Assembly: GCA_030390025.1 (NCBI GenBank)
Contig: CM059431.1
Coordinates: 153,018,001 to 153,082,000, forward strand
Source: Squalus acanthias
Taxonomy: Eukaryota
Direction: 5' to 3'
Length of the DNA: 64,000 nucleotides
In this document: positions 1 through 64,000 of the stretch, in pieces
How positions within the stretch are numbered: the stretch's first letter is position 1
How the letters are laid out: each line of letters starts with the position of its first letter
Notes under the pieces: model-generated
Databases searched by the model: none
Seen by the model: the letters and a program-made list of their open reading frames with translations, nothing else
What the model was told of the DNA's origin: nothing
Position numbers and translations under genes: made by a program

Positions 1-85
1 GATCAGATCAGCCATGATCTCATTGAATGGCGGAGCAGGCTCGAGGGGCCGATTGGTCTACTCCTGCTCCTATTTATTATGTTCT
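1..85 (+). mobile_element. CR1 LINE 3' terminus (runs off the window's left edge)
   Basis: gatcagccatgatctcattgaatggcggagcaggctcga...ctcctgctcctatttattatgttc matches the 3' ends of the CR1 copies at 1488-1570 (-), 27188-27280 (-) and 45817-45900 (+). Confidence 0.8.
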
Positions 86-89
86 AATA

Positions 90-1455
90 CATGGTCCGTC
101 ACGCTGACATCACCACTGCATGAATGATTAATGTAGCTCTGGAGAGAGTAATGTTTAAAACAAATGGGTAGAGATCTGCACAAGAGAAAAGGTCGTGATA
201 GATATATGGTGATGAGGTATTGCATAGTGTTGGACTTAAGTAATCTAGCTCAAACAGAGGGGAGATTGTAGGTAAAGGGTTAATCAGACTGTCCTAAAAT
301 CTGATAATGTTATACTGTATTGGTTTATCTTTCTATTGTAATAATGTTAATCTTTAGCCTATCCCTGTTAAGTAGGGAAGAATAAGTCAATTTAAAGTAC
401 CAGTGGACTGCTGGGCCAGAGCTGAGCATGCAGCAGTGTTCACTCTCAGGATGAAGCAGTTAGAGATTTAATTAAACACATGCCATTGCAATCTGATTCA
501 AACATTTCAGAGAATTTTAATAACTTGCTACAATGTTGGAAGACAGTTAGGTCTACAAAGGAAAATATCGGGGCATACATCATCATTTTAATTGGTAGAA
601 TGATCCAAAATCAAACGCAGACATATAATTAACGGTTTCACTTTGTAGAATTGAAATGTTGTGGATCAAGAGTGAAGCTATCGATAAGGTATCGACTCTG
701 ATGTAATTACGCTTGTAAGCCCACCAGATAAAGAGATCGTTAAGTAAGGAAAACTGTCCTTTTAATCAAGGATAAGTCGAAGCAAGTCTCCTGATACGCA
801 GTTACATTTTAACGTTCATATAGTTATATAATGCAACATTGTGTGGATGTTCACGGAGAGGGAGTTTGACAATTGTAATACAACTGGCTGTTTGTACTGA
901 GTATTCCGATTCGTGAAAGCCTAAGATACTGAGCTCAGAAATGTAATAGGCACATTATCATTTAACTGGATTCAGACGACAACAGTTTTAAAATGCCGTC
1001 AGTCAGCGATGTATCTGCACCCAGCTACAATCGTGAGCGGGCGATGTGTAATCAAACACATCATCCAAATTCAACACATAAAGCAGAAAGCAAATGCATG
1101 CAAAAGTTAACCATTGCAAAATCGTGTCAAATTCAAATCCATATGTTTGAGATTATCGCCGCTGTTTCTAATTAAATAGTTGATTTGTTTTTCATGAGAC
1201 CCTCTATTTATAATTAAACTGATACCATTTCCCTGATATTGTCATCACATCTATTTCTAAATGAACCTTTGCTGTGTTCCCCTCAATTCCCATAGCCGTC
1301 AAACATGCCCGACGGCACGTCAGACAGCCAGCAGACACATGTTCCTCAAACACAGAGCGAGAGAGAGCAACCCTGACTGAAGCTCAGCGACAGACACAGG
1401 CTGTTGACTGACATCACACAGACTGCAGGCTGACGTCACAGAGCCTGACGTCACA
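90..1455 (+). repeat. Unclassified low-copy segment 'A', copy 1 of 4 (others: 7960-11780 -, 39610-41280 +, 45930-47680 -)
   Basis: tgtaatacaactggctgtttgtactgagtatt (~874-905) is the reverse complement of 8871-8902 and 46885-46916; gtcagcgatgtatctgcacccagctacaatcgtgag recurs at ~41104 (+), ~8338 (-) and ~46353 (-). Confidence 0.85.
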
Positions 1456-1487
1456 CTAGACCCTGCCTCAGTTATTACTGCACTAGA

Positions 1488-2160
1488 CATAAGAACATAA
1501 GAAATAAGAGCAGGAGTAGGCCATACGGCACCTCGAGCCTGCTCCGCCATTCAATAAGATCATGGCTGATCGTCGACCTCAACTCCACTTTCCCGTCCGA
1601 TCTCCGTATCCCTTGATTCCCCTAGAGTCCAATAAACTCTCTATTTCAGCCTTCACCGCCCTCTGGGGCAGAGAACTCCAAAGATTCATTACCATCTGAG
1701 TGAAGAAATTCATCCTCATCTCAGTCTTATATGGCCTAACCCTTATCCTTAGACGACGTCCCCTAGTTCTCACACTCCAGCCAGGGGAGGCAACCTCTCA
1801 GCATCTACCCTGTCAATCCCCTTCAGAATCTTGTATATTTCAATGAGATCACCTCTCATTCTTCTAAACTCCAGAGAGCATAGCCCCATTCTAAACAATA
1901 TCTCATCATAGGACAGCCCTCTCATCCCAGGTATCATTCTAGTGAACTATCGCTGCACAGCCTCCAAGGCAAGTATATCCTTCCTTAGATAAGGAGACCA
2001 AAACTATACAAAGTACTCCATGTGTGGTCTCACCAAGGCCCTGTACAATGAAGCAAGACTTCCTAACTGTTATTCTCCAACCCCCTTGCAATAAAATCCG
2101 ACATGCCATTTCCCTTCCTTTTTGCTTGCTGTACCTGCGTGCTAGCTTTCTGTGTTTCCT
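1488..2160 (-). mobile_element. 5'-truncated CR1 LINE (ORF2 C-terminal remnant plus 3' UTR)
   Basis: ORF 1579-1773 RTRGRRLRIR...KTEMRMNFFTQMVMNLWSSLP is a CR1 ORF2 C-terminus; (ttcttatg)n tail. Paralog at 45206-45900. Confidence 0.88.
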
Positions 2161-2162
2161 GC

Positions 2163-3540
2163 ACGACCCTGTCTCTGTTTATGTTGCACTAGGCCTGTCT
2201 CAGTTATAACTGCACTAGACCCTGTCTCTGTTTATATTACACTAGACCCTGTCTCAGTTATTACTGCACTAGACCCTGTCTCTGTTTATAGCACTCTAGA
2301 CCTAGTCTCAGTGATTACTGCATTAGACCCTGTCTCAGTATATAATATACGAGACCCTGCCTCTGTTTATAATACACTAGGCCCTGTCTCAATTATTACT
2401 GCTTAGACCCTGTCTCAGTATATATTTTACGAGACCCTGTCTCTGTTTATATTACACTAGACCCTGTCTCAGTTATTACTCCACCAGACCCTGTCTCTGT
2501 TTATATTGCACTCGACCCTGTCTCTGTTTATAGCACTATAGACCCTGTCTCATTGATTACAACACTAGACCCTCTCTCTGTTTATATTACACGAGGCCCT
2601 GTCTCTGTTTATATCACACTAGGCCCTGTCTCTGATTATATTACACTGGACCCTGTCTCAGTTATTACTGCACTAGACCCTGTCTCTGTTTATATTACAC
2701 TAGACCCTGTCTCTGTTTATATTACACCAGACCCTGTCTCTGTTTATATTACACTGGGCCCTGTCTCTGTTTATATTACACTGGGCCCTGTCTCTGTTTA
2801 TATTGCACTAGACGCTGCCTCACTTATTACTGAACTAGACCCTGTCTCTGTTTCTATTACACCAGACCATGTCTCTGTTTATATTACACTAGACCCTGTC
2901 TCTGTTTATATTACACCAGACCCTGTCCCTGTTTATATTACACTAGGCCCTGTCTCTGTTTATATTACACTAGACGCTGTCTCAGTTATTACTGCACGAG
3001 ACCAGGTCTCTGTTTATATTACACTAGACCCTGTCTCTGTTTATATTACACCAGACCCTGTCTCTGTTAATATTACACTGGGCCCTGTCTCTGTTTATAT
3101 TACACTGGGCCCTGTCTCTGTTTATATTGCACTAGACGCTGCCTCACTTATTACTGCACTAGACCCTGTCTCTGTTTCTATTACACCAGACCATGTCTCT
3201 GTTTATATTACACTAGACCCTGTCTCTGTTTATATTACACCAGACCCTGTCCCTGTTTATATTACACTAGGCCCTGTCTCTGTTTATATTACACTAGACG
3301 CTGTCTCAGTTATTACTGCACGAGACCAGGTCTCTGTTTATATTACACTAGACCCTGTCTCTGTTTCTATTACACCAGACCCTGTCTCTGTTTATATTAC
3401 ACTAGACCCTGTCTCTGTTTATATTACACCAGACCCTGTCCCTGTTTATATTACACTAGGCCCTGTCTCTGTTTATATTACACTAGACGCTGTCTCAGTT
3501 ATTACTGCACTAGACCAGGTCTCTGTTTATATTACACTTG
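2163..3540. repeat. 27-bp minisatellite (ctagaccctgtctctgtttatattaca)n
   Basis: Direct tandem units; 9-aa periodicity (LDPVSVYIT) in the ORF track. Confidence 0.95.
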
Positions 3541-3964
3541 GGCGCTCTACCTCAGTCAGGCTGTGTTTAATCAGCCCTCTCATTGTCAATTTGTGTTACA
3601 CTGAACAGTGCTGATCTCTTTACCCCGATACACGGGATCAGGGGTCATTTTAATGGGGTATAGTCAGCACAATCCTGATGAATGTGTTCCCTTGCTGTGA
3701 CACTATATTTATTAATACACACCTGGATCTCTCTCTCTATCTCTCTGTTGGTTTCTTTCTGTATTAGTCATTGTATTTGGACTCACCTTTATCTATCTCC
3801 CTCTGTTGGTGTCTCTCTGTATCAATCACTGTATTCACTGTCACATTTATCTATCTCTCTGTCGGTGTCTCTCTGTTTCACTCAATGTATTCAGTGACAC
3901 ATTTATCTATTTCCCTGTGGTGGTGTCTTTCTTTATCATTCACTTGATTCACTCAAAGATTTAT

Positions 3965-4381
3965 CAGGTACAGGAACATTGTTCAGATCTTTAAATAATG
4001 AGTACAGACAAGCACAGGGCTGATCCATCGTGGGGGGACTCACTCATCTGCACTGGTGCATTGTTCAGATCTTTAACCTATTAAAGCAGGCAGGCAATGG
4101 GCTGATCCACGGTGGGGGCCTCACTCACCTGTACAGGTATATTGCTCTGATCTTTCACCATTGAGTACAGATGAGCAATGGGCTGATCCACGGTGGGGGC
4201 CTCACTCACCTGTACAGGTACATTGCTCTGATCTTTAACCATTGAGTACAGATGAGCAATGGGCTGATTCACGGTGGGGGCCTCACTCACCTGTACAGGT
4301 GCATTGCTCTGATCTTTAACCATTGACTACAGATGTGCAATGGGCTGATCCACGGTGGGGGGCCTCACTCACCTGCACAGG
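3965..4381. repeat. 81-bp tandem repeat, about 5 copies
   Basis: tgagtacagatgagcaatgggctgatccacggtgggggcctcactcacctgtacagg... repeated; 27-aa period in ORF 4081-4323. Paralog at ~43820-44075. Confidence 0.9.
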
Positions 4382-4451
4382 CAAAATTCTCAGACTTTCC
4401 ATTCATTCAATCACTTCCTTTGTCCTTTTTCAGAACTCACTTTGTTTACTT

Positions 4452-4900
4452 TAACAACAGCAACAACTTATATTTATATTGCGCCTTTAACATAATAAAT
4501 CGTCCCAAGGCGCTTCACAGGAGTGTTATCAAAATAAATTGGACACCGAGCCATATAAGGAGATGCTAGGCCAGATGAACAAAAGCTTGGTCGAAGAGGT
4601 AGTTTTTAAGGAGCGTCTTAAAGGAGGAAAGGGAAGTGGAGAGGCAGAGAGATTTAGGGAGGGAATTCCACAGCTTCGGACCTAGGCGACTGAAGGCACG
4701 ACCGCCAGTCGCGGAGAATTTAAAATCGGGGATGTTCAAAAGGCCAGAATAGGCGGAGCACAGAGCGGATCATAGGGCTGGAGAAAATTACAGAGATAAG
4801 AATGGGCGAGGCCATGGAGGGATTTGAAAATAAGAATGAGAATTTAAAAATCGAAGCGATGCTTAACTGGGAGCCAATGTAGGTCAGCAAGCTCCAACCT
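4452..4900 (-). mobile_element. L2 LINE 3' fragment
   Basis: Reverse strand reads cctgtgaagcgccttgggacg...ggcgcaatataaatataagttgttg, the same L2-type 3' end as 9070-10143. Paralog at 43305-43748 (+). Confidence 0.8.
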
Positions 4901-5029
4901 GTTTTTTTCTGTTTCCTGTCTGGATTTTTAAACCTCTCTTTCTGATGATTTTCCCCCATTTGCTGTGATTTTTCTTTTGCTCTTTCTCCCCCTCTCCCCC
5001 GTTCCCTAAAGAATCTCCAGATTGCCCCA

Positions 5030-5695
5030 GGGCACAATTTCAAAACTTGCAGGTGACACAAAAGTAGGACGGATAGTTAACAGTGAGGAAGTAGGTGATA
5101 GACTTCAAGAGAACATGAACAGGCCGGTGGAATGGGCGGACACGTGGCAGATGAAATTTAACGCCGAAAATTGTGAAGTGAAACATTTTATTATAAAAAA
5201 CGAGGTGAGGCAATATAAACTAAAGGGTACAATTCTAAAGGGGCCGCATGAACAGAGAGACTTGGGTGTATATGTGCACAAATCGTTGCGCGTGGCAAGG
5301 CAGTTTGAGAAAGCACTAAAAAAGCATACGGGATCCTGGGTTTCATAAATAGAGGCATAGCGTACAAAAGCAAGGACGTTATGATGAACCTTTCTAAACA
5401 CTGGTTCGGCCTCAACTGGAGTATTGTTTCCAATTCTGGGCACGACACTGTAGGAAGGATGTGAAGGCCTCAGAGATGTTCAGAAAAGATTTACAAACAT
5501 GGTTCCAGAAATGAGGGACTTCAATTACGTGGATAGACTAGAGAAGCTGTGTTTGTTCAGGATCTGGAATGCACTACCTGAGAGGGTGGTGGAAGCAGTT
5601 TTAATCGTGACGTGCAATAGGGAATTGGATAAGTACCTGAAGGATAAGAAATGGCAGGACGCCATCTGTGCTGTAACCATTCTATGATTCAATGA
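5030..5695 (+). mobile_element. Degenerate CR1 LINE 3' fragment
   Basis: ISKLAGDTKVGRIVNSEE...WADTWQMKFNAENCEV...EQRDLGVYVHKSL is the CR1 RT C-terminal region. Paralog at 42228-43165 (-). Confidence 0.88.
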
Positions 5696-5719
5696 TTCCC
5701 CGTCCCCTGGTGACATCGT

Positions 5720-7960
5720 GCAGTCTGCAGGATGTATGACGTCATTTTGCAGTCTGTCTGACGTCAGTCTGCAGTCTGTGTGATTCTTTCTGCAGCCTGT
5801 AAGACGTCAGTTTGCAGTCTGTGTGACGTCAGTCTGCAGTCTGTGTGGTGGAATTCTGCAGTCAGTGTGGCGAATTCTACAGTCTGTGTGACTCTGTCTG
5901 CTGTCTGTGTGACGTCAGTCTGCAGTCTGTGTGACGTCAGTCTGCAGTCTGTGTGGCGGAATTCTGCAGTCAGTGTGGCGGAATTCTGCAGTCTGTGTGA
6001 CGGAATTCTGCAGTCTGTGTGACTCTGTCTGCTGGTCTGTTTGACGTCAGTCTGTAGTCTGTGTGACTCTGTCTGCAGTCTGTGTGACGTCAGTCTGCAG
6101 TCTGTGTGACCTTTCTGTAGCCTGTGAGACGTCAGTTTGCAGTCTGTGTGACGTCAGCCTGCATTCTGTGTGACGTCAGTCTGCAGTCTGTATGGTGGAA
6201 TTCTGCAGTCTGTGTGGCGGAATTCTGCAGTCTGTTTGACTCTGTCTGCGGTCTGTGTGATGCTGTCTGCAGTATGTGTGACGTCAGTTTGCAGTCTGTA
6301 TGAATTCAGGCTGTAGTCAGTGCGACTGTCTGCACTCTGAGTGACGTCACTCTACAATCTGTGTGACTCTGTCTACCGCCTGTGTGACGTCAGACTGCAG
6401 ACTGTGTGACTCTGTGTGCAGTCTGTGTGACGCTCTATGCAGTCTGTGAGACGTCAGTTTGCAGTCTGTGTGACGTCAGTCTGCAGTCTGTGTGACGTCA
6501 GTCTGCAGTCTTTGTGACGTCAGTCTGCAGTCTGTGTGGCGGAATTCTGCAGTCTGTGTGATTCTGTCTGCTTTTTGTGTGGCGACAGTCTTCAATCTGT
6601 GTGGTGGCATTCTGCAGTCTGTGTGGCACAATTCTGCAGTCCATTTCAGTATGTCTGCGGTCTGTGTGATGTCATTCTGCAGTCTGTGTGATGCAATTCT
6701 GTTGTCTGTGTGGCGGAATTCGGCAGTCTGTGTGACTCTGTCTACGTTCTGTGTGACGTCAGTCTGCAGTCTCTGTGGTGACATTCTGCAGTCTGTGTGG
6801 TGCAATTCTGCAATCCGTGAGACTCTGGCTGCGGTCTGTGTGATGTCAGCCTGCAGCCTGTAAGACGCAATTCTGCCGTCTGTGTGGCGGAATTCTGCAG
6901 TGTGTCTGACTCTGTCTGCGTTCTGTGTGACGTCAATCTGCAGTCTGTGTGACTCTGTCTGAAGTCTGTGCGACGCTTTCTGCAGTCTGTGTGACGTCAG
7001 TTTGCAGTCTGTGTGGTCGAATTCTGCAGTCTGTGAGGCGGAATTCTGCAGTCTGTGAAGCGCAATTCTGCAGTCCATGTGACTCTGTCTGCGGTCTGTG
7101 TGATGTCAGTCTGCAGTCTGTGTGACGCAATTCTGCAGTGTGGATGGCGGAATTCTGCAGTCTGTGTGACTCTGTCTGCGTTATGTGTGACGTCAGTCTG
7201 CAGTGTGTGTGACTCTGGCTGCAGTCTGTGTGACGCTTTCTGCAGTTTGTGTGACGTCAGTTTGCAGTCTATGTGAATCTGTCTGCAGTCTGTGCGACTG
7301 TCTGCAGTCTGTGTGAAGTCAGTCTACAATCAGTCTGACTCAGTCTACCGCTTGTGTGACGTTAGTCTACATTCTATGTGACGTCTGTATGCAATCTGTG
7401 TGACGACCGTCTGCAGTCTGTGTGACGTTTGTCTGCAGTCTGTGTTATTCTGTCTGCAGTCTGTTGGAATCTGTCTGCAGTGTGTGTCACTTTGTCTGCA
7501 GTCTGTGTCACACTGTCTCCATTTTATGTGATGTCAGTCTGCATTATATGTGACTCTGTCTGTAGTCTGTGTGACTTTGTCTGCCGTCTGTGTGACACTG
7601 TCTGCATTTTATGTGATGTCAATCTGCAGTATGTGTTCCTCTGTCTGCAGTCTGTTGGACTTCAGCTGCCGTCTATGAGACTCTGTCTGCAGTCTTTGTT
7701 ACTCTGTCTGCAGTCTGTGTGACTCTGACTGCAGCCTGTGTGACGTCTGTCTGCAGTATGTGTGGTATCAGTCTGCTGTTTGTGCGACTCTGCCTGCAGT
7801 CTGTATGACGTCAGTCTGGGTGACTTCAACTGCAGTCTGTGTGAGGTAAGTCTGAAGTCTTTTTTGACGTCAGTCCGTGCGACGTCAGTCTGCAGTCTGT
7901 GTTGAAGTCAGTATCGGTGACGTCAGTCTGCACTCTGTGTGACGTCAGGTTGTGTGTGTG
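5720..7960. repeat. 20-22-bp minisatellite (gcagtctgtgtgacgtcagtct)n, rich in TGACGTCA
   Basis: Tandem units with ctgcag/gaattc variants. Paralog at 41260-42210 in reverse orientation. Confidence 0.95.
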
Positions 7961-9069
7961 TCATTGAGCTTCAGTCAGCGTTAGTCTCTCTCCCTCTGTG
8001 TTTGAGGAACGTGTGTCTGCTGGCTGTCTGCTGCGGTCGGCCATGTTTCTGTGACGTATTTTCGGCCATGTTTGACGAATATGGGAATTGAGGGGAACGC
8101 AGCAAAGGTTTATTTAGAAATAGAGGAGATGAGAATATCAGGGACACAGAGCAACTTTTAAATTAGAAATAGGGGGACTCAAGGAAACCCAACAACTATC
8201 AAATTAGAAACAGGGCGAAGAAGCACATACATATGCGATTGAATTTGACACGGTAATGCTGTGGTTAACTTTTGCATGACTTTGCGTTGTATTTTACCTG
8301 TTTATATTGGATGATGTCATTGATTACACGGCGCCTTCTCACGATTGTAGCTGGGTGCAGATACATCGCTGACTGACGGAATTAAAACCCCAACCTGCTG
8401 CCTGACTCTTGGCATAAATAGTGTTCGTCGTCTAAAACTACTTAAATAAGAATCAACCTACTGCTCAGATCTACCAGCAACTCATCAGCAAGTCCCCAGA
8501 AGTTGGATGCGAGCCAGATTGGCAGAGCCGGGGCTCCGGTGAACTGAAAACAAATGGAGTTTGTTTGTTTTGAGAACGTCAGCATAAAGTGGAACGTGAA
8601 CGAGTGACGGGTAAAGGGGCACTAAATCACAAATAATATATGAACCCCACGGACGATTAAAGTACTCAGGCTATTGTTGGAGTAAAGTTTTCAATAAGGT
8701 TCTTGAAAATTGAGGTGAGGTGTCACAGGTTTATTGAGCACACGTTCTATGCAATAGTTCTTAAACATACGGTTAAAAGGTGCAAATTGCAGCCACACCT
8801 CATGATGGTTGCTTGGCGATTGAAACGTTTCACAGTTCTCAGCTCAGTATCTTAAGCTTTTAAGAATTAGAATACTCAGTACAAACAGCCAGTTGTATTA
8901 CAATTGTCTCACGCCCTCTCTGTAACATTCACACAAAGTTGCATCATATAAATATATGATAGTTAAAATGTAACTTCATATATGGTGACTTTCATCGACA
9001 TATCCTTAATCAATAAGGGTTGTTTTCCTTGCATAAAGATCTCTTTTTCTGTTGGGCTTCGAAGCGAAA

Positions 9070-10143
9070 TTCACTCTTCCCACTACCGCATCATTACCTC
9101 TGAGGAACCCCAAGGATCTATCCTTGACCCCCTCCTATTTCTACACTATATGCTGCCCCTTGGCGACATCATCCGAAAACACGGCGTCAGTTTCCACATG
9201 TACGCTGACGACACCCAGCTCTACCTCACCACCACTGCTCTCGAACCCTTCATTCGTCTTTAAATTGTCAAACTGTTTGTCCGACATCCAGTACTGGATG
9301 AGCAAAAATTTTCTCCACTTAAATATTGGGAAGACCGAAGCCATTGTTTTCAGTCCCGTCCGCAAACTCCGTTTCACAGTCACCGACTCCATCCCTCTCC
9401 GTAGCATTTGTCTGAGGCTGAAGACTGTTCGCAAACTTAGTGCCATATTTGACCGTGTATGAGCTTGCAGCCACATATCAGCGGCATAAAACCGCCTACT
9501 TCCACCTCCTTAACATTGCCCATTTCCGCCCCTGCCTCAGCTCATCCGATGCTGAAACCCTCATCCATGCCTTGGTTACTTCTAGATTTGACTATTCCAA
9601 CGCACTCCTGGCTGGCCTGCCACATTCTACCCCATATAAATTGTGGTCATCCAAAACTCTGCTGCACGTGTCCCAACTCGCACCAAGTCTCGTTCACCCA
9701 TCACCCCATGTGCTCGCTGACCTATATTGGCTCCCGGTTAAGCAACGCCTGATTTCAAAATATTCCTCCTTGTTTTCAAATCCCGCCGTGGTCTCGGCCC
9801 TCCCTATCACTGTAACCTCCCTTAGCCCACAAATCCCCAACATATCTGTGCTCCTCTAATTCTACCGACTTGAGAATCCCTGATTTTAATCGCTCAAACA
9901 TTGGTGTCTGTCCCTTCAGCTGCCCAGGCCCTATGCTCTGGAACTCGCTCCCTGAACCTCTCTGCATCTTTACCTCTCTTTCTTCCTTTATGATGCTCCT
10001 TGAGTCCTACCACTTTGACCAAGCTTAGGTTCATCTGCCCTAAATTTTTCTTATGTGGCTCGGTGACAACTTTTGGTCTTATAACAATCCTGTGAAGCAG
10101 TTTGGGACGTTTTACTACATTAAAGGCGCTATAAAAATTAAAT
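9070..10143 (+). mobile_element. L2 LINE, 5'-truncated (RT remnant); its tgt-repeat tail is displaced to 11036-11050 by a MITE
   Basis: [50 protein letters not shown] and ETLIHALVTSRFDYSNALLAGLP are L2-clade RT motifs. Partial paralog at 39908-40410 (-). Confidence 0.92.
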
Positions 10144-11033
10144 GGGGGAGAAATTTGGTATCGCCCCTATTGGGGCGCAATTATCGGCCGGGTGCAAAGT
10201 TTAGCACCTGGCGCTAATTATCGCCTCTGACTGCAGACTTGGCTTCTATCATTCCTGGAGCTGATTGGACAGCTGAATCAGGCGCAACACACATCACTTA
10301 AGGCGCTAACGCCGAGGAGCGAGGCGCCACCTCAGAGCGCTGGCGAAGCTCATTTGATGTCAGTCAGAAATGGAACACAGACACACTGGCGTCGGGCAGT
10401 TCTTAAAGGGAAGGTTCGATCGGGCTCTCCATCCACACCCTGCTCATTGCAGCCTTGAATCTCGCCCTGGAGAGACCTGTACATCAAATCTGCTGGAAAG
10501 AAGAATGGAGAGGCCCAGAAAAGAGTTCAGAGTGCAGCCCCCACAGTCTCTTATAAATCGGTGCAAGGAAGGTCAAATGAAAATGAACCTGCAAAGTGCT
10601 GCTCACTAACCAAAACTCCTTCACACAGCGTTGAATCTCTCCAGAAGTCTCTCTCTCTCTCTCAGAATGCTTGGTGCAAAAATGTCGACGACAAAAAAAG
10701 GCAGGAAGCGGTCGTCCTTAAAATAGCACTCCCCAATTCCTTCCCGACTGCAAAACGCTCACCTCAACCTATCGTTGCTAGTGGCAGGCGGTAAGGCAGG
10801 GGGCACCACTCAATATCCGGTCCGGGGCGCTACATGGGCGTTGCATGCTCGATTGACGTCAGGATCTGCGGATGCAGGAGATCGTAGTGGCAGTGTTTAG
10901 TGCTGCCGCAAAATGTCATCAATTTCGCGAGTGGCGCAAAAATCGGCGCGCCCTGGAACTAGTTGCCTTGCACCCCATTAGCGCCCTTTTTTGGGTGATA
11001 ACGGGAGGCACAAACCAACCGAATGTTTCCCCC
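10144..11033. mobile_element. Non-autonomous DNA transposon (PIF/Harbinger-like MITE)
   Basis: Imperfect TIRs gggggagaaatttggt / accgaatgtttccccc; 3-bp TSD aat at 10141-10143 and 11034-11036; inserted into the L2 tail. Confidence 0.7.
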
Positions 11034-11959
11034 AATGTGTTGTTGTTGTTACCATGTAACTCCATATATGGAGACTTCCATCGACTAATCGTTGATCAAT
11101 AAGGATAGTTTTCCTTACTAAACAATCACGTTTTCTGGTGGGCTTACAAGCGTAATTCCCTTCGAGTCATTATCTTATCAATAGTTTCACTCTTGATCCA
11201 AAGCTTTTCAATTCTACCAAGGGAAACCATTAATTATAAATCTACCTTTATTTCTGGATCTTTCGTACCAATTAAAATGATGATGCATGCCCCGATGTTT
11301 CCGTTCTGGAACTAACTGTCTTCCCACATTGTAGCAAATGATTAAAGTTCTCTGAAATTTATGATTCAGTTTGCAATGACATGTGTTATATAAATCTCTT
11401 TTTGCTTCATCCTGGGACTGACCATTGCTGCAGGAACGGCCCTGGCACATCAGTCCACTGTTACTTTAAATAGACTTGTACATCTCTGCTTAACAGGCAA
11501 ACGCTAAATATTAACATTAAAGCTATAGAAAGATAAACCAATATAGTATAACATTAGCAAACTTTAGGACAGTCTGATTAACTCTTTCCTTGCAATACCC
11601 CACTGTTGGCGTTAGATTACTTAAGGCCAACACTAAAACTAAATCTCATAAGCATCCTATATCTATCTCGATCTATACTCTTCTGCAGATCTCAAACCAT
11701 TTGCATTCCACATTACGCTCTCCAGAGCCACATTAAGCATTTCTTTTCGTGCTGACTTCAGCGTGACTGAACATGTCTTGGACCCATTCTTAAGGGCATC
11801 TTCACCATCCACATCGCATGCTGGTAGCGCATTCACGGGCATAACCGCACTTCTGCATACACAGCGATAACCCAAGATCAGGCAGAGGTAGGCATCCAAT
11901 ACAAGCCATTCCTCCCCTTTCTGGCTATCTAAACAAAGCTGAGAGAGGGGGTAACCTCA

Positions 11960-14900
11960 GCCACGTGTAACTTCCCATAGGGATAAGCAGAACTGAGATT
12001 TCAATGTTTTGCTTCAAATGTTGTTTGCGAGGAAGAGTTTTCGATTCATGGGCACTGGCACCAGTTCTGGAAAAGGGGTGAGCTGTTCCATTGGCAGGGG
12101 CTCCACTTACCCGGACTAGGACCTGTATCCTGGTGAATCGAATAACACGGACTGTTGATGGGGCTTTAAACTAAACGTCAAGGTAATTCAGCAGTGTATC
12201 GATTTGGGTAAAGATAAGCAGAGTGTAACAGGAAAGGACAGACAGCGTAAAGGTAATAGTGCAACAGCGAATAAGGAGAAAGCAGCGAATAATTGTAAAA
12301 AAGTTAAAATTAAAGGCTGTTTATCTGAATGCACGAAGCATTCGTAACAAGGGATCTAAAATAAATGAAACCAGGCAAAATATAAACGAAACAGGAACGG
12401 AGAGCATAGGAAGGAGTAAACTAAGAGAGGAAAAAATCTCTAGGTATTAAATAGAGTTATAGAACTAGAGAGTAAAAATATGATTAAAAATAAAGTGACA
12501 AGAACTGCTATTAAGCATGAGCTAAACTCTCTGTACAGCGATGCACATTATTTCCGTAATAAAACAGGGGAACTGGAGGCAATAATATGTTGCGAGCAAC
12601 CAGATATTGTGGGGCATACTAAGACATGGCTACAGAAAAATCAGGACTGGAAATTAAACATTGCAGGGTATAACATATTTAGAAAAGATAGCGAGGGGAA
12701 AAGGGAGATGGAGCAGCTGTGCTTATTATAGATAACAGAATGGCAGTAGGAAAAATAACGCAGCTATCAGTAAGACCGAAATAGAATCCAAGTGCATAGA
12801 GATAAAAGATAATAAAGGATCAATCACAATCCTAGAGGTAGTCTATAGACCACTAATCGTGGAGATGAAGGAAGAAATATGGAAAAAAAATGAGAGAAAT
12901 TAGTAAAAAAAAAAGAATAAAAATCATGGGGAGTTTAAACTGCCCCGAAATTAATTGGACCGAAGAGGTAGGTAAAGGGGATAAGGAAATAGAGTTCGAT
13001 ACTATGTGCAAAGGATTCCTTTCGAAACCAATAGGTAAGAAGCCGAAAAGGGCGGATTAGCTACTGGATCGAGTAATTAGGAATGAACCAGAGCAGATAA
13101 GAGAAGTAAAAGTGGGGCAGCATCTAGGTAACAGTGACCATAATATAAAATGCTTTCAGGTAATATTTGAGAAGGACATAGATATGACGACGAACAGGGC
13201 AATATATTGGAGAAAATGCGATTTTGAGGGGCTGAGAATAGCACTTGGGACAATAAAATGTACAACAATATTGGCAGGCAAAGATGTAGAACAACAATGG
13301 GAAATATTTATTCAGCAGTGTCCAGGAAAATATATTCCACTAAAAATCAAGTACAAGTTAAACACCAATGAGACGCCATGGTTGAATAAAGACATAAGGG
13401 AAAAATTGAGAATAAGGAAAGAGGCATACACTAAGAAAATGGACAACAGGGGAGAGCATGGCAAGGGAGAATATGAAGCGAATAGGAGAGAAGTCAAAAA
13501 AATAACAGGAAGACAAAGGGGAACTATGCGATTAAATTAGCAAGGAACATAAAACAATGTAATAAAATATTCTACAGGCAGATAAATAAAAAAGGAAAGT
13601 CGGGAGGGGAATAGGCAATTAAGGAACGGTCAGGATAAATTCACAGGTAGCAATAGCGAAATGACAGAAATATTATATAATTACTCTACTTCAGTATTTA
13701 CTAGGGAGACGGTCAGGTAGATGTGACATCTGAAAATGAGATTAGAAATGATATAACCGCATTTAAAATTAAAAGGAGAACTATTAAATAAACGAATCAA
13801 ACTCAAACAGAATAAATGCCCTGCTCCAGACGTTTAACATCCACGCATTTTAAAGGAATCTAGGGAAGCGATAGAAGAGGTACTATTACACATATTTCAT
13901 CATTCGTTTGAAAAAGGTATTGTGCAAAAGGAATGGCGGATAGCTAACGTTATACCTATATTTAAGACAGGAGATGGAACATGTCCATGGGACTATAGAC
14001 CAGTCAGCTTAACATCGGTGGTAGGAAAAATAATGGAATCCCTACCAAAGGAAAAAATAGAAGAACGTCTAGAAGCCAAAAATATAATAATGAATAGTCA
14101 GCATGCATTTCCAAGGAGAAAGTCTTGCTTGACCACAATCATTTAATTATTTGAAGAGGTAACAAAGAGCGTTGACAAGGGTAAAAAGTAAACGTAATTT
14201 ATCGAGATTTCAACAAAGCCTTCGATAAAGTACTGCAGAAAAGACTAATGAAAAAGATCAGAGAATGCGGAGTGCGGCAACAAGTAGCAGAATGGATAGC
14301 TAGCTGGCTTCAAGACAGAAAGCAGAGAGTAGGTGTAAAGGTTAGCTAAACAGAGCGGTAGGATATGAAAAGTGGGGTCCCATATTGATCAGTGCTTGCC
14401 ATGTTTGTTCACAATTTATGTTAACAATTTAGGCTTTGATTCAAAAACACTATTTCTAAATTGGCGGATGTCACCAAATTGGGGGAAGGGTGCGGCTGTG
14501 ATAGTCAATACTGAGGAGGACTGCAACAAATTACAAGAAGACATTAATAAACTTGCAGAATGGGTAAATACATTTCAACACAGATAAATGGGAGGTGTTA
14601 CATTTTGGTAAGAAAAATAAGGAAGTCACATATTATTTGGAAAATAAGAATCTAAATGGGACAGAAAAGCAAAGCGATCTTGGATTACAAATACACAAAT
14701 CACTAAAACTAGCGACGCAGGTTTATAAATGCAAGCGACACATAAAAAAGCAAACCAAGCACTAGGGTTTATTTCAAGAGGGATAGAATTGAAAATTTGT
14801 GAATTATGCGAAACTTGAATCGAACCTTAGTAATACCACCCTTGGAGAACTGCGGACAGTTCTGGTCGCCATATTATAAAAAAAGATATAGAGGCACTGG

Positions 14901-15390
14901 AGAGGGTGCAAAAAATATTTACAAGGATCATACAAGAACTGCGAGGATATACCTATCAGGAACGTATGAACAGGCTGGGTCTCTTTTCTATTGAAAAGAG
15001 AAGGCTGAGGGGTGACCTAATAGAGGTCTTTAAAATATGAAAAGGTTTTGATAGAGTAGACAGAGAAAGAATGTTTCAACTTGTGGTGAAAAGCAAATCT
15101 AAAGGCCATCAATGTAAGAGAGTCACCAACAAATCAAATACGGAATTCATAAGAAAGTTCGTACCAATAGAATGTGAGGATGTGAACCTCGCTACCACAG
15201 GGAGTGGTTCCAGCAAACAGTATAGACACATTTGAAGGGAGGCTAGATAAGAATAGGAGGGAGAAGAGAATATAGGGTTGTGCTGATAGAGTTAGATGAG
15301 GAAAGATGAAAGGAGGCTCGACTGGAGCTTAAACGCCGACATGGACTGGTTGGGCCGAATGGTCTGTTTCTGTGCTGTATATCCTGTATA
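11960..15390 (+). mobile_element. Old, long, fragmented CR1 LINE (ORF1 end, EN and RT remnants)
   Basis: YLNARSIRNK, PDIVGHTKTWL, HLGNSDHN, WRIANVIPIFKTG...DYRPVSLTSVVGKIMES; many stops and frameshifts. Confidence 0.9.
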
Positions 15391-16078
15391 AACCGCGTCC
15401 ATCTCCAAGAGAAAGCAATCAATTAAAAATCTTAACTGCACTTACCTGACTTGTACTAGATTGTGAATTGATACCAGGATGAGTTTTTTGGCGAGTTGTG
15501 CCCAGGTGATTTAGGTTAAGAAGGTACGGGACAGAATAGGAAGAAGCAGACTGCTGCCATTATTTGAGGGATCTGGAACTAACAGCTATAGATTAAAGAA
15601 TGGATTGAAGAGATTTAGAACGGGTGGTCAGAGACTCCTCTTTACATAGAGAGTGGTGAAGCTGTGGAATTAACAGAGGCAGAAATGATGCCAATATTGG
15701 AGACTAAATTGTATGAACAAAAATAGGTTGAATTGATGTTGAGACCGGGCGGATAAAGTGATTGGAACTATTTGATCGGCTGGAGGGTAAATGCTGAGAA
15801 GGACTAATTGGGTTAAACATTCTTTTCCCCTCTTATAACATTCCAACAAACTGATAACTATTTGACATTTTCAGTGAATATCTGTGAACAAAGATGTCTA
15901 ATGTCGCATTGACGAGTCAAGTTCCTACTGTCTCCATCATTAGACACTGATCAGGAGACAGGGCCCCGTTCTATTGGTCCAGGTGACAATGGGGGGCGGA
16001 GTCTGATGGGGAGTCCAGCGCCTGCAACATTCACATCAAGATTACAGAATTACAAATAAACACCATTGTAAACACAAT

Positions 16079-16837
16079 GGCCCAGAAATTAAACATCAAT
16101 GGTTGCCGTGGGGGTAAGGAGCCCCCGCGATATCGCACTCCGCGCCTGCCTTTATGGTTGGGGCCCACACGAACTTCAGTTCGAGGGCCTCTCCCTGGTG
16201 CCAGCGCGCAGTGTGTGCTTGTCCCAGAGGCGCAATTAGTTTGTGCGACCTCTGGAATCACGTGGGTCAGTTAGAGCCAATGGCAGCACACCATCTTTCA
16301 TTCATAGTTTTGACAGGAAGACCTGTCAAAGCTATGAATACAACAAGCCCCCAAAAGAACAGCTAAACCTCAATTAAATTTAAAAAGCCAACACATTAAT
16401 AAAATAACTATAGTTAAATAAATTAACCACTTTAAACAAAAAATTAAATTTTTGAAAAAATTTAAATTCTTTTTAAAAGTTATAAAAATAAACTTACTTT
16501 TCTTTAAAGTCTCTAAAAAAGATAAACCTGTTGAAAAAAATGTAAAATAACACTTAATTAACTACTTACCTTGTTAAAAGGGGGTCTTACGCCTGCTTTC
16601 TTCATGTGTAAAACATCCTACACTTACCTGCGCGTTCAAACCTGAAAAAAAACTAAGTGCACTGCGTGCGCGCAACCTGTAGGGCGCACGCGGTTCACTT
16701 AGGAAGCGCCCCGTCGCCATACACGAACTGCCGGTTTCCCGCGCATGCGCAGTGCATGCAGGAAACCGGCAATTCGGGACCGAATACGCGAGAGTACACA
16801 GTGCGTACTCTCCCGTATTAGGTCTAATTTTCGGGCC
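16079..16837. mobile_element. MITE (Harbinger-like), present in the left arm only
   Basis: TIRs ggcccagaaatta / taattttcgggcc; the empty paralogous site is at ~34115-34165. Confidence 0.75.
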
Positions 16838-17192
16838 ATTGTTTCTACACTAAAGGAATGTCTATCTGTTAATTAAACTGAGCGTCTCACTCCAGTAGCT
16901 GCTGCCTGAGGTAGTTAACGCTGACCGCACATGTTCTACTTCACTGCTGAAGCTCAGCCATGACTGTTCTCCAAGAATCTTGAGCGGGAAGGATCTGTTT
17001 TAGCTAGGAATCGATTATGTTCACCCGGGGAAAGCAGCAGCCATCAAACACACGGCACAAAGGGGGAGGATTATTTCCTGAACCCTGTTAATTTTCACAA
17101 GAACAATCGGCTTTTGTCCCAAGGGAAAGATTGCCATTCTAAAACGGGACACGGTCTGTAATTGAGCACTAGTTAGGACAGGAAGCTATTGT

Positions 17193-18100
17193 TTAATTCT
17201 TCATTTTATGAACCAATATCAGAATCAATGTCCAAGGAGATTTCACCATCTTCACCAACTCTTGCCTGAATTTGGTTTGTGTCGCTGCATAAATGCAGGT
17301 TTTTGTACAGGAACTCAAATATAAGAGCATAAATCCGCTTTCAGCCAGGATGTATGCAGGGGTTTCGTACTCACCTTTGTAGTAAACGGCCAGGCTGTTC
17401 TTCAAGTTACTCACGACAGATGTCAACCACAACAGAATAAAACTGCCCGATACAGTGAACAGTAAAATGATGGATTTCCTCCGGCTCTCCATCTCTGGAT
17501 CGCTCTGATTCTCACTGCAGTGACCCCGGAGTCCCCTGCGGGCCCCACTGCTTACTACAATTCGTCTGACTGTAAAACAATTAAACAGTAATATCAAAGC
17601 AACAGCAAACCATGGAACTAAAATTATCTGAATGCGCAAATAGGCTATGCCTGCAGGCGATGAATAAAAGGTTACATTGGCGCGGCATCCCCAGGAAACA
17701 TTGTTAATGATTCGTTGAGATTCATAGGAGAAAGCAAAGGGGATATTCTCTATACAGGCCAGCACAAGGACAGTTGTTAAAACAGCTGCCGCAGTTCTCA
17801 ATGTGCAATACTTCGTTTTAATCTTCTGACAACATATTGTTACAAATCGGTCAAAAGTGAACAAGGCTGGAAACCACACGGACATATCCAGGGTGACGGT
17901 ATTGATGTAATTAATGGATTTACACACGGCAGTGTAGGCCAGGACTGATTGCGGAAAGTGGTAACAGAAAATCTGAAACACCAGTATATGGAAGATGATG
18001 ACCAGTAGATCTGCTGTCGCCATGGCCACCATGTAGACCGAGATACATTTGGAAAGGCCGCAATTTCCTCTGGAGAGAATCAGGATTGTCAGTAGGTTCG
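17193..18100 (-). CDS. GPR139-like: GPR139-like class A GPCR, copy L, exon 2 (end of TM1 through C-terminus)
   Basis: Acceptor ttcattacag|cg at 18101/18100; ANLLTILILSRGNCGLSK, MVAMATADLL (TM2), FTFDRF (DRY-like), DPEMESRRKS, TCIY (TM7); open to the stop at 17193. Confidence 0.9.
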
Positions 18101-18189
18101 CTGTAATGAAGATGGAGAAGAGTTTAGTACAAGGGATATCCTGTTAAACCTCACAGCTTATTGTGGGGGAACGCTCAGATGTGTCCCTA

Positions 18190-18690
18190 CATTCTGGTAA
18201 ATCTCCTCTGCACCCTCTCTAAGGCCTTCACATCCTTCCTAAAGTGTGGTGACCAGAACTGGACGCAATACTCCAGTTGTTGTCCAACCAGTGCTTTATA
18301 AAGGTTCAGCAGCACTTCTCTGCTTTTGTACTCAATACCGCTATTTATGAAGCCCAAGATCCCATATGCTTTTTTAACCACTCTCTCAATATGTCCCGCC
18401 ACCATCAGGGTCCTTTGCACATTAACTCCCAGGTCCCTCTGTCTCTGCACACTCTTTAAAATTGTGCCATTGAGTGTATATTGCCTCTCCCTTTTCCTTC
18501 TGCCAAAATGCATCTCCTCACACTTCTTTGTATTAAATTCCATCTGCCACTTGTCTGCCCATTCTGCGAGCCTTTCTATGTTCTGTTGCAGCTACTGTTT
18601 GCCACACCCCCAAGTTTGGTGTCATCGGCAAATTTAGCAATTCTACCCTGTATTCCAATATCCAGGTCATTTATATATATCTTAAAAAAT
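18190..18690 (-). mobile_element. Internal CR1 RT fragment in the intron of copy L only
   Basis: MEFNTKKCEEMHFGRR...QRDLGVNV...LEYCVQFWSPHFRKDV; no CR1 3' tail; absent from the copy R intron. Confidence 0.88.
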
Positions 18691-18878
18691 TGATTTAAAA
18701 GGAATGAAACATTGAATATTCAATATAGAGGGACTCAAATTCCGACTCCCTTCCACCATACTTCAGGCAGTGGTTAAATATAATTTCGCAGCAATTACTG
18801 GAAATATCTGGATTCAATAAAACATTCAGCTGTTAGGTGGAGGTAGCTGCAGTCCGAGCAATTATCAACTTAAAATAG

Positions 18879-20409
18879 TGGTCATGATGTGGAGATGCCG
18901 GCGTTGGACTGGGGTGTACAAAAATGAGAAGTCGCACAACACCAGGTTATAGTCCAACAGATTTATTTAAAATTACAAGCTTTCGGAGCTGTCGCCCCTC
19001 CCTCAGGCAGAGTTACTGTGAGACAATCTACCAGAATTCACAGAATATAAACACAGAGAAAATGCATTCAATCTTTCACTACAGCAAAGACACACTAAGA
19101 GCACAGCCAAGACAATGAGATGTGTCCCAGTGGGTCCAACGTGTCAAAACACCTGCTGGCTGCATATCCTCTCCATTTGGGTTTGTTTCTTGTGTTTGTT
19201 TTTTGTGTTTGTTTTTTTTTAAAGCTGGAAAGACCGGGAACGATGTCAAGTCACGTTCTGTATCGTGACATGAACCCGATATCCCGATTGAGGCCGTCCT
19301 CATGAGTGCGGAACTTGGTTATTAGTTTCTGCTGGATGATTTTGCGTTGTCGTGTATCCCGAAGGCCGCCTTGGAGAATGCTAACCCGCATATCCGAGGC
19401 TGAATGCCCTTGACTGCTGAAGTGTTCCCCGACTGGGAGGCAACCCTCCTGCCTGGCGATTGTTGCACGGTGTCTGTTCATACGTTGTCTCAGTGTCTGC
19501 ATGGTCTCGCCGATGTACCATGCTCTGGGGCATCCTTTACTGCGACGTATCAGGTATACAACGTTCGGCGAGTCACATGAGTATGTACCATGTACCTGGT
19601 GGGTAGTGTCCTCACGTGGGATGACGGTATCTGTGTCCATGATCTGGCATGTCTTGCAGAGGTTGCCGTGGCAGGGTAGTGTGGTGTCGTGGTCGCTGTT
19701 TTCCTGAAAGCTGGGTAATTTGCTGCGAACGATGGTACTTTTGAGGTTAGGCGGCTGCTTGCAGGCGAGTAGTGGAGGCGTGGGGATGGCCTTAGCAGTA
19801 AAGGATGCCCCAGAGCATGGTACATCGGCGAGACCATGCAGACACTGAGACAACGTATGAACGGACACCGCGCAACAATCGCCAGGCAGGAGTTTTGCCT
19901 CCAAGTCGGGGAACACTTCAGCAGTCAAGGGCATTCAGCCTCGGATCCTCGGGTTAGGGTTCTCCAAGGCGGCCTTCGGGATACACGACAACGCAAAATC
20001 ATCGAGCAGAAACTGATAGCCAAGTTCCGCACTCATGAGAACGGCCTCAATCGGGATATCGGGTTCATGTCATGATACAGAACGTGACTTGACATCGTTG
20101 CCGGTCTTTCCAGCTTTTAAAAAAACAAACACAAGAAACAAACACAAGAAACAAACCCAAATGGAGAGGATATGCAGCCAGCAGGTGTTTTGACACGTTG
20201 GACCCCCTGGGACACATCTCATTGTCTTGGCTGTGCTCTTAGTGAGTCTTTGATGTAGGGAAAGATTGAATGCATTTTCTCTGTGTTTATATTCTGTGAA
20301 TTCTGGTAGATTGTCTCACAGTAACTCTGCCTGAGGAAGGGGCGACAGATCCGAAAGCTTGTAATTTTAAATAAATCTGTTGGACTATAACCTGGTGTTG
20401 TGCGACTTC
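18879..20409. mobile_element. Penelope-like element: GIY-YIG endonuclease 3' part with inverted (fold-back) terminal repeats
   Basis: Minus strand 19251-19790 encodes KQPPNLK...CKTC...NVVYLI...WYIGETMQTLRQRM...VGEHF...GLNRD. Arms 18924-19543 and 19795-20411 are inverted; TSD tcaacttaaaatag at 18865-18878 and 20410-20423. Confidence 0.92.
20326..20365 (+). ncRNA. Minimal hammerhead-ribozyme-like motif in the Penelope repeat
   Basis: cCTGAGGAaggggcgacagatccGAAAgctt (CUGANGA...GAAA); the inverted copy at ~18976-19010 has the variant CTGAGGG. Confidence 0.6.
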
Positions 20410-20733
20410 TCAACTTAAAATAGACAGGGAAACACGGGACAAATGAAATAAATACTATGGACACTAAGAAACACATCCTTTACTGGACTATGTACTGTTG
20501 GAGGGGCCGGGTAATCAGCCTCGCCCTCCCTCAGTGTAGAGAGGAAATTTGAGTGCCCCGTGGCCAAGATCTGCCTGACAGAATAGAGCCTAACCGGCCG
20601 CGCAGACTGGTTGGATTCCCGCTGATATTCACCAAATTATCCCGGTAGATAAATGATCTTCACGGAATCTGTTACACAATCATTAACAGTGAGATCGTCA
20701 ACAACTATTAAACAACAGGATGCTTTGATTAAC

Positions 20734-20803
20734 CGAGAATACCAAAGACTGCGAGAAAATTATAGTATATGTCCTTTATCTGTAGAATTATTGGCCGTGC
20801 CAT
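20734..20803 (-). CDS. GPR139-like: GPR139-like GPCR, copy L, exon 1
   Basis: MARPIILQIKDIYYNFLAVFGIL + g|gttaat; the phase-1 donor joins exon 2 in frame to give 325 aa. Confidence 0.85.
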
Positions 20804-21199
20804 TTTTAGAAGGAAGTGCGAAAACTGTCCTGCTTTAATGTTCCGACTGGATTATATCCGAGATCAGTAAATGCTCCCCCTTTATAGAACAATCCATCCA
20901 CCGGTGAGCAAACCAGGTTACACAATAATTGAACTTAGTTACTGTCACTTAACAAACAAGGGGCTATTTTCCGCTACAGTGCGTCCGGTCCACCAATGGG
21001 GAAATTGAACAGCTCAGTCCATGAAACTCCATCCAGTTAAATCAAAGAAAGGGAGTTAATCCCCGATGAAATGTGCTCTGCGCCCGTCATGTGATCTCTG
21101 AAGGGAACATCTCTCCAAGTCCCTGCGTTAGCTTCTTAGAGCCTCACATAATTTGGTGAAATCTTCTCTCATCCATTACATGAGTAATGCTTTAACGTT

Positions 21200-22720
21200 A
21201 CTGTAGATATCTCTGCCCTGACATTACTGGTCGTCACCCTTCTCTAATATTACTACTGGTAATCCAAAAGTAATATTACTGGTGGTGGCCATCATCTAAC
21301 ATTAATGGTGATGGGCCTAAGCTAATATTACTAGTGGTGAACCTACACTAACATTACTGGTCATGACTCAACATAAGATTACTGATGGAGACCCTGAACT
21401 AACATTACTGGTGATGATCCTCCTCTAACATTGATGGTAGTGACCCAACTTTAACATTACTGGTGGTGACTCTACTCTTGTCTTGCAGCTGGTGACAGCA
21501 CTCGTAACATTACTGGTGGTGAGCACACTTTACCATTACTGGTGTTAAATCTACTCCAACATTGCTGGTATTGAGCCTACACTAACATTACTGGTGGTGA
21601 CCCTAAATTAACAGTACTGGGATGATTCCAATCTAACATTACTAGTAGTGACTCTACTCTAACACTGAGGGTGGCGACTCTACTGTAACATTGCTGGTAT
21701 TGACCCTACTCTAATATGTGTGGTGTTGACCCTATTCTAACGTTAATTGTGGTGACTGTACAATAACATTGCTGGTGTTGACACTAGTCCAACATTACTG
21801 ACTCTGAAAATACTCTAACTTTATTGGTTGTGACCGCACTCTAACATTAATGTTTGTTAGTCTAAAGTTACTGGAGTTAACGTTACTGGAGCAGAAGCAT
21901 CCGGGAAGGCGCCGAGTACCTCTAGTCACTTCGCCGGGAGCAAGCGGAAGTAACGCAAGGAGCGCACGTCAACCCAAGCACCCCACCCACCCGCCCGTTC
22001 AAGCACCGTCTGCCCCACCTGTGAAAGAAACTGTAGGTCCCGCATTCGACTCATCAGTCACCTCAGACTCATTTTTAGTGTGGAAGCAAGTCATCCTCGG
22101 TTCCGAGGGAGCACCTAAGAAGAAGAAGAGACTGGAGTTTAATCTGCTCTAACATTACTGGTAGTGAACCTATTCTAACATTACCGCTGCGGAATCTAAT
22201 CTAACGTTACTGGTGGTGACTGCACTCTAACATTACTAGTGGTGACCCTACACTAATATTACTGATGGTGATCCGACTCTAACATTGATGTTGGTGACTC
22301 TACTTTATTAATGCTGGTGCTGAATCTACACTAATATTACTAGTGATGATCCAAGTATAACAGTACTGGTGTAGACCCTATTCTAACATTACTGGTGCTG
22401 AATCTACATTAATATAACTGGTGATGACACTTGTCTAACATTACTGGTGAAGTCCCTACTCTAACCTTACTGCTGTTGACCCTACTCAAACGTTGCTGAT
22501 GCTGACTCTACTCTAACAATACTGGTGATGACCCTACTCTAACATTACTGGTGGTGACTCTACTCTAACCATATTGCTGATGACCCTATTCTGACATTAC
22601 TGGTGGTGACTCGAATCTAACATTACTGGTGGTGACTCTAATCTAACAGTACTGATGATGACCTTACTCTAACATTACTGGAGGCGACTGTACTGGAACA
22701 TAACTGGTAGTGACCCTCGT
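21200..22720 (-). repeat. 26-bp minisatellite in reverse orientation (actctactctaacattactggtggtg)n, degenerate
   Basis: Reverse complement of the array at 23490-31520. Confidence 0.92.
21893..22131 (+). mobile_element. RTE LINE 3' end
   Basis: ctcatcagtcacctcagactcatttttagtgtggaagcaagtcatcctcggttccgaggga...(aag)n is the same terminus as 26618-26700 (-). Confidence 0.8.
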
Positions 22721-22729
22721 CTAACCGCA

Positions 22730-23480
22730 GTGCTTCTTCTAAGGAGGCGGACTGATTCATCAGCTTAGGGAAGGCGGTTGTTAATCAGTCGGAGCTTCTC
22801 TTGCCCATGTTTGACCTGTTGCCCCGAGACATCATGGAGTTCGAAATAAATGTTGAGGACTCTCAGGGCCACTCCGACCCGACTGTAAAATGGAGTACCG
22901 CCTCATCTGGTGGGTCTGTCCTGCTGGTGGGACAGGATAGATCCAGGGATGGAGATGGAAGAGACTGGGACATTGGCTGAAAGATATGATTCTGTCAGTA
23001 TGACTGTGTCAGGCTGCTGTTGGACTAGGCTGTGGAGCAGCTCAGCTAATTTTAGCACAAGTCCCCAGATGTTAATGATGAGGAATTTGCAGGGTCGAAT
23101 GGGTGGTCTGTGCCTTTGTCGTGTCAGAACCCGATCCGTCCAATTTTATTCTTATTATACTCATTTAGAGCGCGTTGATACAAATGAGTGGCTTCTTCGG
23201 CCATTTCAGAAGATAATTAAGAGTCAGATATAGACCTTACAGGCAAAGGATGGCAGGTTTCTTCCCTACTATCCATTAGTGAACAACTTGCCTTTCTACA
23301 ATAATCGATAGCTTTATGTACATCATGCATCAATACTTTCATTTTATTAGAGATTTATTTAACTGACTGCATTGAAATTCCCAGATTGCCATGGGAAGGC
23401 TCGGGTTTGGAACTCACAGCTTCGTATTATTGGTCCCGCCCTCTGGATTACCAGTCAAGCAACATAACCATTATGCTGCC
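22730..23480 (-). mobile_element. 5' part (UTR/EN) of a second CR1-group LINE family, degenerate
   Basis: 22760-22860 resembles 61660-61760; 23040-23090 is the reverse complement of 24655-24710. Confidence 0.7.
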
Positions 23481-24259
23481 GGACCTACGAGAGGTCACCA
23501 GCAGAAATGTCAGAGACTTGTCCTCGCCATTATTGTGAGTGTGGAGTCATCATCAATAATCATACAGTAGGGTCATCAACAGTACTGTTCGAGTAGGTTC
23601 AATACCGTTAATGTTAGAGTAGAGTCACCACATGTCATGTTAGTTGGGGCTCACAATCAGTAAATTTAGAGTTGCATCTCCACCGCTGATGGTAAAATAG
23701 GTCACCACCATTGATGTTAGAATACAATCAACACCGCTAATGTTAGGGTAGTGTAAGCAAGAGCAGTGTTCGATTAGAGTCAGCAACAATAATGCTAGAG
23801 TAGGAATAAAGGCCAGTCATGTTAGAGTAAGTTCACCACCGGTGATGTCAGAGTAGGGTCACCACCTGTATTGTTAGAGTAGAGTTATCAACAGTAATTT
23901 TATAGCAGGATCACCTCTGATATTATTAGGTCCGACTATTGAACAGAACTTGTTATCGTGCAGTTCCAAACATTAATGTTGCAGTAGGGTGACTACCAGT
24001 AACGTTAGATTAGGCTACAACCCCAGTAGTGTTAGAACTGAGTCATGATCAATAATGTTAGAGTCTGGTCATCACCAGTAACGTTGGAGCAGAGTCACCA
24101 TCAGTAAGGTCAGAGGCGAATCACCACCAGTGATAATAGAGTAGGGTCAACACCAGTAGGGTTAGAGTAGGATCAACACCAGCAATAAAGGTAGAGTAGG
24201 GTCAACACTAGAAATGTTAAAGTAGGGAATAGGCCAGTAATGTTATAGTAGGATAACTT

Positions 24260-25290
24260 TTAACACTGTGGTAATTTTACTGGGCTAGTAATCCAGAGGC
24301 CAGGACTAATGATCCAGTGGTGGGGATTTGAAATTCATTTAATTAAATACATCTGGGAAAAAAAGCTATTATCAGTAACAGTAACCATCGGATTGTCGTA
24401 AAAACCCATCTGGTTCACGAATGTCCTTTCGGGAAGGAAATCTTCCATCCTTACCTGGTCCGGTCAATATGTGAGTCCACACCCACAGTAATGTGGTTGA
24501 CTCTATACTGCCCTCTGAAATGGCCCAGCAAGCCACTCAGTTATAACAAACCACTGCGAAACACAATAAGAAGAATAAAACCGGAAGAACCACCCGGCAT
24601 CGACCTCGGCACCAGCTACGGACACGACAACGGCACACCCAGCCCGGTCGAATCTGCAAAGTCCTCCTCACCAACATCTGGGGACTTGTGCCAAAATTGG
24701 GAGAGCTGTCCCACAGACTAATCAAGCAACAGACTGACATTATCATACTCAAACAGTCATATTCCATGATGAACAACACTTGGAAGAAGCACTGAGAGTA
24801 TCAAGGGAACAGAATGTACTCTGGGTGCAGGACTTCAACGTCCATCAGCAAGAGTGGCGCGATTCCGTCACTACTGACCAAGCTGGTCGAGTCCTTAAGG
24901 ATATAGCTGCGAGTCTGGGTACTGCGACAGGTGGTGACAGAACTAACACGAGGGAAAAAACTACTTGACCACGTACTCACTAATGTAACTGTTGCAGATG
25001 CATCTGTCCATGATAGATTTTGTAGCAGTGACAACCACACAATTATTGCGGAGACGAAGTCCCGCTTTCATACTGAGGACACCCTCCATCTTTTTGTGTG
25101 ACACTACCATCGTGCTAAATGGGACAGATTCAGAACAAATCTCGCAGCTCAAAACTGGGCATCCATGAGGCGCTGTGGGCCATCAGCAGTAGCAGAATTG
25201 TATTCCACCAGAATCTATAAACTCATGGCCCGGCATATCCCTCACTCTACCATTACCATCAAGTCAGGGGACCAACCCTGGTTCAATAAG
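24260..25290 (+). mobile_element. 5' part of the second CR1-group LINE family (EN remnant)
   Basis: LEEALRVSREQNVLWVQDFNVH, and homology to 61130-61640 (-). Confidence 0.8.
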
Positions 25291-25578
25291 TAATGTTAGA
25301 GTAGAGTCACCACCAGTAATGTTACAGTAGAGTCACCAGCAGTAATGTTAGATTAGTGTCTCCAACAGTAATGTTAGAGGAGGGTCACTACCAGTAATGT
25401 TAGAGTAGAGTCAGCACCAGTAATGTTAGGGTAGAGACACCACCAGTAATGTTAGAGTATAGTCACCACCAGTAATGTTATAGTAGAGTCACCACCAGTA
25501 ATGTCAGAGTAGAGTCACCAGCAGTAATGATAGAGTAGAGTCAACAGCACTAATGTTAGAGCAGTGTCACCACCAGTA

Positions 25579-25950
25579 ATGATGCGGAGATGCCGGTGTT
25601 GGACTGGGGTGGACAAAAGTGAGAAGTCGCACAAAACCAGGTTTTAGTCCAAAAGTTTTATTTGATATCTCAAGCTTTCGGAGCTGCTGCACCTTCGTCA
25701 GGTGAAGTAAAGGAATACGAATCGACAAAGCATATATAGACAGAGAACAATGCATGTGTAGCGTACAATGTCAGGCGACTACATTTAGTCCTCCTGACTG
25801 CCTTTCGTCACACCTCGGCAGAGAAACAATCAGGTCAGACAGGAAGGCAACACCTCAAAGACATAGCAAGATACCACTGAGACAATGAGGTCACAGGGGG
25901 TCTAATGTGTCAAATGCTGCAGTCTGTATGGAAAACCGTAAACTTTAAAA
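25579..25950 (-). mobile_element. Penelope-like terminal fragment with a hammerhead motif
   Basis: Same head (gatgcggagatgccggtgttggactggggtggac...gagaagtcgcacaa) as at 18883 and 32310; the minus strand reads cacCTGACGAaggtgcagcagctccGAAAgctt (~25671-25704). Confidence 0.85.
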
Positions 25951-26617
25951 TTCACCATCAGTAATGTTCGAGTAGAGTCACCACCAGTAATGTTCGAGTA
26001 GATTCACCACCAGTGATGTTAGAGTAGAGTCACCACCAGTAATGTTAGAGTAGGGTCACCACCAGTAATGTTAGAGTAGGGTCACCACTTGTAATGTTAA
26101 AGTAGAGTCACCACCAGTAATGTTAGAGAAGGGTCACCACCAGTAATGTTAGAGTAGGGTCCCCACCCGTAATGTTCGAGTAGAGTCACCACCACTAATG
26201 TTCGAGTAGAGTCACCACCAGTACTGTTAGAGTAGAGTCACCACCAGTAATGTTAGAGTAGGGTCACCACCAGTAATGTTAGAGTAGGGTCACCACCGGT
26301 AATGTTCGATTAGAGTCACCACCAGTAATGTTCGAGTAGTGTCACCACCAGTAGTGTTCGAGTAGATTCACCAACAGTAATGTTAGAGTGGAGTCACCAA
26401 CAATAATGTTAGAGTAGAGTCACCACCAGTAATGTTAGAGTAGGGTCACCACCAGTAATGTTAGAGTAGATTCACCACCAGTAATGATAGAGTAGAGTCA
26501 ACACCAGCAATGTTAGAGTATGGTCACCACCAATAATGAAAGAGTATTGTCAACACCAGCAATGTTAGCGTAGTGTCACAAACAGCAATTTAGAATAGAG
26601 TCACCACCAATATTGGT

Positions 26618-29600
26618 CTCTTCTTCTCTTCTGAGGCAGTCCCTCGGAACCGAGGATGACTTGCTTCCACACTAAAAATGAGTTCTCAGGTGACTGATGA
26701 GTCCAATGCGGGACCTACAGTCTCTGTCACAGCTCGGGCAGACGTTGGGTGAAGGGGCGTGTGGGTGGGGTGCATGGGTTGACGTGCGCTCCTTCCGCTG
26801 TTTGCGCTTGGCTTCCGCTTGCTCCCGGCGAAGAGACTCGAGGTGTTTGGCGCCTTCCCGGAGGATTCTCCTCCACTTTGTGCGGGCTCGGGCCAGGGAT
26901 TCCCAGGTATCGGTGGGGATGTAGCACATTTTCAAGTAGCCTTTGAGGGTGTCCTTGAAGCGTTTCCTCTGCCCACCTGGGGCTCTCTTATGCCGTGCCG
27001 GAACTCCGAGTAGAGTGCTTGTTTTGGGAGTCTCGTATCGGGCATGCAGACGATGTGACCAAATCATCGGAGCTGATCGAGCGTGGTCAAAGCTTCGATG
27101 CTGGGGATGTTGGCCTGAGCGGGAACACTGACGTTGGTGCGCCTATCCTGCCAATGGATTTGCAGGATCTTGCGGAGGCAGCGTTAATAAGAACATAAGA
27201 ACATAAGAAATAAGAGCAGGAGTAGGCCAATCGGCCCCTCGAGCCTGCTCCGCCATTCAATAAGATCATGGCTGATCTGATCCTAAACGCCAATCTACTA
27301 TCTACTATCACAGAACCATCTCCTGCATCTAACAGAATTGCACACACGAAATAGGAGCAGAATCAGGCTACACAGCCCCTGGGCCCGCTCCACTACCCAC
27401 AGGGCCATGACCGATCCGAACCTAGACTCAAGTCCAAATTCCTGCCCGCTCCCCGTAACCCTTAATGCCCTTTACTTCTAGGAAACTGTCTATTTCTGTT
27501 TTAAATTTATTTAATGATGTAGCTTCTATAGCTTTTTGTGGCAGCATATTCCATGGACCTACCACCCTCTGAGTGAAGTAGTTCCTCCTCATCTCAGTTT
27601 TGAAAGAGCAGCCCCTTATTCTAAGACTATGTCCCTTAGTTCTAGTCTCACCAGTCATCGGGAACATTCTCCCCGCATCCACCCGATCCAACCCCTTCAC
27701 AATCTTATATGTTTCCATAAGATCGCCTCTCATTCTTCTGAACTCCAATGAGTAGAGTCCCAATCTACCCAACCTCTCCTCATATGACCACCCCCTAATC
27801 CCCGGGATTAACCGAGTGAACCTTTTTTGCACTGCCTCGAGAGCAAGGATGTCTTTCCTTAAGTAAGGACACCAAAACTGTATGCAGTATTCCAGGTGCG
27901 GTCTCACCAATACCTTGTACAACTGAAGCAATACCTCCCTATTTTTATATTCTATCCCCCTAGCAATGAAAGCCAACATTCCATTTGCCTTCTTAATCAC
28001 TTGCTGCACCTGCATACTTACCTTTTGAGTTTCGTGCACCAGGAACCCCAGATCCCTTTGCACTTCAGTACTCTCCAGTTTCTTGCCATTAAGATAATAA
28101 ATTGCTCTAGGATTTTTCCTGCCAAAGTGCATCACCTCACACTTTCCAGTGTTGTATTCCATCTGCCAAATGTCTGCCCACTTACTTAGCCTGTCTATGT
28201 CCCCTTGCAGTTTTTTATGTCCTCCTCACTCACTACTTTCCCTCCCATCTTAGTATCATCTGCAAATTTTGATTTGTTACACTTGGTCCCTTCCTCCAAA
28301 TCGTTAATATAGATTGTAAAGAGTTGGGGACCCAGCACTGACCCCTGTGGAACACCACTAGTTACTGATTGCCAGTCTGAGAATGAACCATTTATCCCAA
28401 CTCTTTGCTTTCTGTTAGATAGCCAATCCTCCATCCATGCCAGAATATTACCCCCAATCCCGTGATTTTTTACCTTAAGCAATAATCTTTTGTGTGGCAC
28501 CTTGTCAAATGCCTTTTGGAAGTCTAAATACACTACATCCACTGGTTCCCCTTTATCCACTCTATATGTTACTTCCTCAAAGAACTCCAGCAAATTTGTC
28601 AAACATGACTTCCCCTTCGTAAAACCATGCTGACTTTGTCCTATTAAATTATGATTATCCAAATGTCCTGTTACTGTTTCCTTAATAATGGACTCCAAAA
28701 TTTTACCTACCACAGATGTTAGGCTAACCGGTCTATAGTTGCCAGCCTTCTGTCTACTGCCCTTTTTAAATAAGGGTGTTACATTAGCAGTTTTCCAGTC
28801 TGCCTGGACCTTAGCGGAATCCAGGGAGTTTTGAAAAATTATTACCAATGCATTTACAATCCCTACCGCCACTTCCTTCAAGACTCTAGGATGTAAGCCA
28901 TCAGGTCCAGATGATTTATCCGCCTTGAGTCCCATTATTTTACCGAGTACTACTTCCTTAGTGATTTTGATCGAGTTTAGCTCCTCTCCCCCTATAGCCC
29001 CCTGTTTGTCCAGTGTTGGGATATTCTTAGTGTCCTCTACTGAAAAGACTGATACAAAATATTCATTCAGTGTTTTTGTCATCTCCATATTTCCCACCAT
29101 TAATTTCCCGGTCTCATCCTCTAAGGGACCAACATTTACTTTAGCCACCCTTTTTCTTTTTATATAACTATAAAAACTCTTACTATCTGTTTTTATATTT
29201 TTTGCTAATTAACTTTCATAATCTATCTTCCCTTTCTGAATCAATCTTTTTGCTATTTTTTGCTGCTTTTTAAAGATTTCCCAATCCTCTGTCCTCCCAC
29301 TAGATTTCGCTACCTTATATGCCCTTGTTTTTAGTCGAATACTATCCTTAATTTCTTTACATAGCCACGGATGACTGTGCTTTCTTTTACACCCTTTTCT
29401 TTTCAGTGGAACATATTTTTTTTGGAAGTTGTAAAATAACTCCTTGAATGTACACCACTGATCATGTGGTACCTCTCCAGTGCTTTGAATTGCCCGCTGT
29501 ACATGGTCCATGACTCTGAAGCATTCAGGAGGGCGGGTAGCACTACTGCTCTGTAGACCATGAGCTTGGTGCTGGGTTTGAGGCCCTGGTCTTCACACAC

Positions 29601-29960
29601 GCTCTTCCTCAGGCGACCGAAGGCTGCACTGGCACACTGAAGGCGGTGTTGGGCTTTGACATCGACGGCTACCCTTGTTGACAGTAGGCTCCCGAGGTAT
29701 GGAAAGTGGTGCACTTTGTCCAAGGCCGCGTCATGGATTTTGATAATCAGGGAGAAGTCCTGTGTGGTGGGGGCAAGTTGGTAGAGGACCTTTGTCTTAC
29801 AGCTGTTTAGTGTAAGGCCCATGCTCTCGTACGCTTCGCTGAAGGTGTTGACGGTTTGGAATTCGACCTCAGAGTGTGCACAGACGCAAGCGTCGTCTGC
29901 ATACTGTAATTCGATGAGAGAGGATGTGACGACCTTTGATCTGCACTGGAGGCGACGGAG
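26618..29960 (-). mobile_element. RTE-clade LINE, 5'-truncated, split by a CR1 (pieces 26618-27187 and 29466-29960)
   Basis: KPSTKLMVYRAVVLPALL.ASESWT...ALERYH continues on the other side of the CR1; RFKDTLK...CPSCDRDCRSRIGLISHLRTH; ~30-bp flanking duplication aatttaga.tagag.caccacca.tattggt at ~26588 and ~29962. Confidence 0.88.
27188..29465 (-). mobile_element. Relatively young CR1 LINE with a near-intact RT domain (frameshifted)
   Basis: ORFs 28195-29148 and 27428-28162: YLDFQKAFDKVPH, GVPQGSVLGP, KFADDTK; (ttcttatg)n tail at 27188-27215. Confidence 0.95.
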
Positions 29961-31906
29961 TAATTTAGAGTAGAGGCACCACCAGTATTGGTAATGTAGG
30001 GTTACAATCTCTAATGTTAGAGTAGAGTCATAAACAGAAATGTTAGATTAGAGTCACCACCAGTTTTGTTAGAATAGGGTCACCACCAGTAATCTTTGAT
30101 GAGGTCCACCACCAGTAATGTTAGAGTAGGTCACCACGATTAGAGTATGGTCATCACAGGTAATTGTCGAGTAGGCTCACAGCTATTAAAATTAGTGTAG
30201 GGTCAACACCAACAATGTTAGAGTAGATTCACCAGCAGTAATTTTAGAGTAGAGTCAACACCAGTAATGTTAGAGTAGGGTCACCACCAGTAATGTTAGA
30301 GTAGGGTCAACACCAGTAAGGTTAAGGTAGGGTCTGCACAGGTAATGTTAATGCAGTGTCACCACCAGTAATGTCAGAGAAGGATCATCACCAGTAATGT
30401 TATCATAAGATCACCACCAGTAATGTTAGAGTGTTAGAGTAATGCAACAACAAATAATGTTAGACTAGGATCACCACACGTTACGTTAGATTAGTATTAC
30501 CCCTAGTAATGTTGAAGTAGGAAAACCACCAGTAATGTTAGAGAAGAGGCACCACAATTTATGATAGAGCAGATTCAATGCCAGTAATTTTAGAGTAGGG
30601 TCACCACCAGTAGTGTTAGAATCGGGTCATCACCAGTCATGTTAGTGTAGAATCACCACCAGTAATGTATTAGCAGGATTATCATCAATAATACTGGAGT
30701 AGGAACACCACCAGTAATGTTAGAGTAGAGGCACCACCAGTAATGTTAGAGTAGAGTCACCACCAGTAATGTTAGAGTAGGATCACCACCAGTAATGTTA
30801 GAGTAGGGTCACCACCAGTAATGTTGGAGTATAGTCATCCACAGTAATGTTAAGTGAAGGGGCAGCACGTCTTAGGTTAGAGTAGGGGCACTACCAGTAA
30901 TGAAAGTGTTGGGGCACCACCAGTAATGCTAGAGTAATGTCACCACCAGCAATGTTAGACTAGGATCACCACCAGTAATGTTAGTGCAGAGTCACCACCA
31001 GTAATGTTAGAGCAGAGTCACCACCAGTAATGTTAGACTAGGGTTACAACCAGTAATGTTAGAGTAGACTCACCACCAGTAATGTTAGAGTAGGGTCACC
31101 ACCAGTAATGTTAGAGTAGTGTCACCACCAGTAATGTTAGATTAGGGTCACCACCAGTAATGTTAGAGTAGGGTCACCACCAGTAATGTTAGACTAGGGT
31201 CACCACCAGTAATGTTAGAGTAGGGTTACAACCAGTAAGGTTAGAGCAGAGTCACCACCAGCAATGTTCGAGTAGGGTCACCACCAGTAATGTTAGAGTA
31301 GAGTCACCACCAGTAATGTTAGAGTAGAGTCACCACCAGTAATGTTAGAGTAGAATCACCACCAGTAATGTTAGAGTAGAGTCACCACCAGTAATGTTAG
31401 AGTAAAGTCACCACCAGTAATGTTAGAGTAGAGTCACCACCAGTAATGGTAGAGTAGAGACACTACCATTAATGTTAGAGCAGAGACATCAACAGTAATG
31501 TTACAATAGGTTCTACAACAGTGAAGTTCAAGCGTTTATTATGTAATGATGAGAGAATGTTTCACCAAATTATGTGAGGCCCAAGAAGCTAACACAGGGA
31601 TTTGGAGAGATGTTCCCTTTAGGGTTCACTCGGCGGGCGCAGAGCGCATTCCCACTGGGATTAACTCCCTTTCATTGATTTTAATGGACGGTGTTTCATG
31701 GACTGAACTTTTCAATTGTGGCCCGGGCGCACTGAAGCGGATAATCGCACTTTGTTTGTTAAGTGACTGTAACTAAGATCCATTATTGTGTAATCTGATT
31801 TTCTCACCAGGGCACGGACTGTTCTCTAAAGGGGGAGCATTTACGGATCTCAGATACACGCAGTCGGAACCGTAAAGCAGGACAGAAGTCACACAGCCTT
31901 CTGAAA

Positions 31907-31976
31907 ATGGCACGGCCAATAATTCTACAGATAAAGGACATATACTATCATTTTCTCGTTGTCTTTGGTGTTCTCG
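31907..31976 (+). CDS. GPR139-like: GPR139-like GPCR, copy R, exon 1
   Basis: MARPIILQIKDIYYHFLVVFGVL + g|gtaagt consensus donor, phase 1. Confidence 0.88.
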
Positions 31977-32308
31977 GTAAGTCAATGCATCCTGTTGGTT
32001 AATAGTTGATGACGATCTCACTGTTAATGATTATGTAACTGATTCCGTGATGGGTCTCATTGCAGAGTGACTTATCCACCGGGATAATTTGGTGAATATC
32101 AGCGGGAATCCTACCTGTTCGCCCTGCCGGTTAGGCGCTATTCTGTCCGGTAGATCTTGGGCACGGGGCACTCAAATTCCCTCTCTACACTGAGGCGAGG
32201 GTGATTCCCCGGCCCCTCCAACAGTACATAGTCCAGTACAGAATGTGTTGCTTAGTGTCCCTAGTAATCACTTCATTTGTACCGTGGTTCCCTGTCTATT
32301 TTAAGTTG

Positions 32309-32538
32309 CCATGATGTGGAGATGCCGGTGTTGGACTGGGGTGGACAAATGTGAGAAGTCGCACAACACCAGGTTATAGTCCAACAGTTTTATCTGAAAG
32401 CACAAGCTTTCGGAGCGCTGCTCCTTCGTCGGGTGAAGTCAAGGCCCTTTACTTCACCTGACGAAGGAGCAGCGCTCCGAAAGCTTGTGATTTCAAATAA
32501 AACTGTTGGACTATAACCTGGTGTTGTGCGACTTCTCA
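32309..32538. mobile_element. Miniature fold-back Penelope-like insertion (two inverted hammerhead-containing ends)
   Basis: 32352-32439 and 32451-32538 are near-perfect inverted repeats around aaggccctt; TSD tattttaagttg at 32297-32308 and 32539-32550. Confidence 0.88.
32452..32495 (+). ncRNA. Minimal type-I hammerhead ribozyme motif
   Basis: CTGACGA (32458-32464), stem II ggagc-agc-gctcc, GAAA (32479-32482), palindromic aagctt; this is the architecture known from Penelope pLTR hammerheads. Confidence 0.72.
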
Positions 32539-32867
32539 TATTTTAAGTTGATAATTGCTCGGACTGCAGCTAGCTCCACCCAACAGCTGAATATTTTATT
32601 GAATCCATATATTTCCAGTAATTGCTGCGAAATTATATTTAGCCACTGTCTGAAGTATGGTGGAAGGGGCTCGGATTTTGAGTCACTCCATACTGAATCT
32701 TCAATGTTTCTTTCCTTTTAAATCAAATCTCCTCAGCACTCGCCTATATGGCAACAAATCGGTGTACGTGACGCCAAGTAGGGACACATCTGAGCATTTT
32801 CCCACAACATGCTGTGAGATTTATCTGAGTATCCCCGTTACTGACCTCTTCTGCCTCTTCCTTACAG

Positions 32868-33775
32868 CGAACCTACTGACAATCCTGATTCTCTCCAGAG
32901 GAAATTGCGGCCTTTCCAAATGTGTCTCGGTCTACATGGTGGCCATGGCGACAGCAGATCTACTGGTCATCATCTTCCATATACTGGTGTTTCAGTTTTT
33001 CTGTAACCACTTTCCGCATTCATTCCTGTCCTACACTGCCGTGTGTAAGTCCATTCATTACATCAATACCGTCACCCTGGATATGTCGGTGTGGTTTACA
33101 GTATTTTTCACTTTTGACCGATTTGTAACTATATGTTGTCAGAAGATTAAAACAAAATATTGCACAGTGAGAACTGCGGCAGCTGTTTTAACAACAGTCC
33201 TTGTGCTGGCCTGTATAGAGAATATCCCCTTTGCTTTCTCTTATGAATCTCAACGAATCATTAACAATGTTTCCTGGGGATGCCGCGCCAATGCAGCCTT
33301 TTATTCATCGCCTGCAGCCATAGCCTATTTCCGCATTCAAAGTATTTTAGTTCCATGGTTTGCTGTTGCTTTGATATTACTGTTTAATTGTTTGACAGTC
33401 AGACGAATTGTAGTAAGCAGTAGGGCTCGCAGGCAACTCCGGGGTCACTGCAATGAGAATCAGAGCGATCCAGAGATGGAGAGCCGGAGGAAATCCATCA
33501 TTTTACTGTTCACTGTATCGGGCAGTTTTATACTGTTGTGGTTCACATCTGCCATTAGCTTCATCACTGACAGCCTGGCCGTTTATTACAAAGGTGAGTT
33601 TGAAAACCCTGCTTACATCCTGTCTGAAAGCGGATATATGCTCATGTATTTGAGTTCCTGTACAAACACATGCATTTATGCAGCGACCCAAACCAAATTC
33701 AGGCAAGAGTTGGTGAAGATGGTGAAATCTCCTTGGACATTGATTCTGATATTGATTAATAAAATGAAGATTTAA
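32868..33775 (+). CDS. GPR139-like: GPR139-like class A GPCR, copy R, exon 2
   Basis: Acceptor ctcttccttacag|cg; ANLLTILILSRGNCGLSK...FTFDRF...SSCTNTCIY; 908 nt, the same length as copy L exon 2; 325 aa in total. Confidence 0.92.
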
Positions 33776-34829
33776 AGCATAGCTTCCTGTCCTAACTAGA
33801 GCTCAATTACAGCCCGTGTTCCGTTTTAGAATGGCATTGTTTCCCTTGGGACAAAAGCGGATTGTTCTTGTGAAAATGAGCAGGTTTCAGGAAATATAGT
33901 TCCCAATTTGTGCCGGGTGTTTGATGTCTGCTTCTTTCCCCGTGTGAACATAATCGATTCCCGCTAAAACAGCGCCCTTCCCGCTCAAGATTCAAAGAGA
34001 GCCGTCATGATTGAGCTTCAACAGTGGAGTAGAACATGTGTGCGTCAGCGTTAACTACCTCACACAGCAGCTACTGGAAGGAGACGCTCAGTTTAATTAA
34101 CAGATAGACATTCCTTTAGTTTGGACATATTTAAGGGTTTTGAAATCCTGCTTATTTGTAAAATTGTAATCTTGGTTTGAATGTTGCAGGCGCTGGACTC
34201 CCCATCAGACTCCGCCCCCCATTGTCTCCTGGACCAATAGAACGGGGCCCTGTCTCCTGATCAGTATCTAATGATGGAGACAGTAGGAACTTGTCTCGTC
34301 AATGTGACATTAGACATCTTTGTTCACAGATATTTACTGAAAATCTCAACTGGTCAACAAAATGGTGGAATGTTATGAGAGGGGAAACAACTGTTTAACC
34401 CAATCAGACCTTCTCAGCGTTTACCCTTCAGCCGATCAAATTGTTCCAATCACTTTATCCGCCCGGTCTCAACATCACTTCAACCTATTTTTCTTCATCC
34501 ATCTGTACAATTAGTCTCCAATATTGGCATAATTTCTGCCTCTGTTAATTTCACAGCTTCACCACTCTCCATTTAAAGAGAAGTCTCCGAACATCCGTTC
34601 TGAATCTCGTCAGTCCATTTTTTAATCTATAATCGTTAGTTCCAGATCCCTCAAATAATGGCAGCAGTCTGCTTCTTTCTATTCTATCCCGTTCCGTCTT
34701 AACGTAAATCACCTGGGCACAACTCGCCAAAAATCTCATCCTGGCATCAATTCGCAATCTAGTGCAAGTCAGGTAAGTGTAGTTAAGATAGTTAATTGGT
34801 TGCTTTCTCTTGGAGATGACAGCGGTTTA

Positions 34830-37800
34830 CTTAGGAGATACAGCACAGAAACAGACCATTCGGCCCAACCAGTCCATGTCGGCGTTTAAGCTCCACTCGA
34901 GCCTCCTTTCATCTTTCCTCATCTAACTCTATCAGCACAAACCTATATTCCCTTCTCCCTCCTATTCTTATCTAGCCTCCCTTTAAATGTGTCTATACTG
35001 TTTGCTAGAACCACTCCCTGTGATAGCGAGGTTCACATCCTCACATTCTATTGGTAAGAACTTTCTTATGAATTCCGTATTTGATTTCATGCTGACTATT
35101 ATCTTATATTGACGGCCTTAAGTTTTGCTCTTCCCCACCAGTGGAAACATTCTCTCTGAGTCTACTCTATATCAAAACCTTTCTATAGTTTAAAGCCCTC
35201 TATTAGGTCACCTCTCAGCCTTCTCTTTTCAATAGAAAAGAGACTCCAGTCTGTTCATACTTCCTGATAGGTATATCCTCGCAATTCTTCTATCATCCTT
35301 GTAAATCTTTTTTGCACCCTCTCCAGTGCCTGTAAATCTCTTTAATAATATGGAGTCCAGCATTGTACACTGTTCTCCAAGTGTGGCATTACTAAGGTTA
35401 GATACAGGTTTAGCATAATTCTCTACTTTTCAATGATATCCTTCTTGAAATAAACCCTAGTGCTTGGTTTGCTTTTTTATGCGTCGCTAGCTTTTGTAAA
35501 CCAGTGTTGCTAGTTTCAGTGATTAGTGTATGTGTAATCCAAGATCGCTATGCTCTTCTATCCCATTTAGATTCTTATTTCCCAAGTAATATGTGACCTC
35601 CTTAATTTACTGACCAAAATGTAATACCTCCCATTTTTCTCTGTTGAAATTCATTTGCCAATTATATGCCCATTCTGCAAGTTTATTAATGTCTTCTTGT
35701 AATTTGTTGCAGTCCTCCTTAGTCCTGACTATCATAGCCCCCCACCCCCAGCAATTTGGTGACATCCGACAATTTCGAAATTGAGCTTTTGAATCCAAAG
35801 TCTAAATTGTTAACATAAATTATGAACAAACATGGTCCCATGCACTGAACATTGCGTGAATCCACTTTCCACATTCTGCCGCTCCGTATAGCTAATCTTT
35901 ACCCGTATTCTCTGATTTCTGTCTTGAAACCAGCTCGCTATCCATTCTGCTACTTGTCACCTGACTCTGCATTCTCTGACATTTTTCATTAGTCTGTCAT
36001 GTAGTTCTTTATCGAATACTTTTTTGAAATCTTGATAAATTACGTCAACTACTCAAAGCTTGTCTACGCTCTATGTTACCTCTTCAAAGAATTCAAATAG
36101 TGTGCTCAAACAAGACATTTTCTTTTGAAACGCATGCTGACTATTCATGATTAGATTTTTGCTCTTCGAGATGTTCTTCTATTTTTTCCTTTAGTAGGAA
36201 TTCCATTAATTTTCCTTCCACCGATGTTAAGCTGAATTAACTATAGTCCCACGGACATGTTCCATATCCCTAATTAAATATAGGTATTACGTTAGCAATC
36301 CACCAGTCCTTTTGCACTATACCTTTTTCGAACGAATTATTAAATATGTGTAATAGTGCCTCTTCTATCGCTTCCCTAGATTCCTTTAAAATGCGTGGAT
36401 GTAATTCGGCTGGAGCAGCGCATTTATCCTGTTTGAGTTTGATTAGTTGATCTAATATTTCTCCTTTTAAATTTTAAATGCGGTTATATCACTTCTAATC
36501 TCATCTTCCGATGTCACGTCTATCTGACCGTCTCCCTGGTAAAAACAGAAATAAAGTAAGTACATAATATTTCTGGCATTTCGCTATCGCTGCCTGTGAT
36601 TTAATACTGGCCGTTCCTTAACGGCCCTATTCCCATCTCGAATTTCCTTTTTTATTTATGTGCCTGCAGAATATTTTATTACATTGCTTTATGTTCCTTG
36701 CAAATTTAATCGCATAGTTCCCCTTTGCATTCCTACTTTGTTTGACTTCTCTCCTATCTCTTTGTATTCTTCCTTGCCATTATTTCACCTATTGTCCATT
36801 TTCTTAGTGTTCGCCTCTTTTTTTATCCTCATTTTTTTTTCTTTTGCCTTTATTCATCCATGGCGTCTCATTAGTGTTTAGCTTGTTCTTGATTTTTAGT
36901 GCAATATATTTTCCTGCACTCTGCTGAATACCGTTTTAAATGTTTCCCATTGTTGTTCTACATCATTGCTTGCCAATATCGCTGTACATTTTATTTTCCA
37001 AGTTCTATCCTCAGCCCCTCACATACGCATTTTCTCCAATCTGTTACCCTGATCGTCATCATACTTATGTCCTTCTCAATTATTAGCTGAAAGATTATTA
37101 TATTATGGTCACTGTTACCTAGATGCTGCCCCACTTTTTCTTCTCTTATCTGCTCTGGTTCATTCCCCATTACTCGATCCAGTCGCTAATCCTCCCTTTT
37201 CGGCTTCTTGCATATTGGGTTAGAAAGGAATCATTTGAACATAGTCGGAACTCCATTCCCCTATCCCCTTTACCTACCTCTTCTGCACAATTAATTTCGG
37301 GGCAGTTTAAATTTCCCATTAATATTATTTTTTTTACTAATTTCTCAAACTTTTTTTCCATATTTCTTCCTTCATCTCTTCTTCCAACATTAGTGGTCTA
37401 TAGACTACCTCTATTAGTGTGATTGAACCTTCATTATCTTTTATCTCTATCCACGTGGATTCTATTTCTGTCTAACTGATAACTCTGTCATGTTTTTACT
37501 GCCATTATGTTATCTCTAATAAGCAGAGCTAACCCACTTCCTATTTTGCCCACTTTTTCTTTTCTAAATATGTTATGCCCTGCAATGTTTAATTCCCAGT
37601 CCTGCTTTCTCTAGCCATGGCAAAGTATTCCCTACAATATCTGGTTCATCGCAACATAATATTGCCTCCAGTTCCCCTGTTTTGTTACGGACAGAGTGTG
37701 TATTGCTCTACAGAGAGTTAACTCATGTTTAATAGCAGTTCTTGTCACTTTATTTTCAACCATCTTTTTACTCCCTATTTCTATAACTCTATTTATTACC

Positions 37801-39300
37801 TAGAGTCTATGACCTCCCTTAGTTTGTTCCTTCCTATGTTCTGCGTTCCTGTTTCGTTTATATTTAGTCTGGTTTCATTTCTTATAGATCCCTTGTTACG
37901 AATGCTTCGTGCATTCAGATAAACAGCCTTTACTTTTAGCTTTCTTACCATTATCCCCTGCTTTCTCCTTGTTCGCTGATGCACTATTACCATTAAGCTC
38001 TCTGTTCTTTCCTGTCACACTCTGCTTATCTTTATCCAAATCGATACACTGCTCCAATGCCTTGAATTTTAGCTGAAAGGCCTATGAACAGTCAAGTTAT
38101 TAGATTCAACAGGATACATGTCCCAGCCCGGTTTAATGGAGCCCCTTCAATATGGAGCAGCTCACTCTTTCTCCAGTACTGGTGCCAGTGCCCATGAATC
38201 GAAACCTCTTCCTCCCAAACCATTCTTCCAGCAAAACATTTAACTCTCAGTTCTGCTTATCACGGTGGCAATTTGCACGTGGATGATGTCACAATCCAGA
38301 AATTATTACTTTTGAGGTCCTGCGATTTAAATTGTATGCTCGCTCCTCAAACTCAGCAGAACCTCATTCCCAGTTCGACGTATGTCTGTGGTTCCGACGT
38401 GGAATACGACCACTGGATCCTCCCCCTCCCACTACAAATGTTTCTCTAGCTGCGGGGAGATATCCTTAAACCTGACAGGCAACAGAGCCTTCGGAACACC
38501 GGTCCTGGCTGCAGAAAACAGTATTTCTCCCCCTGACTATGCTGTCCTCTACCACAACTACATTCATTTTCACTCGTCCCACTGGAATGGCCTCCTATGC
38601 CAAGGTGCCGTGGTCAGTTTGCTCATCCATACTGCAGACTTTGCCCTCATCCACACAGGCAGCAAGAACCTCATACCTGCTGAATACGTACTAAGCCGAG
38701 GCTCCTCCATCACTGCACCTGGGGTCACCTTACCTGCCTGAGTCGCAGTCACACCCTCCTGTTCCTGACCACTAACCAGGCCTGTTCCACTACCTAACCG
38801 AAGGGGTGTGACTGCCCCCTGGATCAAAGTGTCAAGGTAACTCTCCCCCGCCCTGATGCCTCGCAATGTCTGCACCTCGGTCTCCTGTTCAACAACTCTG
38901 AGAAGAAGTTCCTCGAGGTGCAGGCACTAAGTGCAAACGTGGTCATCAGGAATCGCGATTCTCGACACAAACATATCACCCGCACTGCCATCACTATATA
39001 ACCTCGTTTTAGTTATTTAATTAATTAATGTTTATGCATTCAATTAACTTAGCTCATAATTTAGTTTTTAAATACTTACTAAATCTAGTTCAAGTTATAG
39101 GTTGAACCCACTTCGCTGGCTGAGAGTAAAATAAACTGTAAAACTCACCAACCAATCACCTACCTGCTGTCCGGTGACGTCACTCCATGATAATTCGTTG
39201 TTGTTTTTGAATTTCCCGAATAAATATGCCGCTGCTGCTCAGGTCTGCCCCGCCCCAGGATCTTTCCTCCCGCTGCTTTTATGCCGCCGCTCCTCATCTT
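34830..39300 (-). mobile_element. Old, near-full-length degenerate CR1 LINE (paralog of 11960-15390, retains more ORF1/5' sequence)
   Basis: YLNARSIRNKG, ILMGNLNCPEIN, LAEWAYNWQMNFN; ESYLDTLIQGAVTPLR is an ORF1-like remnant. Confidence 0.88.
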
Positions 39301-39907
39301 GTTCAGATCCGCTTTCATGGTTATGTCCTTTCTGGTACTGAGCAATTAGAGGAATGTACTTGATAGCTTTGCCACTACAAGAAACATCGGAACCATGCAG
39401 AGGGAGATTCTATCCAAACATCGACAGAACCCCTACCCCCTCTCCCAGCTTTTTGTAGATAGCCAGAAATGGCAGGGATGGCTTGTATCGGATGCCTCCA
39501 GCTGCCTGATCTTGGGTTATCGCTGTGTGTGCTGAAGTGAAGTGTTGCCCGTGAATGCGAGACCAGCATGCGATGTGCATGATGAAGATTCCATGAAGAA
39601 TGGGTCCAAGACATGGCCAGTCACGCTTGAGTCAGCACTACAAGAAGTTCTCAATGTGGCTCTGGAGAGAGTAATGTGTAAAGCAAATGGGTAGATATCT
39701 GCAGAAGAGAATAGATCGAGATAGATATATGATGCTGATGAGATTTTTTTAGGTTTAGCCTTCAGTAATCTAATGCCAAAGGTGGGGTATTGTTAGGAAA
39801 TAGTTAATCAGACTGCCTAAAGTGTGCTAATGTTATACTGTATTGCTTTATCGTTCTATAGCTTTAATTTTAATATGTAGCCTCGGCCTGTTAAGCAGGG
39901 AAGGAGC

Positions 39908-40410
39908 AAAGGCATGGATGAGGGTTTCAGCAGCAGATGAGCTGAGGCAGGGCCGGAGACGGGCAATGTTATGGAGGTGGAAATAGGCGGTCTTATGCCG
40001 CTGATATGTGGTTGCAAGCTCATGCAGGGTCAAATATGACACGAAGGTTGCGAACAGTCTGTTTCAGCCTCAGACAGATGCTAGGGAGAGGGATGGAGTC
40101 GGTGACTATGGAACGGAGTTTGTGGAGGGGACTGAAGACAATGGCTTCGGTCTTCCCAATATTTAAGTGGAGACAATTTCTACTCATCCAGTACTGGATG
40201 TCGGACAAACAGTCTGACAATTTAGAGACGGTGGAGGGGACGAGAGAAAAGGTCGTGAGTTAGAGCTGGGTGTCGTCACCGTACATGTGGAAACTGACGC
40301 CGTGGTTTCGGATGGTGTCGCCAAGGGGCAGCAGAGAGTTGAGAAATAGGAGGGGAGCAAGAATACATCCTTCGGGGACCTCAGAGGAAATGATGCGGGA
40401 GTGGGAAGAG
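39908..40410 (-). mobile_element. L2 fragment (paralog of 9070-9575)
   Basis: LSDIQYWMSRNCLHLNIGKTEAIVFSP and AETLIHAF. Confidence 0.88.
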
Positions 40411-41259
40411 GGAATTTCGCTTCAAAGCCCACCCGACAAAGTGATCGTTACGCAAGGAAAACTACCCTTATTGATCAAGGATAAGACGATGAAAGTCTCC
40501 ATATATGGAGTTATATGTTAACTATCATAACGTTATATAATGCATCATTGTGTGGATGGTCACAGAGAGGGAGTGAGACAAATTGTAATCAAATTGGCTC
40601 TTTATACTGCGTATTCTGAGTCTTAAAAGCTTAAGATACTGAGCTGAGAACTGTAAGACGTTTCAATCGCCAAGCAACCATCATTAGGTATGGCTACAAC
40701 TTTCAACTGTATGTTTAAGTACTATTGCAAGGACTGTGTGCTCAATAAACCTATGACACCTCACATCAATTTTCAAAAACCTTATTGAAAACTTTCCTCT
40801 ATCAATAGCCTGAGTACTTTAATAGTCCGTGGTGTTCATATATAATTTGTGATAAAGTGCCCCCTTGACGCGTCACTCGTTCACGTTCCACTTTATGCTG
40901 ACCTTCTGAAAACAAACAAACTCCACTTGGTTTCAGGTCCCCGGAGCCCCTGCTCTGCAAATCCGGCTCGCATCCAGCTTCTGGGGAAGTGGTGATGAGT
41001 TGCTGGCGGATCTGAGAAGTAGGTTGATTATCATTTAAGTAGTTTTAGACGAACACTATTTATGCCAAGAGTCAGGCAGCAGGTTGGGGTTTTAATTCCG
41101 TCAGCCAGCGATGTATCTGCACCCAGCTACAATCGTGAGAAGGCGCCGTCAAACATGGCCGAAAGCACGTCACAGAAACATGGCCGACGGCACGTCAGAC
41201 AGCCAGCAAACACAGAGGGAGAGAGACTGACGCTGACTGAAGCTCAATGACACACAGAG

Positions 41260-42210
41260 CCTAGCGTCACACAGACTGCAGACTGACGTCACACAGACTG
41301 CAGACTGACCTCACAGAGACTGCAGACTGACGTCAAACAGACTGTCGTCATACAGATTGCAGACAGAGTCACACAGACTGCAGACAGAATCGCACAGGCT
41401 GCAGACTGATGTCACACAGACTGCAGAGTCACACAGACTGCAAACTGACGTCACATAAATGCAGACAGTGTGACACAGATTGCAGACAGAGTCACTCAGA
41501 CTGCAGACTTAAATCACACAGATGCCAGCATTACGTCACACTGACTGCAGACTGACGTCAAACAGTCTGCAGACAGACGCTTCACAGAATGTAGAATGAC
41601 GTCACACAGGCAGCAGGCAGTGTCACACGGATTGTAGAATGACGTCACAGAGACGGCAGACAGTCGCACAGACTGCAGACTGACTTCACACGGACTGCAA
41701 AATGACGTCACACACACTGCAGGAGCGTCACACAGACTGCAGACAGCGTCACACAGACAGCAGACTGATGTCACACAGAACACAGGCAGAGTCAAACAGA
41801 CTGCAGAATTACGTCACACTGACTGCAGACTGACGTCAAACAGAACGCAAACAGAGTCACGCAGACTGCAAAATTCCGCCACACAGACTGCAGAATTCCG
41901 CCACACAGACTGTATACTGACGTCGCACAGACTGCAGACTGACGTCACACAGACTGCAAACTGACGTCACACAGAATGCAGTTAGCGTCACACAGACTGC
42001 AGACAGAGTCACAACGACTGCAAAATTCCGCCATACTGACTGCAGAATTCCGCCACACAGACTGCAGACTGACGTCACACAGATTGCATACTGACGTCAC
42101 ACAGACTGCAGACTGACGTCATATAGACGACAGTCAGACGTCACACAGCGTGTAGAGTGACGTAAGACATACTGCAGATAAACGTCACACAAATTACAGA
42201 CTGCACGGTG
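41260..42210. repeat. TGACGTCA-rich 20-22-bp minisatellite, reverse orientation
   Basis: (agactgacgtcacacagactgc)n. Confidence 0.93.
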
Positions 42211-42227
42211 TCACCAGAGGACGGGGA

Positions 42228-43165
42228 ATCATAGAATCATGGAATGGTTACAGCAGAGAAGGAGTCTATTCGGCCTGTCGAGCCCCTGCCGGCTCTATGC
42301 AACAGCACTTCAGCGAGTCTCACTCCCCCGCACTTCCGCCGTAGCCCTGCAATTTCTTATCCTTCAGGTACTTATCCAATTTCCTTTTGCGCGTCATGAT
42401 TGAAACTGCTTCCACTACCCTCTCAGGCAGTGCATTCCAGATCCTAACCTCTTGCTGCGTAAAAAAATGTTCTTCCTCATGACGCCTTTTGTTTTTCTGG
42501 CAATCAACTTAAATCTGTGTCCTCTGGTTCTCCACCCTTCCGCCATTGGAAACAGTTTCTCTCTGCCTACTCCGTCTAGACGCCCCTACTCTGTCGAGCA
42601 CCTCTATCAAATCTCCTGTCAACCTTCTCTGCTCCAAGGAGAACAAAAACAGCGTCTTTAATCTATCCACATAACTGAAGTCACTCATCCAAGGAACCAT
42701 TTTTGTAAAAGTTTTCGGCACCCTCTCTAAGGCCTTCACATCCTTCCGACAGTGTTGTGCGCAGAATTGGACACAATACTCCAGTTGAGGCTGAACCAGT
42801 GTTTTATAAAGTTTCATCACAACTTCCTTGCTTTTGCACTCTATGCCTCTATTTATGAAGCCCAGGAGCCCGTATGCTTTTTTAACCACTTTCTCAAAAT
42901 GCCCTGCCACCCTCATCGATTTGTGTACATATGGGTCTTCTGTATTCATGCACCCCCTTTAGAATTGTGCCCTTTAGTTTATATGGTCTCACCTCGTTCT
43001 TCCGATCAAAATGTCTCACTTCACAATTTTCGACGTAAAATTTCATCTGCCACGTGTCATCCATTCCACCGGCCTGTCCATGTCCTCTTGAAGTCTATCA
43101 CTATCTTCCTCACTGTTGACTATACTTCCTAGATTTGTGTCACCTGCAAATTTTGAAATGGTGCT
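42228..43165 (-). mobile_element. CR1 LINE 3' fragment
   Basis: KKAYGLLGFINRGIECKSKEVVMKLYKTLVQPQLEYCVQF. Confidence 0.88.
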
Positions 43166-43304
43166 CTGGGGCAATCTGGGGATTGTTAAGGGAACGGGGG
43201 AGATAGGGAGAAAGAGCAAAAGAAAAATCACAGCAGATGGGGGAAAGTAATCGGAAAGGGAGGTTTAAAAAATCCAGAGAGGTAACAGAAAAAACAGGTT
43301 AGAG

Positions 43305-43748
43305 CTTGATGACCTACATTGGCTCCCATTTAAGCAACACCTCGATTTTAAAATTCTCAAACTTATTTTCAAATCCCTCCATGGCCTCGCCCCTCCTTAT
43401 CTCTGTAATCTTCTCCAGCTCTATTATCCCCTTAGGTCTCTGTGCTCCGCCTACTGTGGCCTTTTGAACATCCCCGATTTTAAATGCTCCGCCCCTGGCG
43501 GTCCTGCCTTTCAGTCGCCTAGGTCCGAAGCTGTGGAATTCCCTCCCTAAATCTCTCTGCATCTCCACTTCGCTTCCTACTTTAAGACGCTCCTTAAAAC
43601 TACATCTTCGACCACGAATGTGTGTATCTGCCCTAACATCTCCTTATTTGGCTCGGTGTCCAATTTACTTTTTTTTTCAAACTCCTGTGAAGCGCCTTGG
43701 GACGTTTTATTACGGTAAACGCGCTATATAAATATAAGTTGTTGTTGA
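43305..43748 (+). mobile_element. L2 LINE 3' fragment
   Basis: gacctacattggctccc...gtgaagcgccttgggacg...gcgctatataaatataagttgttgttg. Confidence 0.8.
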
Positions 43749-43819
43749 ACTAAAACAAAGAAACTTCTGAAAAAGAACAATGGAAGTTATGGAATGAAAG
43801 GAAAGTCTGAGAATTTTAT

Positions 43820-44075
43820 CTGTGCAGGTGAGTGAGGCCCCCCACGGTAGATCAGCCTATTGTTCATCTGTACTCAATAGTTGAAGATCTGAGCAATGTA
43901 CCTGTGCAGGTGAGTGATGCCCAAAATGTTGGATCAGCCGAATGCCCATCTTCTCTCAATGGTTAAAGATCTGAGCAATAAACCTGAGCAGGTGAGTGAG
44001 TCCCCCCACGGTGGATCAGCCCTCTGCTTGTCTGTACTTATCAGTTAAAGATCTGAGAAATGTACCTGCACCTGA
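43820..44075. repeat. 81-bp tandem repeat, reverse paralog, about 3 degenerate copies
   Basis: caggtgagtgag...ccacggtggatcagcc repeated. Confidence 0.8.
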
Positions 44076-44554
44076 TACATCTGTGAGTGAGGCAAGTGAA
44101 TAATAGAGAGAGACACCACCAAAGGGAAATAGATAAATGTGTCACTGAATACATTGAGCGAAACAGAGAGACAATGACAGAGAGAGAGAGATATATGTGA
44201 TACTGAATGCAGTGAAAGACACAGAAATACACCAACAAAGGGAGATAGATAAAGGTGACACTAAATACAGTGAGTGACATCGAGAGACAACAACAGAGGG
44301 AGATACATAAATGTGAGACCAAATACAATGAGTAATACAGGAAGAAACCAACAGAGAGAGAAAGATCCAGGTGTGTATTAATAAATATAGTGTCACGGGA
44401 AGGGAACAGTTTAACTAGGGTTGTGCTGACAATACCCCATTATAATGCCACCTTATCCTGTGTATCGGGGTAAAGGGATCAGCACTGTTCTGTGTAACAC
44501 AAATTGACAATGTGAGGGCTCATTAAACACAGCCTGACTGAGGTAGAGCGACCT

Positions 44555-45205
44555 TATGTAATATAAACAGAGACCTGTTGTGGTGCAGTAATAACTGAGA
44601 CAGAGCCAAGAATAATATAAACAGAGACATGGCCTAGTGTAATATAAACAGAGACAGGGTCTAGTGTAATATATACTGAGACAGGGTCAAATGCAGTAAT
44701 AACTGAAACAGGGCCGAGAGTAATATAAAAAGAGACAGGGTCCTGTGCAGTAATAACTGAGACAGGCTCCAGCGTGTTATAAACAGAGTAAGGTCTAGTG
44801 CAGTAATAACTGAGACAGGTTCCATAGTGTTATAAACAGAGACAGGGTCTAGTGCAGTAATAACTGAGACAGGCTCCAGAGTGTTATAAACAGAGACAGG
44901 GTCTAGTGCAGTAATAACTGAGACAGGCTCCAGAGTGTTATAAGCAGAGACAGAGTCTAGTGCAGTAATAACTGAGACAGGCTCCAGAGTGTTATAAACA
45001 GAGACAGGGTCTAGTGCAGTAATAACTGAGACAGGCTCCAGAGTGTTATAAACAGAGACAGGGTCTAGTGCAGTAATAACTGAGACAGGCTCCAGAGTGT
45101 TATAAACAGAGATAGGGTCTAGTGCGGTAATAACTGAGACAGGTTCTGGTGTAATATAAAAAGAGGCAGGTTCTAGTGCAGTTATAACTGAGACAGGCCT
45201 AGTGC
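44555..45205. repeat. 27-bp minisatellite with a 54-bp dimer structure, reverse orientation
   Basis: Alternating LEPVSVITA / LDPVSVYNT units in ORF 44661-45260. Confidence 0.93.
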
Positions 45206-45900
45206 AAACACAGAAAGCTAGCACGCAGGCACAGCAAGCAAGAAGGAAGCCAAATGGCATGTTGGTCTTTACTGCAAGGGGTTTGGGGAATAAGATTAAG
45301 GAAGTCTTGCTACAATTGTACAGGGCCTTGGTGAGACCACACCTGGAGTACTGTGCACAGTTTGGTCTCCTTATCTAAGGAAGGATATACATGCCTTGGA
45401 GGCGGTGCAACGAATGTTCACTAGATTGATATCTGGGATGAGAGGGCGGTCCTATGATGAGAGATTGTGCAGAATGGGCCTATCCTCTCTGGAGTTTAGA
45501 AGAATGAGAGGTCATCTCATTGAAACATACACGATTCTGAAGTGGCTTGACAGGGTAGTTGCTGAAAGGTTGTTTCCCCTGGCAGGAGTGTCTAGAACTA
45601 GGGGGCATGTCTCAGAATAAAGGGTAGGCTATTTAAGACTGAGATGAGGAGGAATTTCTTCACTCAGAGGGTAGGGAATATTTGGAATTCTCTGCCCCAG
45701 AGGGCTATGAATGCTGAGTCTTTGAACATATTCAAGGCTGAGATAGATAGATTTTTGGACTCTTGGGGATTCAAGCGATATGGAGATCGGGCAGGAAAGT
45801 GGAGTTGAGGTCGACGATCAGCCATGATCTTATTGAATGGCGGAGCAGGCTCGAGTGGCCGTATGGCCTACTCCTGCTCTTATTTCTTATGTTCTTATGT
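45206..45900 (+). mobile_element. CR1 LINE 3' fragment
   Basis: LEAVQRMFTRLISGMRGRSYDERL...RRMRGHLIETY; tail ttcttatgttcttatg. Confidence 0.9.
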
Positions 45901-47684
45901 CTAGTGCAGTAATAACTGAGGCAGGGTCTAGTGTGACGTCAGTCTGTGTGACGTCAGCCTGCAGTCTGTGTGATGTCAGTCAACAGCCTGTGTGTGTCCC
46001 TGAGCTTCAGTCAGGGTTGCTCTCTCTCGCTCTGTGTTTGAGGAACGTGTGTCTGCTGGTTGTCTGACGTGCCGTCGGGCATATTTAACGGCTATGGGAA
46101 TTGAGGGGAACACAGCAAATATTTATTTAGAAATAGATGTGATGAGAATATCAGGGACACATGGTAACTATTTAATTATAAATATAGGGACTCAAGGAAA
46201 CACAACCACTATTTAATTAGAAAGAGGGGCGAGGAATCACAACTATATTGATTTGAATTTGTCACGGTAATGCAATGGTTAACTTTTGCATGCCTTTGCT
46301 TTCTACTTTATCTGTTGAATTTGGATGATGTGGTTGATTACACATCTTCTGTTCACGATTCTAGCTGGGTGCAGATACATCGCTGACTGACGGCATTAAA
46401 ACCTGTGCCTGCTGCCTGACCCTTGGCTTAAATACTGTTGGTCGTCTGAATCTAGTTAAAAGAGAATGTGCCTATTGCACAAAACTGCCCGCAACTCATC
46501 GTCACTTCCCCTTAGAAGCTGGATGCGGGCCGGATAGCAGAGCCTGGGCTCCCCGGGGACCTTAAACCATGTGGAGTTTGTTTGTTTGGGGAACGTCAGC
46601 ATAAAGTGGAATGTGAGTTACGGGTAAAGAGGGCATTTAATCACAGTTAATAAATAAAGCCCATTGAAAATTGAAGTACTAAGGCTGTTGTTAGAGTAAA
46701 CTTTTCAATAAAGTTCTTGAAACTTGGACTGAGATTTCATAGGTTTATTGAGCCCACAGTATGTGCAATAGTACTTAAACATACACGTAAAATGTAGCAC
46801 TTACAACCACAGCTGATGATGGTTGGTTAGGGATTGAGATGTCTTAAATTTCTGAGCTCAGTATCCAGGCTTTCACGAATCGGAATACTCAGTACAAACA
46901 GCCAGTTGTATTACATTGGTCCCACTGCCTCTCCGTGACCATCCACACAATATTGCATTATGTAGCTACATGAAAGTTAAACTGTAACTCCATATAAGGA
47001 GACTTTCATCGACTTATCCTTGATCAATAAGGTCAGTTTTCCTGACTTAACGATCTCCTTGTCTGGTGGGCTTACAAGCGTAATTACCTCAGAGCCGTTA
47101 CCTTATCGATAGTTTCACTCGTGATCCAAACATTTCAATTCTACCAAGTGAAACCGTTAATTATAAGTCTGCCTTAGTTTTTGGATCATTCTGCCAATTA
47201 AAATGATGATGTATGCCCCGATATTATCCTTTGTAGATCTAACTGTCTTCCAACATTGTAACAAATTATTAAAGTTCTCTGAAATTTTTGAATCAGTTTG
47301 CAATGGCATGTGTTTAATTAAATCTCTAATTGCTGCATCCTGAGACTGACCATTGCTGCAGGGGAATTTTAAATGACTTATACTTCTAACTAAACAGGAA
47401 CAGGCTAAAGATTAACATTACTACAATAGAGAGATAAACCAATACAGTATAATATTAGCAGACTTTAGTACAGTCTGATTAACCCTTTCCTACAATCTCC
47501 CCTCCGTTTGCGCTAGATTACTTAAGACCAAATCTAAGCAATATCACATCAGCATCATATATCTATCACAATCTTTACTCTTCTGCAGATCTCTACCCAT
47601 TTGTTTTACACATTACTCTCTCCAGAGCCACATTAATCATTTCATGTAGTGGTGATGTCACCGTGACTGATATGTCTTGAATAA

Positions 47685-48019
47685 ATTTCACAGGATTACA
47701 TGGGATATACGGCACAGAGACAGACCATTCGGCCCAACCAGTCCATGCCGGTGTTTATGCTCCACTTGAACCTCCTCCCGTCTTTCCCCATCTAAATCTA
47801 TCAGCATAACCCTCTATTCGCTTCTCCCTCATATGCTTGTCTAGCCTCCCCTTAAATGCATCTATACTATTCGCTTCAACCACTCCCTGTGGTAGCGAGT
47901 TCCACATTCTCACCACTCTTTGGGTAAAAATGTTTCTACTGAATTCCCTATTGGATTTCTTGTTGACTCTCTTATATTGATGGCCTCTAGTTATGCTCTT
48001 CCCCACAAGTGAAAATATT
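47685..48019 (-). mobile_element. CR1 LINE 3' end, cut by the Harbinger element
   Basis: VGKSITRGHQYK...RNIFTQRVVRMWNSLPQGVVEA; same subfamily as 57225-58200. Confidence 0.88.
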
Positions 48020-51000
48020 GGGCTCGATTTTGCCAGGCCCGAGGAGGCGGGATTGAAGGCGTGTGAGGTGGTAAAATCGCAAAAAATGGCGGGCGGGCCC
48101 GAGCCCGCCTCCATCCCACCTCCGAGCAATTTTCCCAAATGCGTGTTTGCTGACCCCGTTTCAATCCCGCCTCCAAGAGGCGGGATAGGCCCTTAACAAC
48201 CAGTTAAGTGCATCTCTAATCCCATTTTGAGAGGCCTTTCTGATTTTACCACTTTTCCCACGATCCTGCACGTCTCCTCTGGAACCTGGCGGCCTCACAA
48301 GTGGACTGTTACTGACAGCTGCAGCTCCACCATTAAAAAGGAGTTTTCAGCAATCATCATTTGCAGTTGGCAGAACTTTGTTGTCTCAGGTCTGGAGGAA
48401 CTTTAGCAGGCATACCCATTGTTGTGGAAGTTTGGAGCCTGACACCCATCTCCAGTGTGACCTCCTGCGAAACCCCTCTCGCTTCCTCAACTGAGGCATA
48501 TACGAGAAGCATGGGATCCATTTATTTCCTTTCTTCCTGGACATCAGATTCGGACGAAGACCAGCCGTAGCAGTAGCAGAACCATGAACAACAGCATCAC
48601 CAGCAGCAGCAGCAGCATCAACAGGAGTGCCAAGCTGCTCCTCACCCACCTGAAGCTGCACAGGCCAGAAGGCGCCAGCGCGCAACCACATTGCTGCCCG
48701 AGATGCAAGGGAAGCACTTGACCAGATTTGCTTAGCCTGCACAATCAAACACTTTTGCCTCGCACCTTCTTATCAGACCATCGACAATGGCCAGGAACCT
48801 GCGGATTCCTATCACTCTGACCACCATACTGACAATTGCAAGTCATCCTAAGCCCTCAATGTGGAAGTCCCATTTGCGAAATGACAGACGTCACAAATTC
48901 AGCAGTTTGCCAGCAGAATTTTTAATCACATCAAGCAAGTGCTGGCATTTCACGGTTAAATACAAAATTACACACAAGTGACTACCCTTGTGACTACTTG
49001 TGCATTATTTTTGTTTTACACGTGCTCCTACGTGGTGCTTCCCCTGTGGCTTCAGCAGATGTGGAGGCCCCTTGCTCACTTTCTTGCTGCTCCTGCCTCG
49101 ACACCTTTGGCGGCGTCCTCTGGGGTTGCCAGCCTGTGAGGGTTCGGCAACAGTCTGCTGCTCCTGCGGCTGTGCAGGTGTTGAGACGCCGATCTCAGTT
49201 GGGTGAGGACTCTTGTGGGACTCTGACCGAGGGCTTTCCAGTGGCTTGGTCGTGTGATCACTTGGAGAGTAGCCCCCACTTCCTTGTTGTCTGCCACCAA
49301 CATCCCTCTCATGGGTCAGCCCCACCTCAGTGCTTGCAAGTGGATTGAGACCTTGCTGCACATCAGGGGGGCCATGGGGACCCGTATCGGCACTGGAAGT
49401 CCTACTCAGAAGGACTTCCATGAAGGTCTGGTTTCTGTGTTCAATAGATGACCATCGCTCCTCAAGAGATGCCAGTCTATTCTGACCAATGACCATGTGT
49501 TCTACACTCTGGCGACTTATCTCCTCCATAGCCATAGCCATCCTCTCCTCTACTGTAGCCATCCTTTCCGTGGTGATGCATTCATGTGCCAATGACTCCA
49601 CAAAGGCTCTGCTCATTTTCGCTATGGACTCCTACATTCGCACCACACTCGCAGCGACCCTGGAGACAAAACCTGCCAGAGACGCCTGCATCTGTTCCAG
49701 GAGTTCCAGCACCGCTGATCTTATGGATGGACCCAGAGGCAGAGGGTCAACATGCAGCTGACCCGAGCTAGGAGAGTCCTGCTACTAGGACTCTCCACTG
49801 CTGTCCCTGTCTCAACTATCTGCTGTTGCTCACTTGTGGTACACCACGTGACAACACTACTCTATCTCGCGATGTTCCCTCCGAGGTGTGAGTGTCTGCG
49901 CTGGTGCTGGCTGCGCTGATTTCTGCTGAGGAGGTGCCCTCAGAGGTTGCAGCTTCCTCTGAGGAGTGGTGAGGCTCATGCTCTTCCGCCTGGACGGTGG
50001 GGACGGCTGCTCGCGATGGTCCTAGGGTGGAGTAAAGGAAAGAGTCAGAGATGTGAGTCCAAGGTTACATGCACATTGCATATTGCAGATAATCATAAGT
50101 CAGTCTGCTGGAGCATCAGAATCATTATCAGTGACTCATGCAATGTCAATGAGAGAGATGATAAACTATTCTGTCACCAGCTTGCTCTGATGCACCGATC
50201 TGTCTGTCCCCCACTTGCGCATCCTCCTCCACTCCCATGATCTCCAGGACCGCCTCCTCCCAGGTGGTGAGCTGGGCTACTGAGGGAGGCCCTCCTCCTG
50301 TCGTCGCTCTTTACCTCTTATTGTGAGCTCTCTTTTCCTGCAATGAGGGAGACAAGTGGAGTTTGAGTGAGAATGAAGGAGTGTAGAGAATCTATATCAT
50401 TGATGGTTAGAAGGAGATAAATTCGGAGTGAGGTGGCAAGACCATGTGCCCTTCCTGTGTGTTGTAAGTTGTTTTCATAGCATCACAGCGATAGGGAGTG
50501 TGAGGGCTGCATAGTCGAATAGTTAGGTGAATGTGACCATACAGAGAGAGGGAATGGGTAAGGGCGCAGGGATGTCAGTGTCAAGTGGGATGTGGAGGAA
50601 GAGGTTGTCAAAGCTGAGTGCTGGTGAGGAGAGGCAATGGGGTTCAGATTGACGGTGATGGGAAATTCATACTCACTTTTCCAGTGAGCAGCAGGTCATG
50701 AAGCCTCTTCCTGCACTGAAGCCAGGTTCTGCGGGTTATGGACAACGAGTTGACCTCCGCTGCCACCTGGATCCACACAGCCTTGGTTTGATGGGAAGGC
50801 TTCTTCCTCCCTGAAGAAGGGAAGAGCACCTCCTTATTAGCTCTGCCTCCCTCAATTAAAGCTTGCAGAGCGACGTCATCAAATCGAGGTGCAGACCTAG
50901 GTCTCAGGCTGGCCATTCTTCCTGCAGGTGCCTCTGACGTGCAAAGGCAGAAGCTTGGCAGTCTGCAGAGGAAGCAAGGCTTATTGCAGACCTTAAACGC

Positions 51001-51195
51001 TGCAGCAATGATGACGTCATCGGAAGCGATATTCAGACTGGAAAAACTCTCTGGCCATGGGTTCCCACACGTTGGAACTCAAATGGCCAATTATGTTAAA
51101 ATTGCATCAATCTCCCACATCGATTTAGATTCGGGTGGCTAACACGAAATGCGGATGACACAACCCTAGCCCGCCCCTGAATCACAATCCAGCCC
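48020..51195. mobile_element. PIF/Harbinger DNA transposon, defective
   Basis: Imperfect TIRs gggctcgattttg / cacaatccagccc; internal Myb/SANT-like gene; no DDE transposase ORF. Confidence 0.8.
49005..50916 (-). pseudogene. Harbinger Myb/SANT-like DNA-binding protein gene (NAIF1-like domain), 3 exons, in-frame stop in exon 2
   Basis: Exon 1 50916-50677 RSAPRFDDVALQALIE...KEVLFP...WIQVAAEVNS...RTWLQCRKRLHDL |gtgagt; exon 2 from 50337 EKRAHNKR*RATTGGGP (TAA at 50313-50311); exon 3 from ~50021 runs into the coiled-coil-like ORF 49616-49005. Confidence 0.8.
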
Positions 51196-51431
51196 AAAGA
51201 CTCTGTAAGGATGACTGAAGTGGAAAATTGATACTGACACAGGCTCTAAAATGGGTACAGTTCTATTTCACAGCACTGATTTACAGAGGCCAGGAGATGC
51301 ATAAACATTTTCAGCTTTTATCTTTGATTCATTTCTGAGCAGCAGCGAATACATTTTGCGCATTATCTTCTCCAGCGGCAGGAGCTGGTGAGCGGCCTGG
51401 GCAGGGACCGCATTATTGGTACACGACTGGC

Positions 51432-51875
51432 AGTGTCAGCTGTGGCTCAGTGGGTAGCACACTCGCCTCTGAGTCAGAAGCTTGTGGGTCCATGTCGGGA
51501 CTTGAGCACATCAAGCTAGGCTGACACTCCAGTGCAGTGCTGAGAGAGTGCTGCACTGTCGGAGGTTAAACCGAGGCCCCATCTGCTCTCTCAGGTGGAC
51601 TTAAAGATCCCAGGGCACTATTTCGAAGAAGAGCAGGGGAGTTATCCCTGGTGGCCTGGCCAATATTTCTCCCTCAATCAACATAACAAAAACAAATTAT
51701 CTGGTCATTATCACATTGCTGATTGTGGGAGCTTGCTGTGCACAAATTCGCCGCCGTGTTTCCCACATTACAGCAGTGACTACACTTCCAAAGTACTTAA
51801 TTGTCTGTAAAGCGCTTTGAGACATCCGGTGGTTGTGAAGGCGCTATATAAATGCAAGTCTTTCTTTTCTTTCTT
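51432..51875 (+). mobile_element. tRNA-derived Deu-domain SINE with an L2-type tail
   Basis: tRNA-like head gtggctcagtgggtagcac; central ggcactatttcgaagaagagcagggg...cattgctgattgtgggagcttgctgtgc; tail gcgctatataaatgcaagtctttc. Confidence 0.85.
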
Positions 51876-52694
51876 AGGGCGGACATTAGTGTGTGGCCCT
51901 CAACAGCTCAGCGAAACTTGTTAAGTGGCCCTTCAGCCCAAACAGTTTCCACCCCTCATCTAAAGTAAGAGTAATAGAAAAGTCAAAAGTGTTGACAGGC
52001 CATATCATCCTGTGTGTCAAATCACCAATAATTTCACTATCAGGATTCAGTAGCGAGTGTGAAAGGGAATATAATACAATTTTACAACAGTGAGGGCAAT
52101 TTTGTTACATCTCGATTCATTCAGTTACATATTTAGAACACAACAATGACACACTGTTGTCCAACTGTTAATCATTCATGTTTATTTGATATAAATTTGT
52201 TCTGTGTTCATTTTATTTTTTTCTAATGTTTCACCTGTACAACTGTGGAATTTGGTGATAATTAATTGAAATTTTCAGTCCGATATAATTTACAACTTTC
52301 AGTACAGTCCATACATGAGCGTTACACTGATAATCAAATACAAGTGTTCGGTCTGAGGACAAACACTTTGACATTTAGAATTCACGTGTTCGAAATTATG
52401 TGGACTATGTTTGCAGATAATTTCATGCAGAACAATCAACTATGAAATCTATCAGTACACTTGTACACTAATCTTTTACAAAAATGAACAATTTGAATCA
52501 GCAGGCACAACACGTAGAGGCGGAACTAATATTTGGCATGTTTTTTGCACTGATCAACTGAACAAATATAATTATTTAACAAGAGAACATTTTGGAGACT
52601 CCTTATAACCCGGTCAGGAATCAAGGGCTTCCAGCCCAGGAAAAGCATGGCCTGTAGCGTTCTCCCTGCATTCCCTTGAATGGAAGTTTTTTCT

Positions 52695-53180
52695 TACTAA
52701 TTTATGGGATGTGGGCGTCGCTGGCAAGGCCAGCATTTATTGCCCATCCCTAATTGCCCTCGAGAAGGTGATGGTGAGGCGCCTTCTTGAACCGCTGCAG
52801 TCCGTGTGGTGAAGGTACTCCCACAGTGCTGTTAGCGAGCGTATTCCAGGATTTTGACCCAGCGACGATGAAGGAACGGAGATATACTTCCAAGTCAAGA
52901 TGGTGTGTGACTTGGTGCAGAACTTGGAGCTGGTGGTGTTCCCGTGCACCTGCTGCCCTTGTCCTTCTAGTTGGAAGAGGTCGCGGGTTTGGGAGGTGCT
53001 GCCGAAGAAGCCTCGGCGAGTTGCTGCAGTGCATCTTGTAGATGGTACACACTGCAACCACGGTACGCCGGTGGTGGAGGGAGTGAATGTTTAAGGTGGT
53101 GGATAATCTAGTTTGTCCTGTATGGTGTTGAGCTTCTTGAATGTTGTTGGAGCTGCACTCATCCAGGCAAGTGGAGAGTT
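52695..53180 (-). mobile_element. 3' end of the second CR1-group LINE family
   Basis: TTLNIHSLHHRRTVVAVCTIYKMHCSNSPRLL, as in 59469-60395; followed by a short CR1 tail at 53181-53410. Confidence 0.85.
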
Positions 53181-53469
53181 TGAATCGTAGAATGATACAG
53201 CAAAGAATGAGGCCATTCAGCCCATCGTGTCTGTGCCGGCTCTTTGGTAGAGCTGTCCAATTAGTCGCACTCCCTTGCTCTTTCCCCATAGCCCTGTATC
53301 TTTTTTTCCCCTTCAAGTATTTATCTAATTCTCTTTTGAATGTTACTATTAAATCTGCTGCCACCGCCCTTTCAGGCAGTGCATTCCAGATCACAACAAC
53401 TCGCTGCGTAAACTCTGGTTCTTCTGTCAAGTTAGGGCAAGAACTGCAGGAACATACACATACTGTACT

Positions 53470-54311
53470 TTACACCGAGATGAGAGCCAGAGCCGCCAGA
53501 ATCCACCATCCACCCAATGCCGAAATGATCGCCCCCTCACACCGTACCACCACCAGCTCCCCATCTTTGTCCCTGTCCAACCTCACCACGGTCCCCTGCT
53601 TCCTCATTCCCTTGAGAAGAAAGTTGCTGCCACCTTCCCAAGAGCTCTGATTTTCGACTCGAAACACCTCGTAAGGTGGAATCAGAACCTCCTGCTCCTC
53701 CGGGAAATGCGAGAAGTTTTGGATGCGGACCCCGTAGAGTGAGCGTATCTCTAACATGGTGTTGGTGTTTGTGGAGCTGTTGGTGTAGTTAATGGCGATC
53801 TGTTGATCAAGAGACGAAGAGGCAAAGTATCCAAATCTCACGTATGAGCCCAGCTGAGCCTCCGCCTTCCTCGAGAACCCTCTGTAAGTCTGCGGTACCG
53901 GGCGGCACGAATCGGTGCCCAGTTTCTCAAGGGCGACGGAGAGAAGATAATGAAAGCTTTTGAAGTTGAAATTCTTGGCGTAGATGGAGTCAGTCGCTCC
54001 GTACAGTCTGACCGCTTCATTGAACATTTTGTAGAACCCGTTGTTTTGGGGGCTGCTTGCCGTGTAGGCATACAGCGCCAACATGTGCTCTTTTCTCAGT
54101 CCATTGGGTATCTTCGATTTCATGTGGCCACATGCGAACTCCCAGACGGTATCAAACGTCTTGTTCTTCTGTCTCTCTTCCCGGATGTAGTCTATGGCTA
54201 TCTGGTCAGATTCCTCGCTCTGGGTGAAGATGTAAGCTGCAGAACCTTTCGCCATGTCCAGTCGGATGACATTTTCCCCGTTCTTTCCGTTGACAGCAAG
54301 TATGTTCTGGT
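53470..54311 (-). CDS. Ecto-ADP-ribosyltransferase (ARTC family, NAD+-arginine type), main exon with catalytic domain and GPI-like tail
   Basis: RLDMA, ALYAYT, FNEAVR, FNFKSFHYLL, TYRG (R), FGYFASSS (S), FPEEQEVLIPPYEVF (EXE); hydrophobic C-terminus; phase-1 acceptor ttgttttacag|ac at 54312/54311. Confidence 0.93.
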
Positions 54312-54384
54312 CTGTAAAACAAAGCCGGAATCTGACCAACCCACGCCAGCACATTCAGATCAGTGACCCCAAACTGCGGGACAA

Positions 54385-54780
54385 TTGCTAAAGAAATACT
54401 TGCATTTCGAGAGCACCATTCACGACCGCTCACCGTTTTTCAGCCAACTAAGTACTTTTTGAAGTGCGGTCACTGTCGGAAATGCGGCAGCCAATTTGCG
54501 CACAGCAAGCTCCCACAAACAGCAATGTGATAACGACCAGATAGATAATCTGTTTTTTTTAGTGATGTTGATTGACCTGCAATATTAACCGGCAAGAACT
54601 GCCCTTGCTCTTCTATCGAAGTAGTGCCATGGGATCTTTTACATCCACCGAAGAGGGCAGAAGGGGCTTCGGTTTGACACTCAATACCGCACTGGAGTGT
54701 CAGCCTAGATTGGTTGTGCTCAAGTCTCTGGCGTGGGTCTTGAACCCACAAACCTGAATGACTCAGAGGCTAGGGTGCAT
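54385..54780 (-). mobile_element. Deu-domain tRNA SINE in the ART intron
   Basis: Reverse complement of the 51432-51875 family (gcacagcaagctcccacaaacagcaatgtgataa; gggtcttgaaccc B-box-like). Confidence 0.82.
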
Positions 54781-54784
54781 CCTA

Positions 54785-55450
54785 GGGGGTCACCATTAAC
54801 CAGAAACTTAACTGGACCAGCCACATAAATACTGTGGCTGCAAGAGCAGGTCAGAGGCTAGGTATTCTGCAGCGAGTGTCTCACCTCCTGACTCCCCAAA
54901 GCCTTTCCACCATGTACAAGGCACAAGTAAGGAGAGTGATGGAATACTCTCCACTTGCCTGGATGAGTGCAGCTCCACCAACACTCAAGAAGCTCGCCAC
55001 CATCCAGGACAAAGCAGCCCGCTTGATTGGCACCCCATCCACCACCTTAAACATTCACTCCCTCCACCACCGGCGTACCGTGGCTGCAGTGTGTACCATC
55101 TACAAGATGCACTGCAGCAACTCGCCAAGGCCTCTTCGGCAGCACCTCGCAAACCCGTGACCTCTTCCACCTAAAAGGACAAGGGCAGCAGGCGCATGGG
55201 AACACCACCACCTCCAAGTTCCCTTTCAAGTCACACACCATTCTGACTTAGAAGTATATCGCCAATCCTTCATCGTCGCTAGGTCAAAATCCTGGAACTC
55301 CCTACCTAAAAGCACTGTGGGAGTACCATCACCACACGGACTGCAGCGGTTAAAGAAGGCGGCTCACCACCACCTTCTCAAGGGCAACTAGGGATGGGCA
55401 ATAAATGCTGGCTTTGCCAGCGACGCCCACATCCGATAAACGAATTTAAA
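54785..55450 (+). mobile_element. 3' end of the second CR1-group LINE family
   Basis: AGQRLGILQRVSHLLTPQSLSTMYKAQVRRVMEYSPLAW; ends ttgccagcgacgcccacatcc. Confidence 0.88.
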
Positions 55451-55959
55451 AAATTAAAATATTTAGCTCTTCGAGCCTGCTCTGCCATTCAATAAGATCA
55501 TGGCTGATCTTCTACCTCAAATCCACCTTCCTGCACTATTCCCCATATCCCTTGATTCCCTTAATATCTAAAAATCTATCGATCTCTGTCGCCAAGCATA
55601 ATTATGGTGGCATAGATCTTTAGATATTTGTGAGAAGGAGAAATGATGGCGATTGGGGGTTGGGAGGACATTTCCGTATTTGTTTTGCAGGGCGGAGCGC
55701 AGACAGGAACATGAGGCGGCGAAAATAACCCGCTGGTTACAGACTCCTCCCGACTTTCCTTCCATTAACTTACAGGGAAGGTCAGTCAGCTAAGATCTAT
55801 TACCTGCCCGGATTCGCCCGTCAGATTCTCTGGCCTCTTTCCATTCAGGGGGCTGCTTAAAGCCCTGGCAGCATTCCCAGGTGTTCCACAGATGTTAGGG
55901 CTTTGAAACCAATCACTTACAGGAGGAGACAGTGCAGTGAGTTCTCCTTCCAGTGCAAT

Positions 55960-56735
55960 GAGTCATAGAGTCATAACGGCACAGTAGGAGGCCATTCGGC
56001 CCATCGAGTCCGTGCCGGCTCTCTGCAGAGCAATCCAGTCAGTCCCATTCCCCCGTTCTATCCCTGTAGCCCTGCAAGTTTATTTCCCTCAAATGCCTAC
56101 CCAGTCTCCCCTTGAAAACATTGAGTGTCTCCGCTTCCACCACTTCCGTCGGCAGCGAATTCCAGGTCCTCACCACTCGCTGCGTAAAAAAGTTTTTCCT
56201 CACACCCCCCTGTATCTCTTGCCCAAAACCATAAATCTGTGCCCCCTAGTCCTTGTGCCATCAACTAGTGGAAACAGCCTTCGTCTAGCCTATCCAAACC
56301 CCTCATAATCTTGTACACCTCTATCAAATCACCCCTCAACCTTCTTTGCTCTAATGAAAACAAATCCAGCTTCTCCAACCTGTCCTTGTAGCTAAGATCC
56401 CCCATCCCCGGAACCATTCTGGGAAATCTCCTCTGCACCATCTCAATTCACATCCTTCCTGAAGTGTGGTGACCAGAACTTGACGCTATACTGCAGTTGT
56501 GGCCTATCCAGTGCATTATAAAGGTTCAGCATAACTTCAATACTTTTGTACTCAATACCTCTATTTATGAAGCCCAAGATCCCATATGCTTTGTTAACCA
56601 CTCTCTCAATATGTCCTGCCACCTTCAGGGACCTATGCACATTAACTCCCAGGTCCCTCTGTCCCTGCACACTCTTTAAAACTGGGCCATGAAGTGTATA
56701 TTGCCTCTCCCTGTTCCTTCTGCCAAAATGCATCG
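55960..56735 (-). mobile_element. CR1 LINE 3' fragment
   Basis: MHFGRRNRERQY...QRDLGVNVHRSLKV...FWSPHFRKDV. Confidence 0.88.
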
Positions 56736-56867
56736 AGGATTGTTGGTTAGTATCTCAACGTTTGAACAACAAGCACATTTGGTGAAAAGCAAATCAATAG
56801 AATCAAAGGCATCAGACACGAACACTGACATGTTTAATCGGATTGAACGATGAATTCAGATACTTAC

Positions 56868-56913
56868 AATTAAAACTTTGGAAAATAAGCAGAGTTATAA
56901 CCAAAGAACGCAT
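56868..56913 (-). CDS. Predicted signal-peptide exon of the ART gene
   Basis: ATG at 56913: MRSLVITLLIFQSFN + t|gtaagt; phase 1 matches the main exon, giving ...FNYQNILA-VNG. Confidence 0.75.
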
Positions 56914-57224
56914 TGTTTCTGCCTCCTGTTCCCTGTATGTCCAGATGAATTCGGTCCTCTCCCTCTGACCAGTGACCCTTCAGGATCTGCCTTTATTCAT
57001 TCTGAAGAATTCTACTGAGTGCAGTGGAATTTATACAGTTCACATGCGGTCCAGTAACACTGAAACTAAAACCAGTGGTTCCTCTTTCGATATGAGTGTG
57101 ATGTAATTTACTTATTAACTATTCCACACCATAGCCGCCTAGAATTAATTCAATAATTGCCAAAAAAGCTGTGTCAGGTTACTAGATTGATAGCGGATGG
57201 CTTAACGTCCGTCTAAAAACTATT

Positions 57225-58205
57225 ACATTACACAGGATATACGGCACAGAAACAGGCCATTCGGCCCAACCAGTCCATGCCGGTGTGTATGGTCCACTCG
57301 AGCCTCCTCCCGTCTTTCCTCATCTAAATCTAGCAGCATAAACTTCTATTCCCTTCTCCCTCATATGCTTGTCTTGCCTCCCCTTAAATGCATCTATACT
57401 ATTCGCTGCAACCTCTCCCTGTGGTAGCGAGTTCCACATTCTCACCAATCTTTGGGTAAAGAAGTTTCTTCTGAATTCCCTATTGGATTTCTTGGTGACT
57501 ATCTTACATTGATGGCCTCTAGTTGTGCTCTTCCCCACATGTGGAAACATTCTCTCTGTATCCATTCTATCAAAGCCTTTCATAATTTTAAAGGCCTCTA
57601 TTAGGTCACCCCTCAGCCTTCTTTTTTCAAGAGAAAAGAGACCCAGCCTGTTCATCCTTTCCTGATATGTATACCCTCGCATTTCTGGTGTCATCCTCGT
57701 AAATCTTCTCTGCACCCTCTCCAGTGCCTCTATATCCTTTTTATAATATGGAGACCAGAACTGTACGCAGTGCTCTAAGTGTGGTCTAACCAAGGTTCGA
57801 TACAGGTTTAGCATAACTTCCCCACTTTTCAGTTCTATCCCTTTAGAAATAAACCCGAGTGCTTGGTTTGCTTTTTTTATGGCCTTGCTAACCTGCGTTG
57901 CAACTTTTAGTAATTTGTGTAATAAAAACAGAAAATGCTGGAAATACTCAGCAGGTCAGGCAGCATCTGTGCAGAGAGGAACAGAGTTAACGTTTCAGGT
58001 GGATGACCCTTCGTCAGAACAGTGACTTGTGTATTTGTACTCCCAGATCCCTTTGCTCCTCTACCCCACCTAGACTCGCCTCCAACCTCCAAGTGATACG
58101 TGACCTCCCTATTCTTCCTACCAAAATGTAATACCTCACATTTATCTGTGTTGCCTTTCATTTGCCAATAATATGCCCATTCTGCAAGTTTATTAATGTT
58201 CTCCT
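57225..58205 (-). mobile_element. CR1 LINE 3' fragment, interrupted at 57921-58020
   Basis: ORF 57320-57814 LYRTLVRPHLEHCVQFWSP...RRLRGDLIEAFKIMKG...NFFTQRLVRMWNSLP. Confidence 0.92.
57921..58020 (-). mobile_element. 100-bp Penelope-type terminal fragment with a hammerhead motif (family distinct from the intronic ones)
   Basis: Minus strand gttCTGACGAagggtcatccacctGAAAcgttaac; imperfect flanking duplication agtaatttgtgt / agtgacttgtgt. Confidence 0.72.
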
Positions 58206-59219
58206 GAAACTATGAATTCTGTATTAAAAAAAATAATTCACTTGGAATTGGTTGTAAGTTAGGGTTGCGGCGAGGCCGTGCAGAAAGGCGAGAGGATTGT
58301 GAATCGAATGCATGGGGCGAGCAGGACTTGGATTAGCACAGGACACGATAACTGGCTGAAATGTGAATTACTCTTTAACAGTTGTACAGGTGAAACATTA
58401 GAATGACATTAACACGGAACGAATTCCGAATATCAAATACACAGGAGTGATTGATAGGTGACTTCAGTGTTTGAAATGTTTAACTGAATGAATCAAAACG
58501 TAATAAAATTGTCGACACTGTTGTAAAATTTATGATATTCAATTTCACAGTCGCTGCTGAATCCCTTATATTGAGATTGTTGGTGTTGTTGCGCCCATAA
58601 GTCCTTATGACAATTATGACTCTTCCATTCTAGATTCCTCGGCTTCTGTGTTTTTCGTTTCTGTCCAATGTGTTAGCTCCGTCCTGTCTCTCGATGTTAT
58701 CTTCTCAGACCCTGTTATCTGGGTAAGTTTCTCACAGTAGCTCCTGAAATTAAAGTGATTTTTTTTCCCCCAAAGGTAGTTTAGTCACTGGATCTGTCCA
58801 GTACCTTCACAAGAACACTGTCTCATCTTTGAAAGGCAGCCGAGCATCACCGAATTAAAGCTGTTCGGACCCTTCCTACCTTTGAGGTCCAGTGTGTTCA
58901 TATCATTTATGGGTCACACTTTACAGGCCCTGAATTCTATTCCTCCCTACGTCAGTTCTGCTATGAACCCCCATGTCTTGCTTTGACCCTCTCTCTCCAA
59001 GACCTTCTACATTTGGTCCATTCTGCCCCAGACTCCGACACCTGGAAGACAACATGTTTTTCAAAGGCTGCCTTTGACGGTATCTAAACAGTCTTCTGGT
59101 TTTTTGAATCGTCCCCTCCTGCTGATTTTCTTGATCCGTGCTCTTCCCCAGTTTGGGCAGTCCCTCTCCCCAGGGTGCCTGGTGCCTGTCCTCTCCTGTT
59201 TGTCATTCTGGGAACAAGT

Positions 59220-61760
59220 TTTTTTTCGTTTATGGGATGTGGGCGTCGCTGGCAAGGCTAGCATTTATGGCCCATCATTAACTGCCCTTGAGAAGGTGAT
59301 GCTGAGCCGCCTTCTTAAACCACTGCAGTCCGTGTGGTGAAGGTACTCCCACAGTGCTGTTAGGGAAGAAGTTCCAGATTTTCACCCAGCGACGAGGAAG
59401 GATCAGCGATACACTTCTAATTCAGGATGGTGTGTGACTTGGAGGGGAACTTGGAGGTGGTGGTGTTCTCATACGCCTGCTGCCCTTGTCCTTCGAGGTG
59501 GAAGAGGTTGCGGGTTTGGGAGGTGCTGCCGAAGAAGCCTTGGCGAGTTGCTGCAGTGCATCTTGTAGATGGTACACACTGCAGCCACGGTACGCCGGTG
59601 GAGGAGGGAGTGAATGTTTAAGGTGGTGGATGGGGTGCCAATCAAGCGGGCTGCTTTGTCCTGGATGGTGTCGCGCTTCTTGAGTGTTGTTGGAGCTGCA
59701 CTCATCCAGGCAAGTGGAGAGTATTCCATCACAATGCTTACTTGTGCCTTGTAGATGGTGGAAAGGCTTTGGGGAGTCAGGAGGTGAGACACTCGCCGCA
59801 GAATACCTAGCCTCTGACCAGTTCTTGTTGCCACAGTATTTATGTGGCTGGTCCAGTTAAGTTTCTGGTCAATTGTGACCCCCAGGATGTTGATGGTGGG
59901 GGATTCAGCGATGGTAATGCCATTGCATGTCAAGGGGCGGTGGTTAGACTCTCGCTTGTTTGAGATAGTCATTGCCTGGCACTTCTGTGATGCAAATGTT
60001 ACCTGCCACTTATCAGCCCAAGCCTGAACGTTGTCCTGGTCTTGTTGCATGTGGGCATGGACTGCTTCATTATCTGAGGAGTTGTGAATGGCGCTGAACA
60101 CTGTGCAGTCATCAGCGAACATCCCCATTTCTGACCTTATGTTGGAGGGAAGGTCTTTGATGAAGCAGTTGAAGATGATTGTGCCTAGGACACTGCCCTG
60201 AGGAACTGCTGCAGCGATGCCCTGGGGCTGTGATGATTGACCTCCAACCATCACAACCATCTTCCTTTGTGCTAGGTATGACTCCAGCCACTGGAGCGTT
60301 TTCCCCCCAATCCCTATTGACTTCAGTTTTACTGGGGCTCCTTGATGCCAGACTCGGTCAAATGCTGCCTTGATGTCAAGGGCAGTCACACTCACATCAC
60401 CTTTGGAATTCTACTCTTGTGTCCATGTTTGGACCAAGGCTGTAATGAGATCTGGAGCCGAGTGGTCCTGGGCATCAGTGTGCAGGTTATTGGTGAGTAG
60501 GTGCTGCTTGATAGCACTGTCGACGACACCTTCCATCACTTTGCTGATGATTGAGAGTAGATTGCTGGGGCGGTAATTGGCCGGATTGGATTTGTCCTGC
60601 TTTTTGTGGACAGGACATATCTGGGCGGTTTTCCACATTGTCGGATAAATGCCGGTGTTGTAGCTGCACTGGAACAGCTTGGCTAGAGGTGCAGCTAGTT
60701 CTGGAGCACAAGTCTTCAGCATGACAGCCGGGATGTTGTCGGGGCCCACAGCCTTTACTGTATACGGTGCACTCAGCCGTTTCTTGATATCACGTGGAGT
60801 GGATCATCCACTCGGCATTTCTGGCTGAACATGGTTGCAAATGCTTCAGCTTTGTCTTTTGCACTCACGTGCTGGGCTCCACCATCATTGAGGGTGGGGA
60901 TATTCATGGAGCCTCCTCCTCCCGTTAGTTGTTTAATGATCCACCACCATTCACGACTGGACTACAGAGCTTTGATCTGATCCGTTGATTGTGGGATCGC
61001 TTAGCCTTGTCTATAGCATGCTGCTTCCACTTTTTAGCATGCATGAAGTCCTGTGTTGCAGCTTCCCCAGGTTGGCACCACATTTTTAGGTACGCCTGAT
61101 GCTGCTCCTGGCATGCTCTTCTACACTCCTTATTGAACCAGTGTTTGTCCCCTGGCTTGATGGTAATGGTAGAATGAGGGATATGCCGGGCCATGAGTTT
61201 ACAGGTTGTGGTGGAATATAATTCTGCTGCTGCTGATGGCCCACAGCATCTCGTGGATGCCCAGTTTTGAGCTGCTAGATCTGTTCTGAATCTATCCCAT
61301 TTAGCACGGTGGTAGTGCCACACAACATGATTGAGGGTGTCCTCAGTGTGAAGATGAGACTTCTTCTCCACAATGACTGTGCGGTGGTCACTGCTATCAA
61401 TGCTGTCATGGACAGATGCATCTGCAACAGGAAGACTGGTGAGGACGAGGTCAAGTAGGTTTTTCCCTCATGTTGGTTCTCTCACCACCTGTCGCAGGCC
61501 CAGCCTGGCAGCTATGTCCTTCAGGACTCTGCCAGTTCGGTCAGTAGTGGTGCTACCGAGCCACTCTTGGTGATGAACACCACCCAGAGTACATTCTGTG
61601 CCCTTGCTACCCTCAGTGCTTCTTCCAAGTGGTGTTCAACATGGAGGAGTACTGATTCATCAGCTGAGGGAGGGCGGTAGGTGGTAATCAGCAGGAGGTT
61701 TCCTTGCCCATGCTTGACCTGAAGCCAAGAGACTTCATGGGGTCTGGAGTCAATGTTTTC
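59220..61760 (-). mobile_element. Second CR1-group LINE family, EN and RT remnants, frameshifted
   Basis: LLITTYRPPS, GPDNIPA..LK, NPANYRP, ALDIKAAFDRVWH, PQGSVLG, MFADD. Confidence 0.92.
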
Positions 61761-62029
61761 CCTTGCTGTGTCCAAAATATGGTGTATAAAGGATTATGGT
61801 TTTCAATAGATTGCCAGAGTGGGCTTGAAAGATACAAAAACCGAATATCCACTCTCTGTATGCAGCTAAGACTGACCAGCTTTACTGTGTATCAATACAG
61901 TCTGTTCCGTATACTCCACTAGAAGTCTGATGCTTACTCGAAACGTGTTTTTTGAACCAGAGGAGAAAGGAGATTGCTTAGCACTCACTGGCTGCGCGGG
62001 TTCCCCGGATCACTGCGCGGCTTAAAGCA

Positions 62030-63595
62030 AACTTTGGTTGGTAGCAATGTCGCCTCTGAGTCAGAAGGTCATGGGTTCAAGTTCCACTCCAGAGATTTCA
62101 GCACAAAATATAACCTGACACTCCCAGTGTTAGTACTGAGGGAGCGCAGCACTGGCGGAGGGGCAGTACTGAGGGAGCGCTGCACTGGCAGAGGGGCAGT
62201 ACTGAGGGAGCGCTGCACAGGCGGAGGGGCAGTTTTGACAGAGCGCTGCACTGTCAGAGGGGCTGTGCTCAGGGAGTGCTGCACTGTCGGAGAGACAGTA
62301 CTGAGGGAGCGCTGCACTGGCGGAGGGGCAGTACTGACAGGGCGCTGCACTGTCGGAGGGGCAGTACTGAGGGAGCGCTGCACTGGCGGAGGGGCAGTAT
62401 TGATAGAGCGCTGCACTGTCGGAGGGGCAGTGCTCAGGGAGTGCTGCACTGTCGGAGAGACAGTACTGAGGGAGCGCTGCACTGGCGGAGGGGCAGTATT
62501 GACAGAGCGCTGCACTGTCAGAGGGGCAGTATTGACAGAGCGCTGCACTGTCAGAGGGGCAGTACTGAGGGAGCGCTGCACTGGCGGAGGGACAGTACTG
62601 AGGGAGTGCTGCACTGTCGGAGGGGCAGTGCACAGGGAATGCTGCACTATCGGAGAGACAGTACTGAGGGAGTGCTGTACTGTCGCAGGGGCAGTACTGA
62701 GGGAGCACTGCCCTTTTGCAAGGGCAGTACTGACAGCACACTGCACTGTCGGATGGGCAGTGCTGAGGGAGTGCTGCACTGTCGGGAGGGGCAGTACTTA
62801 GGGAGTACTACACTGTCGCAGGGGCAGTACTGAGGGAGCACTGCACTGTCGCAGGGGCAGTACTGACAGAGCGCTGCACTGTCGGGTGGGCAGTATTGAG
62901 GGAGCACTGCACTGTCGCAGGGGCAGTACTGAGGGAGCACTGCACTGTCGCAGGGGCAGTATGACAGAGCGCTGCACTGTCGGGGGGGGCAGTACTTAGG
63001 GAGCACTGCACTGTCGCCGGGGCAGTACTGAGGGTGCACTGCACTGTCGCAGGGGCAGTACTGACAGAGCGCTGCACTGTCAGAGGGGCAACGCTGAAGG
63101 AGTGCTACACTGTCAGAGGGGCATTACTGAGGGAGCGCTGCATTGTTGGAGGGGCAGTATTGAGGGAGCACTGCATTGTTGGAGGGGCAGTACTGACGGA
63201 GCGCTGCACTGTCAGAGGGGCAGTGCTTAGGAAGTGCTGCACTGACGGAGGGGCAGTACTGACAGAGCGCTGCACTGTCGGAGGGACAGTACTGAGGTCG
63301 CGCTGCACTGTTAGAGGGACAGTACTGGGGAGCGCTGCTCTGTTGGAGGTGCCGGCTTTTTGATGTAAAAAATCCCCGGAGTCCTGGCCAATAGTTTCCT
63401 CGCAACCTATAGCATTAAAACAGTTTATCGGGTCATATATATCATTGCTATCCGTGGGGTTTGCTGTTCGGAAATTAGCTGCCGCATTTCCTACATTACA
63501 ACATTGATTACACTTCAAAAGTATTAATTGGCTATAAAGTGGTTTGAGACATCCTGAGGTCGTGAAAGGCGCTATATAAATGCAAGTTTTTCTAT
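62030..63595 (+). mobile_element. Deu-type tRNA SINE containing an internally amplified array
   Basis: Head gcctctgagtcagaaggtcatgggttcaag (62052-62080) and tail gtgaaaggcgctatataaatgcaagtt (63562-63588) match the SINE at 51432-51875. Confidence 0.82.
62130..63350. repeat. 33-bp minisatellite (cagtactgagggagcgctgcactgtcggagggg)n
   Basis: 11-aa periodicity in the overlapping ORFs; the unit corresponds to SINE positions ~51535-51565. Confidence 0.95.
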
Positions 63596-63649
63596 TTTTA
63601 CAGTACGTAGCGGGTAAAAATGAACAATTCACTCCCATTGGATACCATG

Positions 63650-64000
63650 CTCTATCTCTGTACCTGTCTCTTTCTCTGCCTCTGTGTCTCTGTTTCTCTC
63701 AGCTGCTGTCCCTCTCTCCCTTTGTCCCTATCTCTCTCTCCCTCTCTCTCACTGATCCTGTCTTTCACTCTCGCTCTGTCCCTGTCTCTTACTCTCTCCT
63801 TTTTCTCTCTCTCAGTCTCTCTCTCTCTCTATCTCTTTCTCCCTCTTTCTGTCCCAGTCTCTCTCTTGCAACAGAGAAAGTATCCGGTAAATTGCTCCCT
63901 TTTCCCGGACACGCTCTCTGTTGTGATATTTTGCTATATCTGTCTCTGTCACACTGTTCCTGTTTCTTTGCATCTTTCAGTTCCAGTATATGTCTCTCCC
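63650..64000. repeat. CT-rich low-complexity tract
   Basis: Degenerate (ct)n/(ctgt)n. Confidence 0.8.

Follow-up and report, generated by a model that had tools for sequence, protein, structure and literature searches.

How two related receptor genes came to lie in mirror image, and whether both of them still work, are the questions raised by the 64,000-nucleotide stretch of Squalus acanthias DNA analyzed here (the window). A preliminary description had read the locus as a diverged palindrome of about 48 kb in which the landmarks of one arm recur on the opposite strand of the other, and self-comparison bears this out. With tandem arrays masked, self-BLAST aligns positions 95-21181 on the left with 47670-31541 on the right as a single collinear inverted chain, the anti-diagonal of unique blocks running from 95-946/47670-46844 through 20330-21181/32433-31541 with E values of 0 to 6e-16 each. 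All 14 blocks, a set entered by hand and comprising the unique blocks plus the mirrored minisatellites, stand in strictly mirrored order (14/14); together they span 76% of the 21,087-bp left arm and 87% of the 16,130-bp right arm. As a control, the window was reversed without complementing, which yielded 48 matches, and all 19 rows shown lie within the 22-bp minisatellite. Collinear reverse-complement unique sequence extends over more than 1 kb, as is characteristic of an inverted segmental duplication. The mirror-image duplication is genuine and old and measures 47 kb or more; 48 kb is a lower bound, because young transposable element insertions and the edge of the window determine how far it can be followed outward. 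The arms and their edges are composed as follows.

1-88: SINE-like insertion at the outer edge of the left arm
95-21181, minus strand: unique part of the left arm, the outer end of which leaves the window
83-11782: nested inverted repeat of greater age inside the left arm, pairing 83-1453 with 11782-7903 at about 81% identity
31541-47670, plus strand: unique part of the right arm
39605-47679: right-arm mirror of the nested inverted repeat
47695-48019: young CR1 piece just beyond the right arm

The non-coding sequence of the two arms is 88.5% identical (K2P 0.125 over 10,378 aligned sites) and is separated by 83 indel events, while the coding sequences of the two gene copies are 93.5% identical. 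In 400-bp windows along the arms, identity ranges from 84 to 95% without a trend toward the centre, and the non-coding blocks are mildly heterogeneous in identity (P=0.008). The arm-specific insertions and deletions that had been put forward as a sign of age are real (for example 16063-16848, 18191-18690, 9583-11482 and 38293-39433), and the K2P distance agrees that the arms are old. Large inverted arms with gene pairs are also a feature of the sex-chromosome palindromes of primates and mice, where conversion keeps the arms more than 99% identical. In contrast, neither the non-coding nor the coding identity reaches that level here, and no long identical tract indicative of gene conversion was found in the coding sequence, in which the longest identical run is 78 nt (P=0.24). 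The arms show no sign of ongoing conversion, and because they do not convert one another, the palindrome is the fossil of a duplication event rather than a maintained palindrome. An absolute age of about 9e7 generations, obtained with the epaulette shark rate of 7e-10 per generation (PMC10587355), was dropped, as it looks too old and the rate is uncalibrated for the Squalus lineage. A search of Rfam gave zero matches at gathering scores.

The spacer between the arms had been described as minisatellite and transposable elements. This content is confirmed, but the mirror can be followed further inward as oppositely oriented satellite, leaving a piece of LINE as the axis.

21187-22725, plus strand: left 26-bp satellite array, 48 units, 78-83% identity to consensus
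21887-22131: LINE 3' end splitting the left array
22726-23493, minus strand: symmetry axis, a single-copy 5' piece (768 bp) of an old LINE, truncated at its border with the left satellite (22726)
23494-31528, minus strand: right 26-bp satellite array, 125 units, 74% identity at the distal edge and 86-89% elsewhere
24270-25288 (LINE), 25582-25951 (Penelope-like) and 26616-29958 (LINE with nested CR1): insertions in the right array

Satellite units occur only on the plus strand up to 22725 and only on the minus strand from 23494, so that the flip lies between these positions. The LINE piece found there is a single-copy spacer with no mirrored partner at arm-level identity: it shares 72% of positions with the adjacent LINE at 24270, significantly less than the 88.5% between the arms (P=2e-20), and 82% with a third copy over 127 sites. 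Given these two identities, the axis LINE has no mirror twin and seems to predate the duplication. The LINE 5' pieces at 22726-23484 and 24270-25288 were consequently rejected as mirrored landmarks, and so was the pairing of two LINE 3' ends (21887-22131 with 26616-26875, 89% identity), which have separate apparent target-site duplications and a different register. No unit-by-unit register was found between the two satellite arrays (P=0.97 against shuffles).

A mirror centred on repeats invites the suspicion that the assembler wrongly fused two haplotypes, or two separate paralogous loci, head to head at the satellite. Such an error would be favoured by a centre consisting of 10 kb of satellite and transposable elements and by the many related sequences among the sequencing-run contigs. 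However, the diversity reported for one shark species (pi 0.002; PMC10587355) is about one-fiftieth of the 11.5% by which the arms diverge, and the flip falls in a non-tandem LINE between degenerate units (74-83% to consensus) rather than within a homogeneous array. Because of that divergence, and because each arm has old insertions of its own, the arms are not haplotypes, and we give an assembly artefact only a very slim chance. The sequencing-run contigs over 16000-18900 are short and mixed across paralogues and did not confirm the left copy, the N290K site lying outside the 40 of 280 rows shown. The runs listed included no RNA run, and they may derive from another species, since the best DNA run contains 0.38 of the words.

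In the account we favour, with a probability of roughly 0.55, the whole cassette was likely copied in one step as an inverted segmental duplication, via a template switch, and decay of the left copy is probably under way. The cassette copied next to itself in mirror orientation would have comprised the 26-bp satellite, the promoter region, the two-exon GPCR and, downstream, no less than 16 kb of flanking sequence. A replication template switch would have joined the satellite to the old LINE at 22725/22726, the LINE's cut end, presumably in a single step, with a second switch placed beyond the window edge. A mostly one-step origin of inverted pairs is favoured by orientation frequencies that are independent of age (PMC3194840). 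The outer junction of the left arm, which would discriminate between routes, lies outside the window.

A tandem duplication of the cassette, followed by an inversion with breaks in the satellite of the first copy and in the LINE upstream of the second, predicts the identical axis junction. It likewise predicts a left array that is truncated and incomplete distally (48 versus 125 units) where it abuts the cut LINE, preserves the right array's degenerate distal edge beside the LINE 5' end, and does not require microhomology. Its cost is two events and a break near a unit boundary, and in a survey of six animal genomes this route was insufficient for inverted pairs (PMC3194840); we regard it as possible, though on balance improbable. 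The preliminary description had instead favoured a fold-back, which our results do not establish. To the eye, the axis junction suggested microhomology, but its score is no better than chance, 45% of control windows scoring as high or higher, and tandem duplication with inversion fits the locus equally well. With so old a junction and a reference LINE only 82% identical, microhomology of 2-8 bp would not have been visible. Human fold-back inverted duplications with a disomic spacer resemble this palindrome in their inverted arms, short single-copy spacer and junction repeats, and their reported spacers of 766-70,466 bp include the size of the single-copy spacer at this axis (at least 768 bp), which counts for the template switch and would equally suit a classical fold-back with breakage-fusion-bridge like that of the human inverted duplications beside terminal deletions (PMC3907307). 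Unlike those cases, however, the present palindrome is interstitial, old and apparently fixed, without an evident terminal deletion, and its microhomology is not enriched above chance. Ordinary sequence with an ART gene carries on to the right of it, and we consider breakage-fusion-bridge highly unlikely as its source.

The template-switch account concerns a cassette whose two gene copies retain the following features.

20881-20886, minus strand: TATAAA, a putative promoter element 78 nt upstream of the left ATG
20734-20803, minus strand: exon 1 of the left receptor (70 nt, ending in phase 1), donor TCG|GTTAAT with 5/9 consensus matches
18877-20412: Penelope-like insertion in the left intron, with 619-bp inverted arms (96% identical) and a GIY-YIG-like frame
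17193-18100, minus strand: left receptor exon 2, with T101P, V102A, F255N, T257K and N290K relative to the right copy
31825-31830, plus strand: TCTAAA upstream of the right ATG, at the position matching the left TATAAA
31907-31976, plus strand: right receptor exon 1, donor TCG|GTAAGT with 7/9 consensus matches
32299-32550: short hairpin element in the right intron, of the same Penelope-like family and at the same intron site as on the left, in the opposite orientation
32868-33775, plus strand: right receptor exon 2, Pfam 7tm_1 at E 1.8e-19

We take the insertion at 18877-20412 to be Penelope-like; Pfam gave zero matches to it, and NCBIfam gave nothing significant for two TE-like frames. The outward-facing start codons at 20803 (minus) and 31907 (plus) are positioned as originally described. 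Both spliced frames have two exons totalling 978 nt (325 aa) without a stop or frameshift, and both copies match the class A GPCR profile 7tm_1, scoring 70.7 and 53.8 bits where the cut-off is 30.5. Of the class A hallmarks, a D/ERY-like motif in TM3 and NxxxY in TM7, the first reads DRF in both copies and the second NTCIY in the right copy and KTCIY in the left. Bidirectional-promoter pairs start within about 1 kb of each other and share a promoter, whereas these ATGs are 11.1 kb apart and each gene has a separate copy of a 380-bp upstream region.

The two proteins had been termed GPR139-like, which stands as a database label (NCBI and UniRef name such proteins "probable GPR139") and fails as a statement of orthology. 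The pair has full-length, high-scoring matches to the elasmobranch family of that name, with 1,721 matches, the best 120 of which are 49-71% identical and 119/120 named from sharks or rays. Family members are about 324 aa long, and the closest relative among the matches listed is 71% identical. Human GPR139 (PDB 9m42, 7vug) is the best match among solved structures (E 3.5e-8) and the class A fold motifs align, but CXCR4 scores almost equally (E 5.5e-7) and identity to human GPR139, counted by eye, is about 67 of 279 residues (24%). GPR139 orthologues are well conserved. By the sequence comparisons, the label would denote a separate elasmobranch family, and Trp/Phe agonism cannot be assumed for the pair. 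In a tree with the best 120 of the 1,721 relatives, the left and right copies are sisters (support 1.0) and species-specific clades of up to 10 occur; the sister relationship and the arm K2P of 0.125 together sustain the proposal that an old inverted duplication produced the receptor pair. Protein databases hold dozens of "probable GPR139" members per elasmobranch species. The literature searched yielded nothing describing this expansion, although supplements might list it, and the accessible text of PMC13100897 contains nothing on the family. One whale shark genome paper describes GPCRs as relatively scarce in cartilaginous fishes (PMC8455134).

The claim that both products were kept intact survives only in part: the frames are open and appear formerly constrained, but the left copy has a weak donor and seven residues unseen in relatives, and the right has an altered TATA-like box. 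Non-synonymous sites differ at 44/739, against a non-coding divergence of 11.5% (P=3e-7), and in neutral simulation an open frame survives with a probability of 0.004 per lineage. Pairwise dN/dS is 0.69 (95% interval 0.43-1.21). The site counts and the simulation suggest that purifying selection acted on both copies through much of their past, as would be expected of birth-and-death evolution in a large family. Subsequently, the left copy would have gained its weak donor and changes at conserved TM3, TM6 and TM7 sites. The GTTAAT donor, from which the +3 purine and the +5 G are both missing, pairs with U1 at -2.8 kcal/mol, versus -9.3 for the right donor; among 7,794 random GT sites, 37.5% pair as well as the left donor and 0.7% as well as the right. 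If exon 1 were unspliced, a stop would be reached after 24 codons. Residue 290, in TM7, is Asn in 120/120 of the best relatives (of 1,721) and Lys in the left copy, where this otherwise invariant site is broken, while T101P (a Pro in TM3), V102A, F255N and T257K are each found in 0/120. Relative to these same best 120 of 1,721, seven left residues are unseen versus 0 on the right (sign test P=0.016), and five family-conserved positions are altered in both copies. The left branch is longer in the tree (0.075 versus 0.048), but with 20 derived amino-acid changes on the left against 19 on the right, and with the dN/dS interval noted above, the counts do not support relaxation of the left copy only. 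The right copy may be impaired too, given its TCTAAA where the left keeps TATAAA. The left copy lacks the stop or frameshift of a pseudogene and has a weak donor and radical substitutions; with a weak splice signal and a conserved residue lost, it is likely decaying.

Both receptors might instead be functional, the left having diverged to a new ligand or signalling mode, a reading of gene fate that is compatible with either duplication origin. The left frame has stayed open against the neutral expectation of 0.004, with about 20 derived residues versus 46 non-synonymous changes expected under neutrality throughout, and the left TATAAA is retained. Changes in the left copy are concentrated in TM7 and around the extracellular end of TM6, with dN peaking at 0.15 in codons 251-300, and in glycoprotein-hormone receptors changes of Asn7.49 can cause constitutive activity, not loss (PMC4516391). 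However, dS is also raised in those codons (0.24), so that there is no dN excess, the donor is degraded, and the TM3 Pro and TM6 Asn/Lys are unseen in the best 120 of 1,721 relatives; we find this reading rather doubtful.

In its broader setting, the receptor pair is an ordinary inverted paralogue pair, a product of ordinary gene-family turnover. Among linked duplication events, the head-to-head share is 21% for human, 16% for mouse and 13% for zebrafish (PMC3194840), and the present pair has in common with such vertebrate duplicates a multi-exon structure, a spacing of tens of kb, divergent orientation and a dS of about 0.09. It differs in that the whole flanking unit can still be aligned as a palindrome and in that the axis lies at the satellite preceding the promoter. 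It is a clean, dated case with an axis mapped to less than 1 kb, and it offers a handle on the elasmobranch "probable GPR139" family. It is an unlikely, if attractive, extension that repeated inverted duplication, with breakpoints drawn to the oriented 26-bp satellite lying upstream of every gene, is a main engine of the very large shark-and-ray GPCR repertoire, for which the searches found no description; if true, the 81%-identical inverted repeat nested within both arms would be the trace of a previous cycle of inverted duplication. The left receptor appears caught midway between an open frame and a pseudogene, and the pair shows that counts of open frames may overstate the working receptor repertoire.

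The left arm (95-21181, minus strand) and the right arm (31541-47670, plus strand) are joined by a continuous anti-diagonal in self-BLAST, both unmasked and with tandem arrays masked, which bears out the palindrome claimed in the preliminary description.

Mirrored blocks of the two arms (left / right), from self-BLAST
95-946 / 47670-46844, opposite strands, mirrored block
942-2146 / 46479-45217, opposite strands, mirrored block
4404-5558 / 43796-42641, opposite strands, mirrored block
8328-9582 / 41149-39900, opposite strands, mirrored block
11483-11953 / 39901-39434, opposite strands, mirrored block
11951-16062 / 38292-34149, opposite strands, mirrored block
16849-18190 / 34120-32778, opposite strands, mirrored block
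20330-21181 / 32433-31541, opposite strands, mirrored block

Between the unique blocks lie 27-, 58-, 81- and 22-bp minisatellites, likewise mirrored in order, and all 14 blocks entered by hand for the collinearity test are monotonic in mirrored order, together accounting for 76% (left) and 87% (right) of the arms. Reversing the window without complementing it yielded 48 matches, of which the 19 listed all fall inside the 22-bp minisatellite. The match ends on the left at 95, at a SINE-like insertion (1-88) and the window edge, and on the right at 47670, just before a young CR1 piece. The largest block common to both arms is an old LINE-like block (12000-16000 / 34000-38000), over which a strong purine/pyrimidine skew is mirrored.

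Non-coding identity between the arms is 88.5% (K2P 0.125 over 10,378 gap-free sites), with 83 indel events. Identity in 400-bp windows ranges from 84% to 95% without trend, and the longest identical coding run between the copies is 78 nt (P = 0.24); conversion does not keep the two arms alike. Since the nucleotide diversity given for one shark in the available text of PMC10587355 is 0.002, about one-fiftieth of this divergence, the arms are not two haplotypes, and that explanation was rejected. Contigs from public sequencing runs, which may not be S. acanthias, carry insertion-free forms at 16072-16837 (X1 and X3, with a nearly identical joint in X9) and at 18190-18710 (X1 and X7), consistent with insertions into the left arm at both places. 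Each arm also contains an inverted repeat of ~81% identity (83-11782 and 39605-47679) enclosing four minisatellites. Across 515 four-way columns, identity is 80-82% for its inner pairs and 87-90% for the arm pairs, and 36 of 39 informative sites group by arm symmetry; the nested repeat thus predates the large palindrome, either as an earlier inverted duplication or as a large element carrying long inverted ends.

The 21-32 kb region, previously described as a spacer, is mostly the cassettes' own 26-bp satellite arrays, with units on the plus strand only up to 22725 and on the minus strand only from 23494. In both copies the order satellite, promoter region, receptor is the same. Between the arrays, 22726-23493 holds the 5' portion of a LINE, truncated at its contact with the left array. 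This portion shares 72% identity with another piece of its family at 24270 and 82% with a third copy (127 sites), the latter two being 86% identical (517 sites); we read it as single-copy and probably predating the duplication, an age comparison from few sites. The simplest reading places the duplication junction at 22725/22726, where microhomology is not above chance (45% of control windows were as good). The left array (21187-22725; 48 units, 78-83%) is short and degenerate and belongs to the gene with coding and splice lesions, and the right (23494-31528; 125 units, 86-89%, distal edge 74%) is longer and more uniform, a pattern from one pair only; unit-by-unit comparison found no common register. 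The satellite holds at least four separate retroelement insertions (21887-22131, 24270-25288, 25582-25951 and 26616-29958, the last with an apparent 33-bp target-site duplication) plus a nested CR1.

A Penelope-like element occupies one and the same position in the two introns (18877-20412 and 32299-32550), bordered each time by the ATTTTAAGTTG duplication. The two elements are of unequal length and lie in opposite orientation, which suggests either two independent insertions into a single target or a combination of conversion and inversion; a further copy is present at 25582-25951. At 32347-32543 is a 197-bp hairpin, 94% self-complementary, whose CTGACGA...GAAA motifs we take to resemble a hammerhead ribozyme core; Rfam returned no match for it at gathering scores. 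Outside the matched arm, GC-rich sequence at 48019-52000 that resembles a Harbinger-type element includes a 203-aa frame (49005-49616, minus strand) with no Pfam or NCBIfam match, and a single open frame at 53470-54354 (minus strand; 294 aa, Pfam ART E 1.8e-44, hydrophobic C-terminus) has the appearance of a typical vertebrate ecto-ADP-ribosyltransferase. The family names CR1, Penelope-like, SINE-like and Harbinger-like are our presumptive assignments, backed in part by Pfam RVT_1 matches.

Both receptor genes have two exons (70 + 908 nt), a phase-1 intron and a 325-aa product matching Pfam 7tm_1, with 39 differences between the proteins. Purifying selection has acted on the pair: non-synonymous differences (44/739 sites) fall below the 11.5% of non-coding sequence (P = 3e-7), and at synonymous sites the departure from non-coding sequence is not significant (20/236, P = 0.15). 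Pairwise dN/dS is 0.69 (0.43-1.21). In simulation, the probability that the frame of a neutral lineage escapes both stops and indels is 0.004, in-frame indels also being scored as disrupting, or 0.16 when stops alone are considered.

The description of both copies as intact holds for open frames and past constraint, but less well for the left copy, which looks damaged from its sequence. Its exon 1 donor is TCG|GTTAAT, versus TCG|GTAAGT on the right, with U1 pairing of -2.8 versus -9.3 kcal/mol; among 7,794 random GT sites, 37.5% match the pairing of the left donor and 0.7% that of the right, and read-through of the left donor meets a stop codon at once. Seven left residues are absent from 120 relatives, versus none on the right. 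Among them, Lys at 290 replaces the Asn of the NPxxY-equivalent motif found in 120/120, and T101P, V102A, A167T, F255N and T257K are each 0/120. All 12 public contigs listed at T101P, from three runs, are right-type, as are 22 of 24 rows checked at differing sites (among 40 of 280 rows in a list selected for differences), so these left letters are derived. Against damage, however, derived changes are nearly equal (20 left, 19 right), five departures from family-conserved sites are common to both copies, the TATAAA of the left copy reads TCTAAA in the right, and Asn7.49 changes can activate receptors, according to the portion of PMC4516391 available.

Exon 2 retrieved 1,721 relatives. Among the top 120, identity is 49-71%, and all but one (119) are named from sharks or rays, in most cases as 'probable GPR139'. 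Of the solved structures human GPR139 matches best, yet at only E 3.5e-8 and, by visual count, about 24% identity, so the label does not denote orthology. A tree built with the 120, which come from a database lacking a close paralogue from this genome, groups the two window proteins as sisters (support 1.0); the relatives fall into clades confined to single species, with up to 10 members, as would be expected under birth-and-death turnover. A contig piece from run X3 (record 16) departs from the left intron (18737-18878) at one site, compared with nine for the right arm, hinting that closer relatives of the left copy may exist elsewhere in the organism sampled. Titles and abstract openings yielded no description of an expansion of this elasmobranch family.

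The palindrome would most likely have arisen by inverted duplication in a single step through template switching, a route in keeping with the single-copy spacer (766-70,466 bp in human inverted duplications, in the part of PMC3907307 available) and with the result that most inverted animal paralogue pairs are inverted from birth (PMC3194840, as excerpted). Tandem duplication followed by inversion of one copy would yield an identical axis and is a less probable route; an origin by classical fold-back with breakage-fusion-bridge is improbable for a locus that is old and interstitial. A single case cannot establish how the family was amplified, and fold-back as one such route, proposed earlier, is not supported by it. 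Since head-to-head pairs account for 13-21% of the linked duplication events counted in zebrafish, mouse and human (table 2 in the available part of PMC3194840), the structure belongs to a known class, of which this receptor pair is an instance.

Follow-up and report, generated by a model that had tools for sequence, protein, structure and literature searches.

Three subfamilies of a dogfish Penelope-like element at one intron site point to a symmetric target, probably cut and primed on both strands

One intron position in a family of dogfish receptor genes was hit three times, independently, by three subfamilies of a single Penelope-like element (PLE). The element prefers a palindromic target and leaves a 12-base duplication. 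We propose that its protein is likely a dimer that cuts both strands 12 nt apart and primes reverse transcription at both ends, and we put the probability of this reading as a whole at roughly 0.8.

Results

The window (the whole 64-kb stretch of dogfish DNA analysed) contains two genes, L and R, inverted relative to each other, each a two-exon rhodopsin-family GPCR (putative GPR139-like). Exon 2 of R matches the Pfam profile 7tm_1 (E 1.8e-19) and the exon-2 region of L is 91% identical to it, so exon 2 of L is read as a rhodopsin-family GPCR as well. The exon-2 frames are open in both genes. With the inserts excised, the L and R flanks align base for base across the site, at 92% identity over 178 bp on the exon-2 side and 87% over 710 bp on the exon-1 side. 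The features are as follows.

17193..18100, minus strand: gene L exon 2 (ORF 17193-18143)
18866..18877, plus strand: first copy of the L 12-bp target-site duplication, register fixed by motif score
18878..18924, plus strand: L tail (unique end), including 6 extra bases
18925..19795, minus strand: sense-oriented element body of L, truncated at its 5' end and comprising the ORF end, 3' UTR and terminal repeat
18973..19012, minus strand: hammerhead-like motif of L, in which core boxes, stem II and a short, palindromic stem III can be read, with changes to the core in this arm
19796..20410, plus strand: L inverted, more truncated copy without tail (arms 594/618 identical)
20411..20422, plus strand: second copy of the L 12-bp duplication
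20734..20803, minus strand: gene L coding exon 1, from translation
25579..25713, plus strand: a third member of the element family, within a tandem repeat that lies upstream of gene R, outside the intron site and common to paralogue unit L237
31907..31976, plus strand: gene R coding exon 1
32297..32308, plus strand: first copy of the R 12-bp duplication, reverse complement of the L 12-mer
32309..32351, plus strand: R tail (unique end)
32352..32538, no strand assigned: hairpin in R formed by two arms of terminal repeat, at 32352-32445 and 32447-32538 (88/92 identical)
~32452-32492: R hammerhead-like motif, by motif reading
32539..32550, plus strand: second copy of the R 12-bp duplication
32868..33775, plus strand: gene R exon 2 (ORF, 7tm_1, splice acceptor)

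A preliminary description had placed two different PLEs in one 12-bp paralogous site, in opposite gene-relative orientation. All four duplication copies are where it put them; the 12-mer within the L copies reappears in the R copies as its reverse complement, the outer flanks match, and within the window the 12-mer occurs at these four copies only. The tails of L (18883) and R (32310) both lie on the plus strand though the genes are inverted, so that the unique end points towards exon 2 in gene L and towards exon 1 in gene R, as described. Two details needed revision. The 14-bp flanking repeat given for L is present, but only 12 bp of it are duplication, the remainder coinciding with the element ends; 18878-18883 agree with the sequence by which the element itself continues in tandem copies, and an 11-bp register scores far below the 12-bp one. 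The "two different" elements do differ in their bodies, but as subfamilies of one family, identical at 101/112 positions over tail and terminal repeat. Arms within L and within R differ by about 4%, less than L differs from R. Another paralogue, X037, carries a third insert at the same intron site, a short-tail form whose tail-less junction is identical to that of L.

The family numbers at least 31,609 copies genome-wide and is, by its translated motifs, an EN+ PLE with a Neptune/Nematis-type linker. A related copy, L285, has an 814-aa frame with an RVT_1 match (E 1e-8, 35.6 bits against a cut-off of 29.6) and, C-terminal to this reverse transcriptase (RT), a GIY-YIG domain assigned by motif reading; GIY-YIG gave no Pfam match in the L285 frame or the L fragment, and no solved structure matched the ORF. 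L285 also carries a CCHH motif, with both cysteines between the GIY and YIG boxes and the histidines downstream; of the cysteines, the first is altered or missing through truncation in the arms of L. The ORF end in L, translated from 19251 onward, encodes a C-x4-C-x2-C linker and a GIY-YIG domain and matches the RT+EN frame of L285 motif for motif, by eye. The linker of L and L285 fits the C-x2-5-C-x2-C motif between RT and EN that defines the Neptune and Nematis clades (PMC8557442), and its presence speaks against Penelope/Poseidon, in which this zinc finger is absent. Neptune and Poseidon are the groups listed from vertebrates in a 2026 preprint. The terminal repeat contains what can be read as hammerhead core boxes, a stem II and a short, palindromic stem III, though Rfam gave no family at E<=1. 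Of 35 inverted pairs, 34 carry exactly one tail.

Several lines of evidence establish that L, R and X037 are independent insertions, as the preliminary description had claimed for the first two. We built a flank tree of 21 paralogues with 200 bootstrap trees, leaving out p153591, whose flanks turn non-homologous. The occupied state needs three changes in 200/200 trees, and each occupied paralogue has an empty sister. AU tests reject a clade of L with the R trio (p-AU 4.3e-6) and one of L with X037 (4.4e-13). Within the R trio (R, L047, L048) a single insertion was spread by duplication, which brings the occupied copies to five. The inserts agree with the flanks: each is closest to unrelated genomic copies, L and R not to each other, and the three fall in different multicopy subfamilies. 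Two unlinked copies match R perfectly over its first 90 nt, and the 48-nt tail of L recurs unchanged at 20 other loci. Three gains on the flank tree and three different subfamilies together imply three insertions.

X037 shares with L one base missing from 48 sampled arms. Of 1,112 arm matches we typed the first 100: the four-site haplotype of X037 is present in 36, that of L (bar one private base) in 50, and others in 14; the shared base is the norm in the X037 subfamily and private in that of L. These haplotype counts and the tree rule out X037 as a collapsed copy of L.

We examined target choice in 163 sampled tails within 3-kb loci, a set in which the start of contig C1 and copies resembling L and R are over-represented. 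A duplication was found at 107 of them (105 unique), with a mode of 12 bp (55 of 12 bp, 25 of 13 bp), and at 33/35 held-out inverted pairs. Motif building left out redundant cluster members, 16/105 in one motif and 21 named loci in later ones. The preferred target is a loose palindrome, C-n3-G-n-C | 12 AT-rich bases | G-n-C-n3-G. Among 54 non-redundant exact 12-bp cases, a pyrimidine precedes the core in 48 and a purine follows it in 51, and the motif peaks mirror-symmetrically at -7/+19 and -3/+15. Most of the information lies in G/C positions outside the core. The duplicated cores are diverse.

The motif recognises new sites. In a held-out test, 12/13 new 12-bp sites fell within the top 2% of background. 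Part of no training set, the intron site scored 8.0–9.4 bits (bootstrap range 6.1–9.5), in the top 0.02–0.06% of background and at rank 1 of 617 positions in R's intron; one half-site is near-perfect and the left half-site contributes about 0 bits. The strong target preference suspected earlier thus exists for the degenerate palindrome around a 12-bp AT-rich core, but not for the CAACTTAAAATA 12-mer as such: only four tail-less ends abut it genome-wide, two of them at unrelated loci, which rules it out as a specific target. The stronger half-site does not decide the tail side (Wilcoxon p 0.32, n 54). Tail-less ends lie directly against the duplication within a template window of -3 to +8 in 104/105 cases, and tail ends show a mean microhomology of 1.65 nt versus 0.63 when shuffled, with 0/2,000 shuffles as high.

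Strictly site-specific retrotransposons of the R2 or Tx1 type have nearly all copies at one target sequence. Here the 105 sites include 89 non-redundant targets, mostly in unique DNA, LINEs and SINEs rather than in the microsatellites reported as a Neptune/Nematis tendency, and the 793 one-orientation junctions at the hottest site we measured stand against a family of at least 31,609 copies.

Two-way re-use of sites is a general feature of this family. Twenty-four of the 105 sites form eight same-position clusters inside other repeats (one pair is probably a duplicate), and three of the eight contain both orientations. The recurrent hotspot proposed for the intron is real in that it took three hits, but it is not particular to the receptor family, since LINE and SINE positions are also refilled, both ways. 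At the hot LINE position, the 793 tail junctions compare with 3,480 exact empty 28-mers; about 12% of copies are filled in one orientation, some 10,000 times the mean per-base rate. Its 37 complete inserts have 35 different lengths (73–2,424 bp) and belong to several subfamilies, which rules out a single amplified chimera. Nine of 41 inserts there have tails that break off within ~16 nt.

The motif accounts for the position of the hits within the intron, not for their frequency. It predicts ~0.2% occupancy per copy at the intron site and a sum of ~0.03 over the 25 empty paralogue sites scored, versus three events seen; it also under-predicts the LINE site (7% versus ~12%, one orientation). The excess at the intron site shrinks with the score range yet persists, so the motif accounts for only part of the heat. 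In 287 kb around receptor genes, family tails number seven exact matches versus 2.4 expected, five of the seven being at the intron site; apart from that site, we saw no general enrichment of the family in these 287 kb.

Discussion

Could one ancestral insertion have been duplicated, then inverted, trimmed or moved by gene conversion among paralogues, and lost precisely elsewhere? Tandem paralogues can convert each other, and the R trio does derive from one insertion by duplication. L and X037 have the same tail-less junction and one uncommon shared base, and L–R identity in the shared end resembles flank identity: the 10% divergence over the shared 112 nt is similar to the 8–13% of the flanks, and divergence alone is compatible with one old insertion for L and R. 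This account is nonetheless largely refuted, and we consider it very improbable. The element is reversed but the duplication keeps its register with the flanks, one-clade trees are rejected, the subfamilies differ, the arms within L and R are closer (~4%) than L is to R, and the short tail of X037 is common among fresh inserts (9/41 at the LINE site). Chance coincidence among tens of thousands of insertions into AT-rich DNA is the least probable of all. The size of the family (at least 31,609 copies) and the diverse duplicated cores would suit it, as would the AT preference reported for other elements (PMC11167929), but the information in G/C positions outside the core, the held-out sites and the ~12% filling of one LINE position at some 10,000 times the mean rate refute it.

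Independent insertion at a palindromic target leaves the heat of the intron site to be weighed. A local factor beyond the motif, such as open germline chromatin near the promoter, DNA shape or a break-prone spot, may have raised it far above the sequence prediction. Three events among 18 close paralogues versus 0.03–0.1 expected point that way, as does the clustering of 5/5 occupied copies in the close clade, junction patterns having found none among more distant paralogues. We regard such a factor as possible but rather unlikely. There is no general local excess (five of the seven exact tails in 287 kb are the intron-site ones), the window was chosen for the first two hits so that only the third is selection-free, and the chance of that third hit is ~0.03–0.1, higher at the top of the bootstrap range. 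The scored distant paralogues have weaker sites (2.7–6.9 bits), and a motif from ~100 sites is rough. It is more doubtful still that the cut occurs as proposed but only one end is primed, with self-priming or a template switch then producing the inverted arm. For rotifer elements, self-priming has been suggested from palindromes at inverted junctions (PMC3846280). The narrow template window of the tail-less end against the duplication (-3 to +8 in 104/105), the frequent joining of a 9–16 nt tail to a long inverted copy, and in vitro extension of both strands (PMC11167929) all argue against a single priming event.

Our data show that the three inserts are independent, that the duplication is of 12 bp and the motif symmetric, that an inverted pair has exactly one tail, that sites are re-used in both orientations and that primer and template match over 1–3 nt at the tail end. 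For this element's protein we infer nick positions, a dimer and double priming. A protein dimer would cut both strands with a 12-nt stagger, nicking each just 5' of the purine in A|G-n-C-n3-G to leave 12-nt 3' overhangs. Reverse transcription would start from one 3'-OH within a ~10-nt window at the tail and from the second some 45 nt deeper in the element, and the two cDNAs would join in the middle, giving an inverted pair with a single tail. In L, the tail would be the first cDNA, primed from the top-strand cut, and the inverted tail-less arm the second, primed from the bottom-strand cut. Given a symmetric cut, the tail side would be arbitrary, so the same duplication could accompany opposite orientations.

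This element shares with EN+ PLEs of the Neptune/Nematis type a single ORF with RT and C-terminal GIY-YIG, the C-x2-5-C-x2-C linker and CCHH motif, 5' truncation, an adjacent inverted copy and a 30–40-bp tail at one end (PMC8557442); the candidate hammerhead in its terminal repeat may be a further resemblance. Neptune, Naiad and Chlamys are described there with variable-length duplications and a microsatellite bias, unlike the sharp 12-bp duplication, non-repetitive palindromic target and single-position hot spots of the dogfish element. The green anole Poseidon protein PAc, a predicted dimer with AT-rich targets, cuts and extends both strands in vitro and uses two template start sites bounding the tail (PMC11167929). 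The dogfish element would resemble it in all these respects. PAc belongs to the Poseidon clade without a linker finger, whereas the dogfish element has the linker motif; the preference reported for PAc is a short ATT motif, its initiation is described as not homologous to the cut DNA, in contrast to the above-chance 1–3 nt match at the dogfish tail junction, and the passages of PMC11167929 used here report no fixed stagger or palindromic site. Penelope families of Adineta vaga likewise have inverted terminal repeats, short duplications, verified empty sites and a tail (optional there, 31 bp), but the examples given show 8–10 bp duplications, few copies and no target consensus, and the inversion is attributed to self-priming (PMC3846280).

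The origin of PLE inverted repeats and one-sided tails is described as unresolved in PMC8557442. We lean slightly towards a Neptune-type dimeric GIY-YIG endonuclease with a two-fold symmetric site and a fixed 12-nt 3' stagger that always primes both ends, at two fixed template windows, with short pairing. If so, one rule would cover the inverted repeat, one-sided tail and free orientation of PLE insertions generally, and natural hot spots filled in 10–20% of copies would be usable as in vitro substrates. Double priming is directly testable with one protein and one short substrate, given the fixed duplication length, the symmetry of the target, the predicted nick positions and the very hot sites that occur naturally. 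Because a single base can take inserts again and again and in both orientations, a shared insert of this family is an unsafe marker of common descent where the site is hot.

In L1 twin priming, two target 3' ends prime reverse transcription and leave an inverted 5' part between target duplications; the event is occasional and the two parts do not overlap. In the dogfish element, by contrast, inverted partners occur commonly, one terminal repeat is usually copied into both arms, and the second round of copying begins at a fixed place close to the tail.

Three insertions at one intron site

The window (G000:C7:153018001-153082000 of the 3.7-Gb Squalus acanthias genome) contains two rhodopsin-family receptor genes in inverted arrangement, both with two exons and each with a Penelope-like insert, L or R, in its intron. 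The preliminary description had located four copies of the target duplication, all of which we found there, and the flanks of L and R align base for base after insert removal. It had also placed both tails, the unique ends of the elements, on the plus strand; they do lie there, and therefore the L tail points toward exon 2 and the R tail toward exon 1. L comprises a 5'-truncated body (the GIY-YIG domain at its end, terminal repeat, tail) plus an inverted tail-less copy, with arms 594/618 identical. R, at 230 bp, combines a tail with a hairpin of two terminal repeats whose arms are 88/92 identical.

Both genes, along with several tandem-repeat arrays, belong to a large inverted duplication (window 1-21780 versus 30915-47700; 77-91% identity by block). 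A LINE fragment in the L intron (18190-18690) is absent from R, and the splice donor of gene L is unlike that of R. The window also includes an open reading frame that is probably a host ecto-enzyme gene:

53470-54354, minus strand: ART-family ORF, 294 aa (Pfam ART, NAD:arginine ADP-ribosyltransferase, E = 1.8e-44)

Searches with both flanks found 18 close paralogues at C7:150.5-153.7 Mb, and an empty-site pattern gave 81 matches, three of them, on C2 and C3, seemingly unrelated. Junction patterns identified five occupied copies: L, a third insert in another paralogue (X037, C7:153643261), and the R insert in triplicate (R, L047 and L048), a single insertion that was copied later; the remaining four junction matches are unrelated loci rather than further occupied paralogues. 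The intron site exists in at least 83 copies (C7:137-153.7 Mb and unplaced contigs), a very large expansion of a single GPCR family.

L and R are 101/112 identical at their shared end, so close to flank identity that their divergence alone is insufficient to prove independence. In a flank tree of 21 paralogues (p153591 left out), every occupied lineage paired with an empty sister, and occupancy required three changes in 200/200 bootstrap trees. AU tests reject joint clades of L with X037 (4.4e-13), L with the R trio (4.3e-6) and all five (9.9e-5). The first 90 nt of R are identical in two unlinked copies, and the 48-nt tail of L is found identical at 20 other loci. The X037 arm matches an unlinked copy at 103/105 positions and the L arms at 100/105; one base common to X037 and L was found in none of 48 sampled arms. 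A four-site pattern gave 1,112 matches, and of the first 100, 36 carried the X037 haplotype, 50 that of L except for the shared base, 14 others, and none the exact L haplotype. By these counts X037 stems from a multicopy subfamily of its own, so the site has been filled three times. The proposal of independent insertions is thus borne out by the flank tree, AU tests and haplotype counts together.

A symmetric target preference

The 12-mer duplicated by L and R is not itself the family's target, because only four tail-less ends adjoin it genome-wide. Duplications were detected for 107 of 163 sampled tails (within 3-kb loci; the sample over-represents the start of C1 and copies resembling L and R); of the 105 unique ones, 55 measured 12 bp and 25 measured 13 bp. 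Among the 54 non-redundant duplications of exactly 12 bp, 48 have a pyrimidine before the core and 51 a purine after it. Further preferences mirror one another: C at -7 (29) and G at +19 (28), G at -3 (24) and C at +15 (29), C at -1 (39) and G at +13 (35). The strong target preference suggested earlier therefore holds as a family-wide symmetric motif and fails for the 12-mer. When 13 held-out 12-bp sites were scored with a matrix from 43 sites, 12 reached the top 2% of background.

The intron site, outside the training set, scores 8.0-9.4 bits (bootstrap range 6.1-9.5), within the top 0.02-0.06% of background. Among 617 positions in the R intron it ranks first, and for L it comes second in the 566 bp scored. 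The half facing exon 1 is near-perfect, in the top 3% of real halves, and the opposite half contributes ~0 bits.

Re-use of insertion sites is general for the family. Twenty-four of 105 sampled sites fall in eight same-position clusters inside LINEs and SINEs (two merged by script were split by hand, and one pair is probably a duplicate). Both orientations occur in three clusters, the largest split 3 to 5. Its LINE position, in the RT region of a CR1-like LINE (e.g. L325-L364), shows 793 tail junctions of a single orientation alongside 3,480 exact empty 28-mers; this amounts to ~12% occupancy in that orientation once the empty count is corrected by 22/37 exact flanks. Forty loci fetched there gave 41 junctions and 37 complete inserts of 35 different lengths with the same 12-bp duplication. 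Most junctions carry the same four added bases, and a template variant (L122) matches the target over 8 nt; pairing may add to the heat of this site. The LINE site at L346 (G000:C1:93792500-93796300) has two facing tail junctions separated by 3 kb, and no tail-less end was located; a rearrangement or an insert with two tails may account for this.

The observation at the intron site is real, and its triple use is explained mainly by the family-wide symmetric preference. The matrix predicts ~0.2% occupancy per copy, and ~0.03 when summed across the 25 scored paralogue sites that are empty; it also under-predicts the LINE site (7%). Three events therefore exceed expectation, but two of them had drawn attention to the window in the first place, and the chance of the third is roughly 0.03-0.1. 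A local boost to insertion at this intron site is possible. The family shows no local excess beyond the site: 287 kb contained seven exact tails, five of them at the site, with 2.4 expected.

Mechanism and element class

Exactly one tail is present in 34/35 inverted pairs, the duplication is fixed at 12 bp and the target motif is symmetric. Starts on the template fall in two windows, each ~10 nt wide, and primer-template matching at tail ends averages 1.65 nt versus 0.63 when shuffled (95 templated junctions of 103). In nine of 41 inserts a tail of just 9-16 nt adjoins an inverted copy, the form of X037. In the scheme we propose, a dimer would nick the two strands at positions 12 nt apart. Each 3' end would then prime reverse transcription, one from the tail and the other ~45 nt inside, and the two cDNAs would join in the middle. 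With such a symmetric cut, the side taken by the tail would be arbitrary, as in L and R. This scheme agrees with the behaviour reported for the anole Poseidon protein, which is predicted to dimerise, cuts and extends both strands, and initiates at a pair of sites on either side of the tail (PMC11167929).

On its features, as set out in PMC8557442, the element would be classed as an endonuclease-bearing Penelope-like element of the Neptune/Nematis type, and it has the usual architecture of this class (PMC8557442, PMC3846280). Target preferences reported in the parts consulted are AT-rich, ATT or microsatellite, with variable duplications (among PMC8557442, PMC3846280, PMC11167929, PMC9977147 and 10.64898/2026.07.22.740005). 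Neither a palindromic consensus nor a fixed 12-bp stagger appeared in the Penelope-like literature examined, a coverage with most subscription journals and Repbase reports outside its scope and hence not proof of absence.

The genome contains 31,609 exact matches to the 29-nt tail; since only 27/41 junctions at one test site carry the exact form, scaling suggests ~48,000 insertions. A candidate near-complete copy is a 4.5-kb inverted-repeat insert with a stop-free 814-aa frame encoding RT and GIY-YIG (L285:2318-4762). More copies of the element lie in a tandem repeat upstream of the receptor genes (window 25579-25713; L237; L202 and L228; L234), representing at least three separate events across several paralogues.
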